Of a stretch of DNA of 64,000 nucleotides, positions 1 to 64,000 are shown piece after piece. How positions within the stretch are numbered: position 1 is the stretch's first letter; each line of letters opens with the position of its first letter. Below the pieces are notes generated by a model. That model searched no databases. It saw nothing but the letters and a program-made list of their open reading frames with translations, and had not been told where the DNA came from. The stretch is from Alphaproteobacteria bacterium (lineage in GTDB: Bacteria; Pseudomonadota; Alphaproteobacteria; UBA828): NCBI GenBank assembly GCA_965221125.1, contig CBDCRW010000003.1:288001-352000 (forward strand). The letters are read 5' to 3'. Position numbers and translations under genes: made by a program.

Positions 1-1
1 C

Positions 2-802
2 ATGAGCCTCGACAGCGCGACGAGCAACGCGATGCGCCTGATCGGCCCGTTGTTCGGCGGGTTGCTCTACCAGTGGCTCGGTCTTGCCGGCGCCTTCGGC
101 CTGGCGGCGGCGCTCTACGCGCTCTGTCTGCTGCTCACGCCGGGCCTGCCCAGGGCGTTCGCCGCCTCCGGCGTTGGCCAGCGCTCCGCCCGGCTGCTGG
201 GCGATCTCGGCGACGGCTTCCGCTACCTGGCCAGGGATGCCGAGATCCGCCGCGTCCTCTACGTCACGGTGATCTTCAACATCTGGGGCTTTCCCTTCGT
301 CGCGATGATCCCGGTCATCGGCACGGAGAAACTCGGCCTGAGCGCCGCGGCCATCGGCGGCCTCGCCGCCTTGGAAGGCGGCGGCGCCTTCGCCGGCGCC
401 CTGCTGATCGCCGCCATCGGCGCGAGGCCGCACTGGTATCGCCGCCTCTACTTCTTCGGGACCGCCAGCTACTCCGCCTTCGCCTTCGTCGTCGGCTGGA
501 TGACGGAGACCGCGCCCCTGGCCGTGGTCATCTTCATGGCCGGCCTGGCCGCAGCCGGCTTCTCGACCATGCAGACCACGCTGATCTACGGCATCGCGCC
601 GCCCGAGATGCGGGGCCGCATGCTCGGTATCCTCTCGCTCACGATCGGCGCGGGCGTGATCGGCTTCACCAACATCGGCCTCATGGGCGAGCTTTTCGGC
701 GGTGCCAACGCGGTGCGCATCGTCGCGGCGGAGGGGCTGGTCGCCGCTCTCGTGCTCGGCCTCCGCTGGCCGAGACTGTGGCGCGACGGCGACGGTTCGT
801 GA
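2..802 (+). CDS. MFS transporter (5' end probably outside the window)
   Basis: Many hydrophobic helices; MFS-type motifs RLIGPLFGGLL and APPEMRGRMLG. Confidence 0.8.
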   Translation: MSLDSATSNAMRLIGPLFGGLLYQWLGLAGAFGLAAALYALCLLLTPGLPRAFAASGVGQRSARLLGDLGDGFRYLARDAEIRRVLYVTVIFNIWGFPFVAMIPVIGTEKLGLSAAAIGGLAALEGGGAFAGALLIAAIGARPHWYRRLYFFGTASYSAFAFVVGWMTETAPLAVVIFMAGLAAAGFSTMQTTLIYGIAPPEMRGRMLGILSLTIGAGVIGFTNIGLMGELFGGANAVRIVAAEGLVAALVLGLRWPRLWRDGDGS

Positions 803-889
803 CCGTTGCAGAAACGGATGCGAACAGCGTATGGTTGCTGCGCTCGCGTGGATGTGCGCGGGAGGCCCAAAGCGGAAGGCGAGGCCGCG

Positions 890-1225
890 ATGGAGATCGG
901 GGAACGGACAGAGGGAGCGGCGGTCGTCGTCTCCCTGAACGGGCGGCTCGACGGCGTGACCGGGCCGGACCTGGAGGCGAGAGTCGGCGCGATCGTCGAG
1001 CGCGGCGACGTGCGCGTGGTGCTGGAGTGCGGCGAGATGAGCTACGTCAGCAGCGCCGGCCTGCGCGTGCTGCTGATCAGCGCCAGGAAGTGCCAGCAGG
1101 GCGGCGGGAAGCTGGCCCTCGCAGCCCTGAAGCCCGAGTGTCTGTCTGTCCTGGAAATGAGCGGTTTTCTGTCGATCATCGATTGCCACGAAACGAGCGA
1201 GGCTGCGCTCGCCGCAGTCGCTTGA
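890..1225 (+). CDS. STAS-domain anti-sigma factor antagonist
   Basis: LNGRLD and MSYVSSAGLRVLL (phosphoacceptor Ser motif); ATG at 890 chosen over the ORF-track start. Confidence 0.85.
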   Translation: MEIGERTEGAAVVVSLNGRLDGVTGPDLEARVGAIVERGDVRVVLECGEMSYVSSAGLRVLLISARKCQQGGGKLALAALKPECLSVLEMSGFLSIIDCHETSEAALAAVA

Positions 1226-1276
1226 AGCGCGGCCCCTTGAGCGGCCGGCCCTCTTCCTGACCTCGGGAATCGGTTC

Positions 1277-1945
1277 ATGCTGACATTCTACGAAGAGATC
1301 ATGGTGCTCCTTCTCCATGACGAGAACGGCACCTTCCTGCCGGTCAGCGAGCACACCCTGAACCGGGCGCTCACGGGCGCGGTCCTCATGGATCTGGCGT
1401 TCGCCAACCGCATCGATACCGACCCCGAACGGATGGTGGTGATCGATTCCACCCCGACGGGCGATCCCCTGCTCGACCGCACGCTGGCGCGGATCGCGGG
1501 CGAATCCGCGACCACCGACAGCCGGACGTGGATCGAGACGCTGTCTGCCGAGGAGGCTTCGGCGGACCAGGGTACGACGATCCGCTGGACCGCGCTCGAC
1601 AAGCTGGTGGAACGCGGCGTCCTGGAACGGCGCGAAGAAAAGTTCCTCTGGGTCTTCCGCTCGCGCCGCTACCCGACCATCGACGGCAAGGTCGAGCAGG
1701 AGGCGAAGAAGCGCATCGCCGACGTGCTGTTCACGGAAGAGATCCCGGACCCCAGGGACGTCGCGCTCATCTGTCTCGTGGACAGCTGCAACATCCTGCC
1801 GACGATCTTCTCGAAGCGGGAGATCGACCGGGTCGAGTCGCGCATCGAGCAGCTCAGGAAGATGGACCTGATCGGCCGCGAGATGGCCGGCGCCATCGCC
1901 GATATCGAGCGCGCGATCGCCATCGCGGCGGCGCACACGTTCTAG
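1277..1945 (+). CDS. GPP34 (GOLPH3/Vps74-like) family protein
   Basis: LTFYEEIMVLLL...ALTGAVLMDLAFANRI...PTGDPLLD...LVERGVL...RRYP pattern. Confidence 0.75.
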   Translation: MLTFYEEIMVLLLHDENGTFLPVSEHTLNRALTGAVLMDLAFANRIDTDPERMVVIDSTPTGDPLLDRTLARIAGESATTDSRTWIETLSAEEASADQGTTIRWTALDKLVERGVLERREEKFLWVFRSRRYPTIDGKVEQEAKKRIADVLFTEEIPDPRDVALICLVDSCNILPTIFSKREIDRVESRIEQLRKMDLIGREMAGAIADIERAIAIAAAHTF

Positions 1946-2010
1946 CGCGCCATCCGACCTTACGAGATCACCGCGGCACGAGTTTTCCCACCTATCCCTA
2001 TCCCCCCGCC
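1943..2010. repeat. Intergenic repeat family, copy A (partial)
   Basis: CCGACCTTACGAGATCAC at 1954-1971 is identical to 43670-43687; similarity continues through ttcccacct. Confidence 0.7.
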
Positions 2011-2199
2011 CCGCAAAAGCGCGAAGGCAACGGCGTACCCGATCCTGGCAGGCTTGACTCGCCCGCGCCGCGTGGGCGGTAATGCCGCCAACGAACGAGT
2101 CGCCAGTGGGCCGCAAGGCCGATCGGCGGCATGGGGCCGAGAGAACGAGCCTCGGCGAGGTGGGCTCTCGCGGCATCGGACTTGAAGGGAGGGAGTCAT

Positions 2200-3639
2200 A
2201 TGAGCATCAAGATCAACACGAGCAACTACGGGCAGCTCCCGGCCATGAGCCGGCGCAGCTTCCTCAAGGGCACCGCAGCCGGTGCGGCGGGGCTCGCCGC
2301 CGCCGGCGCCATGGGCGGCATGCCCGCGCTGGCGCAGGACATGGACCCGCTGGTCTTCTCGTTCTGGCCGTGGGGCAGCGAGATCGTGACGTCGAACGCC
2401 GATCTCTTCATGGCCGAGCAGAACGAGCAGGTCGACCTCCAGCCGATCCCCGGCGACTATCCGGCGGTGCTGGAGACCAAGCTCGCCTCCGGCGCTGCTC
2501 TCGACATGTTCTATGCCCAGCGCGGCCAGGCATCGCGCTGGCACGCCGCCGGCTGGATCAGGCCGGTCGACGACATGCCGGGGCTGGAGCAGATCCGCAG
2601 CGAGATGATCCCCGGCCTCGATCAGGACACCATCGCCTACAACGGCGACTATCTCGGCCTCACCTATTACAACGGCGGGCCGTTCTGCACCTTCCTCAAC
2701 CTCAAGCATCTCGAGGCGTGGGGGTTCGAGGCGACCGACAACGCCAGCGACTATCCGCAGACCTGGGACGAGGTGGCGAACATCTCGCGCGAGATGAAGG
2801 CCAAGGGCATCTGCGACGCGCCGATCCTGCCGGCCTGGTACAACGCCTGGTCGGGCATGCCCTGGGCGCTGATCGCGCAATGCTTCTCGGAGGGCGAGTA
2901 TTTCGTCGACGCCGATCTCACGGCGACCTACAGCAACGACACGCCGATCCTCAAGGTGCTCACCGACTGGAAACAGTGGTGGGATGAGGGGCTGATCCCC
3001 AAGGGCGTGCTGACCACCCAGGAATCCACGATGATCGACCTGTGGGTCACCGGGGACCACGCCTTCCACTCGTACATGGACTACTGCCACTTCATCTACG
3101 GCGACCGCGCCAACAAGCAGATCGCCGACTGGAACATGATGAACCCGGTGATGCCGGGCGCCACGCACGAAACCGTGCTGGTCGGCCACGCGCTGCTCTG
3201 CACCGGCACGCACGAGCGCAGCCACGAGGACGTGCTGCGGGCGTGGGAGCTGATGAAGTTCTACGGCCACAAGAACGGCGCCGGCGAGTACCACACCCAC
3301 AAGCGCTGGGCGCTCAAGGCCAACCTGCCGATCCCCTACCAGGCGGTCTACGAGGACCCGGAGGTGAGGGCGGCGCTGCTCGCGTGGATGCACGCCGATC
3401 TCGGCGAGTCCCAGTTCAAGTGGCAGGCCGAAGGGCGCGCCAACTCGCTCGGCCCGCACCTGCTCAAGTCGCCCTGGCACCAGGAGTGGGACACCTACAC
3501 TTGGGACATGATCGCCAACGACCTGATCGTCAATGGCGACGTGACGCCCAAGGAGGTCGTCGAGAAGACGCGCAAGCGCTGGGACAAGCTGCAGAAGAAG
3601 TACACCCAGCGCGACCGCACGACCCACTACGTCGCCTGA
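2200..3639 (+). CDS. Carbohydrate-type ABC substrate-binding protein with Tat signal
   Basis: SRRSFLKG twin-arginine motif, ALA-Q cleavage site, PQTWDE motif; GGAG upstream of ATG 2200. Confidence 0.85.
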   Translation: MSIKINTSNYGQLPAMSRRSFLKGTAAGAAGLAAAGAMGGMPALAQDMDPLVFSFWPWGSEIVTSNADLFMAEQNEQVDLQPIPGDYPAVLETKLASGAALDMFYAQRGQASRWHAAGWIRPVDDMPGLEQIRSEMIPGLDQDTIAYNGDYLGLTYYNGGPFCTFLNLKHLEAWGFEATDNASDYPQTWDEVANISREMKAKGICDAPILPAWYNAWSGMPWALIAQCFSEGEYFVDADLTATYSNDTPILKVLTDWKQWWDEGLIPKGVLTTQESTMIDLWVTGDHAFHSYMDYCHFIYGDRANKQIADWNMMNPVMPGATHETVLVGHALLCTGTHERSHEDVLRAWELMKFYGHKNGAGEYHTHKRWALKANLPIPYQAVYEDPEVRAALLAWMHADLGESQFKWQAEGRANSLGPHLLKSPWHQEWDTYTWDMIANDLIVNGDVTPKEVVEKTRKRWDKLQKKYTQRDRTTHYVA

Positions 3640-3688
3640 GGGCGCAGGGCCGATCTAGCGCTACTCGGCGCAGAATGGGGAGGGGCGC

Positions 3689-4801
<1,113 letters not shown>

Positions 4802-4840
4802 CGCCCGGCGCAGGGCGCGGCCGCCGGCCTTGCGGAGCAT

Positions 4841-5812
4841 GTGCGCATGACCGCGCTCCAGCGCGTCGCGGCGTTCCGGCGCGGGGTCGCCCCGCTCACC
4901 GACGCCCAGTTCGCGCTCACCATCGTCATCGGCGTCCTGCTCTTCCACATCATCATCATCATCGTGCCGCTGGCCTATTCCTTCTGGCTCAGCCTGCACG
5001 AGACCAACGTCATCCTGCGCTCGCGGGAGTACGTCGGCTTCGACCTGTGGGCGGAGGTGCTGTTCGAGGAGGAGACCCAGACGGCGACGCTGAAGAGCCT
5101 CTACTTCGCCGGCGTCTCGGTGGTTCTCTCGCTCGTGCTCTCTCTCGGCATGGCGCTCGTGCTGAATCAGGAGTTCCCCGGCCGGGGCATCCTGCGCGCG
5201 CTGATCCTGCTGCCGTGGGCGGTCTCCGAAGTCGTCACCGCCACCATGTGGACCGTGATGCTGGAGCCGGCCTGGGGCTTCTTCAACGGCGCGCTGGAGC
5301 CGCTCGGCATCGTCGATCAGAACCACGTCTGGCTCAACAAGGACTGGGCGCTGTTCTGGCTCGCGGTGGCCTTCACCTGGCACATCGCGCCGCTCGGCAC
5401 CTTCTTCTTCCTCGCCGCGCTGCAGACGATTCCGCAGGACCTCTACAACGCCGCGCGGATCGACCGGGCCGGCGTCATCTCGCGCTTCTATCACGTGACC
5501 CTGCCGCACATCCGCTACGCCGTGCTGATCGTCCTCGTGGTGGTGACCGTCGAAGCCTTCCGACAGTTCGATCTGGTCTTCGCCATGACCAGCGGCGGCC
5601 CCGGCACGACGACGCAGATCCTCCCGCTGCTCATCTTCCGCTACAATTTCCAGTTCTCGCAGTACGGACTCGCGTCGGCGGCGTCGTTCATCCTGATCAT
5701 CATCGCGACCATTCTCGCGGTCGCCTACTTCGTGCTGATGACCCGGCGCAGCAAGCAGAGCCGCGTGGCTGCGGCGCAGCGGCGGGCGGCAGCCAAGGCC
5801 GAGGCCTCCTGA
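4841..5812 (+). CDS. Carbohydrate ABC permease (MalF/UgpA type)
   Basis: TM helices; EAA-like loop LYNAARIDRA; TSGGPG. Confidence 0.9.
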   Translation: MRMTALQRVAAFRRGVAPLTDAQFALTIVIGVLLFHIIIIIVPLAYSFWLSLHETNVILRSREYVGFDLWAEVLFEEETQTATLKSLYFAGVSVVLSLVLSLGMALVLNQEFPGRGILRALILLPWAVSEVVTATMWTVMLEPAWGFFNGALEPLGIVDQNHVWLNKDWALFWLAVAFTWHIAPLGTFFFLAALQTIPQDLYNAARIDRAGVISRFYHVTLPHIRYAVLIVLVVVTVEAFRQFDLVFAMTSGGPGTTTQILPLLIFRYNFQFSQYGLASAASFILIIIATILAVAYFVLMTRRSKQSRVAAAQRRAAAKAEAS

Positions 5813-5819
5813 GGTCACC

Positions 5820-6695
5820 GTGGGACGCGAGGCCAACCTCAAGCTGTTCGTGACGCTCTCGGTGCTGTTCGTCCTGCTGTGGACGATGGTGCCCTTCTTC
5901 TGGATGCTCTGGGCCTCGTTCATGACCGATTCGGAACTCTCCGAAGGCATCGTCCAGGCAATCGACGAGCCCACCCTCGAGCACTACAAGCGCATCTTCG
6001 GCCATGCCGACAAGGAGGCGATCTTCGGCGGCCAGACGAAGCTGATCGGCCAGGGCTTCCTCAACAGCCTGATCGTGGCACTCCCGGTCGCCATCATCGG
6101 CACCGCCATCGCGACGCTCGCGGGCTACGCCTTCGGGCGCTTCCACTTCCCGGCCAAGACCGGGCTGCTGTTCGGTCTGCTGCTGACCCGGGTGCTGCCG
6201 CCGGTCGCCATCCTGATCCCCTACTTCACGATGTTCCGGACCGTGGGAATGGTCGGCGACCCGGGCGGACTGATCCTGACCTACCTCACCGGCATCATCC
6301 CGCTGCTTTCCTGGGTGCTGATGGGCTATTTCGCGACGCTGCCGCTGGAGGTCGAGCGCGCGGCCCGCATCGACGGCTGCAGCCGGCTCAAGGTGCTCTG
6401 GTACGTCATCATCCCGATGGCGGCGCCCGGCATCAGCGCCGCCTTCATCATCGCCTTCCTCTTCGCCTGGAACGAGCTCCTGTTCGGCATCATCCTGGTG
6501 GGCGGCACGCAGTGGCAGACCCTCTCGCCGGCCCTGCTCGCGATCTCGCCGCTGACCGCCGTGGGCTACTCGCCGATCGCGCTCTTCTCGGCGGCGAGCG
6601 CGCTCTCCATCGCGCCCCCGCTGATCCTCGCGCTCATCTTCCAGCGCTACATCACGCGCCTCAATATCGTCGACCCGGTCACCGTCCGCGACTAA
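5820..6695 (+). CDS. Carbohydrate ABC permease (MalG/UgpE type), paralog 1
   Basis: ERAARIDGCS EAA motif; FLFAWNE. Confidence 0.9.
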   Translation: MGREANLKLFVTLSVLFVLLWTMVPFFWMLWASFMTDSELSEGIVQAIDEPTLEHYKRIFGHADKEAIFGGQTKLIGQGFLNSLIVALPVAIIGTAIATLAGYAFGRFHFPAKTGLLFGLLLTRVLPPVAILIPYFTMFRTVGMVGDPGGLILTYLTGIIPLLSWVLMGYFATLPLEVERAARIDGCSRLKVLWYVIIPMAAPGISAAFIIAFLFAWNELLFGIILVGGTQWQTLSPALLAISPLTAVGYSPIALFSAASALSIAPPLILALIFQRYITRLNIVDPVTVRD

Positions 6696-6850
6696 AGCGA
6701 ATTCCGACCTCACCCCATCACGGGAGCCGAACCTTGCCCACCTCCCCCTGTCCCCCTCCCCCCGGAGGGCGGAGGGGGAACGCAAGCGGCACCGTCCGTT
6801 CTCCCTCTCCTCCCTGGGGAGGAGAGGGCCGAGGTGAGGAGGGGGTTCCC
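6693..6850. repeat. Intergenic palindromic repeat, copy B
   Basis: cccacctccccctgtccccct shared with the 43.7 kb copy; hairpin CCCTCTCCTCCC..GGGAGGAGAGGG at 6803-6828. Confidence 0.7.
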
Positions 6851-6873
6851 CGAACTGCGGCGAGGGCGACGCC

Positions 6874-7791
6874 GTGAGCTTCGTGCGCCGCCTCCGCGCC
6901 CGCTGGCGCGCGGCCTCCGGTCACGAGCGGCTCCAGATGATGGTGATCGGCACCGCCGTGCTCGTGCTGATCTGGTCGATCCTGCCCTTCCTCATGATGT
7001 TCTGGGCGTCGCTGATGACCGAGTCCGAGCTGGTCGAAGGCGTCATCCAGATCATGGACGACCCCACCGTCGAGCACTACGAGCGCATCTTCGGCCTGGC
7101 CGAGACCGAGGCGGTGTTCGGCGGGCAGACGAAAAGGATCGCCCTCGGCTTCCTCAACAGCCTGATCGTCTCGTTGCCGGCCGCGTTCATCGCGACGGTG
7201 ATCGCGACGCTCGCGGGCTACGCCTTCGGGCGCTTCACCTTCCCCGGCCGCATGGGGCTGCTCTTCGCGCTCCTGCTGACCCGCGTCCTGCCGCCCATCG
7301 CCGTGCTGATTCCCTACTTCACGCTCTTCCAGACGGTCGGCCTGGTGAACACCCACACCGGGCTGCTGCTGACCTACCTCACCGGCATCACGCCGCTGCT
7401 CTCGTGGATCCTGATGGGCTACTTCGCGACGCTGCCGATCGAGGTCGAGCGCGCCGCGCGGATGGACGGCTGCAGCCGGCTCCAGGTGCTCTGGCACGTG
7501 ATCGTGCCGATGGCGATGCCCGGCATCAGCGCGGCCTTCATCATCGCCTTCCTGTTCTGCTGGAACGAGCTTCTGTTCGGGATCATCCTGGTCGGCGGCA
7601 CCAACGCGCAGACGCTGTCGCCGGCCCTGCTCGCGATCTCGCCGCTCGGCTCCATCGGCGCCACGCCCATGGTTCTCTTCGCCGCGGCGAGCACGCTCTC
7701 CATCGTGCCCCCGCTGGTGCTCGCGCTGATCTTCCAGCGCTTCATCACCCGCCTCAACATCGTCGACCCCATCACCACGCGGGACGTCTGA
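6874..7791 (+). CDS. Carbohydrate ABC permease (MalG/UgpE type), paralog 2
   Basis: Close paralog of 5820-6695 (LLLTRVLPP.A.LIPYFT, ITRLNIVDP). Confidence 0.9.
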   Translation: MSFVRRLRARWRAASGHERLQMMVIGTAVLVLIWSILPFLMMFWASLMTESELVEGVIQIMDDPTVEHYERIFGLAETEAVFGGQTKRIALGFLNSLIVSLPAAFIATVIATLAGYAFGRFTFPGRMGLLFALLLTRVLPPIAVLIPYFTLFQTVGLVNTHTGLLLTYLTGITPLLSWILMGYFATLPIEVERAARMDGCSRLQVLWHVIVPMAMPGISAAFIIAFLFCWNELLFGIILVGGTNAQTLSPALLAISPLGSIGATPMVLFAAASTLSIVPPLVLALIFQRFITRLNIVDPITTRDV

Positions 7792-7875
7792 CGCGCCGGT
7801 GTTGCGGCAGGTCCTCGCCCACATATGGCGTGATCGCCCGTCCGACCCCGGCGCGGCCTGCCCCCGGAGAGCGCC

Positions 7876-9054
7876 CTACCCGGCTCCGTCGATGACAGAG
7901 AGCGCCGCCTCGACGCCCGCGCCCACGTCGGCCTTGCCGCCCAGTGCCGCGATGGCGCCGCCGAGCGCGGTGACGGCGACGACGGCGTAGATCGGCCGGG
8001 CCACCGGCCCCATGTGGCCGATGCGCACCAGCTTGCCCATGAGCGAGCCGCGGCCCGCCGAGAACACCACGCCGTAGCGCCCGCGCGCCTCCCGCCGGAT
8101 CGCGTCGTCCGCGAGCCCCTCCGGCACCCGCACCGTCGTCGCGGTATCAGCGCAGATGGCCGCGCGCACCGGCCAGAGGTCGAGGCCGAGCGCACGGACG
8201 CCCGCGCGGCAGGCCCGCGCCGTCAGCGCGTGGCGCGCCCACACCGCCTCCGGCCCTTCGTCGAGGTAGTTCTGCACGGCCGCCTCCAGCGCATGGACCT
8301 CGGAGACGGACGGCGTGAAGGGGAACAGCACGTCCGCGCGCCAGGCGTCGCGCCAGTCCTTGAGGCTCAGCACGGAGGCCGTGGGCGCGGCGGGGTTGGC
8401 GTCGATCTTCGCCCAGGCGCACTCGCTCACGTGGACGATGGAGAGGCCGGTGCTGCCGCCCAGGCACTTGCTGGGGCTGGTCACGAAGACGTCGGCGTTC
8501 ACGTCTTCCGGGTGAATGTCCATGCCGCCAAAGGAGGAGACCGCGTCCACGATGGTGAGCACGTCGCGCTCGCGGCACAGCGCCCCGATCTCGCGCACCG
8601 GGTTGACGGTGCCGGACGGCGTATCGTGGTGGCAGACGGAGAGGATGCGGATGTCGGGCCGGGCCGCCAGCATCTGAGCCACCGCATCGGGATCGATGGC
8701 GTCGTCGTAGGGCACCTCGATCTCGAGCAGCTCGCGGCAATGGCGCGCGGCCCAGAAGCCGAACCCCTTGCCGTACTCGCCGGACGCCAGGTTCAGCACC
8801 ACGTCGTCGCCTGCGATCAGGGCGGCGGCGGCGGCTTCGAGGGCGAGCACCGGCTCGCCCTGCAGAATCACCGGCGGGCGCGCCGTCCGCAGCGCTTCGG
8901 CGGTCTTGAGAACGGTCGATTCGTAGAACCGCTGGAAGGAGGGATCGAAGTCGTAGGTGACCGGCCGCGCGAGCGCCCGCAGGACCGCGGGATAGGCGTC
9001 GACCGGGCCTGCGCTCAGCGTGATGACCGGGGGATCGTCGTCTGAATTTCGCAT
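7876..9054 (-). CDS. ppaT: Pyridoxamine-pyruvate aminotransferase (class V PLP fold)
   Basis: PVITLSAGPVDAYP, GEPVLALEAAAA, VCHHDTPSGT, DAVSSFGG and FPFTPSVSE closely recall the Mesorhizobium loti PPAT; ATG at 9054. Confidence 0.8.
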   Translation of the reverse strand: MRNSDDDPPVITLSAGPVDAYPAVLRALARPVTYDFDPSFQRFYESTVLKTAEALRTARPPVILQGEPVLALEAAAAALIAGDDVVLNLASGEYGKGFGFWAARHCRELLEIEVPYDDAIDPDAVAQMLAARPDIRILSVCHHDTPSGTVNPVREIGALCRERDVLTIVDAVSSFGGMDIHPEDVNADVFVTSPSKCLGGSTGLSIVHVSECAWAKIDANPAAPTASVLSLKDWRDAWRADVLFPFTPSVSEVHALEAAVQNYLDEGPEAVWARHALTARACRAGVRALGLDLWPVRAAICADTATTVRVPEGLADDAIRREARGRYGVVFSAGRGSLMGKLVRIGHMGPVARPIYAVVAVTALGGAIAALGGKADVGAGVEAALSVIDGAG

Positions 9055-9302
9055 TTTCCAGGCGCACTCAAGGGCTTGCACGGAGGCATCAGAATACCCC
9101 GGCGGATTGCCTTCCCCAAGGCGGTCCAAAGGTGCAATTATGACACCGGAGACGGGCCCGATTCGCGGGCACGCCGCCATGACGGCGGGGTATGAGAGGT
9201 CGTTTGACGCGCATGCCCTTTGTAGTACGTTTGTCATGCTGGTCTCGTGAGATTCAGGTCGCGCGACGGGCCGAAACGGTGAGCCGCCACGGAGAATGAG
9301 CC

Positions 9303-11216
9303 ATGCCGGAGACGCCGCATCTGGATCGCGTAAAGAGCCCGGAAGACCTACGCAACCTCTCCGTCAAGGAGCTGAAGAAGGTTGCCGAGGAGCTTCGGGC
9401 CGAGACGGTCGACGCGGTCTCGGTCACCGGCGGCCACCTGGGCGCCGGCCTTGGCGTGGTCGAGCTGACGGTGGCCCTCCACCACGTCTTCGACACGCCC
9501 CGCGACCGCCTGATCTGGGACGTGGGCCACCAGTCCTACCCGCACAAGATCATCACCGGCCGGCGTGACAAGATCCGCACCATCCGCCAGCCGGGTGGGC
9601 TCTACGGCTTCACCAAGCGGACCGAGAGCGACTACGACCCCTTCGGCGCGGCGCACTCGTCGACCTCGATCTCGGCCGGCCTCGGCATGGCGGTGGCGAG
9701 CGGGCTCACGGGCGAGCAGCGCAACGTCATCTGCGTCATCGGCGACGGCGCCATGTCCGGCGGCATGGCCTACGAGGCGATGAACAACGCGGGCTCCATG
9801 CTGCCGCGCCTCATCGTCATCCTCAACGACAACGAGATGTCGATCGCGCCGGCGGTGGGCGCGCTCAACGCCTATCTCTCGCGGCTGCTGTCGAGCCACC
9901 AGTTCCGCAGCCTGCGCGAGCTCGGCAAGCAGTGGGCGCGCCGGCTGCCCAAGGCGATGGGCGACGCCGCCATGCGGGCCGAGGAATATTCTCGCGGCAT
10001 GGTCACCGGCGGCACCCTCTTCGAGGAGCTGGGCTTCTTCTACATCGGGCCGATCGACGGCCATAACCTCGATCACCTCGTGCCGGTATTGCGCAACGTG
10101 CGCAAGGACGAGACGCCGGGGCCGGTGCTGCTCCACGTCGTCACCAGCAAGGGCAAGGGCTACGAGCCGGCCGAGAGCGCGCCGGACCGCGGCCACGCGC
10201 TCGGCAAGTTCGACGTGGTGACGGGCGAGCAGAAGAAGGGAACGCCCAAGGCGCCGAGCTACACCAGCGTGTTCGCCCAGAGCCTGATCAAGGAGGCGGA
10301 CCGCGACGAGAAGATCGTGGCGCTCACCGCCGCCATGCCGTCGGGCACTGGACTCGACAAGTTCGCGAAGGCGCACCCCGACCGCTGCTTCGACGTCGGC
10401 ATCGCCGAGCAGCACTGCGTCACCTTCGCGGCGGGGATGGCGACGGAAGGGCTCAGGCCCTTCGCGGCGATCTATTCGACCTTCCTCCAGCGGGCCTACG
10501 ACCAGATCGTGCACGACGTCGCGATCCAGAAGCTGCCGGTCCGCTTCGCCATCGACCGTGCGGGCCTCGTCGGCGCGGACGGGCCGACGCACGCGGGCAG
10601 CTTCGACATCACCTATCTCGCGACCCTGCCGGGCTTCGTCGTCATGGCGGCGGCCGACGAGGTCGAACTCGTCCACATGGTGCACACGGCGGCGAAGATC
10701 GACGACCGCCCGAGCGCCTTCCGCTACCCGCGCGGCGAGGGCGTCGGCGTGCCGCTGCCGGAGACGCCGAAGGAGCTCCCCATCGGCAAGGGGCGGATCG
10801 TCCGCGAGGGCACGGCGATCGCGATCCTCTCCCTCGGCGGCCGGCTGCAGGAGGCGCTCGGCGCGGCGGAGGAGCTGCAGACGCGGGGGCTGACCACGAC
10901 GGTCGCGGACGCCCGCTTCGCCAAGCCGCTCGACGAGGACCTCATCCGCCGGCTCGCGCGGGAGCACGAGGTGCTGATCACCATCGAGGAAGGCTCGATC
11001 GGCGGCTTCGGCGCGCACGTCATGCAGTTCCTCGCCACCGCGGGCTTCCTCGACGCCGGCCTCAGGATCAGGCCGATGCTGCTGCCTGACCGCTTCGTGG
11101 CCCACGGCACGCCCGCCGGCATGTACGAGGACGCAGGGCTGACCGCGGACAATATCGTCGACACGGCGCTCGCGGCGCTCGGCAGCAACTCGGCCACCCT
11201 GCCGCGCCGCGCCTGA
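9303..11216 (+). CDS. dxs: 1-deoxy-D-xylulose-5-phosphate synthase
   Basis: [27 protein letters not shown] (ThDP motif), [21 protein letters not shown]. Confidence 0.97.
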
Positions 11217-11223
11217 CTCGCCC

Positions 11224-13215
11224 ATGGAGCTTGCACACGCCGGCGCAGACCGGCGAAGTGAGACCATCGCCCGCGAAGCGCCGGGCACCGTAGACGGCAC
11301 TATTCCCGCTCCCGCCCTGGAAGAGGTCATCGACGACGCGGCTGCCGGCCTGCGCGGGCTCCAGCGCGACGACGGCCACTGGGTGTTCGAGCTCGAGGCC
11401 GACGCGACCATTCCGGCCGAGTACATCCTCCTCAACCACTTCCTGGACGAGGTCGATCCCGAGACCGAAGCGCGGCTCGGCAATTACATCCGCAGCCGGC
11501 AGGGCGAAGACGGCGGCTGGCCGCTCTTCCACGGCGGCGCGTTCGACGTGAGCTGCACCGTCAAGGCCTACTACGCGCTGAAGCTGATCGGCGACGACCC
11601 GGACGCGCCGCACATGGCCCGCGCGCGCAACGCGGTGCTCGCCGCCGGCGGGGCGGCGCGGTGCAACGTGTTCACGCGGATCTGCCTCGCCCTCTTCGGC
11701 CAGGTGCCGTGGCGGGCCGTGCCGGCGATGCCGGTCGAGATCATGCTGCTGCCGCGCTGGTTCCCCTTCCACCTGAGCAAGGTCTCCTACTGGTCGCGCA
11801 CCACCATCGTGCCGCTCTCGATCCTGCTCGCGCTCAAGCCCCGGGCGAGAAATCCGCGCGGCGTCGGCATCGCGGAGCTGTTCACCACCCCGGCGGAGCG
11901 GGAATGGCACTACTTCCCGAGGCGCACCGTCACCGAGTGGATGTTCCTCACCCTCGACCGGGCGATCGCGCTCAGCGAGGGGCTGATGCCACGCGCGCTG
12001 CGCCGGAGGGCCATCGACAAGGCGCTCGACTGGTGCATGACGCGGCTCAACGGCGAGGACGGGCTCGGCGCGATCTTCCCGCCGATGGCCAACCTGCTCA
12101 TGGCCTTAGACACGCTGGGCTACCCGGCGGAGCATCCGGCGCGCCAGACCGCCCGGCGCGCTTTGGACCTCCTGCTGGTCGATCCGGTCAACGGCAGCCA
12201 GTATTGCCAGCCCTGCGTCTCGCCGGTCTGGGATACCGGCCTTGCCGCGCTCAGCCTGATGGAGTGCCGCACGGAGGACGAGCAGCGGGCGGCGGAGACC
12301 TCGCTTCCCTGGCTCGCCGACCTCCAGGTCCTCGATGTCGAAGGGGACTGGACGGCGGAGCGGCCCGACACGCCGTCGGGGGGCTGGGCCTTTCAGTATC
12401 GCAACGACCACTACCCGGACGTGGACGACACGGCGGTCGTGGGCATGGCGCTCCACCGCGCCGATCCGCAAGCGCACGGGGAGGCGATCGACCGGGCGGC
12501 CGCCTGGATCGTCGGCATGCAGAACGAGAACGGCGGCTGGGGCGCCTTCGACGCCGAGAACGAGCACTTCTACCTCAACCGAATCCCCTTCGCCGATCAC
12601 GGCGCGCTCCTCGACCCCGCCACCGCGGACGTGAGCGCCCGCTGCGTGAGCTTCCTCTGCCAGATCGGCTATGCGCGCGAGCACGACACGGTGGCGCGGG
12701 GCGTCGCCTATCTCCTCGCCGAGCAGGAGGAGGACGGCTCCTGGTTCGGCCGCTGGGGAACCAACTACATCTACGGCACCTGGTCGGTGCTCTGCGCGCT
12801 GAACGCCGCCGGCGTCGACCCGTCATCGTCGGCCATCCGCAAGGCGGTGGCCTGGCTCGAAGCCAGGCAGCGCGCCGACGGCGGCTGGGGCGAGACCGGC
12901 GACAGCTACTACGGCGAGCGCATCGAGAACTCCTTCGACGTGTGCTCGACCCCGTCGCAGACCGCGTGGGCCGTGCTCGCCCTGATGGCCGTGGGCGAAG
13001 TCGGGAGCGACGCGGTGCGGCGCGGCGTCACTTACCTCTGCAATGCGGAGCGGCAGGGGGCGAAGTGGCTGGAAGACGAGTTCACCGCAGTCGGCTTCCC
13101 ACGCGTCTTCTACCTCCGCTACCACGGCTACAGCGCCTACTTCCCGCTCTGGGCGCTGGCGCGTTACCGCGCGCTGGCGAGCGGCAACGATCACCGCCCG
13201 CGCTACGGCATGTAG
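11224..13215 (+). CDS. shc: Squalene-hopene cyclase (HpnF)
   Basis: ELEADATIPAEY, YPDVDDTA (DXDD motif), several QW repeats (QEEDGSW, QRADGGW), GFPRVFYLRY. Confidence 0.96.
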   Translation: MELAHAGADRRSETIAREAPGTVDGTIPAPALEEVIDDAAAGLRGLQRDDGHWVFELEADATIPAEYILLNHFLDEVDPETEARLGNYIRSRQGEDGGWPLFHGGAFDVSCTVKAYYALKLIGDDPDAPHMARARNAVLAAGGAARCNVFTRICLALFGQVPWRAVPAMPVEIMLLPRWFPFHLSKVSYWSRTTIVPLSILLALKPRARNPRGVGIAELFTTPAEREWHYFPRRTVTEWMFLTLDRAIALSEGLMPRALRRRAIDKALDWCMTRLNGEDGLGAIFPPMANLLMALDTLGYPAEHPARQTARRALDLLLVDPVNGSQYCQPCVSPVWDTGLAALSLMECRTEDEQRAAETSLPWLADLQVLDVEGDWTAERPDTPSGGWAFQYRNDHYPDVDDTAVVGMALHRADPQAHGEAIDRAAAWIVGMQNENGGWGAFDAENEHFYLNRIPFADHGALLDPATADVSARCVSFLCQIGYAREHDTVARGVAYLLAEQEEDGSWFGRWGTNYIYGTWSVLCALNAAGVDPSSSAIRKAVAWLEARQRADGGWGETGDSYYGERIENSFDVCSTPSQTAWAVLALMAVGEVGSDAVRRGVTYLCNAERQGAKWLEDEFTAVGFPRVFYLRYHGYSAYFPLWALARYRALASGNDHRPRYGM

Positions 13216-13241
13216 CCACAAGGCTGCTGACCGGGCGCGCG

Positions 13242-14024
13242 ATGGCTGACCGGCCCCGCATCGGCGTCATCACGGGGCTGGCCGCGGAGGCCGCGACACT
13301 TCCCGAGGACTCTTTCCAGATCGCGGTCTCCGCCGCCAATTCCGCACGTGCCGAACAGGCGGCCGAGGCCATGATCGCGGGCGGTGCTGCGCTTCTGGTG
13401 AGCTACGGCTTCGCCGCCGGGCTCGACCCGCGCTTAGGCCCCGGCGCCCTGCTGCTGCCCGAGGCGGTGATCGCCCACGAAGGCAAGGTCGAGACGCCGG
13501 ATCGCGGCGGCGTGCGCGACCAGCTGAGCCGGATGACCTCCTTCAAGCCGAGGGAGGGGCCGGGGGCGCCGGAGCCGCCCCCGCCAGAAGCCTATATGGC
13601 GGTGGACGCGCACGTCCGCGACAGGCTGAGCCGGGGCCTGGACATGCGGGTCGAAGGCGGCGCGATCGCCGGCGTCGACCGGCCGCTGGTGCGCCCCGAC
13701 GAGAAGCTCGCGCTCTTCGCGCAGACCCGTGCCAAGGCCGCGGACATGGAGAGCCACGTCGTCGCCCGCACTGCTGCGGCGGCCGGCGTGCCCTTCGTGG
13801 TGATCCGCGCCATCAGCGACCCGAGCAACCGGGCGCTTCCGCGCGCCGCCGTGGTCGGGATCACGCAAGAGGGCCGGATCGACGCCGGTGCGGTCGCGGT
13901 CGCGCTGCTGAGAAGCCCGTGGGAATGTACCGACATGCTGACGCTCGCGCTCGACGGGGCGCAGGCGATGCACCGGCTACGCCGCGTTGGTCGCCGGGCG
14001 GCGCCCCTTCTCTTGCGCCTCTGA
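13242..14024 (+). CDS. hpnG: Hopanoid-associated nucleoside phosphorylase
   Basis: GVITGLAAEA, SYGFAAGLDP, ADMESH, VIRAISDP; directly follows shc. Confidence 0.8.
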   Translation: MADRPRIGVITGLAAEAATLPEDSFQIAVSAANSARAEQAAEAMIAGGAALLVSYGFAAGLDPRLGPGALLLPEAVIAHEGKVETPDRGGVRDQLSRMTSFKPREGPGAPEPPPPEAYMAVDAHVRDRLSRGLDMRVEGGAIAGVDRPLVRPDEKLALFAQTRAKAADMESHVVARTAAAAGVPFVVIRAISDPSNRALPRAAVVGITQEGRIDAGAVAVALLRSPWECTDMLTLALDGAQAMHRLRRVGRRAAPLLLRL

Positions 14025-15149
14025 CGCGGCTTCCTCGGCGAGGCGGATTTCGCGCAGCTTCTCCTGCACGTGCCGGTCGAACATGTACTGGGCCGGACGG
14101 GCCTTGCCGAGGTCGATCTCCGGCACCATCGGGCCGGTCGTCCTGATCCCGCGCAGCTTCACCAGCAGGGCCGCCCAGGGCCGGGCGAGCGAATGCTCCG
14201 CCGCCGTCGGCTCGTAGCCGCAGTGGACCATGCAGTCCGCGCACTTCTCGTAGCGCCCGGTGCCGTAGGAGTCCCAGTCGGTCTCCTCCATGAGCGCGCG
14301 GAAGCTGCCGGCATACCCCTCGCCGATCAGGTAGCAGGGCTTCTGCCAGCCGAAGACGTTGCGGGTGGGGTTGCCCCAGGGCGTGCACTGGAAATCCTGG
14401 TTCCCGGCGAGGAAGTCGAGGAAGAGGCTCGACTGGCTGAAGCGCCACTTCTTGCCCGCGCCGCGTGCGAAGATGTCGCGGAACAGCTCCTTGGTCTTGG
14501 TGCGGTTGAGGAAGTGCTGCTGGTCGGGCGCGCGCTCGTAGGAGTAGCCGGGCGAGACCGTGATCGCCTCGACGCCGAGCTCGTCCGTCGCGAAGTCGAA
14601 GAACGCCGCGAGCCGCTCCGCCGGGTGGCCGTCGAACACGGTGGCGTTGACGTTGACGCGGAAGCCCCGCCTCCGCGCCTCCTTGATCGCCGCCACCGCG
14701 CGCTTGAATGTGCCGGGCTGATCGACCGCGTGGTCGTGCTCCTCCTCCAGCCCGTCGAGGTGGACCGAGAAGGTCAGGTACTTCGTCGGTGTGAAGAGAT
14801 CGAGCTTCTTCTTGAGCAGCAGCGCGTTCGTGCAGAGATAGACGAACTTCTTGCGCGCGATGATTTCGGCGACGATCTCGCCGATCTCCGGATGGATCAG
14901 AGGCTCGCCGCCGGGGATCGAGACCATCGGTGCGCCGCATTCGTCCACTGCCTCGAGGCACTCGGCCACGCTCAGGCGCTGGTTCAGGATCTCGGGCGGG
15001 TAGTCGATCTTGCCGCATCCGGGGCAGGCGAGGTTGCAGCGGAAGAGCGGCTCCAGCATCAGCACCAGGGGATAGCGCTTCTCGCCCGCGAGCTTCCTGC
15101 CGACGATGTAGGCGCCGACGCGTATCTTCTGGATCAGCGGGACGGACAC
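13977..15149 (-). CDS. hpnH: Adenosylhopane synthase, radical SAM
   Basis: LMLEPLFRCNLACPGCGKIDYP (CxxxCxxC), CTPWGNPTRNVFGWQKPCYL, KCADCMVHCGYE. Confidence 0.95.
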   Translation of the reverse strand: MSVPLIQKIRVGAYIVGRKLAGEKRYPLVLMLEPLFRCNLACPGCGKIDYPPEILNQRLSVAECLEAVDECGAPMVSIPGGEPLIHPEIGEIVAEIIARKKFVYLCTNALLLKKKLDLFTPTKYLTFSVHLDGLEEEHDHAVDQPGTFKRAVAAIKEARRRGFRVNVNATVFDGHPAERLAAFFDFATDELGVEAITVSPGYSYERAPDQQHFLNRTKTKELFRDIFARGAGKKWRFSQSSLFLDFLAGNQDFQCTPWGNPTRNVFGWQKPCYLIGEGYAGSFRALMEETDWDSYGTGRYEKCADCMVHCGYEPTAAEHSLARPWAALLVKLRGIRTTGPMVPEIDLGKARPAQYMFDRHVQEKLREIRLAEEAASEAQEKGRRPATNAA

Positions 15150-15179
15150 GATGCCACTCTCACCCGCGGGCCCGGACCC

Positions 15180-16121
15180 TCAGCCACCGGATGCGCTGGC
15201 CTCGACCAGCTCGGCCGGCAGCTTGAAGCGCACGCGCTCCTGGATCCCGTCCTGGATCTGGAGCTCGACCGTGTTGATCTCCCGCAGCCGGGCGACCAGG
15301 TCCTGCACCAGCTCCTCCGGCGCCGATGCGCCGGCGGTCACGCCCACGCGGCGCACGCCGTCGAACCACGTGGGGTCGAGGTCGCGGGCATCGTCGATCA
15401 GGTGGGTCGGCACGCCCATCTCCTCGCCGATCTCCCGCAGCCGGTTGGAATTCGAGCTGTTGCGCGCGCCCACCACGAGGATCAACTCGACCTCCTCGGC
15501 GAGCTTGCGCACCGAGGCTTGCCGGTTCTGCGTCGCGTAGCAGATGTCCTTCACGTCGGGGCCGGAGATGCTCGGGAAGCGCGAGGTCAGCGCCTCGATC
15601 ACGTCGCGGGTGTCGTCGACGCTGAGCGTGGTCTGCGTGACGTAGGCGACCTTCTCGGGGTTCGCCACCTCGAGCCTGGAGACGTCGTCCGGCGTGGCGA
15701 CGATGTGGACGCCGTTCTTCACGCGCCCGCTGGTGCCCTCCACCTCGGGATGGCCGTCGTGGCCGATGAGGATGATCTCGCGCCCCTCGCGCTCGTAGCG
15801 CCGCGCCTCGATGTGGACCTTGGCGACCAGCGGGCAGGTCGCGTCGATCACCGGCAGGTTGCGGTGCCCGGCCTCGCTCTCCACCTTCTCCGAGACGCCG
15901 TGGGCGCTGAAGATGGTGACGGCGCCTTCGGGCACCTCGTCGATCTCCTCGACGAAGACCGCGCCCTTCTTGCGCAGGTCGTCGACCACCCGCTTGTTGT
16001 GCACGATCTCGTGGCGGACGTAGACCGGCGGCCCGAAAACTTCAAGCGCGCGCTCGACGATCTCGATGGCTCGCTCGACGCCGGCGCAGAAGCCCCGGGG
16101 CTCCGCCAGAATGACCTGCAT
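15180..16121 (-). CDS. ispH: 4-hydroxy-3-methylbut-2-enyl diphosphate reductase
   Basis: [36 protein letters not shown]; start may instead be 16160. Confidence 0.96.
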
Positions 16122-16282
16122 GCTGCCCTTCTCGCCCACGCCAGGCTCCTGCTCCATCATGGGGTTACTCCGGGCGGGACGGTCGACTCCGCGCCTGGAG
16201 CACGCGCCTCACCCTATCGCAGACGCGCGACTCCGGCAACAATCCGCTTCCGTGTCCCAGCGACGAACGAGGTCGGAGGCTC

Positions 16283-16624
16283 ATGTCCCACGTCGCCGTC
16301 TGCGTGACCGCGCCGAGCCAGGCCGAAGCCGAGGCCATCGGGCGCGCCGTGGTGGAGGCGCGGCTTGCGGCATCGGTCAACATCGTGCCGGGCGTCTCCT
16401 CCCTCTACTGGTGGGAAGGAGCGGTGCGCGAAGCCGGCGAAGCCATGCTCTGGATGAAGACCCGCGCCGATCTCGTCGCGCCGCTCACGGCCAGGGTCAA
16501 GGCGCTGCACAGCTACGCCTGCCCCTGCGTGATCGCGCTCCCCATCACGGGCGGCAACGCCGACTACCTCGCCTGGATCGACGCCGAGACCGGGCCTGCA
16601 CCGCTCGAACCTGACCCTGAGTGA
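16283..16624 (+). CDS. cutA: Divalent-cation tolerance protein CutA
   Basis: VEARLAASVNI, SLYWWEG, LHSYACP. Confidence 0.9.
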   Translation: MSHVAVCVTAPSQAEAEAIGRAVVEARLAASVNIVPGVSSLYWWEGAVREAGEAMLWMKTRADLVAPLTARVKALHSYACPCVIALPITGGNADYLAWIDAETGPAPLEPDPE

Positions 16625-16643
16625 CGCTGGGCTGGCAGGCCCA

Positions 16644-17021
16644 TCACCATTGCCGGTCCACAGCGATGGCGTCGAACACCTCGTCGACCGAGACCAGCGG
16701 GCAGTTCTCCAGCCGGGACTGGGCCGCGAGGAGTCGGTCCCACGGGTCGCGGTGCGCCCAATCGAGCTGCGCCGCATACTCGGCGTGCTCGTGGGTGATG
16801 GGGAGGTCCTCGACCGCGTTGCGCCTGAGCGCGGCGCGCAACTCCTGCGGCGGCAGGGCGATGCGGCTGCGCTGCGCCTTCCACTCAAGCTCGTAGATGG
16901 AGACGGCGCTGACGAGCACGGCGTTCCCGCGATCGAGAATCAGTCCCCTGGCGGTCGCGGACAGTCTCCGGCTGCCCGCGACCCACCAGTAGACGGCATG
17001 GCTGTCGAGAAGCAGCCTCAC
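16644..17021 (-). CDS. PIN-domain toxin (VapC family)
   Basis: LLLDSH, VSAVSIYE, HRDPWDRLLAAQ, LVSVD. Confidence 0.9.
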   Translation of the reverse strand: MRLLLDSHAVYWWVAGSRRLSATARGLILDRGNAVLVSAVSIYELEWKAQRSRIALPPQELRAALRRNAVEDLPITHEHAEYAAQLDWAHRDPWDRLLAAQSRLENCPLVSVDEVFDAIAVDRQW

Positions 17022-17299
17022 GAAGCCTTCGGCGGACCCCGCCAGATGCCCAGCGCGTCGCTGAATTCGCCGGCGTCGATTGCGGCCTGCTCCGGATCCT
17101 CGTGGTCGAAGAGGTCATCCGGCAGGTTGAGGTGCTTGAGCGGCGCGGCTTCGCGTTGCGCAGCCTCGGCCGGCGGGACGATGCGCGCCTGTGGTTCGCT
17201 ACCCTTGGTGATCATGATTTCCTCGCCCTCTTTCGCGCGCGCCAGCAAGCTCGAGAAGCTGGCGCGGGCTTCGGCAACCTTGAAAATCTTGGTCGGCAT
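17018..17299 (-). CDS. Phd/YefM-family antitoxin
   Basis: VAEARASFSSLLARAKEGEEIMIT; overlaps the toxin start by 4 bp. Confidence 0.85.
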   Translation of the reverse strand: MPTKIFKVAEARASFSSLLARAKEGEEIMITKGSEPQARIVPPAEAAQREAAPLKHLNLPDDLFDHEDPEQAAIDAGEFSDALGIWRGPPKAS

Positions 17300-17476
17300 G
17301 CTCCGATTCCCCTCGTGCGCGCCGGGACCGACGACGGCGCCCGCTCCATTCCCACCTCTATGTACAACATAGTTGGTCATATTCCAAGCACAATCGGCAA
17401 GACCCTCTCCGGCGCACGCAGATTGACGGCGGCGGCTGGGTAATCATGATGCCACGGCAAGCAGCGCGGGGGCGGC

Positions 17477-18349
17477 ATGATCTACGACGAGCCGGTGTTC
17501 AGGACGCTGGGCGACACCGCCATCAACGTCGAGTTCGGCGACGAGACCAGCATCCCGCTCAACTTCCGCATCCTGGCGCTCGACTTCGCGCTACGCGAGC
17601 ACGCGCCCGAGGGGCTGGTCGAGACCAACCCGCAGGTGCGCACCCTCGGCCTCGTCTTCGACCCGCTCAGCACCACGCGCGCTCGCATCGTCGCCCACGT
17701 GAAGGAACTCATCGCCGCTCAGGGGACGGTCTCGACGCTGCCGAGCCGGCGCGTCATCATCCCGGCGCTCTACGACGACCCCTGGTCGCGGGAATGCGCC
17801 GAAGCCTTCGGCGTCCGCAACAACATCGAGTACATCGCCGCGTTCAACGGCATGACGGTCGCGCAAGTGATCGAGACCCACACGGCCTGCGACTACTGGG
17901 TCACCGGCGTGGGCTTCGTCCCCGGCGCCTTCATGTCCTACGCCATGGAGCCCGAAAAACGCTTCGGCGCACCGCTCTACCGCACGCCCCGCACCTGGAC
18001 CCACGCGAGGCTGCTCAACTTCGGCGGCGCCACGTCGACCATCTATCCGATCCGCGTGCCGGGCGGCGGCCAGCTCTTCGGCCGCACGCCGATCGAGATC
18101 TTCGATCCGAGGGAGCTGAGCCCCGCCTTCGCCGACGGCCCAGTGCTCGCACGCGCGGGCGACCGCCACCGCTACGAATCCATCGGGCGGGAGGAGTACG
18201 ACGCGATCCGCGCAGAGGTCGGGGCCGGCACCTACGAATACCGGGTCGAGGAGGGAACCTTCGACTGCGCGGGCTACGTCGATTGGCTGGCCGGGATCGG
18301 GGAGCCGGCCGAGAAGCGCGACCCCGAGAGCACGTGGGGGCCGGCCTGA
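17477..18349 (+). CDS. Carboxyltransferase C/D-domain protein (PxpB / allophanate hydrolase subunit 1-like)
   Basis: LGDTAINVEFG, GFVPG, PGGGQLFGRT. Confidence 0.8.
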   Translation: MIYDEPVFRTLGDTAINVEFGDETSIPLNFRILALDFALREHAPEGLVETNPQVRTLGLVFDPLSTTRARIVAHVKELIAAQGTVSTLPSRRVIIPALYDDPWSRECAEAFGVRNNIEYIAAFNGMTVAQVIETHTACDYWVTGVGFVPGAFMSYAMEPEKRFGAPLYRTPRTWTHARLLNFGGATSTIYPIRVPGGGQLFGRTPIEIFDPRELSPAFADGPVLARAGDRHRYESIGREEYDAIRAEVGAGTYEYRVEEGTFDCAGYVDWLAGIGEPAEKRDPESTWGPA

Positions 18350-19362
18350 TGCTGGAGGTGCTGGAAGGCGGCCTGCGCACCACGATCCAGGACATGGGAC
18401 GGCGCGGCGGGCAGGCGCTGGGCATTCCGCCCTCCGGCGCGCAGGACGGGTTCGCGCTCAGGATCGCCAATTTGCTCGTCGGCAACCCGCCGGGCGGGCC
18501 GCTGGTGCTGCGCGACGATCCCGGCGCGGCCGGCCTCGAAATCACCCTCGGCCGGCTGAAGCTGAGGGCGCTGGAGGACCACACCGTGGCGCTCGCCGGC
18601 GCCGACACGGGCGCCACGGTGGACGGCGACGCGGCGCCCGTCTGGTCCAGCTTCGTCCTCCGCCGGGGCCAGACCCTCGCCTGCGGCCTCGCGCGGCGCG
18701 GCGCGCGCGCCTATCTCGCGGTCCACGGCGGGATCGACGTGCCGCTCTACCGGGGCAGCCGCGCCACCCACGTGAGCGGCGGCTTCGGCGGGCTGGAGGG
18801 GCGCCCGCTCGCGGCCGGCGACCGCCTGCCGGTGGGTGCGGCCAGCGCGCCGGCCGACGACCTCGCCGGGCGCCGGCTGCGGCCTGACCTCGTGCCCCGC
18901 TACGTGCCGCCCGCAGAGGTGCGCGTGGTCGCAGGCCCCGAGGCGCATCACTTCACGGCGGACAGCGTCGAGGCCTTCTTTGCCACCGCGTGGAAACTCA
19001 ACCCCAAGGCGGACCGCACGGGCATGCGCTTCATCGGCCCGCAGCTCTCCTTCAGGCCGGGGCGGCCGCGCTACCTGGTCGAGGACGCGGGCGTCGACCC
19101 CTCCAACATCGTCATCGACCCCGGTGCGCCGGTGGGCACGATCCAGGTGCCCTCGGGCGTGGAGCCCATCGTGCTCTGCGTCGATTCGCCGAGCATCGGC
19201 GGCTACGCGCGGATCGCCGTCGTGATCTCCACCGACATGGCGCGCCTCGGCCAGATCCGCCCCTTCGAGGAGACCCGCTTCGTCCGCATCTCCCACGAGG
19301 ATGCGGTGGCGATCCTCGCCGCGCAGGAAGCACTGATCGCGGACCCGGCCATCATCGTGTAA
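18349..19362 (+). CDS. Carboxyltransferase A/B-domain protein (PxpC / allophanate hydrolase subunit 2-like)
   Basis: TTIQDMGR, GIPPSGAQD, DRTGMR, GTIQVPSG, GGYARIA; coupled by a TGATG overlap. Confidence 0.85.
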   Translation: MLEVLEGGLRTTIQDMGRRGGQALGIPPSGAQDGFALRIANLLVGNPPGGPLVLRDDPGAAGLEITLGRLKLRALEDHTVALAGADTGATVDGDAAPVWSSFVLRRGQTLACGLARRGARAYLAVHGGIDVPLYRGSRATHVSGGFGGLEGRPLAAGDRLPVGAASAPADDLAGRRLRPDLVPRYVPPAEVRVVAGPEAHHFTADSVEAFFATAWKLNPKADRTGMRFIGPQLSFRPGRPRYLVEDAGVDPSNIVIDPGAPVGTIQVPSGVEPIVLCVDSPSIGGYARIAVVISTDMARLGQIRPFEETRFVRISHEDAVAILAAQEALIADPAIIV

Positions 19363-19380
19363 GCGGCGCCCGCGCGGCCC

Positions 19381-19411
19381 TTGACAGAGAGCATTTCGGA
19401 CCCGCCATAAT
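19381..19411 (+). promoter_or_regulatory. Candidate sigma70 promoter for the RiPP tailoring operon
   Basis: TTGACA (19381-19386), 19-bp spacer, CATAAT (19406-19411), about 70 bp upstream of ATG 19483; the spacer is long. Confidence 0.35.
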
Positions 19412-19482
19412 CGTCGGGCTTGCGCACGTTTTTCTGCCAGACAGTCTCGTTTAGTCGGAACTTGCGAGAATGGTGAACATCG

Positions 19483-20784
19483 ATGAACAAACACATTAGT
19501 ACCGAAGAATTTCTCTTGAAAAAAGCAGGAGAAGATACCGAATTTCGCGCGCGTCTCCTCGCCAGACCCAAAGAAACGATCGAAAGCGAGTTCGGCGTAA
19601 CGCTGGACAAGAACCACACGATTTGCGTGCACGAAGAAAGCGATACCGCGACGCATCTGGTACTTCCGCCGCGCAGCAAGCTCGGCGAGGAAGAACGGGA
19701 AGCCACGAGAACCGGCGCCGCATCGCTCGCGTTCCTTCGCAAGACGCTCCACGACCCCGCGCCGCCGCTTCGCCCTCCCGCCCCTCGGCGTGCGCGCGCC
19801 CCAACGAGCGCTGCGACCCCCGCAGCACTTGCAAGAGCGGGCCGAGACAGCATCCGCCGCGCTCTCGAATTCCTGGAAACCACAATTGACGAGAACGGGG
19901 CCTGGCACTGCATCCGCTTCAACATGGCCGACCCGGACATACCCCGGCATTTCGAACGACCCGCCTTCGTTTCCGCTCTCTGTGTGCTTGCCCTGGAATG
20001 TTGCGGCGACGCGCGGGCCAAGGCCATGTGCACCGCCGCAAAGGCGTATCTCGCTGATACCATCGAATATCCGGGGCTGTGGCGCTACTACCGCCATCTG
20101 CCCCAAGACCTCGACAGCACGACGCTCTGTTCGCTTGTTATCGGCACCCATCCCTGGATTTTTCTGGGACGAAACGTGCCAACAATCTTGGCGAACCGCG
20201 ACGAGAACGGGCTGTTCAGAACCTGGGTGCTGGCGGAAGGCGAACCCGACGTCGTGGCGCCCTTTCGCATCGAAGCCGACCCCGTCGTCAATGCGAACGT
20301 CATCGCCTATCTCGGCGACCGCCCCGAAACGAGGGATGCCCAGCGGTGGCTGGAAGGCTTGATTGCCGAAGGCAGCCTGGAGGGCTCCTCCAAGTGGTAT
20401 CCCGACGCGGTCGCGATCTGCTACGCAATCGCCCGCGCCATGATCCGCGCGGCGCCTGCCCTCGAACACTCACGCCCGGTCCTCGCGGAGCGCATCCTGA
20501 ACCTGCGCGACGAAGACGGAGGGTTTGGCAACATCCTCAAGACCGCGCAGGCCGTCTCGTCGCTATACAACGTCGGACGCCTTGAAAGCCTCGACGCGAA
20601 ACGCACGGTGGAAGAGTTCACAAGTACGCAGCGAGAGGACGGAAGCTGGCCTGAGCTTCTCGCGTTTGGCGATCAGTACCTGAAGTGGGGAGCGGTGGGG
20701 CAAATCGGGCATGGCTCCGAAGCCGTAACCTCTGCCTTTTGTATCGAAGCTCTGGAACGCCTTGTAGAACTATTGGAGTCCTGA
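19483..20784 (+). CDS. NHLP leader domain fused to a class II terpene cyclase / prenyltransferase-like alpha-barrel
   Basis: aa 1-78 align without gaps to the precursor leader (30/78 identical by hand); Pro/Ala linker; QW-like repeats IDENGAW, RDENGLF, RDEDGGF, QREDGSW; acidic motif PQDLDST. Confidence 0.8.
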   Translation: MNKHISTEEFLLKKAGEDTEFRARLLARPKETIESEFGVTLDKNHTICVHEESDTATHLVLPPRSKLGEEEREATRTGAASLAFLRKTLHDPAPPLRPPAPRRARAPTSAATPAALARAGRDSIRRALEFLETTIDENGAWHCIRFNMADPDIPRHFERPAFVSALCVLALECCGDARAKAMCTAAKAYLADTIEYPGLWRYYRHLPQDLDSTTLCSLVIGTHPWIFLGRNVPTILANRDENGLFRTWVLAEGEPDVVAPFRIEADPVVNANVIAYLGDRPETRDAQRWLEGLIAEGSLEGSSKWYPDAVAICYAIARAMIRAAPALEHSRPVLAERILNLRDEDGGFGNILKTAQAVSSLYNVGRLESLDAKRTVEEFTSTQREDGSWPELLAFGDQYLKWGAVGQIGHGSEAVTSAFCIEALERLVELLES

Positions 20785-20861
20785 AGGATTTACAGGCTGC
20801 GTTACTCGGTGGTAACATGAATTTCACGACGATCTATCTCTAGTCCATTAGAGAAGCTGCC

Positions 20862-22487
20862 ATGCCGCAAGACACGGCCGTTGGCGGTGACATGGCCCCG
20901 AACAAGGCTGAAGTCACGCGGCACGTTGCGCCGTCGTTTCTCAACGCCCTGCCGCACTATCTGCCACTGGGCATATTCCCGCTGATCGTGATTGCCGCGC
21001 TCTACGGCGGCTGGTGGTTGTTGCCGGCCTTCGTGTTCATGGGCGTCGCGGGGCCGCTCGATAGGGCGCTCGGCCTCGACGGGCGCAACATGGACCCGGC
21101 GATGACGTCGGAACGGCGCCTCTTCTGGCACAATCTGCCGGTCTGGGTCTGGGCGTTTCTCTGGCCAGCGACGCTGATCTTCGCCATGTGGCAAATCCTC
21201 GTCGCGGATCAGTTCGCCCTTTGGGAAGACGTGCTGCTGGCGATCATTCTGACCATGGAAGCGCAGGCCGTGTTCGTGGTCGGTCACGAGCTGGTTCATC
21301 GCCGCGCGACCTGGGAAAGGCGGCTCGGAGAATTCCTGCTCGCCTCCGCCTCCTATCCGCAATACGCCACGGAGCATGTCTATATCCACCATGCCAAGGT
21401 CGGCACGCCGCACGACGTAGGCTCCGCGCCCAAGGGGGAAAGTTTCTGGCGATATTTCCCCAGGGAAGTCGCAAGCAACCTCACCAACTCCTGGAAAGTC
21501 GCCGGCGAGCGCCTGGCACGGCGCCGGTTGCCCGTGTGGCATTACAGCAATCCGTTCTGGCGCTACGGCATCGCCCTCGCGTGCTGGTACGGGCTGGTGT
21601 TCTGGATGAGCGGCGGCTGGGCGGTGCCGGTCTTCGCCTTCCTCGGGCTCTGCTGCGTCTTTTCCATGAAGATCAGCAATTATTTTCAGCACTACGGGCT
21701 GCGCCGCATCCGTCTGCCCAACGGCCGGTGGGAGAAGGTATTGCCGCGCCATTCCTGGAGCGCCGACTGGAAGTTCAGCAACTGGATGTTCTTCAACATG
21801 CAGCGCCATGCGGATCACCATGCCGCCGCATCCCGCCACTACCCCCTGCTCCAGGCTCTCGGCTCCGACGAATCGCCGGTCCTTCCGGGAACATATGCCG
21901 ACATGATGAACATCGTGCTGCGGCCCAAGCGCTGGTTCGCGAAGATGGATCCGCTGGTCGATCAATGGCGCGCGCACTTCTACCCGCAGATCGACGACTG
22001 GAGCGCCTACGACAGCCGCCTTTCCGCCGCGCGGCCCGACGCCTTCGAGGCGATCGTCGAGATCTTCGGCGCGGCCCCGCGGCTTGCGGCGTGGATCGAA
22101 CGCAATTCGGAGCTCCTGGATAACCTGCAGGACCGCGAGTTCACCGACCTCGACCTGCCGAAGGGATTCGGACCGGACCAGGAATACGAAACCATCGCGC
22201 GGCGCGGGCTCGCGCGACTCTATTGGACGCACGAAATGGGCGTCCCGGACCTGAAGGACCGGGTCTCCGAATTGCCGATGGCCGATGCCAGGGAAGCCGC
22301 CGAGATCGTGCGGAACTGGTCGAACGACAAGGCGTTCCAGATCGGCATGCACGTGGTGCGCGGAAATCTTTCTCCGGCCGAGGCACAGATCGCGCTCTCC
22401 AACCTGGCCGAGGCGGCAGTCTCCACCGTGCTGGCTGCCGTCGCTGCGGATCGCGTCGACCGCGCCGGGTGTTGTTTTCCGGTCTAG
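20862..22487 (+). pseudogene. 5' part of a transposon-split AlkB-type membrane di-iron monooxygenase / GlnE-like fusion
   Basis: His boxes HELVHR, EHVYIHH, NYFQHYGL, QRHADHH; GlnE-like helical region follows; last five residues CCFPV come from the transposon end. Confidence 0.8.
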
Positions 22488-22838
22488 CCGGATAGAAGCA
22501 CGGGTTTTTTTCTCACTTTGATTGGTTGGTGGATTTCCCGGGATGGTGGCCGAGTGCGGGAAGGACGCTGCCTGCGGCATTTTTTTGATCCTCAGCAGAA
22601 TCCTCATTGCTGTTGAAGCTGTGGAGCGGTGGGCGCGAGATCGGCGAGTGTGGTCAGGCGGTGGGCAAGCGCCAGCTTGTCCACGGGCTGTCCACACGGT
22701 CCGCAGGACGCCGATCGGTCCGCAGGACGCGTCCACGGCTCCACAGCTTGGCGGCGGCGGGGAGCGTCCGTAATCTTGGCCTCTCACTGAACGACAAAGA
22801 GAGGCCCGGGGGACGGAACTCCCGCCGGGCCAGGGCCG

Positions 22839-23474
22839 GTGCAGCTTCGCTACGAAACGGGGCTCACCAGCGAGGAATACGTTAAGACCGAGGCGTGGCG
22901 CGACGCAAGGCTTGAGCGCTGCCCGAATCACCCGCACGGCGGATGTTCTGTGGCAAGCCACGGCACCTACGAGCGGAAGACCCCGCCCGGCGCAAGGGTT
23001 CCTCGCTGGTATTGCCGTGAGAGCCATACGACCATCGGCCTGCTGGCCGACTGTCTGGCGGCGCGGCTGCCGGGCACGCTCGATGCGCTGGAAGCGGTTG
23101 TTGTCGTGGCGGAGGAGGCCGGCAGCCTGGAGGAGGCAGCGGACGAGGTGCGCTGCCCCGAGGACGAGGACGCCATCGAGCTTCCCGGCGCCGTGCGTTG
23201 GATCCGCCGCAGGCTGAAGCTTGTGCACGACGCGCTTGTGCGCGTCATCGGCCTGATCCCCGACCTGCTCGCGGGCTGCGCGCCCACCATGAGCGCGGTG
23301 CGCGAGCGTCTGAAGAGCGACAGCGCGTTGATGGAACTGCGCGGCCTGGTCGCCGGGCAGCTCCGGACGCTACCCGCGCCTCTGGGCTTCCAACCCCACG
23401 GCATCGACGTGGGGAATCGCAAACCGCAGTTCCAACAACGGGCGGGGCCGGACCCGCCGCCGGAGAGTTCGTAG
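22839..23474 (+). CDS. Transposon-associated Cys/His zinc-ribbon-like protein (DUF6431-like)
   Basis: CPNH...C...HGTYER...RWYCRESH...LL pattern directly upstream of the transposase. Confidence 0.6.
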   Translation: MQLRYETGLTSEEYVKTEAWRDARLERCPNHPHGGCSVASHGTYERKTPPGARVPRWYCRESHTTIGLLADCLAARLPGTLDALEAVVVVAEEAGSLEEAADEVRCPEDEDAIELPGAVRWIRRRLKLVHDALVRVIGLIPDLLAGCAPTMSAVRERLKSDSALMELRGLVAGQLRTLPAPLGFQPHGIDVGNRKPQFQQRAGPDPPPESS

Positions 23475-23519
23475 CGTGACGATCCCGGGGCCAGGGAGTC
23501 CCTGAACGAGGATCGCACC

Positions 23520-24848
23520 ATGAACAGCTCAGACGACGACCTTCGCCAACAGATCGCGCTCTTCCGATACGACGTCATCGCCGATCTGGTGCATCTGCCC
23601 GTGGGTGCACCGGGTGCCGGCGCGATGATGCGCGCCAAAGCCGAGAAGACCTACACGATCCCCGGAACCACCAGGACCCGGGTCGCCGCCGAGACCATGC
23701 GGCGCTGGATCAAGGACTACCGCTACGGCGGCTTCGACGCGCTCTACCCCAAGCCCCGCACCGACCGGGGGAAGCCCCGGCGGCTGCCGCCCGAGGTCGC
23801 CGAGCGCCTCATCGCGCTGAAGACCGAGAACGACGCATTGTCGGTTCGCGCCATCATCCAGAAGGTCAAGGAGGAGGGTATCGACCACCCGCTCGCCTCG
23901 TCCACCGTGCACCGCCTCTTCAGCCGCGAGGGCCTGTTCGACAAGAAGCCGCCCGACGGGGCGGATCGCCGCCGCTTCGCCTTCCGGCATGCCGGCGAGA
24001 TGTGGATGAGCGACGTCATGCACGGACCCAAGGTCCGGCACGGCCGAACCCGGCGCAAGACCTACCTGATCGCCTTCATCGACGACGCCACCCGCGTCAT
24101 CCCGTTCGCCGCCTTCGCCATGGCGGAGAACACTGCGGCGTTCCTGCCGGTGTTCAAGGACGCGCTGATCCGGCGCGGCCTCCCGGCCCGCTTGTACGTC
24201 GACAACGGAAGCGCCTACCGCTCCCGTCATCTCTCCCTGGTCTGCGCCAGGCTCGGCGTTGCGTTGATTCACGCAAGGGCGTTCCAGCCAGCGGGAAAGG
24301 GTAAGATCGAGCGCTTCTTCCGCACCCTCCGGGCCGGCTGGCTCCGCCACCTCGGCGATGACGTCGACAGCCTGGAGGCGCTCAACCGCAGCCTCTGGGC
24401 CTGGATCGAGGGGGAGTATCACAACAGCCCGCATCGTGGCCTCGACGAGGGGCGCACCCCGCTTGAGCAGTGGGCGCTGGCCTCGGCCGGCGTGCGCTAT
24501 CCCGACGCCACCATGGACCTCGACGATCTGTTCCTCTTCGAGGCCAGGCGCCGTGTCTACAAGGACCGCACCGTTAGTCTGAACGGCCGCGTCTACGAGG
24601 TCGACGCCCTCCTGGTGGGTCAGAACGTCATCCTGCGCTACGACCCGGCCGCGCCGCCCTCGCGCCCTCTCGACGTGGTCCATGACGGCAAGCCGGCCGG
24701 CAAGGCCAGCCCTCTCGACGCCTACGCCAATACCGCCGTCAGGCGCACCTACCCGGCCAGGGAGATCGAGGCCGAAGATCCGGCGCCCGAGCCTCCGCCC
24801 TCGCCGCTGGCCATGCGCAACCTCAAGGACAAGAAGGAGGACGAGTGA
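23520..24848 (+). CDS. DDE transposase/integrase with N-terminal HTH and Mu-type C-terminal domain
   Basis: WMSD (D), YVDNGSAY (D), GKGKIERFF (E); RRVYKDRTVSLNGRVYEV. Confidence 0.93.
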   Translation: MNSSDDDLRQQIALFRYDVIADLVHLPVGAPGAGAMMRAKAEKTYTIPGTTRTRVAAETMRRWIKDYRYGGFDALYPKPRTDRGKPRRLPPEVAERLIALKTENDALSVRAIIQKVKEEGIDHPLASSTVHRLFSREGLFDKKPPDGADRRRFAFRHAGEMWMSDVMHGPKVRHGRTRRKTYLIAFIDDATRVIPFAAFAMAENTAAFLPVFKDALIRRGLPARLYVDNGSAYRSRHLSLVCARLGVALIHARAFQPAGKGKIERFFRTLRAGWLRHLGDDVDSLEALNRSLWAWIEGEYHNSPHRGLDEGRTPLEQWALASAGVRYPDATMDLDDLFLFEARRRVYKDRTVSLNGRVYEVDALLVGQNVILRYDPAAPPSRPLDVVHDGKPAGKASPLDAYANTAVRRTYPAREIEAEDPAPEPPPSPLAMRNLKDKKEDE

Positions 24849-25648
24849 TGTACCTGCGCCACTTCGCCTTCACCCGCCTGCCCTTCGAGACCCCGGCAGA
24901 GACCGACGAGCTGTTCGAGTCCAACGCGCGCCGCGAGGCCGAGGCCAGGCTCGGCCACCTCATCGACCTGCGCGGCATCGGCCTGCTCACCGGCGAGGTG
25001 GGCTCCGGCAAGACCACCGTGTGCCGGCATCTGACCGCGCAGCTTCATCCAGGCCTCTACCGGGTCCACTACGTCTCGCTGACCACGGGCAACGTGCTCG
25101 ACATGTACAAGGCGATCGCGTGGGAGATCGGCCTGCCCATCGAGCGCTCCCGCGCCTCGGCCTATCAGGCCATCCGAAACGAGATCTCCCGCCTCGTCAC
25201 CGAGGCCAAGCAGCTGCCGGTCCTCGTCATCGACGAGGCCCATCATCTGCGCAACGACGTCCTTGAGGACCTGCGCCTGCTCACCAACTTCGCCATGGAT
25301 GCAGAGCAGCGCCTGTGCCTCGTCCTCGTCGGTCTGACCGAGCTCAGGCGCCGCCTGGCCATGGCCATGCACGAATCCCTCAGCCAGCGCCTCGTCGTCC
25401 GCCACCACCTGAGCGGTCTCGACCGCGACGAGGTCGACGCTTACATCAAGCACCGCCTCAGGCTCGCGGGATGCGAACTGCCGCTGTTCGAAGAGCCCGC
25501 CGTCGAGGCCCTGTTCCAGGGCGCGCGCGGCCTGCCGCGCCAGATCAACCGCATCGCCCACTACGCGCTCTCCGCCGCCGCTCTCGACGAGGCGAGGACC
25601 GTCAGTGCCGACCACCTGCAGCACGCGCTCGAGGAACTGCGGCCATGA
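24848..25648 (+). CDS. ExeA-like AAA+ ATPase (transposition helper, TnsC/MuB-like role)
   Basis: GEVGSGKT, VIDEAH, GLPRQIN; coupled to the transposase stop. Confidence 0.88.
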   Translation: MYLRHFAFTRLPFETPAETDELFESNARREAEARLGHLIDLRGIGLLTGEVGSGKTTVCRHLTAQLHPGLYRVHYVSLTTGNVLDMYKAIAWEIGLPIERSRASAYQAIRNEISRLVTEAKQLPVLVIDEAHHLRNDVLEDLRLLTNFAMDAEQRLCLVLVGLTELRRRLAMAMHESLSQRLVVRHHLSGLDRDEVDAYIKHRLRLAGCELPLFEEPAVEALFQGARGLPRQINRIAHYALSAAALDEARTVSADHLQHALEELRP

Positions 25649-26685
25649 CCGGCTTCCCGACCCGCGCCCCGATCGAGCTGGAGGAGCGGCCGCGCGAGCA
25701 GCAATGGCTGGTGGACACGCTATGGGGCGAGCAGGCCGTCGGCATCGTCGGCGGCGAGCCGAAGTGCGGCAAGTCCATCCTGGCGCTGGACCTCGCGGTC
25801 GCAGTCGCCGCCGGCGTCCCATGCCTGCGGCACTTCGCCCCGGCCCGGCCTGGCCCGGTCCTGCTGTTCGCCGCAGAAGACGCCGGCCACCTCGTGCGCA
25901 AGCGCCTGCAGGGGATCGCCCGCGCCGCAGGCGCCCGCTTCGAGACCCTCGACATCGCCGTCATCGACGTGCCCACACTGCGCCTCGACCATCTCGACGA
26001 CCGCCGCCGCCTGCAGCAGACCGTGGAGCGCATCGCACCGCGCCTCGTGGTCCTCGACCCCCTGGTCCGCCTGCACGGCGTGGACGAGAACACGGTTGCG
26101 GACGTCGCCCCGATCCTCGGCTTCCTGCGCGACCTGCAACGCCGCTTCGAGACCGCCGTCCTCCTCGTCCACCACGCCCGCAAGAGCGGGGCCACGAGGC
26201 CGGGGCAGGCCCTGCGGGGCAGCAGTGAGCTGCACGCCTGGGGGGACTCGAACCTCTACCTGCGCCGCCGGGACCGGCAGACCCTCATGACCGTCGAGCA
26301 TCGCGCCGCACGCGGTCTCGACGACATCGAGATCGAGCTCAAGGAAGACGGAGAGGAGCCCTCCTTCCGGCTGCGCCAGCCGCCCACGGCCGGCGGCGGG
26401 GCGCCTCAGCCCGAAACACCCGAATGCCGCGTTCTCAAGGCGCTCGCCGACGCCGGGGCGCCGCTCTCGCAACGCCAGATCCGGGAACGCGCCGCGACCC
26501 GGCACAAGACCGTCGGCGTAATCTTGCAAAAGCTCGTCCAGGAGGGTCGCGTCGCGCGCAACGCCGAGGGCGGCTACAGCGTCGTCGCAGGCGCAGCGGA
26601 CAAGCGGGCGGCGGCCGCCGCCGCCAACGGCAGCAGTCGGCCGCAGGCCCCGCGGTTCCCGGAGCCCGGTTCCGCCAACGCCTAG
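25645..26685 (+). CDS. RecA-fold AAA_25 / RepA-like helicase with C-terminal winged HTH
   Basis: WLVDTLW, GEPKCGKS, AAED, VVLDPL, LVHHARK, RGSSEL; C-terminal LSQRQIRE...LQKLVQEGRV. Confidence 0.8.
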   Translation: MTGFPTRAPIELEERPREQQWLVDTLWGEQAVGIVGGEPKCGKSILALDLAVAVAAGVPCLRHFAPARPGPVLLFAAEDAGHLVRKRLQGIARAAGARFETLDIAVIDVPTLRLDHLDDRRRLQQTVERIAPRLVVLDPLVRLHGVDENTVADVAPILGFLRDLQRRFETAVLLVHHARKSGATRPGQALRGSSELHAWGDSNLYLRRRDRQTLMTVEHRAARGLDDIEIELKEDGEEPSFRLRQPPTAGGGAPQPETPECRVLKALADAGAPLSQRQIRERAATRHKTVGVILQKLVQEGRVARNAEGGYSVVAGAADKRAAAAAANGSSRPQAPRFPEPGSANA

Positions 26686-27095
26686 GGGTTCGAGCCGGAA
26701 CCGCCGTCGGGAACCACCCTTCCCCAACGGTCCGGAAGGCGCTGCGCCTCCACCGGGATACTACGTCAGGTGAGCGGCCAGTCCGTGGCCGGAAGCTTGC
26801 TTCAGGCCATGGCAGCACTTCGTCGTGTGGACGGTGGCGAGTCACCCGAAGGGCCGAAGCGAAGCGCAGGAGCGGCGCAGCCGCTTGACGCGCCGACGGC
26901 CGCGCGACACCTCGTCAGCTCTCCTCAAGCACCAGTCCAAACCTCAATCAGACAGCGACCCCGGACCGCCCGCAGAGACCATGAGCTCCTACGCTTCGAT
27001 CCGGAAAAGACCGAGCAATCTGGGAAATCAGGGCAGCGATCACGTCAAATAATCTGGGAGATTCGGCGTCAAATAACGTGCGAAACAACACCGGG

Positions 27096-27914
27096 CCGCT
27101 GCGGGGCGGCGGGATCGCCGCGGTATTCCTCGGCGATCTCGCGAGCCGGGAGGCGTACCCCGGCGTTGCCATCGACATGCTGTTCGTCCACGACGGCCCG
27201 GAAATCGGCGAGAATGAACGCCTGTGTCGGCGCTTCCGAAAATCTCTCACCGCTCTCGCGCGCGACAGTCTGTTGTTCTCCCCGGTTCCGCCCCGCGCGC
27301 AGGCCCTTCCCGCGCTGCCGCTTTCCGAGCTGGCCGAGCGTTGTAGCGATCTTTCTGCCGACGGAATTCCCGTCCTCACCAGGGCACGCTGCGTGTTCGC
27401 GTGCGGCGATTCCGATATCGGCCGCCGCTTCGGCGAAGCGCGGGGCGAAGCGCTGGCCGCGTGCGTGGCAGACGAGTCCCTGATCGCCCAGCTTCGTGCG
27501 CGGCGCGAAGACCCGGCCGCAACGGGCGTCTCCAACTACGCCCGCATGCGCGGCGGCCTGGAGGATGTCGAGAGGGCCGCGCGAACCCTGCAGGTGACGA
27601 ATGCCGACGCCGCCGTCCCCGACCCGGCGCCGAGCGCTGCGGCGGTGCTCGATGCCGCCGGTGCCCAGGACCTGGCGCAGGCTGCGGCCTTGTGGCGGGA
27701 CCTGCAGGGCATCACGCGCCTCGTCGGCGATGAAAAATTCGACGCGGCCGAGGCGCGGCCCAGGGTCAGGTCTCTCGTTGCGAGCGCGTGCGGGCACGAG
27801 GATTTCGACGCGCTGACGGCGGCGGTCACTGATACCGCATCCCGCGCCGCCGCCCGGATCGACTCGCTTGGTCTCGCGGGCGCCAAGGACGCGCCCGCTC
27901 TTTCGCGCACCTGA
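27096..27914 (+). pseudogene. 3' part of the split AlkB/GlnE-like fusion (degenerate nucleotidyltransferase fold)
   Basis: LGDLASREAYPGVAIDMLFV, TRARCVF and RGGLEDVE recall GlnE; in frame with 20862 once the transposon is removed. Confidence 0.75.
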
Positions 27915-27946
27915 ACGCGCCGGCCGATCCGGCCCGAAAAACCTGA

Positions 27947-30265
27947 ATGCCGGCGCAGACGGACACGCAGCCCCCGCGCGGGATACTGACCAGAACGACG
28001 CTTGCGGACCGGGGCGCCGTCACGCTCCCCGCGCTCGCCCCGCACCTGCAGTTCCGCGATATCGGCGAGCGGCAGACGCTGCTGGTCTCGGAATCGTTCA
28101 ACACGCTGCTGCACGGCGCGCTCCACTGCGATCTGCTGCCCCTGCTCGATGGCCGGCGCCCGCAGGACGAGATCGTCGCGGCGCTGGAGGGCGCCCACGC
28201 CGCGGCGGACGTTCGTGCGGCCATCACCGCGCTCGCCGCCAAGGGCTATGTCGTCTCCGCCGATCACGGCATGGAGCGGTGCCGGGCGGCCTACTGGTCG
28301 TCGCTCGGCGCATCGCCGCGCTGGGTCGAGGAGCGGCTCGCGGAATCGCGCGTCACGGTGGAAGGCGACGACGGCCGCCTGGTCCGCCATCTGCGAGAGA
28401 GCGGCGCCAGCGTGGGGGCTGGCGACCCGACGCTCACCGTCGTCGTCTGCGACGACTATCTCGACGCCCGCCTCGCGGACGTGAACCGGCGGCAACTCGA
28501 GGCGCGAGCGCCGTGGACGCTGCTGCGGCCGCGCGGCATGGAAGCGTTGTTCGGCCCCGTCTTTCGTGCGGACGGACAAGGCCCCTGCTGGGATTGCCTG
28601 GCGAGCCGCCTGCGCGGCCACCAGGAAGTCCACAGCTTCTTGCGCACCATTGCCGGCGAAGATGCCGCCTTCAAGCCGTTCGCGGCTCAGCCCGCGGTGC
28701 TGGAGGCGCTCTGCGGTTTGATCGCGGCGGAGATCGTCAAGTGGCTGTTGCTGGACGACGCGGCCCCCCTCCACGAACACGCGATCACGATGAACGTCGG
28801 CACGTTCGCAAGCGCGCAGCATCCGGTGATGCGCCGGCCGCAGTGCCTCGCCTGCGGCGACGACGCGTTGCATCGCCCGGACCGCCCGCCGGCGCCGCTC
28901 GCTCTGAAGGCGAGCCCCAAGACCCATCGCAACAGCGGCGGCGCGCGCACCGTGGCGCCGGAGGTCACGCTCGCGAAATACCGCCACCTGGTGAGCCCGG
29001 TCAGCGGTGTCGTGACCTGGCTGTCGCGCACGACCGACGAGACCGATCCCTGGCTGCACGTCTACTGGGCCGGGAGCAATCTCGGCATGAGAAGCCGGAG
29101 CCTGAGTTCGCTCAGGCGGAGCCTCCGCAGCAAGAGCGCGGGCAAGGGCAGCACGCGGGAGCAGTCGAAGGTCAGCGCGCTGTGCGAGGCGGTCGAGCGC
29201 TACTCGGGCGCGCGTCATGGCGACGAGATCCGCGTCCGCAGGCGATTCACGGAGTTCGCCGGGAGCGACGAGACGATCCATCCGAACGACGTGCAGCTCT
29301 TCAGCGCCGCTCAGCTCGACAACGCGAAGGCCATCAACGCGAAGGGCCACCCGTACAACGTCGTGCCTGCGCGCTTCGACCCCGACGCCGAGCGCGACTG
29401 GACGCCGGTGTGGTCGCTCACCCGGCAGCGGCATCGCTACCTGCCGACCTCGATGCTCTACAGCATGCCGGCCGAGCAGCGCGGCCCGGCGGACCTGATC
29501 GCCGATTCCAACGGCTGCGCCGCGGGCAACACGCTGGAAGAGGCCATCCTCCAGGGCTTCTACGAGCTGGTCGAGCGCGATGCGTTCGCCATCTGGTGGT
29601 ACAACCGGCTGCGCGTGCCGGCGGTCGACCTCGCCGGCTTCGACGACGCGTACCTCGCGTCCGCCCCGCAACAATACGCCCGCTACGAGCGCGCGCTCTG
29701 GCTGCTCGACGTCACCTCGGACATCGGCATTCCCGCGTTCGTCGCGCTCTCGCGCCGCACGCACGCCCGGACCGAGGACATCATCTACGGCGCCGGCGCC
29801 CACGCCGACCCGCGGTTGGCCGCGCTCCGCGCGCTCTGCGAGCTGAACCAGTGCCTCACCTGGCTGCCGCGCCCCGGCAAGGGCGACGGCCGGCCCATGA
29901 TCGACGATCCGCTGGCGCTCCGGTGGTGGAAGACCGCGCGGCTCGCCGATTGCTCGTGGCTGGCGCCGGCGGAGGACGCGCCGCTCCGCACGGCGTCGCA
30001 CTATCCGGCGATCGAGACGACGGACACGCGCGACGACGTGGAGCTGTGCCGCGCGCTCGTCGAAGCCAGGGGCATGGAGTTCCTGGTGCTGGATCAGACC
30101 CGGCCCGACATCGGCATGCCCGTGGCGCGCGTCATCGTGCCGGGCATGCGCCACTTCTGGGCGCGGTTCGCGCCGGGGCGCCTCTACGACGTGCCCGTCG
30201 GCATGGGCAGGCGCGCCCGCCCTCTCGCCGAAGCCGAACTGAACCCCGCACCCGTGATCGCGTGA
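27947..30265 (+). CDS. srpC: Fused TOMM cyclodehydratase (RRE + E1-like + YcaO)
   Basis: GPCWDCL, SAGKG, SALCEAVERY, SNGCAAGNTLEEAILQGFYELVERDA, C-terminal PAPVIA; symbol assigned by analogy to the recalled srp cluster. Confidence 0.9.
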   Translation: MPAQTDTQPPRGILTRTTLADRGAVTLPALAPHLQFRDIGERQTLLVSESFNTLLHGALHCDLLPLLDGRRPQDEIVAALEGAHAAADVRAAITALAAKGYVVSADHGMERCRAAYWSSLGASPRWVEERLAESRVTVEGDDGRLVRHLRESGASVGAGDPTLTVVVCDDYLDARLADVNRRQLEARAPWTLLRPRGMEALFGPVFRADGQGPCWDCLASRLRGHQEVHSFLRTIAGEDAAFKPFAAQPAVLEALCGLIAAEIVKWLLLDDAAPLHEHAITMNVGTFASAQHPVMRRPQCLACGDDALHRPDRPPAPLALKASPKTHRNSGGARTVAPEVTLAKYRHLVSPVSGVVTWLSRTTDETDPWLHVYWAGSNLGMRSRSLSSLRRSLRSKSAGKGSTREQSKVSALCEAVERYSGARHGDEIRVRRRFTEFAGSDETIHPNDVQLFSAAQLDNAKAINAKGHPYNVVPARFDPDAERDWTPVWSLTRQRHRYLPTSMLYSMPAEQRGPADLIADSNGCAAGNTLEEAILQGFYELVERDAFAIWWYNRLRVPAVDLAGFDDAYLASAPQQYARYERALWLLDVTSDIGIPAFVALSRRTHARTEDIIYGAGAHADPRLAALRALCELNQCLTWLPRPGKGDGRPMIDDPLALRWWKTARLADCSWLAPAEDAPLRTASHYPAIETTDTRDDVELCRALVEARGMEFLVLDQTRPDIGMPVARVIVPGMRHFWARFAPGRLYDVPVGMGRRARPLAEAELNPAPVIA

Positions 30266-30273
30266 GGACACCT

Positions 30274-31392
30274 ATGGACATTGACGAGGCAGTCGCGCGC
30301 ACTCAGGACCGTCTCGCCGAGGAAGGCGGCACCATGGGCGATCTGCTCGGGCACTTCCGCAGCAGGGTTTCGACGGCGCTTGTGGGCGATGCGGAATGGC
30401 AGCGCGTACTCGACTGCGCCGGCACGCTTCCCATCACGATGGGGGCTCTTCCCTTCGGCTTCGAGCTGCCGCTGCACGAACGCGAGCCGCAGGCGGATTT
30501 CGGCGTCTCGCTCGCGAGCGGCACCCGGCCGGCTGCGCATTTCCTGGAGCGCGCCCTCGCCGACAAGACGGATGAGACCGCGCTGGCAATCGCCCGGCTG
30601 TTCGGCCGGATGGAAAGCGAAGACTCGCCGCTGCGCGACATCGTCGGCCGCAAGCTGATGCTGGAATACGACATCGGCTCGGCAGAGGGCGGCGAACGTT
30701 CGTTGCCGGGACTGTTTCTGCGGCCCGGCGAGCGCCCGATCATGGGCGGCTGCGCTCAGGCGGACGATGTCGCCACGGTGGTCGACGCGCTCGTATCCTG
30801 CCTGGGCTGGGAGACGAACGATGCGGCGCGGGAGAACGTCAGGCGCGTTTACCTGGCGCAGCCGGAGGACACGCGCATGGATTCGTTCGGCGTGTTTCCG
30901 TCCCGTTCACGGGCAATCCGGCTCGCGATCATGGGCTTCAAGTCGGGGCGGGAAACGTGTTCCTATCTCGAAGACACGGGCTGGCCGGGCGAGACCTCGG
31001 CCGTGGCCTCCGTGATCGCCCGCTTCAGGGAGCGCGCGAACATTGTCAGGGTCGGGGTGAATATCGACGTGCACGAAGAGGGCGTCGGCCCGACGCTCGG
31101 CCTCACGCTCATCGTCAAGCAGAGATACACGAAAGAGTCGCGCTACTGGCTGGACGGCCTGACCGATTGGGACCCGTTCCTCAAGGCGCTCAGCCACGAG
31201 GACCTCGTCGTTCCGGAGAAGCTCGAAGCGCTGGCCGACTGGGTTTCGAAACCGACGCCGTTGTTTGCGAAGTCCGGGCGCTACGTGCTGCTGCGCGGCA
31301 TTCACCACATGAAGCTGGTCGTAGCCGACAATCGGCTCCGAAAGGCGAAGGCCTACGTGTTCATGGTGCTTTCCGCAGCAGCTTCCGCCTAA
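30274..31392 (+). CDS. Uncharacterised RiPP-cluster protein (372 aa)
   Basis: GAGGA RBS, ATG 9 bp after the YcaO stop, normal globular composition; motifs FGFELPL, MLEYD, HHMKL, KAKAY. Confidence 0.8.
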   Translation: MDIDEAVARTQDRLAEEGGTMGDLLGHFRSRVSTALVGDAEWQRVLDCAGTLPITMGALPFGFELPLHEREPQADFGVSLASGTRPAAHFLERALADKTDETALAIARLFGRMESEDSPLRDIVGRKLMLEYDIGSAEGGERSLPGLFLRPGERPIMGGCAQADDVATVVDALVSCLGWETNDAARENVRRVYLAQPEDTRMDSFGVFPSRSRAIRLAIMGFKSGRETCSYLEDTGWPGETSAVASVIARFRERANIVRVGVNIDVHEEGVGPTLGLTLIVKQRYTKESRYWLDGLTDWDPFLKALSHEDLVVPEKLEALADWVSKPTPLFAKSGRYVLLRGIHHMKLVVADNRLRKAKAYVFMVLSAAASA

Positions 31393-31412
31393 AATCGGCC
31401 TCGAAAGAACGA

Positions 31413-31439
31413 ACCCCCCTTCGGTCTGGGAAGGGGGGT
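31413..31439. terminator. Hairpin between convergent genes
   Basis: ACCCCCCTTC-N7-GAAGGGGGGT perfect 10-bp stem; no strong U-tract. Confidence 0.55.
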
Positions 31440-31511
31440 CAGTTCAGGTCGTCAAAGGTCGCGGACTCGGATTGGCCCGCTTCGTGACCGGCTGCGCGCC
31501 GGCCACCCGGC

Positions 31512-31763
31512 CTACCAGCAGCAGCAGAGACCGGCCGAGATGGCTTCGAGCTGCTCTTCGGTAATGTTCGGGTCCGGCGGCAACGCCAGATGCACCGTCT
31601 GCATGTCGCTCTCGTGGACCTTGATGGTCATCGATTCCGGAATCGTGATGCCCAATTCCTCGCTGATGGTGTTCTTCGGGTCCGCGAGAAGCTGTTGCCT
31701 GAAGTCCGAATCCAGAGAGGACTTCTCGACAATGTGTTGCAGCATTTCATCGCCACTTCTCAT
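31512..31763 (-). CDS. srpE: NHLP/proteusin precursor peptide, 78-aa leader + core LCCCW
   Basis: DSDFRQQLLADPK...VHE...HLALPP...ITEEQLEAISAG then LCCCW; GGAGGA RBS; symbol from recall of the LCCCW core. Confidence 0.92.
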   Translation of the reverse strand: MRSGDEMLQHIVEKSSLDSDFRQQLLADPKNTISEELGITIPESMTIKVHESDMQTVHLALPPDPNITEEQLEAISAGLCCCW

Positions 31764-31912
31764 GGCAATCCTCCATAGTTCCGGGCGGCGGGCGGCTCCC
31801 TTGGGCGGGCACCGATATCACTAGCATGTCACCAAATCAAGCATTCAGGATATATCTCACAAGATCAAGCATTCGGGTTAAACAAAATAATTATGGCGGC
31901 AGTAAGTAATTG

Positions 31913-34345
31913 TTATGGGTTCAGGGAATCCTGGTTTGGCGCGTCGACTCCTTGCTCGCGTTCGAGGGTCGGCTTCGAAGATTTCCGGTCGAGCGCAGTC
32001 AACAGCACCGGCAGCAGCGTCAAATCGGCGATGAACGCAAAGGCAATGATCATCGCGGTCAGGATCCCGACCTGCGCGGTGGGAACGAACGGAGAGAGCG
32101 CGAATATCAGGAAGCCGGCCACCAGCACGATCGTCGTCGTGAACACGGCCCGGCCGGCCGTGTCGTAGGAATAACGCACCGCTTCTTCGGGACTCTGGCC
32201 CAATTCCTGCCGCGCGCGCCGGTACTTGCTGAGAAAATGAACCGTGTCGTCCACGACAATGCCTACGGTCATGGCGACGACGACGGAGAGCGAAAGTCCC
32301 ACCTGCCCGACCGCCAAACCCCACACGCCGAAGCCCAGCGCGGCGGGAATCAGATTGGGGACGATGCTGATCAGGCCGAGGCGAAGCGATCGGAAAGCGA
32401 AAAGAAGAATGGCGGAAATGGCCAGGAGCACCACCATTGTCCCGATCAGCATGGCGCGGATGTTGCGCTGGCCGATGTAGGCGAACAGCGCGGCGGGGCC
32501 GGTGCTGTTGACGCTCGCGACATGGGCTGCGTTTTCCTTCAGCCAGGCCTCGGCGTGCGCGTTCAGGTCGAGCACCTCCTGCGACGATAGCGTCTCCGCC
32601 GATACCGACACGCGCGTGGCGGACCTGGACCTGTCGATCTGGTTGTTCACGCCCAGGCCCAGCGGAAGCGAAAGCTCGTAAAGCAGCAGGTACTGCGCCA
32701 CCAGCTCCTGGCTCTCCGGAAGCCGGTACGCGGCCGGGTCGTCGCCGTGCATGCTCTTGTTGAGCTGGCGGAAGGTATCGGTGATGACCGCCACGTGACG
32801 CACCGGCGCCTGCGCGCGGTACCACGCGGCGAAATTCGAGACGTCGGCGAGGAAAAGCGGATCGGTCGCGCCGCCCTCGGCATGCGCTTCCAGCGAGTAT
32901 TCGAGCAGGGTATTGCCGCTCAGGTGCTCGTCCATGAAATCGGTGTCCTGGCGAAACTCGACGCCTTCGTCGAAGAAATGAACCAGGACATCGTTGAGCT
33001 CGTTGCGCGGAATGGCCGCAGCCATCGCCAGCACGAACACCGCCCAGCCCAGGAACAGCATCTTCCTGTGGCGGAGCACGGAATCCGCCAGCACGTTCGT
33101 ATGCGGCAGGCGGAGCCGGCGCTCCCTTGCGGCAGGAAACGGAAGGAGCGAGAGCACGGCCGGCACAAGCCGGCGGTCCCTCGGCGCGCGAAGCGGGAGA
33201 AGCGAGAGCACGGCCGGCATGAACGTGACGGAGAGAATGAAGGAGGCCGCGATACCGATGGCGACGAAGTTGCCGAGATCGCGGTAGGGCGGCACTTCGG
33301 AAAAGTTCATGCTCAGGAATCCGAGCGTGGTCGTGAGGCTCGCCAGAAACACCGGATGCAGGTTGAGCCTCACGGCTTCGACGATGGCATCGCGCTTGGA
33401 ATCCCCGGCGCGCAGACGCTGCTGCAACGCCACGAGCAAATGCACACAGTTCGCCACCACGATCATCAGCACGATGGTCGGCGCCGGGGCTACGGGCGGA
33501 GAGAACGGCAGACCGAGCCACACGCCCAGGCCGACCGAGACGAGAATGGAAAAGACGATGACGATCCCGGTCCCCACCACGCCCGTCCAGCTGCGGGTGA
33601 GGACGCCGAGGATCACGGCCATGAGCAGCAGGCTCGCGGGCAGAAACATCATCTGGCTGCTGACCGAGGCTTCCAGGAAGGTCTGGTTGACCATGACCGT
33701 GCCGACGACGCGGAGGTCCATGCCGGGGAATTGCTGTTCCGCCTCCGCCGCGAGCGCTCTGGCGAATTCCGCGACTTCGGCCACGGCCTCCAACAGGCCG
33801 TCTTCCGGCAGCTCGACGGTGACGTTGACGACGCTGACATCGCCGTTGAGCCCCAGAATGCTGCCGGCGATGCGCGGGTCGGACAGGGCGATGTCGCGGA
33901 GTCGCGCGCGCGCGTCCGCGTCCGCCAGCTCCTGCGGATCGACCAGGTCCCGCACGTACAGATCGTCGCCGTCGGCGGTCGTGTACTGAAAATTGGCGAG
34001 CGAATCGACGCGCCGCGAAAACGGCGTGTTCCAGGCGGCCTTGGTAAGCCAGGCAGCGGCCGTGAGCGCGTCTTCGGACGTGGCATCGCCATCGTCGGGA
34101 ACGATCAGGAAGACGACGTTCTCGTTCTTCCCATAGGTGTTCTCCAGCGCTTCCAGGCCCAGAAGCTGCGGATTGTCCTCGTCGAAGAAGATCCGGTAGT
34201 TGGCGGAGAACTTGAGTTGCGTGACGCCCATCGCCGCGACCGCAACCACGAGCACCGACGCCACGATGACGATCCAGCGGGCGCCGAGCACCCGCTTCGC
34301 AAATCGCGTTGCGAACGGCTCCCTTGCTATGTCGCGCGTGTCCAC
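31913..34345 (-). CDS. MMPL/RND-family transporter
   Basis: Two repeats of TM bundles; LASLTTTLGFLS, GIVVDDTVHFL. Confidence 0.9.
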   Translation of the reverse strand: MDTRDIAREPFATRFAKRVLGARWIVIVASVLVVAVAAMGVTQLKFSANYRIFFDEDNPQLLGLEALENTYGKNENVVFLIVPDDGDATSEDALTAAAWLTKAAWNTPFSRRVDSLANFQYTTADGDDLYVRDLVDPQELADADARARLRDIALSDPRIAGSILGLNGDVSVVNVTVELPEDGLLEAVAEVAEFARALAAEAEQQFPGMDLRVVGTVMVNQTFLEASVSSQMMFLPASLLLMAVILGVLTRSWTGVVGTGIVIVFSILVSVGLGVWLGLPFSPPVAPAPTIVLMIVVANCVHLLVALQQRLRAGDSKRDAIVEAVRLNLHPVFLASLTTTLGFLSMNFSEVPPYRDLGNFVAIGIAASFILSVTFMPAVLSLLPLRAPRDRRLVPAVLSLLPFPAARERRLRLPHTNVLADSVLRHRKMLFLGWAVFVLAMAAAIPRNELNDVLVHFFDEGVEFRQDTDFMDEHLSGNTLLEYSLEAHAEGGATDPLFLADVSNFAAWYRAQAPVRHVAVITDTFRQLNKSMHGDDPAAYRLPESQELVAQYLLLYELSLPLGLGVNNQIDRSRSATRVSVSAETLSSQEVLDLNAHAEAWLKENAAHVASVNSTGPAALFAYIGQRNIRAMLIGTMVVLLAISAILLFAFRSLRLGLISIVPNLIPAALGFGVWGLAVGQVGLSLSVVVAMTVGIVVDDTVHFLSKYRRARQELGQSPEEAVRYSYDTAGRAVFTTTIVLVAGFLIFALSPFVPTAQVGILTAMIIAFAFIADLTLLPVLLTALDRKSSKPTLEREQGVDAPNQDSLNP

Positions 34346-34382
34346 AGGACCGAGGCCCCTAGTTGCGGGCGGCCTGCTCGCA

Positions 34383-37322
34383 TCATGCGACCTGCCTCCT
34401 GACCAGTTCCCTGAAGACTCCGTCGACCTCCATGAGTTCGTTGAACGAGCCGTCTTGCACGACTCGTCCGGCCTGCAGCACGTAGATGCGGTCGGCCTGC
34501 TGCAGCGTGGACAGCCGGTGGGCGATGACGATCCGGGTGGACGTGAGCAGGGCCAGGTTCTGCATGACCTCGGCCTGGCTCTCGTTGTCGAGCCAGTTGG
34601 TCGCCTCGTCGAGCAGCATGATTCGCGGGCTGCCGATCAGCGAGCGGGCGATGGTGACGCGCTGACTCTCGCCGCCCGACAGGACGGAGCCGCTGCCGCC
34701 TACCATCGTCATCATGCCCATGGGCATGGCCTTGATTTCCCGTTCGATCCCGGCCGCGCGGGCCGCCTGCCACACGTCCTCGGTGGTCGTCCCCTCGTGG
34801 TGGGCGACGATGTTGTCCCACAGATCCTGCGGATGGAGCCGCACCGACTGCGGGACCGCGCCGATCTTCCGGCGCACCTGCTTCAGGTTCAGGTGTCGCA
34901 GGTCGCGCCCGTCATAATACACCGCGCCGGCGGTCGGCCGGTCGATTCCGAGCGCGAGCCGGAAGAGCGTGCTCTTGCCGGCGCCGGATTCGCCCGCGAT
35001 CGCGACGAAGTCGCCGGGCTCCGCGCGGATCGTGACATCGTCGAGGATCAACGGGCCGTCGGGCTCGTAGCGGAAGGACACCCGGTCGAACAGGACCTCG
35101 CCGCCGAGCCGCTCGACCGGCTCTCCTTGCGCCTCGGTCTCGGGCACGGCGGCGAGCAGCGGGCGCATCTGGTCGAACGCCGGCAGCATGGCGGCAACGG
35201 TGCCGAAGGAGTCGCCGAGCCGGGCGATGGCGGCCTGGAAGGCGATGAAGACGGTGTAGACGACGAGAAAATCGCCGACCGGGCCGTTCCGCTCGCCCAC
35301 CGTGACCACTGCGCACAGCAGCACCCCGCCGGCGATAAAGGGGAGCGCGGCGCCGAATGCCCGCGAATGCCCCTCGAGCGCACCCAGCTCGAGCTCCGCG
35401 CGTTTCTGCTCGCGATAATCCTGCGCCCAGATGGCGAACGCCGAGCCTTCCGCGTTTTCCACGCGCAGCTTGGCGATCCCTCCCACGATCTGGAACAGCC
35501 GGCCGGCGACGCGGCGCACCGCGCCGATCATCCGCCCGTAGGGCGCAATCTGGCGCAGCCCGATGCCAACGGTGACCAGCAGCGAGCCGATGCTGAAGAC
35601 GAGAGCGATGCCGCCCAAGGTGGCATCGTAGAAGAAGATGACCCCGAAGACCGGAAGCAGGAAGACGACCGACAGCAGGCTGTCGGCGACGACCCCCTGC
35701 AGCCCGTCGCGGAGGTTCTGGAACGTCATGCCGGACATGGCCAGATCGCCGGCCGGGTGGCGGTGCAGCACGGCCGGCGGAAGGCGCATGAGGCGGTCCC
35801 AGAAGGCGGCTTCGACCCGCGACGCCGAGCGCCCCTCAAGCCGCATCATCGCCGTGCCCTGCAGCAGGTGAAGCATCGCGCCGAGCAGGCCGAACCCCGC
35901 CAGCGTCGCGGCCGCGGCATAGATCGCTCCGGCGCTTCCGCCCGCCACGATGTGGTTCGCGACGAAGCCGAGCGCGAGCGCCGGCAGCAGCTTGATGAGA
36001 CCGCCGGGAAGCCCGGCAAGCACCAGCCGGGCCATGTCCGGGCCCGAGCCCTGCAGGGCAAGCCGCAGCAGGTCGCTCGGCTTCACCTGCCCCGACGGCA
36101 GGGGGCGATAGAACATCCAGGCTTCGTTCTGCAGCGCGGCGGCGCGCTCCGCCGTGACGCGCACGCTGCGCCCGCTGACCGGGTCGATCTCCCGGTAGCG
36201 CCCGAACGTTCCCGGCAGCAGCGCGACCGGCTGGCCGTCCTCGGCGCGGAACGCCAGCAGGGCGTTGCTGTCGCCCCGCCACCACGTCCCCGCGTCCTTG
36301 AACCGCACGCGCCGGGCGCGCACGCCGGACGCATCGAGAATGTCGACGAGGCCGACAGGCGTATCGGAGTGCCCGGAGCGTGCCGGAATCCTGAAATCGA
36401 TTCCCCGGTGGCGGCCGATGATCTTCAGAGCATCCGCCAGAGCCGTGTCCTCGACATCGCTGTCCCGGTCGGTCGGCTGGTCGTAGATATTGAAGAGTCG
36501 CTGCCGGGCAGATCTCTCGGCCGTGCGGCGGCTGGCGACCCTGGCGCGCTCGAGATTCGCATCGTCGACCACGGCCAGCCGGCGGTTGAGGCGTTCCAGG
36601 GCGAAGGCCACCGCGTGAAAGGAGGCGAGAGTCGGCAGCAGCAGGCCTTGCCGCACCAGCGCCTCGGTCGACTTGCCGGATACCTCCGCCTCGTCCAGCA
36701 GGGTGAGCCAGCTCGTCCGCGTCAGCGGTATGGCCGCTTCGTGCGCGCCGCCCGCCCCGGCGAACTCCGCCTGGTCGATCATGTCCATGAACAGGCTCGC
36801 ACCACGCGAGGGTTCGGACACCCACACCACGCCGCGCCTCACGGACAGCGTGCAGGGGGCCAGCGTCTGGGTCACGCCGGGCTCGGCCAGCGCGGTCTTG
36901 CGCGGAAGGTAGCCGACGAAACGCGACAACTCGTCGGTGATGGCGACCAGCCACGTATCGACCTGCTCCGCCAGCTCTTCCGGATGAGCCTCGGAGAGCA
37001 GGGATGCCGGCAGGCGCTTGAGCATGGTGCCCGGCAATCCCTTGGCGATCAGGCCGAGCCGCGTTTCCTTGCCGTCGCCCTGCTCGTCCGGCGCGACACC
37101 CGGCAGCAATTGCCCCGCTTCGCGGCGCAGCAGGTGCTGCGGCGCCGCCTGCTCCACCCCGTCCTTGAATTCGACGAAGAACAGGTCGACGGCGCCCCGG
37201 TCGATGAACCAGACACTGTCCGGGTCGTCGAGCTTGACCGGCAGGTTGCCGGCGCAGGGCACGGACGTGCCGGAGCGCGCGGCGAGCGCGGCGATCGATT
37301 CGTGTTCCGGCCCGGCCTGCAT
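34383..37322 (-). CDS. NHLM bacteriocin-system ABC transporter, ATP-binding/permease subunit
   Basis: GESGAGKS, LSGGE, LLDEAT, AFWDRLMRLP; ATG at 37322 overlaps the upstream TGA. Confidence 0.9.
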   Translation of the reverse strand: MQAGPEHESIAALAARSGTSVPCAGNLPVKLDDPDSVWFIDRGAVDLFFVEFKDGVEQAAPQHLLRREAGQLLPGVAPDEQGDGKETRLGLIAKGLPGTMLKRLPASLLSEAHPEELAEQVDTWLVAITDELSRFVGYLPRKTALAEPGVTQTLAPCTLSVRRGVVWVSEPSRGASLFMDMIDQAEFAGAGGAHEAAIPLTRTSWLTLLDEAEVSGKSTEALVRQGLLLPTLASFHAVAFALERLNRRLAVVDDANLERARVASRRTAERSARQRLFNIYDQPTDRDSDVEDTALADALKIIGRHRGIDFRIPARSGHSDTPVGLVDILDASGVRARRVRFKDAGTWWRGDSNALLAFRAEDGQPVALLPGTFGRYREIDPVSGRSVRVTAERAAALQNEAWMFYRPLPSGQVKPSDLLRLALQGSGPDMARLVLAGLPGGLIKLLPALALGFVANHIVAGGSAGAIYAAAATLAGFGLLGAMLHLLQGTAMMRLEGRSASRVEAAFWDRLMRLPPAVLHRHPAGDLAMSGMTFQNLRDGLQGVVADSLLSVVFLLPVFGVIFFYDATLGGIALVFSIGSLLVTVGIGLRQIAPYGRMIGAVRRVAGRLFQIVGGIAKLRVENAEGSAFAIWAQDYREQKRAELELGALEGHSRAFGAALPFIAGGVLLCAVVTVGERNGPVGDFLVVYTVFIAFQAAIARLGDSFGTVAAMLPAFDQMRPLLAAVPETEAQGEPVERLGGEVLFDRVSFRYEPDGPLILDDVTIRAEPGDFVAIAGESGAGKSTLFRLALGIDRPTAGAVYYDGRDLRHLNLKQVRRKIGAVPQSVRLHPQDLWDNIVAHHEGTTTEDVWQAARAAGIEREIKAMPMGMMTMVGGSGSVLSGGESQRVTIARSLIGSPRIMLLDEATNWLDNESQAEVMQNLALLTSTRIVIAHRLSTLQQADRIYVLQAGRVVQDGSFNELMEVDGVFRELVRRQVA

Positions 37323-39526
37323 CAGCCCGACATGACCAGCTTGTAGTACGTGCCGTCCTCGTCCGCGATCAGCGCGTCGTGCGTTCCGCGCTGCACCTCC
37401 GCGCCCTTGTCGAGCACGATGATCTCGTCGCAATCCCGCACGGTGCTCAGCCGGTGCGCCACGATCAGGCAGGTGACGCCGCGCCGCCGCAAGGCATCGT
37501 CGACGTATTCCTCCGTCGCGGCGTCTAGAGCGCTGGTCGCCTCGTCCAGAACGATCACCGTCGGATGGCCGACCAGCGCACGGGCGATTTCCAGCCTCTG
37601 CCGCTGGCCGCCGCTGAAATTCACCCCGCCTTCCTCGACCGGGGTCGCGTAGCCTTGAGGCCTGAGCAGGATTTCGTCGTGGATCCGGGCATCCCGCGTC
37701 GCGGCGACGATGGCCTCGTCGGGAACGGCCGGGTTCCACAACGTGATGTTGTCGCGCAGCGAGGCGGAGAAGAGCACGACATCCTGATCCACCATGGAAA
37801 TGGACCGCCGCAGCACGTCCTCCGGAATCTCCTCCCGAAGATGGCCGTCGAACAGCACTTCGCCCGACCAGGGCTGACAGATGCCCGAAACCAGACGCGC
37901 GAGCGTCGACTTTCCGGAACCGCTGGGGCCGACGATGGCAACCCGCTGCCCCGGCTCCAGCACGAGATTGAAGTCCTTTATCAAGGGCGGCCGGCTCTTG
38001 TTGAAACCGAATGTGACGTTTCTGAGTTCGAGATGGCCGGCAAGCTGGAGCCGGCCGTTGAAGGTGGAGATCGACTCCGATTCCTGGCTGCGGCGGCTGA
38101 TGACCGGGTCTTGCGCGGCCTTGGAGATGTCGTCCAGCCGTTGCAGGTCGGTCTCCAGCGCCTTGCGCCTGTCAGCAAACTCCAGGAAGCGCCCGACAGG
38201 CGCGAGAAACATCTCCGCCAGGATGTAGAACCCAACCAGAGTGCCGAGCGTCATGTCTCCGGCCAGGACCATGCTGCCCCCGAGGCCCAGGATCGCCGCT
38301 GCGCGCAGCGCGGCGACGAGGCCCGGAAGCGCGGTGTTGACGGAGCCCAGCTCGGAATAAAGCTGGCGCGCATGCAACTCGCGCGCCTGCTGACCGCTCC
38401 AGCGCGAGAAGAAGCGGTCGTCCGCGCCCGTCATGCGCAGGTTCTCGGCATGGCTCAGCATCTGCATGCCAACGCCGATCAGCAGCCCCTGCTCGCGCCG
38501 CATCGCCTGGCTTCGCACGGCGCGGAGCGCGTTGAGACCATGCGCCAGCAATCCGTGCACGATCGCCAGCAACAGCACGATCAGCGTGAGCACGACGTCG
38601 TAGGCGAACATCGCGATGAGCAGCACGGCGCTCATTGCCATGTCTATGATGAGCACGAGGAACTGGTCCGTCAGGTTCTTCGCTATCCGGTCGACGGACG
38701 AGACCCGGTCGGTCAGGTCGCCGACCAGCCTGTGCTCGAAGAACTCCACGGGCAATCGCAGCAGACGCGACAAGCTCCGGCTGTAGCCGATCACCGAAAT
38801 CCGCACGGCAAGCCGCTTCAGGAAGCGGTGCCTGAGAAGGGACAGGATGTAGACCAGCGCTCCGCCGCCAAGCAGGGCCGCCACCAGTCCGCCCCAGCGC
38901 CCGTGGTTTTCCAGGACATCGTCCACGAACACGCTGAGAGACGCGGGAACGATGAGCGCCAGCAGCGTCAGCATGAATCCGCAGGCGACCACACCGGTGA
39001 GCATGCGCCACGAGTCGACGAGCGAGGCGCTCAGTTGCCGGAACAGGTCGGGCTGCTTGCCGCCGGGGCTGAAATCGGCGCCGCGCTTGAACCGCAGCGC
39101 GATACCGCTGTAGTCCTTCTCGAATTCTTCCGCCGTGAGCCTGCGCCGCCCCGTGGACGGGTCATTGAGATGGTGATGGCGGCCGTCGAACCCCTCGTAG
39201 ACGACGAAATGGCTGAACTGCCAGAACAGGATCAGAGGCAAGTCCAGCTTTTTCAGCTGCGCGGCGCGCACGCTGAGCCCGTTGCATTCGAGACCGTAGT
39301 GCCTGGATGCGCGCAGGATGCTCGCGGCGCTGCTGCCGTCCCGGCTCACCTCGCATTTCTCGCGCAGCTCGGTCAGCGGCACCCAGCGCCCGAAATAGGC
39401 CAGCACGCTGCCGAGGCAGGCGGCCCCGCATTCCGATGCATGCATCTGCAGCAGAATGGGCGTGGTTACCCGTCGCTTCGAGACGTCCGCCTGATCTCCG
39501 GTTTTCTTCGAGGCGCGTCGCAGCAT
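37322..39526 (-). CDS. NHLM C39 peptidase / ABC transporter
   Basis: QMHASECGAACL, HFVVYEG and NDP (catalytic Cys/His/Asp present); GPSGSGKS, FSGGQRQRLEIARAL. Confidence 0.93.
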   Translation of the reverse strand: MLRRASKKTGDQADVSKRRVTTPILLQMHASECGAACLGSVLAYFGRWVPLTELREKCEVSRDGSSAASILRASRHYGLECNGLSVRAAQLKKLDLPLILFWQFSHFVVYEGFDGRHHHLNDPSTGRRRLTAEEFEKDYSGIALRFKRGADFSPGGKQPDLFRQLSASLVDSWRMLTGVVACGFMLTLLALIVPASLSVFVDDVLENHGRWGGLVAALLGGGALVYILSLLRHRFLKRLAVRISVIGYSRSLSRLLRLPVEFFEHRLVGDLTDRVSSVDRIAKNLTDQFLVLIIDMAMSAVLLIAMFAYDVVLTLIVLLLAIVHGLLAHGLNALRAVRSQAMRREQGLLIGVGMQMLSHAENLRMTGADDRFFSRWSGQQARELHARQLYSELGSVNTALPGLVAALRAAAILGLGGSMVLAGDMTLGTLVGFYILAEMFLAPVGRFLEFADRRKALETDLQRLDDISKAAQDPVISRRSQESESISTFNGRLQLAGHLELRNVTFGFNKSRPPLIKDFNLVLEPGQRVAIVGPSGSGKSTLARLVSGICQPWSGEVLFDGHLREEIPEDVLRRSISMVDQDVVLFSASLRDNITLWNPAVPDEAIVAATRDARIHDEILLRPQGYATPVEEGGVNFSGGQRQRLEIARALVGHPTVIVLDEATSALDAATEEYVDDALRRRGVTCLIVAHRLSTVRDCDEIIVLDKGAEVQRGTHDALIADEDGTYYKLVMSG

Positions 39527-39538
39527 CTCTTGGCCGCC

Positions 39539-40078
39539 TCAATCGAAGAAGGCGACCGGAGCCTGGGTGCCCAGCTCAATGACGATCCGGCACTTGCCGC
39601 CCGCAAGCGACGCAAGATCAACGCTTTCGTCGAGCGCGATATCGACGCGGTGCACGGTCACCGGCGCCGTGGACGCAACTGCCGTCAACTCTTCGGACAC
39701 GGGCGCGGGCGACATCGTCTCGATCACGCCGTCGAGCGTGCCGGATGTTCCACCGGCCAGGTCCACCTCTATCGCCACGGAAACACCGGCCTCGATATCC
39801 TCCGCGACGTCGCCCTCGATCCAGACGAGTGCGTGCACGGACCGCTGGCCTTCGGGCGAGTCGATGCCCGGCTCGAGCAACACGCCGTCGACCGCAAGGC
39901 TGCGGGTCACGCTGCCGAAGAAGAGCCACGCCAGGAGGATGCACAGCAACAGGGCGACACCGACGACCAGCAGACGCTCCCGCGGCGTGGAAATCGTCAG
40001 CAGGCGGTCGAGCTGTTCTCGTTCGTCCTTCGCCTCGGCGACAGTATTATGAAACGAGTCGAATGGACTATTAAACAT
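39539..40078 (-). CDS. Shortened NHLM secretion (HlyD-like) protein
   Basis: EQLDRLLTISTPR + single TM + LAWLFFGSV; only 179 aa. Confidence 0.7.
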   Translation of the reverse strand: MFNSPFDSFHNTVAEAKDEREQLDRLLTISTPRERLLVVGVALLLCILLAWLFFGSVTRSLAVDGVLLEPGIDSPEGQRSVHALVWIEGDVAEDIEAGVSVAIEVDLAGGTSGTLDGVIETMSPAPVSEELTAVASTAPVTVHRVDIALDESVDLASLAGGKCRIVIELGTQAPVAFFD

Positions 40079-40254
40079 AACCGTGCGTCGCCTCCCCGCG
40101 GAGAGCCAGCAGAGACAAAGAAAATCCGATTCGGTGCGGCAAAAACTGGGGAGGTCCTATACAATCTCGACCAAGTGATAACAAGTCCTCAGGTCCGGGA
40201 CGCCGGGACATCGAACGATTCCGGCAAACCAACGCACGATGCGGCACGTTCATC

Positions 40255-41142
40255 ATGAGATCTGCGCGGATACTGCCTGACCGCATAACCGCCGAAAGGC
40301 GGTTCAGCAAGCAGGGCCGTACAAAGAGTTGCACGCGCCCCCGGCGGGCTTCGTTCGGTATCCTCATTCTTGCGCTGGCGTGCCTCGTCCTGCCGGGCGC
40401 ACACGCCCTTGCCCAGGAAGAAACGCCGGAGGACAAGGGTTTGCGGATCGCGCTGGAAGCAAGCGCGCGCAACGACGGCTTTCAGGACTTCACCGCCGGA
40501 ATGACGATGGTGCTGCGCGACCGGCACGGCCGCGAGAGCGTGCGCCAGATGCGCTTCAAGGTGCTGGAGGTGCCGGGAGACGGCGACAAGAGCCTGTTCG
40601 TGTTCGACGAGCCGCGGGACGTGCAGGGAACCGCCCTGCTCACTCACGCGCACGTCAACAGCCAGGACGACCAGTGGCTTTACCTGCCGGCCCTGAAAAG
40701 AGTGAAGCGCATCAACGCCGCGCGGCGTTCGGGATCGTTCATGGGAAGCGAGTTCTCGTACGAGGACATGAGCTCGCTGGAGGTGGAGGAATACACCTAC
40801 AAATACCTTCGCGACGAGCCCTGCGGCGACCTCACCTGCACGGTGATCGAGCAGGTTCCCCTGGATGAGGAGTCCGGCTACAGCCGCAGGGTCGTCTGGC
40901 AGGATGCGGTTGAGCTTCGAACCTGGAAGATGGAGCTTTACGACCGCAAGGGCTCGCACCTGAAGACGCTTACCTTCGCCGACTATCGGCAATACCTGGA
41001 CCAATATTGGCGGGCGGGCGAGCAGACGATGGTCAATCACCTGACCGGCGCGAGCACGGTGCTTGAATGGACCGATTTTCGCTTCCGCACCGATATCGCC
41101 GAAAGCGAGTTTACCCAAACGGCACTCCGACGCGTGCGCTGA
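40255..41142 (+). CDS. LolA-like outer-membrane lipoprotein-sorting protein (start uncertain)
   Basis: FDEPRDVQGTALL, DDQWLYLPALKRVKRI, SFMGSEFSYED, LKTL. Confidence 0.85.
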   Translation: MRSARILPDRITAERRFSKQGRTKSCTRPRRASFGILILALACLVLPGAHALAQEETPEDKGLRIALEASARNDGFQDFTAGMTMVLRDRHGRESVRQMRFKVLEVPGDGDKSLFVFDEPRDVQGTALLTHAHVNSQDDQWLYLPALKRVKRINAARRSGSFMGSEFSYEDMSSLEVEEYTYKYLRDEPCGDLTCTVIEQVPLDEESGYSRRVVWQDAVELRTWKMELYDRKGSHLKTLTFADYRQYLDQYWRAGEQTMVNHLTGASTVLEWTDFRFRTDIAESEFTQTALRRVR

Positions 41143-42371
41143 TGCGGCCCGCCGGCGCACTTGCGGCCCTCGTGCTCCTGGCCGCCGCCGGTGCCGAGGC
41201 GCAGCCTCTCGATATTTCCGGCGACCTGAGCGCGCAGGCGCAGTGGTATCCGCAATCGCCGGCCTTCGCCGGTCAGCGTTCCGCCACCGGCGGGCTGGTC
41301 CTCGAGCCGACGCTCTACGGGGACGTCGCGAATAGAACCAGCGTCACCCTCACCGCCTTTTATCGCTACGACAGCGCCGATGCGGAGCGCACACATGCGG
41401 ACCTGCGCGAGGCCTACGTGTTGACCTATGGAGACTGGGACGAGAATTCCTGGGAGCTTCGGCTGGGCGTCGACCGCGTGTTCTGGGGCGTGGCCGAGCT
41501 GCACAACCTCGTCGATATCGTCAACCAATTGGACATCGTCGAGCACCCGCGCGACCGCCCCAAACTGGGTCAGCCCATGGCGCACCTGACGCTTTCCGGC
41601 GACTGGGGCATCGCCGAATCTTTTCTGCTGCCGTACCACCGCAAGCGCACGTTTCCGGGGCGTGCCGGGCGCAACCGTTCGGAGCACCCGATCGACGGGG
41701 ACGCCCAGTACGAGAGCGGTGCCGAAGAGCGCCATCTCGATGTTGCGTTTCGCTACAGCAATGCCGTGGACCTGCTCGATTTCGGCCTTACCGCCTTCGT
41801 CGGCACGAGCCGCGAACCTTCGTTTCTCGTTCGCCCCCGGTCGCAGCCGTCGGCAGAAACAGGCACGCGCCTGATCCCGTACTACGAGCAAATCCGACAG
41901 TTCGGGCTGGACGCGCAACTCACGACCGAGCCCTGGCTCTACAAGCTGGAAGCCATTCACCGTCGTGGCGCGCGCAATCTGCTGGGCGTGGTGGAGGATT
42001 ACAGCGCCTTGATCTTCGGCATGGAACGCACGTTCTACGCGGTGTTCGAGTCCCGCGAGGACCTGACCGTTCTCGCCGAGTGGCACTACGACGGCCGCGA
42101 ACGCCGCGCCACGAGCGCCTGGGCGAACGACCTGTTTGTCGCGGGCGCGCTCACGTTCAACGATGTTGACGGCACCGAGCTGGTGGCGGGCATTCTCGCC
42201 GACCTCCGCCACGACACGCGCTCGTTGAACCTGGAATTCAAACGGCGCCTCACGAACAGCTGGACGATGCGCCTGGAAGGGATCGCGTACCTGAGCGCCG
42301 ACCCGCAGGATTTGACCTACGGTGGGCGGCGCGACAGCTACCTGGGCACGGATTTCACCTACAGCTTCTGA
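41142..42371 (+). CDS. Putative outer-membrane beta-barrel protein
   Basis: Signal peptide ending AEA-Q, DLREAY, FWGVAE...LVDIVNQ, C-terminal FTYSF. Confidence 0.7.
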   Translation: MRPAGALAALVLLAAAGAEAQPLDISGDLSAQAQWYPQSPAFAGQRSATGGLVLEPTLYGDVANRTSVTLTAFYRYDSADAERTHADLREAYVLTYGDWDENSWELRLGVDRVFWGVAELHNLVDIVNQLDIVEHPRDRPKLGQPMAHLTLSGDWGIAESFLLPYHRKRTFPGRAGRNRSEHPIDGDAQYESGAEERHLDVAFRYSNAVDLLDFGLTAFVGTSREPSFLVRPRSQPSAETGTRLIPYYEQIRQFGLDAQLTTEPWLYKLEAIHRRGARNLLGVVEDYSALIFGMERTFYAVFESREDLTVLAEWHYDGRERRATSAWANDLFVAGALTFNDVDGTELVAGILADLRHDTRSLNLEFKRRLTNSWTMRLEGIAYLSADPQDLTYGGRRDSYLGTDFTYSF

Positions 42372-42386
42372 CGGCGGCAGCGCGCG

Positions 42387-43661
42387 ATGATACAGCCGGG
42401 CATTGAATCTCTACGGAAGATCGCGGTCGTCGGGCGGGGAACCGCAGGGTCGCTGGCGGCTGCCAGCGTGACGAGTCTTCTCCCCGACGGCGACCACGAG
42501 CTCCACCACATTTACGACTCGCGCATTCCGGTCATTGGCGTCGGCGAAGGCAGCTGGCCGAGCCTGGTTCAGGAGTTGCAGAAACTGACGAACCTGCCTC
42601 ACGAAACCGTCCAGCAGCGCCTGAAGGGAACGCGCAAGTACGGCGTCGCATTCGAGGGGTGGGGTCGGCGCAACCGAGACTTCACGCACTACTTCACGCC
42701 GCAGCAGGTCTCCTACGCCTACCACCTCTCCGCCGACCTGATGGGGGAGCTGCTGCACGAAAGCACGCGCGCGCAACACATCGACGCGAGAGTGCTCGAC
42801 ATCAGAAGGGTGGACGGCGGCGCGCTCGTGGAACTCGAAGGCATGGCGCCGGAACGCTACGACCTGGTCTTCGATGCCCGCGGTTTTCCCAAGCAGCTTC
42901 AGCCCGAGCGCCAAATCGACATTTCATTCATCCCAACCAATACGGCCATCATCCGCCGCTGCCCGGCAATCATCGAGGAAGAACCGGATCGGCCGGCTCT
43001 GCAGCATACCTATACCCGCGCGGTTGCCCGCCCACACGGCTGGGTCTTCGTCATTCCGCTGACGGTGCACACGTCCTACGGGTACATCTTCAACCGCGAC
43101 GTCTCCAGCCAAGCGGACGTCGAGTCGGACTTCGACGCGTTCCTCAAGGCCGATGGCGTGACCGAATACGAGCAGCGCGCCGTCATTCCGTTCCCCAATT
43201 TCGTCCACCGTCGAATCTTCGATGGCGCGGTGGCGCGCATCGGCAATGCCGCAGCCTTCATGGAGCCGCTCGAAGCGACGGCGATCGTCTCCGCTCAGTT
43301 GCAGATCGGGATGGTTCTCCACATCCGTCTGAATCGCTCGATAGAACATCTCGAGCGCGACGCGCCGGTGGTCAATCGCTTCCTCGTCAACAACATGCTT
43401 TGCTACGGCCTGTTCGTCGGCTGGCACTATTCCTGCGGCTCGACGTACGACAGCCCGTTCTGGCGCCACGCGCGCGAGGGCGCCTGGCCGCAACACCGCA
43501 AGGCCGCGGCACCCGAGATGGTGGATTGTGCCGCGCTCAGCAAGTTCGATGACATGATCGCGCTGCTGAATAGGCCCGTCATCGACAAGGCGGGCTGGAA
43601 CCGGATGTGCGCGGTCCCTCTCACCAGCTATGCCCAGATGTCTCAGGGCCTCGGCTGCTAG
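42387..43661 (+). CDS. srpI: Flavin-dependent tryptophan-halogenase-family enzyme (peptidyl-Trp brominase-like)
   Basis: GRGTAG, IGVGEGS, candidate catalytic Lys in GTRKYGV, GWVFVIP (WxWxIP-like), GNAAAFMEPLEAT; precursor ends in Trp. Confidence 0.85.
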   Translation: MIQPGIESLRKIAVVGRGTAGSLAAASVTSLLPDGDHELHHIYDSRIPVIGVGEGSWPSLVQELQKLTNLPHETVQQRLKGTRKYGVAFEGWGRRNRDFTHYFTPQQVSYAYHLSADLMGELLHESTRAQHIDARVLDIRRVDGGALVELEGMAPERYDLVFDARGFPKQLQPERQIDISFIPTNTAIIRRCPAIIEEEPDRPALQHTYTRAVARPHGWVFVIPLTVHTSYGYIFNRDVSSQADVESDFDAFLKADGVTEYEQRAVIPFPNFVHRRIFDGAVARIGNAAAFMEPLEATAIVSAQLQIGMVLHIRLNRSIEHLERDAPVVNRFLVNNMLCYGLFVGWHYSCGSTYDSPFWRHAREGAWPQHRKAAAPEMVDCAALSKFDDMIALLNRPVIDKAGWNRMCAVPLTSYAQMSQGLGC

Positions 43662-43815
43662 AGCGATTGCCGACCTTACGAGATCACTGCAGCACGAATG
43701 TTCCCACCTCCCCCTGTCCCCCTCCTCCCATTGGGAGGAGGGGGGACTCTGACGCCGATGGCGGAGTCTCCCTCTCCTCCCCTCGGGAGGAGAGGGCCGG
43801 GGAGAGGTGGGGGGT
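43659..43815. repeat. Intergenic palindromic repeat, copy C
   Basis: Shares its 5' part with copy A and its hairpins with copy B (CCCTCTCCTCCC..GGGAGGAGAGGG, 43770-43796). Confidence 0.75.
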
Positions 43816-43836
43816 TCTTTTCTGGCCGCCCGGCCC

Positions 43837-44877
43837 CTACTCCGCCGCCATCTTCTGCGGCTGGGGGATGCCGTCGACGGGGCAGCCCGTCACGCCGATG
43901 GAATCGCGGGTGATGGATTCGACCATCTGCTGCGCCCGGCGCGGGTCCTCCACCCAGGTGCGGTAGAAGTCGAACGGGCACTCGGCCACGCCCTTGTCGC
44001 CGTCGCCCGATGCGTACACGCCCGTGTAGCCCCGGTGCACCAGCTTGAAGAGGTGGTTCTGCGCCTGGTCGTTCTCGCGGGCGTCGCGGATCTGCGAGAC
44101 GGAGAGCTGGGCGTACTGGATGCCGTACTCCTCCTCGCCGCACTCGCCGAGAGTGCGGCCGTCGAAGCCGATGATCCCCGAGTGGCCGAAGTAGGTGTAG
44201 ACGCCGTCATTGCCGGCGGCGTTGGCGACCGCCACGTAGCAGCAGTTGGCCCAGGCCATCGCCTTCGCCATCATGATCTGCTGGTCCTTCGCCGGGTACA
44301 TGTAGCCCTGGCAGCGGACGATCAGCTCGGCGCCCTTGACCGCGCAGTCGCGCCAGATCTCGGGATAATTGCCGTCGTCGCAGATGATGAGGCTGACCTT
44401 GAGGCCCTTGGGCCCGGTGCTCACGTAGGTCTCGCTGCCGGGATACCAGCCCTCGATCGGGCACCAGGGCAGGATCTTGCGGTACTTCTGGACGATCTCG
44501 CCCTCGTTGTTCATCAGGATGAGGGTGTTGTACGGGTTCTTGTTGGGGTGATCCTCGTGCACCTCGCCGGTGAGCGAGAAGACGCCCCAGGTGTCGGCCT
44601 CGCGGCAGGCCTCGGCGAAGATGTCCGTCTCCGGGCCCGGAATCTCGGATGCCGTGTCGAACATCTCCTTGCGGTCGTACATGATTCCGTGCGTGCTGTA
44701 TTCCGGGAAGATCGCGAGATCCATTCCCGGCAGGCCGACCTTCGCGCCGACGATCATGTCGGCAATCTTCTTCGAGTTGTCGATGACGTCCTGGCGCGTG
44801 TGCAGGCGCGGCATCTTGTACTGAAAGACCGCGCAACCCACCGTGTCGGGACTGCTGACGATGTCACCGTGTCTCAT
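43837..44877 (-). CDS. amiE: Aliphatic amidase
   Basis: [45 protein letters not shown]. Confidence 0.95.
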
Positions 44878-45062
44878 GGCGTAGCCTCCCTAGCCATCCG
44901 TATCCTGCCGGGGGTTATACCGCGCCCCGTGACCGCGACCAACCATCTGCCGCTCGCGGCCCGGCGAGGCGCAGGAAGTAACGGGACGCTGGACCCTCCC
45001 CCGCCAACACGCTCATACTCCAAGGTCAGGAATAAGAATCAGCGAAAAGACGGGAGGGCAAG

Positions 45063-46427
45063 ATGGACCTGATCCTGGCGAACGGCACGGTCGTCACCGC
45101 GCACGAGAGCTACGACGCCGACATCGGCATCGAGGACGGCGTCATCAAGCAGATCGGCCACGGGCTCGGCCCGGCGGGACGCACGGTCGATTGCAGTGGC
45201 AAGCTCCTGTTCCCCGGCGGCGTCGACGTGCACACCCATGTCGAGTTCGAGCTGATGGGGCAAGAGACCGCCGATGACTTCCACTCGTCCACGGTGGCGG
45301 CGGCCTGCGGCGGCATCACCACGATCTGCGACTACGCGTTCCCCGAGCCCGGCCAGTCGCTGCAGGACTGCCTCGTCCGCTGGAACCAGCGGGGCGAGAA
45401 GTCGGTGATCGACTACGGCCTGCACCCGACCATCTTCCAGCCCGGCGAGCACACGCTGAGCGAGATGCGGGACTGTGTGGCCGACGGCTACACCAGCTTC
45501 AAGATCTTCATGATCGGCTTCGCCGAGTTCGACAAGTACGCGCCGCAGTACCTGCGCTGCATGGAGGAGGCCGGCAAGCTCGGCGCCATGGTCAACATCC
45601 ACTGCGAGGACCAGTGCTGCATCTCCTACATGACCCAGAAGCTGGAGGAGGAGAACAACTCCAACGTCCGCACCTTCCCCGATTCCAGGCCGCGCATCTC
45701 GGAGGGGCTGGCTGCGCGGCGCGCGCTCTGGATGGCGCACATGGCCGACGTGCCGGCCTATCTCGTCCACCTCTCCTGCCAGGAGGGGCTGGATGCGCTC
45801 AACGACGCGCGGGGCCGCGGCCAGACCTGCTACGGCGAGACCCGGCCGATCTACCTGCACCTCTCGCGCGAGCGCTTCAACGAGGAGGTGGACCCCGAGC
45901 GCTACGTCGGCTGGCCGCCGCTGCGCGAGGCCGACCAGATGGAGGTGATGTGGCAGGCTTTGGACAGCGGCGTGCTGCAGACCGTCGCCACCGACCACGT
46001 CGGCTGGAACATGAAGCAGAAGAAGGCCACCGTCACCGTCGACGAACTGCTGCCCGGCATGTCGAACCTGGAGACGGTGCTGCCCATGCTCTATTCCGAG
46101 GGCGTGCGCGGCGGCCGCCTTTCCATCAACCGCTTCGTCGACGTGAGCGCCACGAAGCCCGCCAAGCTCATGGGCATGTACCCGCAGAAGGGGACCATCG
46201 CGGTGGGCTCCGACGCCGACGTCACGGTGTTCGACACCGAGAAGCCGGTCACCATCCGCCAGAAGGACATGCACTCGAACCAGGACTGGGAGCTGCACGA
46301 GGGCTTCGAGGTCACCGGCTGGCCGACCATGACGATCTCCCGCGGCGACATCATCGTGGAGGACGGCAAGGTCAACGCCGAGCCCGGCCGCGGCCAGCTG
46401 GTCAAGCGCCGCACCTACACGACGTAG
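45063..46427 (+). CDS. hydA: Dihydropyrimidinase / hydantoinase family cyclic amidohydrolase
   Basis: PGGVDVHTH, SFKIFM, IHCE, VHLS, PPLR, ATDH, KGTIAVGSDAD. Confidence 0.85.
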   Translation: MDLILANGTVVTAHESYDADIGIEDGVIKQIGHGLGPAGRTVDCSGKLLFPGGVDVHTHVEFELMGQETADDFHSSTVAAACGGITTICDYAFPEPGQSLQDCLVRWNQRGEKSVIDYGLHPTIFQPGEHTLSEMRDCVADGYTSFKIFMIGFAEFDKYAPQYLRCMEEAGKLGAMVNIHCEDQCCISYMTQKLEEENNSNVRTFPDSRPRISEGLAARRALWMAHMADVPAYLVHLSCQEGLDALNDARGRGQTCYGETRPIYLHLSRERFNEEVDPERYVGWPPLREADQMEVMWQALDSGVLQTVATDHVGWNMKQKKATVTVDELLPGMSNLETVLPMLYSEGVRGGRLSINRFVDVSATKPAKLMGMYPQKGTIAVGSDADVTVFDTEKPVTIRQKDMHSNQDWELHEGFEVTGWPTMTISRGDIIVEDGKVNAEPGRGQLVKRRTYTT

Positions 46428-46443
46428 CCGCGGGACGGGGCGG

Positions 46444-47271
46444 ATGGCGCAGGCGCTCGGAGCTGCCGCCCCGGCCGATAGCGAGCCGCGGGTGGAGCCC
46501 GGCGCCGCGCTCCAGGTCGCGGACCTCTACAAGCGCTTCGGCGACCTGGAGGTGCTGAAGGGCGTCTCGCTCACGGCCTGCGAGCACGACGTCATCGCCA
46601 TCCTGGGCGCGAGCGGCTCCGGCAAGAGCACCCTGCTCCGCTGCATCAACCTGCTGGAGGTGCCGGATGCCGGCGAGGTCCGCGTCGGCGGCGAGCTGAT
46701 CCGCATGCGGACCGGCCGGCACGGCCAGGCGATGCCGGCGGACCGCCGCCAGGTGGACCGCATCCGCGCCCGGCTCGGCATGGTCTTCCAGCAGTTCAAC
46801 CTGTGGTCGCATCTGACCGTGCTGCAGAACGTCATCGAGGCGCCCATCCACGTGCTCAGGCTGCCCCGGCGCGAGGCGGTGGAGCGGGCGCGGGCGCTGC
46901 TCGACAAGGTCGGCCTCGCGGACAAGCACGACTACTTCCCGGCCCACCTGTCCGGGGGGCAGGAGCAGCGGGCCGCCATCGCCCGCGCGCTCGCGATGGA
47001 GCCCGACGTCATGCTGTTCGACGAGCCCACGTCGGCGCTCGACCCGGAGCTGGTCGGCGAGGTGCTGAAGGTCATCCGCGACCTCGCCGAGGAAGGCCGG
47101 ACCATGCTGATCGTCACCCACGAGGTCGGCTTCGCCCGCGACGTGTCGTCGCGCACCGTGTTCCTGCACGAGGGTCAGATCGAGGAGGAAGGCGCGTCGA
47201 GGGCGGTGCTCGACGACCCGCAGTCGCCGCGATTCAGGCGGTTCCTCTCGGGCCAGCGCGGCGACGCCTAG
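46444..47271 (+). CDS. Polar amino-acid ABC ATPase (HisP/AotP-like)
   Basis: GASGSGKS, MVFQQFNLWSH, FDEPTSALDPELVGEVL. Confidence 0.93.
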   Translation: MAQALGAAAPADSEPRVEPGAALQVADLYKRFGDLEVLKGVSLTACEHDVIAILGASGSGKSTLLRCINLLEVPDAGEVRVGGELIRMRTGRHGQAMPADRRQVDRIRARLGMVFQQFNLWSHLTVLQNVIEAPIHVLRLPRREAVERARALLDKVGLADKHDYFPAHLSGGQEQRAAIARALAMEPDVMLFDEPTSALDPELVGEVLKVIRDLAEEGRTMLIVTHEVGFARDVSSRTVFLHEGQIEEEGASRAVLDDPQSPRFRRFLSGQRGDA

Positions 47272-47312
47272 GCCATGCAAACCACCCACCACCGGCGAAG
47301 GAGAACGGAGAG

Positions 47313-48089
47313 ATGAGGAAATTCACATTCTTGGGCGTGCTAGCGGCGCTCGCGCTCGCGGCCGGCGCGGCGGCGGCCGACATGAAGAAGGTCACGCTCG
47401 GCACCGAGGGCGCCTACCCGCCCTTCAACTGGATCGACGAGAACGGCGACCTGCAGGGCTTCGACATCGAGATCGGCAACGCGCTCTGCGCTGCGGCGAA
47501 GCTCGACTGCACCTGGGAGGTGCAGGACTGGGACGGCATCATCCCCGGCCTGCTCGCCAAGAAGTACGACACCATCGTCGCCTCGATGTCGATCACCGAG
47601 GAGCGCAAGCAGAAGGTGGACTTCACCGGCAAGTACTACACCACGCCGGCCAAGTTCGTGCGCATGAAGGGCTCGGGCATCGAGATCAGCGACGAGGGCC
47701 TGGACGGCCTGGCCGTCGGCGTGCAGCGGGCGACCATCCACGAGAACTTCCTGCGCGACAACTACGGCGACATCGTCACCATCAAGGCCTACGCCACCCA
47801 GGACGAGGCCAACCTCGACTTCGTCGCCGGCCGCGTCGACCTGCTGCTGGCGGATTCCATGGCCCTGCAGGGCGGCTTCCTCGACACGCCCGACGGCGCG
47901 GATGCCGAGTTCGTCGGCCCCGACTTCACCGATCCGCAGTGGTTCGGCGACGGCGCCGGCATCGCGGTGCGCAAGGGCGAGGGCGAGCTGCTGGAAGCGC
48001 TCAACGGCGCCATCGCGGCGATCCGCGCCGACGGCACCTACAAGGCGATCAACGACAAGTACTTCGATTTCGACGTCTACGGCGACTGA
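47313..48089 (+). CDS. Polar amino-acid ABC substrate-binding protein (ArgT/HisJ-like)
   Basis: Signal peptide; GTEGAYPPFN, WDGIIPGL, SMSITEERK. Confidence 0.92.
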   Translation: MRKFTFLGVLAALALAAGAAAADMKKVTLGTEGAYPPFNWIDENGDLQGFDIEIGNALCAAAKLDCTWEVQDWDGIIPGLLAKKYDTIVASMSITEERKQKVDFTGKYYTTPAKFVRMKGSGIEISDEGLDGLAVGVQRATIHENFLRDNYGDIVTIKAYATQDEANLDFVAGRVDLLLADSMALQGGFLDTPDGADAEFVGPDFTDPQWFGDGAGIAVRKGEGELLEALNGAIAAIRADGTYKAINDKYFDFDVYGD

Positions 48090-48159
48090 CCGCCGCGCAC
48101 GCATGGGCGGGCGGGCAATTCGAGCCGCCCGCCCCCCGTTGAGCTAGCGGGTCGGGCCG

Positions 48160-48849
48160 ATGCTCGATCTCAGGGGCTACGGCTGGATGCTGTGGCAGGG
48201 CCTCGAGCTCACCATCCTGGTCGGGCTCGGGGCCATGGCGCTGGCTCTCGTCCTTGGCCTGCTCGGCGCCTGGGGCAAGCTGTCCCGCGCCCGCGCGGGC
48301 CGTTGGGCCGCAGGCACCTACACCACCGTCATCCGCGGCGTGCCGGAGCTGCTGCTGATCCTGCTCGTCTACTACGGCGTGCCGACGCTGATCCAGGACA
48401 TCGCCGAGGGCGCCGGCCATGACATCATCATCGACATCAACCCCTTCGTCGCCGGCGTCATCACCATCGGCTTCATCTACGGCGCGTTCGCGACCGAGGT
48501 GTTTCGCGGCGCCTTCCTCGCCGTGCCACGCGGGCAGATCGAAGCGGCGCGGGCTCACGGCATGGGGCGCGCGCTCACCTTCCGCCGCATCGTCATGCCG
48601 CAGATGTGGCGCTTCGCGCTGCCGGGCCTCGGCAACGTCTGGATGGTGCTGATCAAGGCCACGGCGCTGATCTCGGTGATCCAGCTGGAAGAGCTCATGC
48701 GCAACGCCGACGTCGCGGCGCGCGCGACCAAGCTGCCCTTCACCTTCTTCTTCGTGGCCTCGCTCTTCTACCTCGGCATCACCATCGTCTCGATGGTGGT
48801 GCAGCGCCGCGCCGAGGTGTGGGCGAACCGCGGCGTGCGCCGGGCCTGA
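48160..48849 (+). CDS. Polar amino-acid ABC permease (HisQ-like)
   Basis: YTTVIRGVPELL, EVFRGAFLAVPRGQIEAA. Confidence 0.92.
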   Translation: MLDLRGYGWMLWQGLELTILVGLGAMALALVLGLLGAWGKLSRARAGRWAAGTYTTVIRGVPELLLILLVYYGVPTLIQDIAEGAGHDIIIDINPFVAGVITIGFIYGAFATEVFRGAFLAVPRGQIEAARAHGMGRALTFRRIVMPQMWRFALPGLGNVWMVLIKATALISVIQLEELMRNADVAARATKLPFTFFFVASLFYLGITIVSMVVQRRAEVWANRGVRRA

Positions 48850-48860
48850 GGCGGCGGGCG

Positions 48861-49583
48861 ATGGACCTCGCGATCATCTGGGAGAGCCTGCCCCGCCTGC
48901 TGGACGGCGCGGCGCTCACGCTGGAGATCACCCTCATCAGCGTCCTGATCGGTCTCGCGCTCGCGGTGCCGCTCGCGATCATGCGGCTCTCGTCCAACCC
49001 GTTTGTGTGGATGCCGGTCTACGGCTACATCCTCTACTTCCGTGGCACGCCGCTCTTGGTGCAGCTCTTCCTGGTCTACTACGGCTCAGGGCAGTTCCGG
49101 CCCTTCCTCGATTCCATCGGGCTCTGGGTGCTGTTCCGCGAGGCCTACTTCTGCGCCGTGCTCACGCTGACGCTGAACACCGCCGCGTATACCGCCGAGA
49201 TTCTGCGGGGCGCGATCCAGGGCGTGCCGCGCGGCGATATCGAGGCGGCGCGCGCGCTCGGCTATTCGGGCACCCTGCTCTACCGCCGCATCGTGCTGCC
49301 CAAGGCCTTCCGCATCGCGCTGCCGGCGTATACCAACGAGGTGGTGTTCCTGCTGCAGGCGACCTCGCTGGTCTCGATCATCACGCTGCTGGATCTCACC
49401 GGCGTCGCCCGCATCATCGTCGCCCGCAGCTTCGAGCCCTACAAGCTCTACATCACCGCCGGGCTGATGTACCTGGCGATGAGCTACTTCTTCATCCTGC
49501 TCTCGCGCTTCATCGAGCACCGCCTCTCCGGCCACATGCGCGAGCGCCCGGCGAGCGGTTGCGCCGTCTCCGACCCGCGCTAA
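48861..49583 (+). CDS. Polar amino-acid ABC permease (HisM-like)
   Basis: FRGTPLLVQLF, LNTAAYTAEILRG. Confidence 0.92.
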   Translation: MDLAIIWESLPRLLDGAALTLEITLISVLIGLALAVPLAIMRLSSNPFVWMPVYGYILYFRGTPLLVQLFLVYYGSGQFRPFLDSIGLWVLFREAYFCAVLTLTLNTAAYTAEILRGAIQGVPRGDIEAARALGYSGTLLYRRIVLPKAFRIALPAYTNEVVFLLQATSLVSIITLLDLTGVARIIVARSFEPYKLYITAGLMYLAMSYFFILLSRFIEHRLSGHMRERPASGCAVSDPR

Positions 49584-50359
49584 TCCTGAAAAGCCTGGCG
49601 GTAGTCCTCGGCCGTCAGCACGCTCGCGCCGGTGAGGCGCAGCACGTCGCGGTGAGGCGCGAGCGACGGGTCGGCGATGGCGGCGCGGAGCCCGTCCCGC
49701 ATCTTGGCGATGTCGTCGTCCGATGTCGCGGCGCCTGTGACGTAAGGCATCCCCGGCGCCGTCGGGGACGAGGTCAGGATGCGGGTGCCGCGCAACGCGA
49801 CTGCGGCCTGGTCGGCGAGCAATGCGTGCGTGACGCAGTCGACCGCGCATGCGTCCGCCTCCCCGGCCGCGACGAGGCCGATGCTGGCACGATGGGAGCC
49901 GGATGCGACGATCTCTCCGAAGAAGGAGGGCGGGTCCTCGCCGGCGGGCAGCATGTGCCGCCAGACATGGTAGCCGGAATAGGAGCCGGTGCCGTTGGTC
50001 GCCAGGCGGCAGCCCCGAAGGTCGGCGACGGTCTGCGCGCCCGAACCCTCGGGCACGATGACGTGCGCGGCGTATGAAGCGGCGCCGCATCCCGGCGCGT
50101 CGTAGCTGGGAGTCGCGACGAGCCTCACCGCCGGCCCGAGGACGTTCACGAAGGGATAGCCGCAGGTCTGGCTGAAGAGCAGTCCGGGCGCGCGCCAGTG
50201 GCCGTGGTAGTCGTCCGGCCACGTCAGCGCGTCGGGAACGCCCGACACGCCATGGTCCCGCATGTGCCGGGCGAGGCCCGCCCACCAGCGCTCCGTGGCC
50301 GGGCGAGCCTCGGCCTCGCAGTACATCGGCAGGCTGGCGAGGCGGGTCTCGGCAGTCAT
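49580..50359 (-). CDS. PhnD/SsuA-like substrate-binding-fold protein
   Basis: ASLPMY, SQTCGYP, SYSGY, SGSHRASI, AVDCVT. Confidence 0.75.
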   Translation of the reverse strand: MTAETRLASLPMYCEAEARPATERWWAGLARHMRDHGVSGVPDALTWPDDYHGHWRAPGLLFSQTCGYPFVNVLGPAVRLVATPSYDAPGCGAASYAAHVIVPEGSGAQTVADLRGCRLATNGTGSYSGYHVWRHMLPAGEDPPSFFGEIVASGSHRASIGLVAAGEADACAVDCVTHALLADQAAVALRGTRILTSSPTAPGMPYVTGAATSDDDIAKMRDGLRAAIADPSLAPHRDVLRLTGASVLTAEDYRQAFQD

Positions 50360-50545
50360 CGGGTATCGCGGGCGTAAGCCGGGCCGTTCCGCGTCAGTCG
50401 GTGACGATGGGGCTCCGGCCTGTGGCTGTCCAGCCCGCGGCTGTCCGGCCGGCGGCTGGACAACATGCCCGCGCTCGGTGAAACTCGCATCCGACAGCGA
50501 TCCGCGAAATTTTGGGCGGGCGCTCCGCGAGCGGGCGACGGGCGC

Positions 50546-50752
50546 ATGCAGTTCACCATAGAGGTCGAGCGGGAAGAGGACGGGCGCTGGATCGCCGAGA
50601 TCGCCGAGATCCCGGGTGCGATGACGTATGGAACGAGCCGGGGCGAGGCGGTCGCCAGGGTCGAGGCCCTCGCACTCCGGGTCCTGACCGAAAGGATCGA
50701 GGCGGGGGAGCAGCCTGTCGAGCCAATCAGGATCACCTTCGCCGCCGCATGA
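50546..50752 (+). CDS. HicB-family antitoxin
   Basis: IEVEREEDGRWIAEIAEIPGAMTYGTSRGEA. Confidence 0.85.
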   Translation: MQFTIEVEREEDGRWIAEIAEIPGAMTYGTSRGEAVARVEALALRVLTERIEAGEQPVEPIRITFAAA

Positions 50753-50910
50753 GCCGATGGGGCAGCGCACGAGCGCGCCGCGTGCTCACCGCTTTAGAGC
50801 GCATCGGTTGGAAGATCAAGCGCACGTCGGGCTCTCACCGAACCCTGTCGCGAGACGGATATCCTGCGGCGGCCGTCAGCGCTCGGAATCGGTGCGTTCC
50901 TGCGCCGTGA
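50749..50910 (+). pseudogene. HicA-family toxin, apparently truncated at the C-terminus
   Basis: VLTALERIGWKIKRTSGSH; similarity ends after DGYP and the frame runs into the convergent gene. Confidence 0.6.
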
Positions 50911-51271
50911 TCTTGCGCCAGAGCTTCGAGACCCAGCCCCCGCGCCCTTGCGCCGCCTCGCTCGCCTTGGCGCGGCATTCCTCCATCACGTGGGGCGGCG
51001 TGAGGCGATAGGCGAGCCAGAGTGCCACCGCCGCGACGACGAGGTCGTCGAGCATGCCGAGGACGGGAATGACGTCGGGAATCAGGTCGACGGGGCTCGC
51101 GAGGTAGGCCAGAAGGAGGATCAGCACCGCCTTGACGAACCAGGGCGTCTCGCGGTGGCGAAACACCAGCCAGAGGGTGTGGACCTCCAGCGCGAGCCGC
51201 CGCGCGAGGCGGTCGAGGAAGGCGATGAGCCCCTCCCCCGCGCCGGCGGATTTGGGCTCATCCGGCGCCAC
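50876..51271 (-). CDS. DUF1232/YkvA family membrane protein
   Basis: AYLASPVDLIPDVIPVLGMLDD. Confidence 0.88.
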   Translation of the reverse strand: MAPDEPKSAGAGEGLIAFLDRLARRLALEVHTLWLVFRHRETPWFVKAVLILLLAYLASPVDLIPDVIPVLGMLDDLVVAAVALWLAYRLTPPHVMEECRAKASEAAQGRGGWVSKLWRKITAQERTDSER

Positions 51272-51848
51272 GGACTGGGTCGAAGGGCTCCCGGCTCTTC
51301 AGCAGCACGTAGAGCGCGCCGGCGCCGCCGCTGCTCTCGGGCGCGTTGGTGATGGCGACGATGTGCCGCCGCAGCGCCGGCTCGTTGAGCCAGCGCGGCA
51401 CCATCTGGCGCAGCACGCCGCCGCGTCCGCTCGCGACCGAGCCCTTGCCGGTGATGACCAGCACGCAGCGCCGCCGCGCCATGCGGGACTCCTGGACGAA
51501 GTCTCGGAGCGCGTCGTGCGCCTGCTCCTGCGTCCTGCCGTGGAGGTCGAGCCGCGCCTCGACCGGGAGCTGCCCGCGCTTCAGCCGCCGCGCCGTGCGC
51601 CGGTCGAGCCCGGCGGGGGTGACGGGATCGAGGTCGGGGAGCGGCGGGCGGGGCGGCGCCGGGGCGGCCTTGGGCGCGGCACGGACGCGGGCCTTGAGCT
51701 TCTTCGGCGGTGGCGGGGGCGCCTCCTCCTCCGGCTCGGCCGTCTCTTCCAATGCCACGGCGCCGCGCGGCAGCGGCGTCACGTCGCGCGCGATGCGCTG
51801 CCACAGCGCGGCCTCTTCGTCCCGTATGCGCCGACCGCCCGCGCTCAC
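51258..51848 (-). CDS. Smr/MutS2-domain protein
   Basis: ARLDLHG, VLVITGKG, GGAGALYVLL; GTG start at 51848. Confidence 0.9.
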   Translation of the reverse strand: MSAGGRRIRDEEAALWQRIARDVTPLPRGAVALEETAEPEEEAPPPPPKKLKARVRAAPKAAPAPPRPPLPDLDPVTPAGLDRRTARRLKRGQLPVEARLDLHGRTQEQAHDALRDFVQESRMARRRCVLVITGKGSVASGRGGVLRQMVPRWLNEPALRRHIVAITNAPESSGGAGALYVLLKSREPFDPVRGAG

Positions 51849-52552
51849 GGCGCGACGCCTTCCACGATGACGATGTGCAGCCGGCGCGGCCCGTGGGCGC
51901 CGAGGGTGATGGTCTGCTCGATGTCGGCAGTGCGCGACGGACCGGTGACGAGGTTGACCGTGCGCGGCATGAAGTTGCCGCCCGTCCCGGCCGCCGCCGC
52001 TTCGGCCCGCAGCTTCGCCCAGCCCTCCTCGTAGGCGCCGCCGATGCGCTCCGCCGGCAGCACAACGACGTGGGTCTCGGGCAGGAAGTTGAGGGTGGAG
52101 GGATGGTTCGGGCCGGAGGCCATCATCAGCGTCCCGGTCTCGGCGAAGCCCATGAGGGCGCCTGTCACGGCGACCCGGTCGGCCTCTTCCGCCGCGCCCC
52201 TGCGGATGGCGAGCAGGGGGCGGTCCGCCCACGGGTAGTCGTCGAGCGCGGGATCGGGCGCCATCACCAGCGACGGCGGCAGGTTCTGGCCCGCCAGGTA
52301 ATCGGCGACCGCGCCCGGCACCGCATCCGCGCCGGAGACGCGCGCCACGGTCGCGAACACCGCCTCGGCCATGGACGTGAAGAGCGCGATCCTCTCGTCC
52401 TGCGAGATGTCGGAGCGCGCGGGCACGATGTTGGGCGCGGGCGCGGCGAGCTTCTCGTCGAGCGCGGCGCGCGCCGTCTCGCCCAAAGGCCCGCGGCCGA
52501 GCGAGCGGCGGATCGAGCCGAGGATGGCGTCACGTCTCTCCGCCCCGCTCAT
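51845..52552 (-). CDS. lutC: Lactate utilization protein C (LUD domain)
   Basis: AETGTL, FLPETH, VTGPSRTADIEQTITLGAHGP. Confidence 0.88.
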   Translation of the reverse strand: MSGAERRDAILGSIRRSLGRGPLGETARAALDEKLAAPAPNIVPARSDISQDERIALFTSMAEAVFATVARVSGADAVPGAVADYLAGQNLPPSLVMAPDPALDDYPWADRPLLAIRRGAAEEADRVAVTGALMGFAETGTLMMASGPNHPSTLNFLPETHVVVLPAERIGGAYEEGWAKLRAEAAAAGTGGNFMPRTVNLVTGPSRTADIEQTITLGAHGPRRLHIVIVEGVAP

Positions 52553-53967
52553 GCCCGCCGCCCCTTGCGCCAGAGCGCATGGAAGGTCGCCCCCTCGGGC
52601 GCCGGCAGGTCGCGCGCGGCGGTCCACCCGCCGGCCAGCGGAAGCTGCGTGAAGCGCCCGCGGCGCCGGCCAAGCAAGCCCAGCACGCGGATGCCGACGC
52701 CGGTGGCGAGACGGTAGAGCGCAGGCCGGCGGACGAGCCAGGCCCAGGCGCCGATTCCCGCGCGGACGCTGGCCGGCCCGATCCTGCTCCGGAACTCCTG
52801 CTCCCGAAGCGTGCGCATCAACGCCGGCAAGGGAATCCGCATGGGGCAGACCTCCTCGCAGCGGCCACAAAAGCTCGATGCGTTGGGCAGGTGCCGCGCC
52901 TCCTCCAGGCCGATCAGGTTGGGCGTCAGCACCGCGCCCACCGGCCCCGGATAGACCCAGCCGTAGGCGTGCCCGCCCACCGTGCCGTACACCGGGCAGT
53001 GGTTCATGCAGGCGCCGCACTTGATGCAGCGGAGCACGTCGCGGAACTCGGAGCCCAGCATCCGCGAGCGGCCGTTGTCGAGCAGCACGACGTGATAGGC
53101 CTCTGGCCCGTCGGCATCGCCGGGCCGGCGCGGGCCGGTCGAGACGGTCGTGTAGGTGGAGAACTCCTGCCCCGTCGCCGAGCGCGCGAGCACGCGCATG
53201 ATCGTGGTCGCGTCCTCCAGTGTCGGCACGACCTTCTCCAGCGTCGCGATCACGATGTGGACGCGCGGCAGGATCTGGGTAAGGTCGGCGTTGCCTTCGT
53301 TGGTCACGACCGCGCTGGACCCGGTCTCGGCGATGAGGAAGTTCGCGCCGGTGATCCCGACGTCGGCCGCGAGGTAGCGCGGGCGCAGCACGTGCCGCGC
53401 TTCCTCCACCAGCTCCTCGACCCGGTCGAGGCGGCGGGTGAGACCCAACGGCGTGTGCTTCTCGTGGAAGAGGTCGGCGACCTGATCCTTGGTCTTGTGC
53501 ACCGCCGGCGCGATGATGTGGCTCGGCCGCTCGTCAGCGAGCTGCACCACGTATTCGCCGAGATCGGTCTCGATCGGCTCGATGCCATGCTCCTCGAGGA
53601 AGGGATTGAGCTCCATTTCCTCGGCGATCATGGACTTGCTCTTGGTCACGGTCCTCGCGCCGGCCTCCTGGCAGAGCGAGAGGATCGCCTGGCGCGCATC
53701 GGCCGGCGTCCGGCACCAGTGCACGGTGCCGCCCGCCGCCGTCACCTGCGCCTCGTAGCGCTCCAGGTAATGGTCGAGATGGGCGAGCGCGTGGTCCTTG
53801 ATGGCCCGCGCCTGGTCGCGCAGCGCCTCGAACTCCGGCAGGCGCTCCGCAGCTTGCGCCCGCTTGACCTGAAAGCCGCCCTGGAAGCGGGCGAGCGAGC
53901 GCTGCAGGTCGGCGTCCTGCAGGCCGACGCGCGCGTTGGCGACGAAGGCCCGGCTGCTCGTCTCCAT
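52549..53967 (-). CDS. lutB: Lactate utilization protein B (Fe-S)
   Basis: KSKSM, ETDLGEY, PSHIIAPA, CIKCGACMNHCPVY, CGRCEEVCP. Confidence 0.93.
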   Translation of the reverse strand: METSSRAFVANARVGLQDADLQRSLARFQGGFQVKRAQAAERLPEFEALRDQARAIKDHALAHLDHYLERYEAQVTAAGGTVHWCRTPADARQAILSLCQEAGARTVTKSKSMIAEEMELNPFLEEHGIEPIETDLGEYVVQLADERPSHIIAPAVHKTKDQVADLFHEKHTPLGLTRRLDRVEELVEEARHVLRPRYLAADVGITGANFLIAETGSSAVVTNEGNADLTQILPRVHIVIATLEKVVPTLEDATTIMRVLARSATGQEFSTYTTVSTGPRRPGDADGPEAYHVVLLDNGRSRMLGSEFRDVLRCIKCGACMNHCPVYGTVGGHAYGWVYPGPVGAVLTPNLIGLEEARHLPNASSFCGRCEEVCPMRIPLPALMRTLREQEFRSRIGPASVRAGIGAWAWLVRRPALYRLATGVGIRVLGLLGRRRGRFTQLPLAGGWTAARDLPAPEGATFHALWRKGRRA

Positions 53968-53989
53968 CGCTGGGCGCCCTCCCCGGCCC

Positions 53990-54763
53990 TCAGCGGCGCC
54001 CTGCCGGCTCGCCAATCGCCGGGCGGTCGTCCATGCCGGCCAGCACCTCGGCGACGTGGCGCGCCTTCACGTCCGAGCCCTCGCGGCTGAGCCGGCCCGC
54101 GATGTTGAGCAGGCAGCCCATGTCGCCGGCAAGCACCGTGTCCGCGCCGGTCGCCGCGATGTCCTTCGCCTTGTCCGCCACCATGCGGCCCGAGATATCG
54201 GGGTACTTGACGCAGAACGTGCCGCCGAAGCCGCAGCAGACATCGGGCGCCGAAAGCTCGGCCAGCGCCAGCCCGTCGACCGTGCCGAGCAGGCGGCGCG
54301 GCTGCGCCCGCACTCCCATCTCGCGCAGGCTCGAACATGAATCGTGGTAGGTGACCGTGCCCTCGTGGCGCGCCTCGACCGCGTCGACGCCGCACTCGTC
54401 GACGAGGAACGACAGCAGCTCGAAGGTGCGCACGGCGAGGCGCTCGGCGCGGGGCTCCCACTCCGAATCGCCCGCGAAGAGCGCCGGGTAGTGCCGCTTG
54501 ATCATGCCGGCGCAGGAGCCGGACGGCGCCACCGTCGCATCGAAGGGCTCGAAGGCGGCGATCACGTCACGCGCAATCGCCTTCGTATCGGCGCGGTCGC
54601 CCGAGTTGTAGGCCGGCTGGCCGCAGCAGACCTGCGCCGCCGGCACCACCACCTCGCACCCGGCGCGCTCCAGCAGCGCTGCCGCGGCGAAGCCCACGGT
54701 CGGCCGGAAGAGGTCGACGAGGCATGTCACGAAGAGGCCGACCCGGCGGCGTGCTGCGGGCAT
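53990..54763 (-). CDS. lutA: Lactate utilization protein A (CCG domains)
   Basis: LFVTCLVD, CCGQPAYNSG, YHDSCS, CCGFGGTF. Confidence 0.92.
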   Translation of the reverse strand: MPAARRRVGLFVTCLVDLFRPTVGFAAAALLERAGCEVVVPAAQVCCGQPAYNSGDRADTKAIARDVIAAFEPFDATVAPSGSCAGMIKRHYPALFAGDSEWEPRAERLAVRTFELLSFLVDECGVDAVEARHEGTVTYHDSCSSLREMGVRAQPRRLLGTVDGLALAELSAPDVCCGFGGTFCVKYPDISGRMVADKAKDIAATGADTVLAGDMGCLLNIAGRLSREGSDVKARHVAEVLAGMDDRPAIGEPAGRR

Positions 54764-54798
54764 GGACGGCTCGGGATCGTGGGAAACGGACCGGGAGG

Positions 54799-56010
54799 TT
54801 AGTCCAGGTGCGCCGCCACGTCGAGACCGCGCGGCAGGAGCAGCCAGTAGCGCCCCGCGTGCTTCATGCGGCCCGCGACCACGCCGGCCGCATCGCCGGT
54901 GCCCCAGTAGACGTCGCCGCGCACCGGGCCGCGGATCGCGCTGCCCGTGTCCTGCGCCACCATGAGGCGGCGGATCGGGCGATCCGCCTCGGCGGGATCG
55001 GGGTCGGGCGCAGCGGTCTCCAGCCAGATCGGCACGGTCATCGGCACGAAGCGGCGGTCCACGGCGAGCGAGCGCCCGGCGGTGAGCGTCACACCCTGGG
55101 CGCCGACGGGGCCGTCCGCCGCCTGCTCCTTCCCGAGCCAGCGGAAGAAGACATAGGACGCGTTCTCGCGCATGACCTCGGGCGCCTTCTCGGGGTTCGC
55201 CGCCAGCCAGTCGCGGATCGCCGGCATCGAGACATCCTCGGGGCCGAACGCGCCGAGCGCCACGAGCCGCCGGCCGATCGCGTAGTAGTTGTGGCCGTTG
55301 GTGGCGGCATAGGCGACGCGGCGCGCCGTTCCGTCCTCGAAGGCGATGCGGCCCGAGCCCTGGATGTGCAGGAAGAAGGCATCGACGGGATCGTCGACCC
55401 AGGCGAGCTCCAGCCCCTGCTCGGCCAGCGCGCCGGTGTCTATCTCCGCCCGCGTCGCATAGGGCTCCAGCGCGCCGCCCGCCACCCGCCCGGCGATCCG
55501 CTCGCCGGCAAGCTCGGACCGAAAGCGGCCGAGATCGACCGATACCAGGTCCGGCGGGCGAGCATAGAGGGGAACGCGGTAAGGCCCGCCTTGCCGCAGG
55601 GCGCCCCGCAGCTCGGGCTCGAAGTAGCCTGTGAACAGGCCCTCGGCGTCCGCGTTGTTGCGGACCGCGTAGGGTGTGAAGCGGGCCTCGAAGAAGGCGC
55701 GGGCAGCGGCATCGTCGGCCAGACCCGCCGCATCGGCGCAGACCGCGCGCCACTCGCCCACGCGCCCGCCGAGCGGTGCAATGTCGAGCGGCTCATCGTC
55801 GGCACGTTCTTCCAGACCGGCGCACGAGCGCTTCAGCGCCCGCAGAGCCGCCCCCTGGTCGTCGGCCTCCCAACCCGGCAGGTCCGCAAACGCGACCGCC
55901 CGCAGCACGAGCCGGTCCGGCTCCTCTGGTCCGGGTTGGGGGGCGCAGGCCTGCACGAGCATCACAGCAACCGCCAGCAGCCATGGCCAGCGGCGGATTG
56001 CGGCCCTCAA
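54799..56010 (-). CDS. mltA: Membrane-bound lytic murein transglycosylase A
   Basis: Lipobox VQAC, FTGYFEP, LHIQGSG, AQDTGSAIRG, RGDVYWG. Confidence 0.93.
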   Translation of the reverse strand: MRAAIRRWPWLLAVAVMLVQACAPQPGPEEPDRLVLRAVAFADLPGWEADDQGAALRALKRSCAGLEERADDEPLDIAPLGGRVGEWRAVCADAAGLADDAAARAFFEARFTPYAVRNNADAEGLFTGYFEPELRGALRQGGPYRVPLYARPPDLVSVDLGRFRSELAGERIAGRVAGGALEPYATRAEIDTGALAEQGLELAWVDDPVDAFFLHIQGSGRIAFEDGTARRVAYAATNGHNYYAIGRRLVALGAFGPEDVSMPAIRDWLAANPEKAPEVMRENASYVFFRWLGKEQAADGPVGAQGVTLTAGRSLAVDRRFVPMTVPIWLETAAPDPDPAEADRPIRRLMVAQDTGSAIRGPVRGDVYWGTGDAAGVVAGRMKHAGRYWLLLPRGLDVAAHLD

Positions 56011-56786
56011 TTGGGGATGCTGGTCTCGATCAGCGCCCAGTTGGGATCCGACGAGCGGGTGTTGCGCGCGAAGGTCCAGATATCGGTGACCCGCTCGATC
56101 AGGCTGGAGTCGCCGCCGACCTCCTCGCCTTCCTTGTCGCGGACCACGTTGATCTGCTGGCTCACGAACTTCACCGTCACCCGGGCGGTGCTGGAGCGCA
56201 TCTCGGCGCTGATGATCTCGGCCGCATCGAGGGCGACGATGGTCGTCTCCTGCACGTGGCCGTCGGCCATGCGCTCGCGGATGGCGGCCGCGAACTCGTC
56301 ATAGACGTCGTCGCCAAGCAGGGGCCGGAGCGTCGCCGTGTCGCCCTTGGCGAAGGCGTCCACCACCATCTCGAAGGCCGCCTGCGCGCCCTGGGCGAAG
56401 CGGCGCGGCGAGAACTCGTGGTCCGCCCGCCTGATCTGCTCGAGGCCGGCCCTGAGGCCGCTCACCGCATCGTCCCGCTCGGACTCGGCCTCTCTCCGCT
56501 CGGCACGCATCGGCCGCGGCGCTGCCGGCTCCGTCGCCATGTCCTCCGGCGGCACGTCCTGCGGCGCCTCGGGCGCGGGCCTGGTGCGGTCCGGCAGATG
56601 AACGATCTCGCCCTGCGGCTGGGCCTGGCTCTCCTCGGGCGCCTTCTCCGTCCGCGCGAAGCGGTCGGCATGGCGCTGGCGCTGCTGGCCGGTCCTGCGC
56701 CCGAGCACGCCGCGCAAGCGCAGGATGATGAAGATCGCGATCAGCGCGAAGAAAATGATGTCGTAGAATTGAAATCCGTCGGACAT
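56007..56786 (-). CDS. Tim44/TimA-like adaptor protein
   Basis: LRLRGVLGRRTG, GAQAAFEMVV, DIWTFAR...DPNW. Confidence 0.9.
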   Translation of the reverse strand: MSDGFQFYDIIFFALIAIFIILRLRGVLGRRTGQQRQRHADRFARTEKAPEESQAQPQGEIVHLPDRTRPAPEAPQDVPPEDMATEPAAPRPMRAERREAESERDDAVSGLRAGLEQIRRADHEFSPRRFAQGAQAAFEMVVDAFAKGDTATLRPLLGDDVYDEFAAAIRERMADGHVQETTIVALDAAEIISAEMRSSTARVTVKFVSQQINVVRDKEGEEVGGDSSLIERVTDIWTFARNTRSSDPNWALIETSIPN

Positions 56787-56988
56787 GTTCCGAACCTTGT
56801 GGGCAGGCGGCGTTCCGTCGCACAATGGCCACTGAATACGGCCACCGAATCCCAGGCCCTCCGTCTGCGGCGCTTGCCGGCAACCCCCGGCGCAGGCGCC
56901 GGTTCCGCCGAAGCCCGGCGCGGGGAGCCGACACGGCTCAACATAGGTAGAGCGCCGCGCGAGCGCAAGCACGGAGCACATCTCTTCG

Positions 56989-57477
56989 ATGCCCTTTGTC
57001 CTGCTCCTGTTGGCGGTTCCCGTCGGCGAGGTCTTCATCTTCCTCGAAGTCGGGGGCGTCATCGGCACATGGCCGACGATCGGGCTGATCGTCGGCACCG
57101 CCGTGATCGGCGGCGTGATCCTGCGCTGGCAGGGCCTGCAGACGCTCGCCCGCGCCCGCCGGCAGCTCGCCGCGAACCGGCTGCCGGTGGCGGAGATGGC
57201 GGAAGGCGCCGCGCTCGCGCTGGCCGCCGTGCTGTTGCTCACGCCCGGCTTCTTCACCGATGCGCTGGGAACGCTGCTGCTGTTCCCGCCGCTCCGCCGC
57301 AGTCTGCTGCGCCGGCTGATTGCCCGGCTCGCGCCCCATGCCCGCCAGGCCGGCCCCGGTGCCGGCCCTGCGTCGGGCGGCGACGGCTCGCGGGTCATCG
57401 ACGGCGAATACACAGTGCTCGACGACGCGCCCGAGCCCGGCCCCCCAAGCGCGCGGCCCCACGGAGGAAATCGATGA
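56989..57477 (+). CDS. fxsA: FxsA family membrane protein
   Basis: LLLTPGFFTDALG, VIDGEY. Confidence 0.9.
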   Translation: MPFVLLLLAVPVGEVFIFLEVGGVIGTWPTIGLIVGTAVIGGVILRWQGLQTLARARRQLAANRLPVAEMAEGAALALAAVLLLTPGFFTDALGTLLLFPPLRRSLLRRLIARLAPHARQAGPGAGPASGGDGSRVIDGEYTVLDDAPEPGPPSARPHGGNR

Positions 57478-58064
57478 CGGCTGACGAGACCGGCACGGAG
57501 ACACCACCCACACCGGTGCCTTCCGGCAACGGCGGCAACGGCGCGGACCAGGCCGCCCAAGGGGCCGCCCAGGGGGCTGCCGAGCAGGCGCAGGACACGC
57601 GCCCGCAGCTCGGCATCAGGACCCAGTACATCAAGGATCTCTCGTTCGAGAACCCGTCGGCCGCAGAGCGGCCCCCGGAAGCCGAGCGCTCGCCCGACAT
57701 CCAGGTCAACGTGCAGGTGGCCGTGCGCAGGCTGGAGGCGCCGAACTTCGAGGTCACGCTGCAGATCACGGCCAACGCGAAGTACCAGGAGAAGCCCGTC
57801 TTCCTGGTGGAGCTGACCTATGCCGGGGTCTTCACGCTCATCGGCATCCCGCAGGAGGCGCTGGAGCCGACGCTGCTGGTCGAATGCCCGCGCCTGCTCT
57901 TCCCCTTCGCCCGGCGCATCGTCGCCGACGTCACCCGCGACGGCGGCTTCCCGCCGCTGCTGCTGGGCCCGATCGACTTCCTCGCCCTCTATCGCAACGG
58001 CCAGGCGCAGGCCGCGCAGGCCCAGGCAGGACAGGGCCAGCCTCCCGGCGGAGGAGCAGCGTAA
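57474..58064 (+). CDS. secB: Protein-export chaperone SecB
   Basis: QYIKDLSFENP, ECPRLLFPFAR, GGFPPLLL.PIDF. Confidence 0.95.
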   Translation: MTADETGTETPPTPVPSGNGGNGADQAAQGAAQGAAEQAQDTRPQLGIRTQYIKDLSFENPSAAERPPEAERSPDIQVNVQVAVRRLEAPNFEVTLQITANAKYQEKPVFLVELTYAGVFTLIGIPQEALEPTLLVECPRLLFPFARRIVADVTRDGGFPPLLLGPIDFLALYRNGQAQAAQAQAGQGQPPGGGAA

Positions 58065-58135
58065 GTCACGCGGCGCCGCATTCGCCGCGGGCCGCTATCG
58101 CGGCCTACCGCGCGTCCGTCTCACTCTGACGCGCG

Positions 58136-60736
58136 CTAGAACCGCGCGTTGAAGGTGAGGAAGAAGGTGCGTCCCCAGCCGGCTGCGGTCGGCCCGTCCG
58201 TGCTGCTGGGGTTGGAGGTGTCCGTCGTGAGCGGCGTGTCGGTGAGATTGAAAACGCCGGCCGAGAACCGCGCGCCGTCGAGCCCCAGCGGATCGGCCCA
58301 GTCCAGCACCACGTCGTGACCGGTCCAGGACTCGAAGGTTCCGGAGCGTGACGCGTTCTCGAAGCTGGAGCGGTAATTGGCGGTCCAGATCGCGCTCAGG
58401 TTGCCGCGCTTCACCAGGAAGCCGACGCGAAAGGCATTCCGGGCGATGACGTACGGGGCCTCCACGCCCGCGTAGCGCCGTTCGGCGTCGATGACGTAGC
58501 GCCAGGCCCCGCGCATGCCGACGATGCCCCAGTCCGTCCTGAAGCCCCCGCCGAAGCGCGTGTTGATGCCCGAGATCTCGGACTCGGCGATATTGTCGAA
58601 GCCCCGGCGAATGGTGATGTCACCGCCCTGGCGATCGATGCAGTTCTCCCTGGCGCCTCCTGCCGCGCATTCGGGCAGATTCAGCATGGCCCAGGTCGCG
58701 GTGTTCAGCCCTACCCCGTCGGAAACCGACAGCCGGTACCATTCCCCACTCAGGAAGAACGGCCCCTCGCGCGCCTCGGCGCCGAAGGAGAGCCTCTCCG
58801 CCTTCACGGGATCGAGACTCGTATTGCCTGAGAGCTCCTGCGTCACCTGCCGGGGGTTCGGCGCCGCGCAGGTGCGGGGTGGAGGACCGGCGCCCGGATC
58901 GCACAGCACGTAGGGATGGCCCTGCACCTCGGTGCTGTAGAGATACACCATTCCGGGCGACGACTCTCCCGTGCTCCAGGAGCCCCGCAGCGTAAAGATG
59001 TCGGTTGCCCGGTATTCGGTCCCAAGGCGCCAGGATGCCAGCCCGCCCACATCGTCGAGTTCGACGCCGCGCCCCGCGACCCTGAGGTCGAGCGCGTCGG
59101 CCACCGGAAGCAACGCTTCGCCGAATACCGCGGCGGATTGGCGCTCGCCGGCGTAGCTCACCCCGCCGGATCCAAGTACCTCGGTCACGTTGTAGATCGC
59201 GCCGTCCCGGCCGCGATATTGAAGGATTTGACGCGCTTCGGATCTGCCCAGCTCGATCCCCGTCGTCCACGCCGTATCGCCGCCGCCGATCGCGAAGCCG
59301 GATCCCTCCAGCGCCATCCGGGCGCCGAGGGACTCCGCGCCGGAATCCTCCTCCTGCCGCACCCGGCTGTCCCTTATGGCATCCAGATGCGCCGGATCGT
59401 CGGAAAACGGGTCTTCGAGGTCGTACGCCCCCGCTCTGATTCTCTCCCTCATCGTTTGCGCATGCACCAGATTAAAGCCGGTCTTGAGACTGTCCCACTG
59501 ATAGGCGCGGATGCGCGCATCGTAGCCCAGGCTCTCCGTCAGGCGACCCTCGATGCCCAGGGAGATGTCGTATTCCTCTCCCCTTGTCACCCACTCCCGG
59601 TTGCCGTGGCCTACCATGCGGTGCCCCACCGAGAAGCGGTCGTCCGCATCCGCTTGAAAGTCCGAGCCGGCCGATACGGCTGCAGCGTTGATCGCTTCCA
59701 GCAGGTCCGGTTCGCCGTCGTTGTCGCTATCCGTCTGGGGCAGAGGGAAGGAGAAAACATCGACCGACGGCGCATAGACGGACTTCGTCTCGTATTGCGA
59801 GAAGTTTGCGTCCAGACGCAGTTCGACATCGTCGCCGAGGGGATGATCGAGGTCCACGACGGCGGTCTGCTGCTCACGGCTCATGGTGTCCCACCAGATG
59901 TCGCCATAGGCGTAGCCGCAGCCCTCGTCATCGTTGTCCGGGTCGGTGCCGGGCGGGTTGCTGAGCCCGGGGACGTAGCCATGCGCCGGGTCGCAGTCCC
60001 CCAGCGCGACCGATCTTTTCGGCAAGGGCTCGTCGTTATTGTCCAGCTCCGGGTTGCCGTCTTGATCCAGCCGGACGACGAAAACGGTGTTGCCGCTGAC
60101 GCTGACATTCTTGGACTGACTGAACGTTCCGCCGTCCACCCATTCGGATCTACTGTGCACCCGGCTCCGGCCGGGGATTTCCTGGCGATCGATGACGTCC
60201 ACGCCGAGGGTCATGCGCCCCTCGCCGACCGAGCCGCCCCAGAAGACGCTGCCCTGCCGGCCGTCGCCGCCGTCGCGGCTCGGCATGCGCGTGCCCGCGC
60301 GCGTCTCGAAGCCGTCCAGGTCCTTACGGAGCACGACGTTGATCGCGCCGCGCAGCGTGCCGGCGCCGAGAGTGCCCAGGCTGTCGCCGCCGAGAATCTC
60401 GATGCGCTCGACCGCCGAAAGGGGCAGGGGTTCCAGATCGCCGCCTGTGGAGGAGTACGGCCTGCCATCGACCAGGACGAGCAGCGCCTGCCCCCCGGTG
60501 AGGAAGTAGCGGGTGATGCCGGTATTCAGCAGCTCTTCAAGCGTCTGCGCGCCCGAACGCTCGATAAAGCCGCGGTCGAATTCGGCGACAACGCGCGGTC
60601 CGGGCGCGAGGGAGCCGGCCTGTGCCGCGCCCGCCGCCAGCATGGCAAGAACGGCAAGCGAAGCCAGAAGGCTCCGTATCGGAATTCTGCATCCGTTTCG
60701 TGCTACGCCGGATGGATGCGCATGTGTCGCGTGCAT
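58136..60736 (-). CDS. TonB-dependent receptor-like outer-membrane protein (start uncertain)
   Basis: LVLVDGRP, LSAVERIEIL, GAINVVL plug motifs; GVFNLTD; ends GRTFFLTFNARF. Confidence 0.85.
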   Translation of the reverse strand: MHATHAHPSGVARNGCRIPIRSLLASLAVLAMLAAGAAQAGSLAPGPRVVAEFDRGFIERSGAQTLEELLNTGITRYFLTGGQALLVLVDGRPYSSTGGDLEPLPLSAVERIEILGGDSLGTLGAGTLRGAINVVLRKDLDGFETRAGTRMPSRDGGDGRQGSVFWGGSVGEGRMTLGVDVIDRQEIPGRSRVHSRSEWVDGGTFSQSKNVSVSGNTVFVVRLDQDGNPELDNNDEPLPKRSVALGDCDPAHGYVPGLSNPPGTDPDNDDEGCGYAYGDIWWDTMSREQQTAVVDLDHPLGDDVELRLDANFSQYETKSVYAPSVDVFSFPLPQTDSDNDGEPDLLEAINAAAVSAGSDFQADADDRFSVGHRMVGHGNREWVTRGEEYDISLGIEGRLTESLGYDARIRAYQWDSLKTGFNLVHAQTMRERIRAGAYDLEDPFSDDPAHLDAIRDSRVRQEEDSGAESLGARMALEGSGFAIGGGDTAWTTGIELGRSEARQILQYRGRDGAIYNVTEVLGSGGVSYAGERQSAAVFGEALLPVADALDLRVAGRGVELDDVGGLASWRLGTEYRATDIFTLRGSWSTGESSPGMVYLYSTEVQGHPYVLCDPGAGPPPRTCAAPNPRQVTQELSGNTSLDPVKAERLSFGAEAREGPFFLSGEWYRLSVSDGVGLNTATWAMLNLPECAAGGARENCIDRQGGDITIRRGFDNIAESEISGINTRFGGGFRTDWGIVGMRGAWRYVIDAERRYAGVEAPYVIARNAFRVGFLVKRGNLSAIWTANYRSSFENASRSGTFESWTGHDVVLDWADPLGLDGARFSAGVFNLTDTPLTTDTSNPSSTDGPTAAGWGRTFFLTFNARF

Positions 60737-60907
60737 GCTGCTGCCCTCCCCTTCGCCCCGGCACCTCATACAACATTCCGGCCGCCCGGACGACGCGCCG
60801 AGCATATTGGCAACCGCCCCGTCACCGAAGAACGATTTTCCGATGGCACCGAGAATTTTTGCAAATAGCCGGGAGGCTCGCCGCTCAAGCCGTATGCCGA
60901 GCCGGTC

Positions 60908-61765
60908 CTAGCGGCCGTAGTTAAAATCCGTCTCTTCGCTGTCCTCGTATTCCGCGAGGATCTCGTCCATCTCGGCGTAGGCGGCCTCTTCCTCCTCCTG
61001 CTTCTTGCGGCGCTTCTTCTCGACGAAGCCGACGGAGATGATCGAGATCTCGTAGAGCGCGATCAGCGGGATGCCGAGCCCGACCTGGCTGAAGAGGTCC
61101 GGCGGCGTGAGGATCGCCGCGGCGATGAACACGATGACGATGGCGTACTTGCGCTTGCGCTTGAGCCCGGCCGACGTGGCAAGGCCGGCACGGCCCATGA
61201 GCGTCAGCATCACCGGAAGCTGGAAGGCGATGCCGAAGGCGAAGATCAGCTTCATCACCAGCGACAGGTACTCGCCGATCTTGGGCAGCAGCTCGAGGCC
61301 GAGACGTTCGTCCGTGGGCGTGTCCTGGAACGAGACGAAGAAATTGAAGGCCTGTGGGAAGATGAAGTAGTAAACCAATGCGCCACCGGAGAAAAACAGG
61401 ACCGGCGTGATGAACAGGAAGGGCAGGACGGCCCTCTTCTCGTTCTTGTAGAGCCCCGGCGCCACGAACATCCAGAACTGCGTCGCGATCAGCGGGAAGG
61501 AGACGAAGAAGGCGCCCCAGAAGGCGATCTTCAGCTCGGTGAAGAACGCCTCCAGCAGGTGGGTGTAGATCAGGTTGGTGTCGTGCCCTTCTTCGGCCAG
61601 CACATCGCGCAGCGGCTCGACCAGGAAGGCGAAGATGTCCGAAGCCACGTACCAGCAGCCGAGAAAGGCGATGACGAGCCCGATGGCCGCAAAGGCGAGA
61701 CGGCGCCTGAGCTCGATCAGGTGGTCGATCAGCGGCGCGCGCGATTGTTCGATCTGGTCGACCAC
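60908..61765 (-). CDS. tatC: Twin-arginine translocase subunit TatC
   Basis: HLIELRRRL, FVAPGLY, AFQLP, AAILTPPD. Confidence 0.96.
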   Translation of the reverse strand: MVDQIEQSRAPLIDHLIELRRRLAFAAIGLVIAFLGCWYVASDIFAFLVEPLRDVLAEEGHDTNLIYTHLLEAFFTELKIAFWGAFFVSFPLIATQFWMFVAPGLYKNEKRAVLPFLFITPVLFFSGGALVYYFIFPQAFNFFVSFQDTPTDERLGLELLPKIGEYLSLVMKLIFAFGIAFQLPVMLTLMGRAGLATSAGLKRKRKYAIVIVFIAAAILTPPDLFSQVGLGIPLIALYEISIISVGFVEKKRRKKQEEEEAAYAEMDEILAEYEDSEETDFNYGR

Positions 61766-61904
61766 GGGCTAGGCACTCGCCTGGAGAGAGACCGGAAGGA
61801 CGGGAACGCCGGCGGGCGGGCGGGCCGCCCCTGAATCGACGTTATGCGACACTGGCGTGCCGGACCGGGGCTGCCGCGACATTCCGGAAAACGGGACCGG
61901 GCGC

Positions 61905-62432
61905 CTAGGCGCTCGCACCGCGCGCGGGCGAGCCGTCCGCGCCGTCGCCCTGCGTCTCCGCCGCCGGCGCCGCAGGTGCGGCCTGTGCGGCAGCCGGCGC
62001 GCTCTCGGCCGCCGATGCGGCGGTCTCGGCCTGGCCGCCGTCCGCCTCCGCCGGCTGGGCGCCCGGCGGCTCGCCACCGTTGGGCTTCGCGGCCGCGGCC
62101 CCGGAAGACGGCACGACGTCCTCGTTGAGCATCTTGTTCATCGAGTCCGTGCTCTCGGCCACGTCGCGCTTCACCGCGTCCGCGCCCTCGTTCACGTCGC
62201 GCTTGGCGGTGGAAAGCTCGCGGTTCGCCTCGTCGATCTCCTTCTTGATCGCATCGATCTCGGTCGCGTCCGCAGCCTCCTCGATGGTTCGCTGGAAGTC
62301 GCGGGCGTAGCCGCGCGCCTTGCCCATCCACTGGCCCGCCGTCTTCACGATGCGCGGCAGGTCTTTCGGCCCGACGACGATCAGGGCGATCAGCATCAGG
62401 ATGATGAGCTCTTGCCAACCGAGTTCGAACAT
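61905..62432 (-). CDS. tatB: Twin-arginine translocase subunit TatB
   Basis: MFELGWQEL...ALIVVGPKDLP. Confidence 0.93.
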   Translation of the reverse strand: MFELGWQELIILMLIALIVVGPKDLPRIVKTAGQWMGKARGYARDFQRTIEEAADATEIDAIKKEIDEANRELSTAKRDVNEGADAVKRDVAESTDSMNKMLNEDVVPSSGAAAAKPNGGEPPGAQPAEADGGQAETAASAAESAPAAAQAAPAAPAAETQGDGADGSPARGASA

Positions 62433-62495
62433 TCTTGTTCCCGCTCAGGAAGCGGGCGATCTCCCTGTTTCTCTGCGGCCGTCCGGCGTCCGGGT

Positions 62496-62762
62496 CTAGC
62501 TCTTGGCGGCTTCGTCCTTCTTGACTGCGCCGGCCTCGATCGGGGCGGCTTCGCTCTCGATCACCTTGGGCTCCTGCGGAGCGTCGGCCGGCGCGGTTGC
62601 GCTCTGGGCCGGCGGCGGAGGCGCCTCGCCTTCGCGCATGCCGGTCTTGAAGCTCTTGATGCCCTTGGCGAAGTCCCCCATCAGGCGCGGCAGCTTGCCG
62701 GCGCCGAACAGCAGCACGATCACCAGGACGATCAGAAGGATTTGCCAGATAGAGATACCCAT
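62496..62762 (-). CDS. tatA: Twin-arginine translocase subunit TatA
   Basis: LLFGAGKLPRLMGDFAKGIKSFK. Confidence 0.95.
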   Translation of the reverse strand: MGISIWQILLIVLVIVLLFGAGKLPRLMGDFAKGIKSFKTGMREGEAPPPPAQSATAPADAPQEPKVIESEAAPIEAGAVKKDEAAKS

Positions 62763-63088
62763 GACACGGCTCCAGTCTTACGACAGCGGCGGTCGCGACA
62801 GCCGGTCACGAGCGCACCGTCAGCCGCACGTTTCCGGTCCCGCAGCCTTGCCGCCTACAGGTCCTGTATCGCAGGGAACACAAAAGTTCGGCGTCGGTCA
62901 AGCCGAATGCGGGCAGGGCTCGCGACCGCCGGCGGCGGGCGGCGGGCGAATGCGCGCACGGATCGGTGCGTCCGGCCCGCTTTTCTCACCCAGGTCACGG
63001 CCCGTAATTCCGCCCGCACCCCGGCTTGAAGCGCCTCCGCAGTCCGACTACGGTGCCGACCCGTCACCGAGCCGCAAGGGGGGAGAGC

Positions 63089-64000
63089 ATGGAGCTTCAG
63101 CGGGAAGCGTTGATCGACGTGGCCATGGGCTACGAGCCCGCCGACGCGGTCATCAGGAACGGCAGCGTGGTCAACGTCCACACCGGCACCATCAAGGCCG
63201 AAGGGATCGCCATCAAGGGCGAGCGCATCGCCGCCGTCGGCGACGTGGACTACGCCGTCGGCGACGACACCGCCATCATCGATGCAGGCGGGCGCTTCCT
63301 GGTGCCGGGCCTCATCGACCCCCATTGCCACCAGTGGCACACCTACGCCAACTCGACCGTGTTCGCCGCCTGCCGGCTGCTGCACGGGTCGACGACGATC
63401 GTGGACGGCTTCTACGGCCACGCCATCGTCAACGGCATGCGCGCGTCGCGCTACTTCCTCGACGAGCTGCTGGCGACGCCGGTCAAGCCGATCTTCGTCA
63501 CCCCCACCATGTGCTACACGCAGAACCGCGGCATCGGCTTCCCCGCCTCGCCCAACGCGCCCAGCATCGAGGACCTCCGCGACTCGCTCACCTGGCCCGA
63601 GACCAAGGGCATCGAGGAGATCAGCCCGGAGCTGATGCTCTATCAGAACCAGCGCGACCGGGCGCTGCTCAGCCTGATGGAGGAGGCGCTCGACATGGGC
63701 AAGGTCATCCAGGGCCACTCCGCAGGGATGACCGACGAGAAGATCACCAATGCCTGGGTCGCCTCCGGGATCATGCACAACCACGAGATCGTCAACGCCT
63801 CGGAGACCCGCCGCCAGGCCGAGCTCGGCATCTGGATCGTCATCCGGGAAGGCAGCGCCTGCAAGGACATAGAGGCGTGTCTTCCGGTGATTACCGAGGA
63901 AGGCTACCACCCCCGCGCCTACCAGCTCTGCACCGACGTGATCACGCCGGACTGGATGCTGGAGCGCGGCCAGATGGACAACGCGATCCGCGTCGCCGTG
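63089..64000 (+). CDS. Adenine deaminase-like amidohydrolase (runs off the window; absent from the ORF track)
   Basis: Hand translation MELQREALIDVAMGYEPADAVIRNGSVVNVHTG...LVPGLIDPHCH...IQGH...NHE...IREGSA...CTD. Confidence 0.8.
   Translation, partial: MELQREALIDVAMGYEPADAVIRNGSVVNVHTGTIKAEGIAIKGERIAAVGDVDYAVGDDTAIIDAGGRFLVPGLIDPHCHQWHTYANSTVFAACRLLHGSTTIVDGFYGHAIVNGMRASRYFLDELLATPVKPIFVTPTMCYTQNRGIGFPASPNAPSIEDLRDSLTWPETKGIEEISPELMLYQNQRDRALLSLMEEALDMGKVIQGHSAGMTDEKITNAWVASGIMHNHEIVNASETRRQAELGIWIVIREGSACKDIEACLPVITEEGYHPRAYQLCTDVITPDWMLERGQMDNAIRVAV

Follow-up and report, generated by a model that had tools for sequence, protein, structure and literature searches.

A copy of the sponge-derived srp proteusin cluster in an alphaproteobacterial genome, with candidate prenylation genes and a transposon-split oxygenase gene

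We find that positions 19483-43661 of the window (the whole stretch of 64,000 nucleotides analysed) hold a copy of srp, a sponge-derived RiPP proteusin cluster known from the literature, in an alphaproteobacterial genome. Our best explanation of the whole, which we consider moderately probable, combines this srp copy with further steps of prenylation, cyclisation, oxidation and export, and with an AlkB fusion gene that is split here; it is plausible that the product is prenylated and perhaps also cyclised and oxidised. Newly described here are the transposon that splits the AlkB-GlnE-like gene and the degenerate active site of its GlnE-like part.

The srp core genes

All the elements that an earlier sequence-only reading had listed are present over this span, including the leader-fused cyclase-like protein, the AlkB-type fusion, the orphan gene and the MMPL/LolA-like/barrel set, and its NHLP precursor with a five-residue core, YcaO, Trp halogenase and C39 exporter are confirmed by Pfam and NCBIfam matches and by coordinates; strand assignments are backed by GC3 frame analysis. 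The precursor (31512-31763, minus strand, 83 aa) ends in EAISAGLCCCW. The NHLP leader model TIGR03793 scores 70 bits on it (cut-off 50.9) and its match stops at residue 78, leaving the 5-aa core LCCCW after AG. The YcaO gene (27947-30265, plus strand, 772 aa) encodes an SrpC-type fused E1-like/YcaO cyclodehydratase (PF02624 E 1.7e-95, with TIGR03604 and TIGR03882 matched too) which, against PDB sequences, matches LynD over its full length (4v1t, E 5.4e-171) as well as TruD and MusD. The flavin-dependent, SrpI-type Trp halogenase (42387-43661, plus strand, 424 aa; PF04820 E 1.1e-44) matches Trp halogenases in the PDB down to E 6.9e-26, and its orthologues adjoin srp loci at 82-87% identity.

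As far as the excerpts of PMC10858898 and PMC10286304 go, the srp clusters of Nguyen et al. (J Am Chem Soc 2021) are defined by LCCCW together with SrpC and SrpI, SrpC turning the three Cys of the SrpE core LCCCW into thiazolines and SrpI brominating the C-terminal Trp, in agreement with what the earlier reading had said of srp and its Trp bromination. Because the AG/LCCCW core, the YcaO and the Trp halogenase match this definition, we identify the region as srp. The NHLP precursor with its LCCCW core, the YcaO cyclodehydratase and the Trp halogenase are thus common to both, whereas the AlkB-GlnE-like gene is here split by a 4.6-kb multicopy transposon. Going by srp enzymes elsewhere, the YcaO would convert the three core Cys to thiazolines and the halogenase would brominate the terminal Trp. 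In the srp-related papers that we consulted, we found no description of the final srp product.

Accessory genes around the precursor

Relatives of the precursor are encoded by 271 species genomes, and all 80 related loci retained from this search end in AGLCCCW. Loci in many phyla carry a common gene set at 60-95% identity, and the accessory genes are conserved with it: taking 57 full-length LCCCW loci with 10 kb on either side, we count the YcaO in 55, the orphan gene in 51, the toroid protein in 49, the AlkB part in 46 and the halogenase in 41. Whole-genome look-ups recover the 'missing' gene just beyond the locus in 5/5 genomes for the orphan, 5/5 for the halogenase and 4/5 for the MMPL gene. 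The earlier reading had offered non-conservation of these genes across LCCCW clusters as grounds for giving up its account, and with conservation of this extent that objection falls away. Any other gene family turns up in at most 7 of the 80 loci, and the cluster encodes no prenyl diphosphate synthase or rubredoxin.

The 372-aa 'orphan' protein (30274-31392, plus strand) has no Pfam or NCBIfam match, Pfam matches none of 59 members of its family, and a PDB sequence profile search with it gave no match. Its AlphaFold2 model has a pLDDT of 94.6, and from this high-confidence model we predict an ABBA (PT-barrel) fold of the indole prenyltransferase type. The top Foldseek matches listed are all aromatic (ABBA) prenyltransferases (E 2.4e-7), PagF and LimF are among the fold matches, and VIA-align gives Z 17.2 for MpnD, 16.1 for FunA, 15.9 for DMATS1 and 15.8 for CymD. 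Indole prenyltransferases as a set align at Z 17.2-15.5 over about 300 of the 372 residues, and the model is nearer to these DMATS-type enzymes (Z 15-17) than to the NphB/EpzP group (Z about 13). The ESM Atlas links the protein to the Trp_DMAT and PTase_Orf2 clusters. Residues kept in the family include R211, R213, R216, K316, K347, K359, H345, Y132, Y361 and E64, and judging from the alignment of 611 representatives the basic and Tyr/aromatic residues on the barrel strands appear strongly kept. If the predicted fold is catalytic, the protein would place an isoprenoid chain on the peptide, most likely on the indole of the bromo-Trp. ABBA-fold proteins may also be inactive, as in PatF.

The second accessory protein (19483-20784, plus strand, 433 aa) joins an NHLP leader-like domain (residues ~1-78), which is colinear with the leader of the precursor, through a Pro-rich linker to an alpha/alpha-toroid domain of ~310 aa. 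Its N-terminus matches PDB 8tb1 (MprE7 NHLP); the protein matches TIGR03793 and two Pfam families, SQHop_cyclase_C (29.5 bits, cut-off 26.1) and NHase_alpha, both of which are also matched by 26/26 orthologues. The ESM Atlas sets it among SQHop_cyclase_C/AstC-like_C clusters (0.96). The model is poor (pLDDT 52.9), and in this low-confidence form its best structural matches are MstE (Z 12.6 over 289 residues), bacterial drimenol/drimenyl-diphosphate synthases (drimenol synthase Z 13.6) and the small cyclases 8pak and 6ij1, with non-terpenoid toroids nearly as high (cellobiose 2-epimerase, Z 11.2). Identity to MstE and the drimenol synthases is 12-21%, and, unlike the protein here, none of these cyclases has an NHLP domain; an hhalign comparison with the squalene-hopene cyclase of this genome aligns one repeat only (probability 43%). 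The NHLP domain of the protein also departs from the precursor leader, whose L(X)4L-type motif has a second hydrophobic position that is missing in the domain, with R72 invariant there. An invariant D209-L-D211-S-T, kept among orthologues as D-L-D-S-[TS], is a candidate counterpart of the MstE/drimenol-synthase acid motif. Overall the protein looks most like the small class II terpene cyclases, and as an NHLP-tagged, single-domain protein of this kind it may cyclise the attached chain. MstE, going by the titles of its structure entries, cyclises a prenyl chain already on an aromatic ring.

How should we read these two proteins? They could be accessories of another kind: the product would be just the exported Leu-(thiazoline)3-6-bromo-Trp peptide, with the ABBA protein non-catalytic or a scaffold and the toroid protein a mimic of the leader, there to stabilise, activate or regulate the YcaO. 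An absent partner would explain why recombinant SrpC was weakly active, could not be purified and modified SrpE only partly (excerpts of PMC10286304), and both the colinearity of the toroid N-terminus with the leader up to G78 and the lack of a prenyltransferase signature in the Pfam and PDB profile searches fit such a role. We nonetheless consider this unlikely, given the strongly kept basic and aromatic residues of the ABBA barrel, the preservation of D-x-D-S-T and the entire toroid domain at 72-92% identity across phyla, and the co-occurrence of the AlkB oxygenase and a hydrophobe-type exporter with both proteins.

The RiPP-terpenoid that the sequence-only reading had proposed, prenylated or lipidated, cyclised and oxidised, fares differently part by part. 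Prenylation is favoured because of the confident prenyltransferase fold of the 30274 gene, cyclisation is suggested by a superfamily match with a low-confidence model, and oxidation is indicated by AlkB-family features, against which stands an oxygenase gene that is broken here.

Export genes and published parallels

Two sets of transport genes accompany the cluster. The C39 peptidase-ABC exporter (37322-39526, minus strand, 734 aa; PF03412 E 3.1e-33; TIGR03796 839.6 bits, cut-off 853.3) lies beside an NHLP-system ABC permease/ATPase without peptidase domain (34383-37325, minus strand, 980 aa; TIGR03797 679.9 bits, cut-off 709.4), whose orthologues align over residues 1-980. A mini-HlyD-like protein (39539-40078, minus strand, 179 aa), with TIGR03794 at positions 6-56 as its sole match (E 1e-4), keeps its place beside the ABC pair in relatives. 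Together these would cut the leader after AG and export the peptide. The second set comprises an MMPL/HAE3-type RND inner-membrane transporter (31913-34345, minus strand, 810 aa; PF03176 E 1e-33), with orthologues beside srp genes at 76-84% identity, a periplasmic LolA-like protein whose N-terminus resembles a signal peptide (40255-41142, plus strand; PF17131 E 5.1e-61, DUF1329 E 2.4e-10) and a putative DUF1302-like outer-membrane barrel (41067-42371, plus strand). The likely true start of the barrel is ATG 41142, which precedes a signal-peptide-like stretch, and its gene adjoins the LolA-like gene in 27/80 loci. The second NHLP-type ABC gene and the 179-aa mini-HlyD, like the transposon in the AlkB fusion, were absent from the sequence-only reading.

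By analogy with AmeABCD of Castellaniella defragrans, an efflux system for apolar monoterpenes in which an HAE3 RND pump is combined with a LolA/DUF1329 protein and an outer-membrane protein of the DUF1302 type (PMC6394551), the second set may move a hydrophobic product across the envelope. An inner-membrane HAE3/MMPL pump is shared with AmeABCD and with the HpnN hopanoid transporters (HAE3 RND; PMC6394551). Periplasmic LolA-superfamily (DUF1329) and DUF1302-type outer-membrane proteins are common to AmeABCD and the set here, but the DUF1302 match of the barrel (E 1.2e-4, 21.6 bits) is under the Pfam cut-off of 23.2 and no AmeC-like (COG4447) gene is found among the conserved genes.

For the peptide-modifying steps, the published parallel by analogy is the mpp cluster of Moorena producens (MppE, MppM, MppI, MppC, MppD, MppG), with an SrpI-like brominase, an ABBA prenyltransferase that puts geranyl on C5 of the Trp indole in a leader-dependent manner, a terpene synthase and an oxygenase (PMC11791876, PMC12715784). 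The likeness is one of gene content, with a long structured leader and a cryptic product in both, but mpp makes a Nif11-leader lanthipeptide with LanM and without YcaO, where we find an NHLP leader and a YcaO; the terpene-enzyme candidate here is the leader-domain toroid protein and the oxygenase an AlkB-type membrane enzyme. Cyanobactin systems (LynD/TruD with PagF/LimF-type ABBA prenyltransferases) likewise set a LynD-like YcaO beside an ABBA-fold protein, but the leader here is NHLP-type and there are no PatA/PatG proteases or macrocyclisation.

The prenyltransferase, toroid, AlkB and MMPL/LolA-like/barrel genes could instead make and export a separate small meroterpenoid or lipid, such as a prenylated free indole, their link with the RiPP genes being no more than joint inheritance. 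The enzymes that the prenyltransferase matches best in structure do act on free Trp, indolactam or diketopiperazines, MstE and the drimenol synthases are small-molecule enzymes, and the AmeABCD cargo is free monoterpenes (PMC6394551). Gene order argues otherwise: the prenyltransferase gene is the immediate divergent neighbour of the precursor in 65/80 loci and shares a block with the YcaO in 61/80, the orphan-YcaO-AlkB-toroid block being complete in 39/80. Moreover, the toroid protein bears a leader-like domain of the precursor's own family, the 80 loci have no recurrent gene that would supply a separate aromatic substrate, and MppC exemplifies a leader-dependent peptide prenyltransferase (PMC11791876, PMC12715784), all of which makes a separate product improbable.

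It is very unlikely that the toroid protein instead carries its NHLP domain as a secretion tag, with the C39-ABC cutting after T-G78 and exporting a ~350-aa toroid domain that would work on the exported peptide in the periplasm, ahead of its transport by the MMPL/LolA-like/barrel set. In favour of this, G78 aligns gap-free with the precursor's cleavage-site Gly, G78 and A79 are invariant in 26/26 orthologues and a periplasm-to-outer-membrane transport set is at hand. Against it, where the precursor (L-E-A-I-S-A-G) has hydrophobic residues, the toroid protein has A/T at position -4 and an invariant Arg at -7 relative to G78, and what comes after the Gly is a Pro-rich linker, not a core. We know of no case in which a C39-ABC-type transporter exports folded toroid domains.

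The split AlkB-GlnE-like gene

We return to our preferred reading, in which the AlkB-type membrane oxygenase would, from its sequence features, hydroxylate a methyl of the lipid or of Leu. Its 5' part (20862-22469, plus strand, 536 codons) matches FA_desaturase (E 2.6e-28), covers no more of the GlnE profile than positions 3-117, and carries the motifs HELVHR, EHVYIHH, NYFQHYGL and HADHH; across the window and the 80 loci together, NYxQHYGL was found 53 times. The 3' part (27096-27914, plus strand, 272 codons and stop) matches positions 807-976 of the GlnE model NF010706. In relatives both parts are contiguous (tblastn), and locus L009 encodes an uninterrupted orthologue of 798 aa. Most orthologues are missing the D-x-D pair of the GlnE-like domain, leaving the active site degenerate; a domain lacking this nucleotidyltransferase catalytic pair therefore probably serves binding or regulation.

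Between the parts lies a transposon (22470-27090, plus strand, 4,621 bp) with termini TGTTGTTT...AAACAACA, bordered by the 5-bp direct duplication CCGGG (22465-22469 and 27091-27095). Its four plus-strand ORFs encode a protein of no family (22839-23474), one with rve and Mu-transposase C domains (23520-24848), an AAA_22/TniB-like protein (24845-25648) and one with AAA_25 and MarR-like domains (25645-26685). The 5' ORF continues for 18 nt inside the element, as far as 22487; by coordinate arithmetic, removing the element and one CCGGG copy brings the 3' part in frame with the 5' part. The element was found at none of the 80 related loci. In the genome here it is present in 17 full copies and 3 near-full ones, with 100% identity among them; it has expanded recently in this genome and split the oxygenase fusion gene, of which no second copy was found in the genome. 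The pathway here is therefore impaired or halted before oxidation, and in full it cannot run unless the truncated protein works. The contigs of runs X1-X3 end exactly at 22470 and 27090.

An srp cluster and its relatives

We map the 19483-43661 segment of the window by combining GC3-based frame analysis, ORF translations and Pfam/NCBIfam scans. On the plus strand, a 433-aa protein whose N-terminus is NHLP leader-like and whose toroid domain resembles squalene-hopene cyclases (19483-20784) is followed by an AlkB-type FA_desaturase domain joined to the opening portion of a GlnE-like domain (20862-22487), four mobile-element ORFs (22839-26685), the remainder of the GlnE-like domain (27078-27914), a fused E1-like/YcaO protein (27947-30265) and a 372-aa protein without family, the orphan (30274-31392). 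The minus strand carries the 83-aa NHLP precursor with C-terminal EAISAG-LCCCW (31512-31763), an MMPL protein (31913-34345), a second ABC protein of NHLP type (34383-37325), a C39-ABC protein (37322-39526) and a mini-HlyD of 179 aa (39539-40078). A LolA_like gene (40255-41142), a DUF1302-like barrel (41067-42371) and a Trp halogenase (42387-43661) complete the map on the plus strand. All of the elements listed by the sequence-only reading are present here; three features go beyond its inventory, namely a second ABC gene, a mini-HlyD and the mobile element.

The cluster is an already known one, the srp cluster of sponge-derived RiPP proteusins. It has a precursor with an NHLP leader and an LCCCW core, an SrpC-type YcaO cyclodehydratase (encoded no more than 10 kb from the precursor in 55 of 57 full-length LCCCW loci) and, at the family level only, an SrpI-type flavin-dependent Trp halogenase (PF04820, PDB Trp halogenases). 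The srp literature describes a precursor, SrpE, whose LCCCW core has its three Cys converted to thiazolines by the YcaO SrpC and its C-terminal Trp brominated by SrpI (PMC10858898, PMC10286304); the core chemistry reported there is thiazoline formation and Trp-6 bromination, with the thiazoline peptide termed merely the 'likely physiological substrate' of SrpI (PMC10286304). Work on sponge microbiomes reports that srp clusters are widespread there (preprint 10.1101/2023.06.09.544420; PMC9426513) and, according to the preprint, highly transcribed in sponges. The literature searched, which had the original srp description and its supplements outside its scope, gave us no name or characterisation for the remaining srp genes, no srp accessory-gene assignment under the names SrpA/B/D/F or under proteusin with prenyl and terpene cyclase, and no description of the srp product or its role.

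How general is this gene set? When the precursor is used to scan a single genome of each species, 271 genomes turn out to have a relative, and 80 loci are retained; by record title these come from Alpha- and Gammaproteobacteria, Acidobacteriota, Gemmatimonadota, Binatia, Nitrospirales and others, and every one of the 80 has the AGLCCCW terminus. All genes of the window were compared with these loci by tblastn, and in the 57 full-length loci we counted those lying up to 10 kb to either side of the precursor; the counts are lower bounds. After YcaO, the most frequent genes are the orphan (51 loci), the toroid protein (49), the AlkB part (46), the second ABC (44) and the halogenase (41), followed by C39-ABC (25), LolA-like (24), barrel (20) and MMPL (16), and neither the transposon genes nor the flanking genes of the window occur in any of the 57. 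Whole-genome look-ups place orthologues just beyond the locus limits for the orphan and the halogenase in 5/5 genomes each and for MMPL in 4/5. In 65 of the 80 loci the orphan gene lies divergently beside the precursor, the block orphan-YcaO-AlkB-toroid is unbroken in 39, and the gene order of the window belongs to the same class as that of loci L009, L021, L056 and L066. A search of the 80 loci for further conserved genes (prenyl diphosphate synthase, azoline dehydrogenase, rubredoxin) returned no family in more than 7. The sequence-only reading took the accessory genes as pointers to a terpene- or lipid-modified halogenated RiPP and named lack of conservation as what would speak against it; by tblastn counts and gene order, these genes are conserved across LCCCW loci. 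The srp cluster is common to symbionts of many phyla.

The closest relative, L001, has a precursor 100% identical to that of the window. Its orphan gene matches in two pieces with overlapping coordinates (residues 1-154 and 160-371; L001:10378-11458), as does its halogenase in two pieces (residues 1-131 and 175-423; L001:18006-19137), which suggests frameshifts or assembly errors in that locus.

The orphan and the leader-tagged toroid protein

Profile searches of Pfam, NCBIfam and PDB sequences with the orphan protein give zero matches; its family comprises 611 representatives (E <= 0.001), and none of 59 members hits Trp_DMAT, PTase_Orf2 or DUF5838 at E <= 0.1. In the ESM Atlas, the feature similarity of the orphan to Trp_DMAT and PTase_Orf2 clusters is 0.88-0.90. 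The AlphaFold2 model built from 59 sequences has a pLDDT of 94.6 and a pTM of 0.92 and shows the PT-barrel, a fold of alpha-beta-beta-alpha repeats. The top Foldseek matches listed for this model are all ABBA aromatic prenyltransferases, with E from 2.4e-7, and include EpzP, FamD1, AmbP1/3, NphB, DMATS1, CloQ, PagF and LimF. Pairwise alignment with VIA-align gives Z 17.2 for MpnD (rmsd 4.5, 302 residues aligned), Z 16.1 for FunA, 15.9 for DMATS1 and 15.8 for CymD (about 300 of the 372 residues), and Z of about 13 for the NphB/EpzP group. Within the family, conservation reaches 88% or more for R211, R213, R216, K316, K347, K359, H345, Y132 and Y361. E64 is a further conserved residue, and the conserved residues lie mostly on barrel strands; the basic and Tyr residues would suit a putative diphosphate site. 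At the level of fold, the model makes the assignment as a predicted ABBA prenyltransferase well supported. We infer from it that the orphan would transfer a prenyl group to the peptide Trp.

The toroid protein (19483-20784) combines two recognisable parts. Its residues 1-78 give a gap-free alignment with the leader of the precursor, both ending at the same Gly, and this N-terminus matches the solved NHLP structure 8tb1. At position 72 the precursor has Leu and the toroid protein has an invariant Arg, so the C-terminal hydrophobic motif of the leader is not kept in the toroid protein. That motif is reported to engage SrpI, RRE domains and C39 domains (PMC12455567, PMC12537861). The conserved leader-like domain of the toroid protein may account for the poor behaviour of SrpC alone in E. 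coli.

The C-terminal 310 residues match SQHop_cyclase_C in 26 of 26 orthologues (29.5 bits for the protein of the window, cut-off 26.1) and show the alpha/alpha toroid of the terpenoid cyclase/prenyltransferase superfamily; Atlas clusters of SQHop_cyclase_C and AstC-like_C resemble the domain at 0.96. The structure model from the 26 close orthologues is poor (pLDDT 52.9). Its best structural matches are small class II cyclases (6ij1, 8pak, drimenol synthases, MstE), with cyclases at the top Z of 13.6-12.2 and other toroid enzymes only about 2 Z lower, epimerases reaching 11.2. Comparison of the family with the genome's own squalene-hopene cyclase by hhalign gives a match of one repeat only at a probability of 43%, and the PDB profile search finds squalene-hopene cyclase (E 0.0094) and RabGGTase beta (E 0.25), again with one repeat each. 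Class II terpene cyclases use a general-acid motif of the DxDD type. The toroid orthologues share an invariant D209-L-D211-S-T, a putative counterpart that recalls this acid motif.

A transposon in the AlkB fusion gene

The gene that starts at 20862 begins with an FA_desaturase domain (PF00487, E 2.6e-28) and contains HELVHR, EHVYIHH, NYFQHYGL and HADHH. The AlkB alkane-1-monooxygenase family is marked by His boxes and a NYxEHYGL-like motif, and the AlkB part has both the domain and the motifs; the form NYxQHYGL gives 53 matches in the 80 loci and the window. In relatives the fusion of this part with the GlnE-like domain is a single ORF (798 aa in L009; at least 740 aa in 49 of 51 extracted orthologues). 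The fusion of the window is broken after codon 536.

Alignment with L001 and L009 places the start of the insert, TGTTGTTT, at 22470 and its end, AAACAACA, at 27090. It is a transposon of 4,621 bp with TGT...ACA ends and a 5-bp target duplication, CCGGG being duplicated on both sides, and its genes encode a rve/Mu-type (Mu-C) transposase, an AAA_22 protein, an AAA_25 plus MarR-like protein and one unknown ORF. The 4.58-Mb genome carries the element 17 times at full length and 3 times nearly so, at 100% identity throughout, which looks like a recent burst as in host-restricted symbionts. One of these copies sits outside the window, only about 8 kb upstream.

Contigs from sequencing runs X1-X3 stop exactly at 22470 and 27090, and among the contigs listed for these runs those internal to the element have depths of 337-1057 versus 7-71 for flanking ones. 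The join of 22469 to 27096 that would restore the gene is absent among the 15 of 53 joints listed for contigs of runs X1-X3 and X5; because contigs drop rare variants, an intact form could persist in part of the population. The genome has no second AlkB copy. The srp copy in this genome is damaged by the recent transposon burst, and the insertion marks a pathway under erosion in this symbiont.

The GlnE-like domain of the fusion aligns to the host's own GlnE at E 3e-17. It has V-A-I-E/D at the position of the host's S-D-L-D; the nucleotidyltransferase D-x-D pair is absent, and the first Asp is missing in most of the 49 intact orthologues. We read the domain, on its sequence, as probably non-catalytic or altered. 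The genome also encodes two full-length GlnE-like proteins (1045 aa and 994 aa), both of which combine a GlnE with a GlnD_UR_UTase domain, at L082:878-4015 (contig 3 of the same genome, outside the window) and L081:1955-4939.

Transport, candidate product and genomic setting

The C39-ABC protein scores 839.6 bits against a cut-off of 853.3 (TIGR03796), the second ABC 679.9 against 709.4 (TIGR03797), and the mini-HlyD matches only positions 6-56 of 421 (TIGR03794); slightly below the NCBI cut-offs as they are, the three would fit an NHLP export set. The remaining transport genes resemble AmeABCD, which confers tolerance to apolar monoterpenes and consists of a HAE3 RND pump acting with a LolA-superfamily protein and an outer-membrane protein of the DUF1302 type (PMC6394551). 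The likeness consists of family matches for MMPL and LolA_like and a DUF1302 match under the Pfam cut-off. An AmeC-like gene is missing from the conserved srp genes of the 80 loci. By analogy, this resemblance would suit a hydrophobic cargo. In its listed form the barrel ORF shares 76 bases with the LolA-like gene (41067-41142), but its start is more likely the internal ATG at 41142, before a signal-peptide-like stretch (ALAALVLLAAAGAEA).

What might these enzymes make together? Tentatively, and with the odds against it, we propose a peptide-meroterpenoid: the predicted prenyltransferase would add a polyprenyl group to the bromo-Trp of a tri-thiazoline pentapeptide, the NHLP-tagged toroid protein, as a single-domain class II terpene cyclase, would then cyclise this chain on the peptide, and the AlkB-type oxygenase would finally hydroxylate the product. 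Recruitment of the cyclase to the peptide would go by way of the copy of the precursor's NHLP leader that it carries itself. We regard the cyclisation and the oxidation as plausible. The closest published parallel for such chemistry is the Moorena mpp cluster, which has an SrpI-like brominase and MppC, an ABBA prenyltransferase that geranylates the Trp indole at C5 only with the leader attached, as well as genes for a terpene synthase and an oxygenase (PMC11791876, PMC12715784). With mpp, a RiPP whose Trp is brominated and prenylated is already a published idea, though not for srp. If the proposal is true, the toroid protein would be the first of the class II terpene cyclases to act on a ribosomal peptide, as well as the first natural enzyme to use a leader-peptide domain as recruitment module, and a peptide-meroterpenoid would be the product of the RiPP cluster that is most widespread among sponge symbionts. 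A confident prenyltransferase fold beside the precursor gives mass spectrometry a target, namely a feature with three sulfurs and a bromine isotope pattern, increased by n x 68 Da.

The genes flanking the cluster belong to ordinary metabolism: a carboxyltransferase C/D subdomain protein (17477-18349), a CN-hydrolase (43837-44877) and an amidohydrolase/hydantoinase-like protein (45063-46427), none of them matched in the 80 related loci. The G+C content is 0.62-0.65 in several 2-kb bins of the cluster versus 0.68-0.73 in the flanks; together with the unmatched flanks, this lower G+C is consistent with a horizontally acquired island.

An isoprenoid/hopanoid group lies 3 kb upstream of the cluster (9300-16208), with dxs (9300-11216), a squalene-hopene cyclase (11143-13212) and, on the minus strand, a radical-SAM DUF3463 protein (13977-15179) and ispH/LytB (15180-16208). 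We do not take the proximity of these hopanoid/MEP genes to srp as functional evidence, judged with the three flanking genes as queries in place of the hopanoid/MEP genes themselves: these flanks have 0/80 matches, and unmatched gene families recur in 7 of the 80 loci at most. The adjacency is therefore probably coincidence. Runs labelled sponge metagenome contain 0.17-0.24 of the sampled words, a figure that we do not use as evidence of habitat.

Follow-up and report, generated by a model that had tools for sequence, protein, structure and literature searches.

The 64-kb window, meaning the whole stretch of DNA analyzed here, carries a RiPP gene cluster that includes a gene whose product joins an NHLP-leader-like domain to a putative terpene cyclase. 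The reading frame at positions 19483 to 20784 on the forward strand translates without stops into 433 amino acids. The genes and features of the locus are as follows.

19483 to 20784, forward strand: whole fusion gene, an open frame for an NHLP-like domain, a linker, and a putative monodomain class II terpene cyclase
20862 to 22487, forward strand: fatty-acid-desaturase domain fused to a GlnE-like domain (Pfam)
23520 to 26685, forward strand: transposon-like insertion (rve/Mu-transposase, AAA_22, and AAA_25; Pfam) that splits the source copy of the cluster
27947 to 30265, forward strand: SrpC-type YcaO cyclodehydratase with a fused leader-binding domain (Pfam YcaO, E = 1.7e-95; TIGR03882, TIGR03604)
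30274 to 31392, forward strand: previously unlisted 372-aa gene, probably an ABBA-fold aromatic prenyltransferase and the proposed partner of the fusion (AF2, Foldseek, homology)
31512 to 31763, reverse strand: SrpE precursor, 83 aa, with an NHLP leader ending in EAISAG and the core LCCCW (translation; TIGR03793, 70 bits)
31913 to 34345, reverse strand: MMPL/HAE3-type RND transporter
34383 to 37322, reverse strand: second ABC exporter subunit with about 290 extra N-terminal residues (TIGR03797 type; NCBIfam)
37322 to 39526, reverse strand: C39-peptidase ABC exporter (TIGR03796 type)
42387 to 43661, forward strand: SrpI-type flavin-dependent Trp halogenase (Pfam Trp_halogenase, E = 1.1e-44)

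The cluster is the published srp (sponge-derived RiPP proteusin) biosynthetic gene cluster: an NHLP precursor with the LCCCW core described in 10.1101/2023.06.09.544420, a YcaO enzyme, a Trp halogenase, and an NHLP-type exporter occur together in one locus, and the same gene set also surrounds the fusion gene across 80 genome loci. These loci, in which the fusion is 62 to 87% identical, belong to metagenome-assembled genomes (MAGs) of sponge symbionts from at least seven phyla, with labels that include Alpha- and Gammaproteobacteria, Nitrospirales, Gemmatimonadota, Acidobacteria, Latescibacterota, Nitrospinota, and Chloroflexota. The SrpE precursor was present in 67/80 loci (a count that leaves out matches to the N-terminus of the fusion itself), the 372-aa gene in 69/80, the halogenase in 53/80, and the MMPL transporter in 34/80. 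The second ABC subunit, the start of which was reassigned to Met140 of its long open reading frame, lies directly upstream of the fusion gene in 67/80 loci, and the desaturase/GlnE-like fusion is the commonest downstream neighbor, directly adjacent in 43/80. None of the 80 loci contained a match to the transposon-like insertion, and among the genes of the cluster, none was recognized as a prenyl-diphosphate synthase. The fusion is a conserved member of the srp cluster.

A search with the fusion protein returned 1,077 homologs at E ≤ 0.001, mostly 433 aa long, with identities of 72 to 100% among the 120 matches listed. An architecture unique to this assembly would have refuted the preliminary description; with more than 1,000 homologs and 80 loci, the fusion is widespread. 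Among 401 sampled genomes of the source's own phylum, the family occurred in one, the source genome itself. The fusion proteins group in a single clade (SH-aLRT 100), which branches from within the stand-alone cyclases; from this topology, the fusion appears to have arisen once. At one locus, L127, an NHLP gene lies 51 nt upstream of a cyclase gene, which is a plausible pre-fusion gene order. When SrpE was used as the query and only longer proteins were considered, the 10 proteins returned included no enzyme fusion, which is weak evidence; these long matches look like too-early starts or mergers with a neighboring gene. Ten clusters of relatives that were looked up carried no name, and the literature covered on cyclases in srp and proteusin clusters, to which the key papers and their supplements do not belong, contained no description of the fusion. 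Public sequencing runs from a single coded host sample contain near-identical DNA. In a library labeled as RNA, nine short contigs derived from relatives cover parts of the fusion gene; these were not used as evidence of expression because DNA carry-over is possible.

Within the fusion gene, the following parts can be distinguished.

19483 to 19716, forward strand: NHLP-leader-like domain, aa 1 to 78, ending at invariant Gly78 (TIGR03793, 8tb1, AF2, identity to SrpE)
19675 to 19716, forward strand: degenerate recognition/cleavage region, aa 65 to 78 (Leu at -12, Arg at -7, Thr at -4, Thr at -2, Gly at -1)
19717 to 19779, forward strand: conserved, fusion-specific segment, aa 79 to 99, AASL(A/E)FLRKTLHDPAPPLRPP (column counts, AF2)
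19780 to 19824, forward strand: variable Pro/Ala/Arg-rich true linker, aa 100 to 114 (mean pairwise identity, 0.27)
19825 to 20781, forward strand: alpha/alpha-toroid, putative monodomain class II terpene cyclase, aa 115 to 433 (AF2, Foldseek, profile)
20107 to 20121, forward strand: D-L-D-S-T, putative general-acid motif (Asp211), aa 209 to 213 (conservation, alignment with AsDMS)

The gap-free alignment of aa 1 to 78 with the precursor on which the preliminary description had relied was reproduced, with 30/78 residues identical and Gly78 common to both proteins. None of 20,000 shuffled precursors reached 30 identities, the maximum being 18, and tblastn aligned aa 9 to 78 with the precursor at 41% identity (E = 7e-15). 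Against the NCBIfam model of the NHLP leader, TIGR03793, the N-terminus scored 43.2 bits (E = 2.7e-11), below the curated cut-off of 50.9 bits; SrpE scored 70 bits. The best match of solved structure was the NHLP leader 8tb1 (E = 4.8e-5). The AF2 model comprises helices at residues 7 to 17, 19 to 27, 29 to 37, and 69 to 76 and strands at 48 to 53 and 56 to 60, a layout of alpha1 to alpha3, beta1 and beta2, a Pro-rich turn, and a short alpha4 that agrees with the folded NHLP core of three helices, two strands, and a Pro-rich turn described in PMC10858898; confidence is low over residues 55 to 80. Taken on sequence and predicted fold, the N-terminus is a true NHLP-leader homolog. The leader-like core is conserved within the fusion family (mean pairwise identity of 0.64, versus 0.27 in the variable linker), and Arg24, His45, Glu71, Arg72, and Arg76 are invariant positions at which SrpE has other residues. 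According to a published model, YcaO recognition of NHLPs depends decisively on helix alpha1, which also differs between the fusion and SrpE. The mean identity of the domain is 0.34 to SrpE and 0.38 to the precursors of unfused clusters, and because these distances are about equal, the donor of the domain cannot be named.

The C-terminal part of the leader-like domain has diverged at the positions read by leader-dependent enzymes. Alignment columns were counted for 67 fusion proteins and 68 SrpE sequences. In the fusion family, -7 is always Arg (67/67), -4 is Ala in all but the source copy, which has Thr (66/67), -2 is Thr or Ala in 63/67, and Gly78 is invariant (67/67); in SrpE, -7 is occupied by Leu or Met and -4 by Ile or Val. 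The replacement of Ile and Leu in the precursor by Thr and Arg in the fusion, noted earlier for the source copy, is thus correct, and the loss of hydrophobic residues at -7 and -4 is fixed in the family (67 members) rather than a quirk of one copy. The precursors of unfused clusters retain Leu or Met at -7 and a Gly-Gly site. The LXXXXL motif, defined at -12 to -7 in PMC10858898, is absent from the fusion, which has Leu or Phe at -12 yet Arg at -7 in all 67 members; both of its Leu residues are required by SrpI, and the same motif is bound by LahT (PMC10858898). A Gly-Gly-type site is absent as well: the fusion has Thr/Ala-Gly where Gly-Gly or Ala-Gly would be expected, and the 355 residues beyond it make up linker and enzyme, with no short core and no Cys or Trp "core" after Gly78. 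At the leader positions recognized by the brominase and the C39 peptidase (LXXXXL, the hydrophobic -4 position, and Gly-Gly), fixed polar or small residues have taken over. With the motif replaced, the fusion protein should be neither brominated, cut, nor exported, and the leader-like domain is probably not cleaved.

Between the leader-like domain and the enzyme, a single Pro/Ala linker had been proposed. That label suits aa 100 to 114 but not aa 79 to 99, where the mean pairwise identity is 0.75, equal to the conservation of the enzyme domain. Ser81, Leu85, Pro92, Ala93, Pro94, and Arg97 each occur in 67/67 members.

The AF2 model of the fusion has a pLDDT of 86 overall and mostly above 95 over the toroid, residues 115 to 433. 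As anticipated from the sequence, the predicted fold of the C-terminal domain is an alpha/alpha toroid, and MstE is among its top solved matches: Foldseek returned AsDMS (E = 7e-12), 8pak, MstE (E = 5e-9), 6ij1, and then SHC, at a probability of 1.00. The closest solved relatives are the monodomain class II cyclases AsDMS, a drimenol synthase, and MstE; a profile search against the PDB gave drimenol synthase chain 9mhs (E = 2e-29), and the Pfam model SQHop_cyclase_C scored 29.5 bits, above its cut-off of 26.1. The sequence PQDLDST was found where it had been reported, at aa 207 to 213, and the SHC of the 64-kb window has YPDVDDTA. D209, L210, D211, and S212 are each present in 67/67 members. 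DLDST aligns on DLDTT of AsDMS, and the position of Asp211 is N in the entry named D333N. The fusion thus has an Asp-centered acid motif (DxDD, or DxDTT in drimenyl-type enzymes); the third Asp of classical DxDD is Ser in the fusion and is absent in AsDMS too. Of the four QW-like repeats, only one is canonical (QREDGSW); the other three are degenerate (DENGAW, DENGLF, and DEDGGF). On model and profile evidence, the C-terminal domain is a putative protonation-type (class II) monodomain terpene cyclase.

The 372-aa gene was hidden inside a long open reading frame (27868 to 31392). Its codon-position GC of 0.68/0.47/0.84 is a normal pattern; the three small open reading frames at 30281 to 30658, 30767 to 31015, and 30957 to 31487 have the wrong codon-position GC and were therefore rejected as genes, being off-frame shadows of it. 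The protein had no Pfam match at E ≤ 0.01 and no PDB sequence match at E ≤ 1. Its AF2 model (pLDDT 90, pTM 0.90) matched aromatic prenyltransferases throughout the Foldseek matches listed, with a best E of 2e-6 and TM scores of 0.45 to 0.56. Atlas leads for the protein also point to an aromatic prenyltransferase. Two proteins, P0217 (E = 1e-12) and P0247 (E = 3.5e-7), have N-terminal halves homologous to the 372-aa protein and C-terminal halves that match the toroid of the fusion; among seven N-terminally extended relatives, these were the two matched, the other five being not significant. The fold and 2/7 extended relatives point to an ABBA aromatic prenyltransferase. Such an enzyme would provide the logic otherwise missing from the cluster: the substrate would be a prenylated aromatic group carried by the peptide.

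Stand-alone relatives of the cyclase, which lack any leader-like domain, lie beside NHLP precursors in 10 metagenome loci and beside a gene resembling the 372-aa gene in 11. The cores visible beside these unfused relatives were short in 11/11 cases, with one Trp each. Because the stand-alone cyclases work without a leader-like domain, the domain is unneeded for cyclase chemistry as such.

Building on the architecture, conservation, folds, motifs, and gene linkage of the fusion, we would assign its substrate, the order of steps, and the role of its N-terminus as follows, with a probability of roughly 0.6 for the whole: a split prenyltransferase and a leader-tagged cyclase act on SrpE, with the leader as a handle. 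The first 78 residues would derive from a precursor leader that was acquired through gene fusion and of which the folded NHLP core has been retained under selection. The 372-aa prenyltransferase would attach an isoprenoid chain to SrpE, most likely on the Trp of LCCCW; Asp211 of D-L-D-S-T would then protonate the chain, which the toroid cavity would fold into rings. The pathway would correspond to the fused prenyltransferase-cyclase maturases (NctPC type) of other proteusins, with the two activities divided between separate proteins, and the leader-like domain would serve as a permanent handle that holds the cyclase at a pathway protein able to recognize the folded leader core; a docking tag for the YcaO enzyme, the exporter, or the precursor, as put forward in the preliminary description, would be one form of such a handle. 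Against this scheme count the failure to recognize a prenyl-diphosphate synthase in the cluster, the absence of a prenylated or cyclized srp product from the accessible papers, the reliance of the prenyltransferase assignment on fold and two relatives, the Ser at the third Asp of DxDD, the single canonical QW repeat, the divergent helix alpha1, the leaderless stand-alone cyclases, and the TIGR03793 score under the cut-off. Complex prediction of SrpC (772 aa) with fusion residues 1 to 112, run from 46-row alignments without controls, gave 0.00 twice and is evidence neither way.

Other roles for the leader-like domain were weighed against docking. The domain might act in cis, binding the leader-binding surface of its own cyclase and docking to no other protein; it would then switch or gate the enzyme by activation or auto-inhibition, or enable it to work on substrate that has no leader or has its leader bound at another site. 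Constitutive activity is known from artificial leader-enzyme fusions. An intramolecular contact would fit the segment at aa 79 to 99, which is conserved like the enzyme and modeled with a pLDDT of 87 at residues 90 to 100, and the stand-alone relatives lack this segment along with the domain. We regard action in cis as credible but unlikely, however, since LXXXXL, which other enzymes use to bind leaders, is exactly the part that was lost, and AF2 confidence is low where the domain ends. It is unlikely, too, that the leader-like part is an evolutionary leftover that aids only folding or solubility and has no specific partner. The single origin of the fusion, the gene order at L127, and the function of unfused cyclases in related clusters are all compatible with a leftover, but the domain is retained in all full-length members seen, is far better conserved than the linker, and differs from SrpE at many fixed positions. 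Such conservation, with fixed positions over several phyla, is unexpected for a decaying remnant.

Two further explanations concern what the enzyme acts on and where it goes. The ligand or substrate of the toroid might be a free isoprenoid (farnesyl or geranylgeranyl diphosphate, squalene, or a hopanoid), the cluster making or exporting a lipid alongside the peptide. Drimenol synthase, the closest solved relative, does act on free farnesyl diphosphate; the cluster contains an HpnN-like MMPL/RND transporter, LolA-like and DUF1302-like genes, and the desaturase fusion; and in the window, genes for an SHC and DXS precede the fusion gene by 6 kb. The SHC, however, was matched in none of the 80 loci, so its adjacency is local, and the MMPL gene is found in fewer than half of them. 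The fusion gene instead travels with SrpE and the prenyltransferase, its relatives are fused to prenyltransferase domains, and short Trp-containing cores recur beside those relatives, all of which makes a free substrate distinctly unlikely. Very improbable is a fusion protein that is itself leader-bearing cargo, with the NHLP-like domain as a signal for secretion, cleaved or not, through the two-subunit ABC exporter. The position of the fusion gene directly downstream of the second ABC subunit and the invariance of Gly78 would suit such cargo, but the positions read by C39 peptidases (-7, -4, and -2) are polar or small in all members, the passenger would be a folded toroid of 320 residues, and nothing resembling a Cys- or Trp-containing core follows Gly78.

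If the docking interpretation is correct, a domesticated precursor seats the cyclase in the leader-reading machinery (the YcaO enzyme, the prenyltransferase, or the non-peptidase exporter subunit) beside the true precursor. The cyclase and prenyltransferase genes suggest a terpene-peptide hybrid as the product of the srp cluster, which, if true, gives a concrete mass and chemistry to seek in sponge extracts. Only tentatively would we join the two ideas into one, that is, a leader acting as a permanent, uncleavable handle on a tailoring enzyme and an srp product that is a brominated thiazoline pentapeptide with a cyclized terpene. For two srp genes listed as unknown, functions as prenyltransferase and class II cyclase can now be proposed, which can guide co-expression. 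In Escherichia coli, SrpC and SrpE on their own yielded poorly modified products; a need for further cluster genes may, speculatively, bear on this result. The fused leader copy with its disabled motif is also a natural experiment on the folded core of NHLPs versus the disordered LXXXXL region, the roles of which are under active study (including PMC10858898).

Compared with NHLP leaders (TIGR03793; NMR structure 8tb1), the fusion shares the folded core and the elements FR..LL..PK.TI, VHE, and H.xLPP, but it lacks LXXXXL, Gly-Gly, and a core peptide, and an enzyme comes after the leader. With MstE and AsDMS (monodomain or HAD-fused; PDB entries 6sbb to 6sbg, 9mhs, and 9m7d), it shares a single toroid and an Asp-centered acid motif; it differs in its leader-like domain and in sequence (17 to 19% identity), and the substrates of MstE and AsDMS themselves are free prenyl-aromatics or farnesyl diphosphate. 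The srp clusters of Nguyen et al. (JACS 2021), as described in later papers that cite them, resemble the present one in precursor, YcaO, Trp halogenase, and two-subunit NHLP exporter, as well as in their sponge habitat and cross-phylum spread. The srp cluster is reported to be shared across bacterial phyla in many sponges and to be very highly transcribed, ranking with the most abundant and most transcribed clusters in sponge microbiomes, and a 2025 review still calls it cryptic. The modifications reported are thiazolines made by SrpC and bromination by SrpI only, and one srp paper gives the remaining srp genes as "of unknown function." The accessible srp literature contains no prenylated or cyclized srp product, and the later srp papers make no mention of a leader-tagged cyclase and prenyltransferase, which the original JACS 2021 paper or its supplements may name.

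A functional precedent is NctPC, an ABBA prenyltransferase fused to an MstE-like cyclase, which, according to a review (PMC13290415), geranylgeranylates a Trp of a RiPP and then cyclizes the chain. In NctPC and ChrPC (Hubrich et al., Chem 2024, as summarized in that review), an ABBA or trans-IDS-like prenyltransferase and an MstE-like cyclase act on Trp, and PMC13290415 describes their peptide substrate as having an NHLP-type leader, as SrpE does. Relatives of the fusion's toroid carry N-terminal domains like those of NctPC and ChrPC, and fused prenyltransferase-cyclase forms exist among them (P0217 and P0247); the srp locus itself has no single polypeptide of the NctPC type, the two functions lying in separate genes (19483 to 20784 and 30274 to 31392). 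From NctPC and ChrPC as described in the review, the srp cyclase differs in having a leader-like domain in place of the prenyltransferase, and the srp pathway differs in including a YcaO enzyme and a brominase too and in a core of only five residues. That core, LCCCW, contains a Trp, which would be the prenyl acceptor of SrpE.

The 433 residues encoded by the fusion gene (19483-20784, + strand) fall into four distinguishable parts:

Residues 1-78, + strand: NHLP-leader homologue (TIGR03793, 8tb1, identity to SrpE, AF2 topology)
Residues 79-99, + strand: conserved segment AASLAFLRKTLHDPAPPLRPP (6 invariant positions, identity 0.75)
Residues 100-114, + strand: variable linker (mean pairwise identity 0.27)
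Residues 115-433, + strand: alpha/alpha toroid (AF2 pLDDT >95)

[quoted passage not shown] The N-terminus matches NCBIfam TIGR03793 with an E value of 2.7e-11 and 43.2 bits, which is under the curated cut-off of 50.9; the Pfam NHase_alpha match spans residues 18-70, and among solved structures the NHLP leader 8tb1 matches best (E = 4.8e-5). The gap-free alignment to SrpE, the precursor peptide encoded at 31512-31763 (-), that the preliminary description had claimed was reproduced, with 30/78 residues identical; none of 20,000 shuffles reached 30 identities, and the top shuffle had 18. tblastn also pairs the two sequences (E = 7e-15). In the AF2 model, the leader-like domain folds into three helices and two strands plus a fourth, short helix, matching the published topology of NHLP leaders (PMC10858898). 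The Pro/Ala linker reported to follow the leader is an apt description of residues 100-114 but not of residues 79-99, which were rejected as a loose linker because their mean pairwise identity equals that of the enzyme domain and six of their positions are invariant among 67 family members.

The C-terminal domain had been predicted to be a class II cyclase toroid. Its AF2 model is a toroid, for which the top Foldseek match in the PDB is the drimenol synthase AsDMS (E = 7e-12), followed in order by the 345-aa cyclases 8pak and 8paj, MstE (E = 5e-9), and 6ij1, and later by drimenyl diphosphate synthases and then squalene-hopene cyclase. When the family profile was compared to PDB sequences, drimenol synthase was matched over 284 profile positions (E = 2e-29). 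In the profile alignment, D209-L-D211-S-T of the fusion pairs with DLDTT of drimenol synthase, and the PDB entry named D333N has Asn at the position aligned with Asp211. D209, L210, D211, and S212 are each present in 67/67 fusion proteins. The Foldseek ranking and the DLDTT alignment thus uphold the structural prediction; among the four QW-like repeats described, one is canonical, but the other three are degenerate.

The same architecture was sought in databases and is not unique to this assembly. A word-indexed protein search returned 1,077 homologues at E ≤ 0.001; among the 120 matches listed, identity to the fusion is 72-100%, and most are exactly 433 aa long. A scan of species-representative genomes yielded 80 loci with the fusion (62-87% identity), in MAGs assigned by record title to Alpha- and Gammaproteobacteria, Nitrospirales, Gemmatimonadota, Acidobacteria, Latescibacterota, Nitrospinota, and Chloroflexota, with sponge-associated taxa or sponge bins named in several titles. 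Within the window's phylum, the family occurs in 1/401 evenly drawn genomes (E ≤ 1e-20), namely, the window's own. The fusion gene is directly preceded by the second ABC subunit gene in 67/80 loci and directly followed by the desaturase fusion (43/80), the YcaO gene (18/80), or the 372-aa gene (14/80).

Neighbour genes found in the available DNA of each of the 80 loci
Second ABC subunit: 70/80
372-aa gene: 69/80
SrpE-type precursor: 67/80
C39 ABC exporter: 67/80
YcaO: 65/80
Desaturase fusion: 60/80
Trp halogenase: 53/80
MMPL: 34/80

The window's precursor ends in ...EAISAG/LCCCW. Published srp clusters combine an LCCCW core with thiazolines installed by the YcaO cyclodehydratase SrpC and a terminal Trp that the halogenase SrpI brominates (10.1101/2023.06.09.544420, PMC10286304, PMC9426513, PMC12615548). 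The window's cluster belongs to this published srp (sponge-derived RiPP proteusin) type.

Several other genes lie in or near the cluster. A transposon-like block at 22839-27077, encoding a rve/Mu-transposase C-terminal domain, an AAA_22 (TniB-like) protein, and AAA_25 with a MarR-like domain, lies downstream of the desaturase fusion and ahead of the GlnE-like gene/YcaO, with the insertion that splits the cluster placed at 23520-26685; the block has a match in 0/80 related loci, indicating that the window's copy of the cluster is interrupted. Likewise, the DXP synthase and full-length squalene-hopene cyclase at 9303-13215 (+), the latter 6 kb upstream of the fusion gene, are matched in 0/80 loci and are therefore regarded as resident genes outside the cluster. 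The desaturase fusion, 20862-22487 (+), joins a fatty-acid-desaturase domain to a GlnE-like (nucleotidyltransferase-type) domain (60/80 loci), and a separate GlnE-like gene lies upstream of YcaO at 27078-27914 (+; 36/80 loci). The second ABC subunit (TIGR03797 type), 34383-37322 (-), starts at Met140 of a long ORF and has an N-terminus of ∼290 residues beyond the family model without a Pfam match. An MMPL/HAE3 (HpnN-like) RND transporter at 31913-34345 (-; 34/80 loci) and LolA-like (22/80) and DUF1302-like (19/80) genes at 40255-42371 (+) hint at export of a lipidated product. Third-position GC is 0.71 in the fusion gene against 0.83-0.92 in adjoining genes, and within 19483-22487 G+C is lowered around 20-22 kb, where the 2-kb bin has 0.62 against ∼0.69 in the surroundings, which fits acquisition from elsewhere.

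Three small conserved ORFs between YcaO and SrpE were rejected as genes, their codon-position GC being wrong. The long ORF 27868-31392 has normal codon-position GC (0.68/0.47/0.84) from 30274 on, giving a 372-aa protein (30274-31392, +) that a plain ORF list misses because an off-frame shadow of YcaO occupies the same frame. The protein has no Pfam match and no PDB sequence match, and its homologues are annotated "hypothetical." A language-model look-up leads to aromatic prenyltransferase families (0.88-0.90). All Foldseek matches listed for its AF2 model (pLDDT 90, pTM 0.90) are ABBA aromatic prenyltransferases, including EpzP, NphB/Orf2, IptA, DMATS1, CloQ, and PriB (best E = 2e-6, TM 0.45-0.56), and the protein is accordingly predicted to adopt this fold. 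By blastp it matches the N-terminal halves of two extended cyclase relatives, P0217 (E = 1e-12, 360 columns) and P0247 (E = 3.5e-7), whose C-terminal halves are relatives of the fusion's toroid. Five further relatives carry N-terminal extensions of 334-372 residues and have no significant match to it; one of the five contains a sub-threshold Trp_DMAT match.

In a tree of 121 toroid domains, the nine fusion representatives form a single clade (SH-aLRT 100) nested among stand-alone cyclases of 300-340 aa in a group with good support, and prenyltransferase-fused cyclases branch elsewhere. The stand-alone clade was used to fetch 80 metagenome loci, of which 21 are srp type. The other 59, many on 1-7 kb contigs, include 10 with NHLP precursor ORFs, 11 with a relative of the 372-aa gene beside the stand-alone cyclase, and some with both ABC exporter genes; in the remainder, the cyclase alone was detected with queries that are insensitive. 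Twelve precursor ORFs from unfused loci were inspected, one of them broken off by the contig end, and all 11 visible cores are short with one Trp (e.g., FGMMWG, YGMMWG, TAWGE..., LCWAE...). Stand-alone cyclase, 372-aa-like gene, and single-Trp NHLP precursors co-occur in ten loci (L102, L104, L105, L126, L127, L131, L134-L136, and L138), which look like uncharacterised terpene-peptide clusters with no YcaO or halogenase in the available locus DNA. In L127, the end of the NHLP gene and the cyclase gene downstream are 51 nt apart, a layout in which stop loss would yield a leader-cyclase fusion.

Leader regions of 67 fusion proteins and 68 SrpE sequences were compared by column. F21, R22, L25, P29, E36, H50, E51, H58, P62, and P63 of the folded core are invariant in both, whereas the region preceding Gly78 (-1) diverges in a fixed manner:

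Position -12: hydrophobic in SrpE and still hydrophobic in the fusion
Position -7: Arg 67/67 in the fusion; Leu 60, Met 8 in SrpE
Position -4: Ala 66/67 in the fusion, Thr in the window's copy alone; Ile 55, Val 13 in SrpE
Position -2: Thr 55, Ala 8 in the fusion; Ala 68 in SrpE

Leu/Met at -7, a hydrophobic residue at -4, and Gly-Gly are likewise retained in precursors of unfused clusters. LXXXXL at -12 to -7 is the SrpI binding motif, in which a single Leu-to-Ala change reduces bromination and a double change eliminates it; the LahT peptidase binds LXXXXL too, and the NHLP folded core is dispensable for SrpI (PMC10858898). Contacts with the folded core are made by a YcaO leader-binding domain and by LanM enzymes (PMC12455567, PMC12537861). 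With the core kept and the LXXXXL region changed, the fusion thus retains what core-reading proteins need and has lost what brominase and peptidase require. Its helix alpha1 is unlike the one in SrpE, so simple SrpE mimicry at YcaO is not assured.

We favor, with a probability of about 0.6, a reading in which the fusion's toroid cyclises the prenyl chain on prenylated SrpE. The 372-aa prenyltransferase would alkylate SrpE, probably on Trp, and the attached chain would undergo cationic cyclisation initiated by Asp211. The leader-like domain would stay uncut and tether the cyclase to a core-reading pathway protein, for which SrpC, the prenyltransferase, and the second ABC subunit (through its extended N-terminus) are candidates. 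Docking as the domain's role is a tentative part of this reading, somewhat short of even odds. The leader-like domain is under selection, its mean identity being 0.64 against 0.27 in the variable linker; it could instead act as a leader in cis or be a remnant selected for folding. The toroid might also cyclise free isoprenoids, and drimenol synthase is its top structural match; the fusion gene is nonetheless linked with SrpE and the prenyltransferase-fold gene, and fused prenyltransferase-cyclase relatives exist. As a further alternative, the fusion protein could be exported cargo. Cyclisation on prenylated SrpE remains the preferred reading.

Published srp chemistry, in the accessible literature, ends at thiazolines and bromine (PMC9426513, PMC12615548). 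A 2025 survey notes "several genes of unknown function" in LCCC clusters, and a 2025 review terms the srp cluster cryptic. In the srp and sponge papers searched for each, prenylation, cyclase, squalene, or terpene cyclase was not found linked to srp genes. Searches for leader-cyclase fusions or for terpene cyclases in proteusin clusters, in literature comprising neither the original srp paper nor the NctPC paper nor supplements, yielded no description of the present protein, so earlier annotation is possible. Prior publications already cover the srp cluster, NHLP leaders, monodomain class II cyclases, and prenyltransferase-cyclase RiPP maturases. According to a review, NctPC joins an ABBA prenyltransferase to an MstE-like cyclase; it attaches a geranylgeranyl chain to Trp of a ribosomal peptide before cyclising that chain, and ChrPC acts likewise with a different prenyltransferase fold (PMC13290415).
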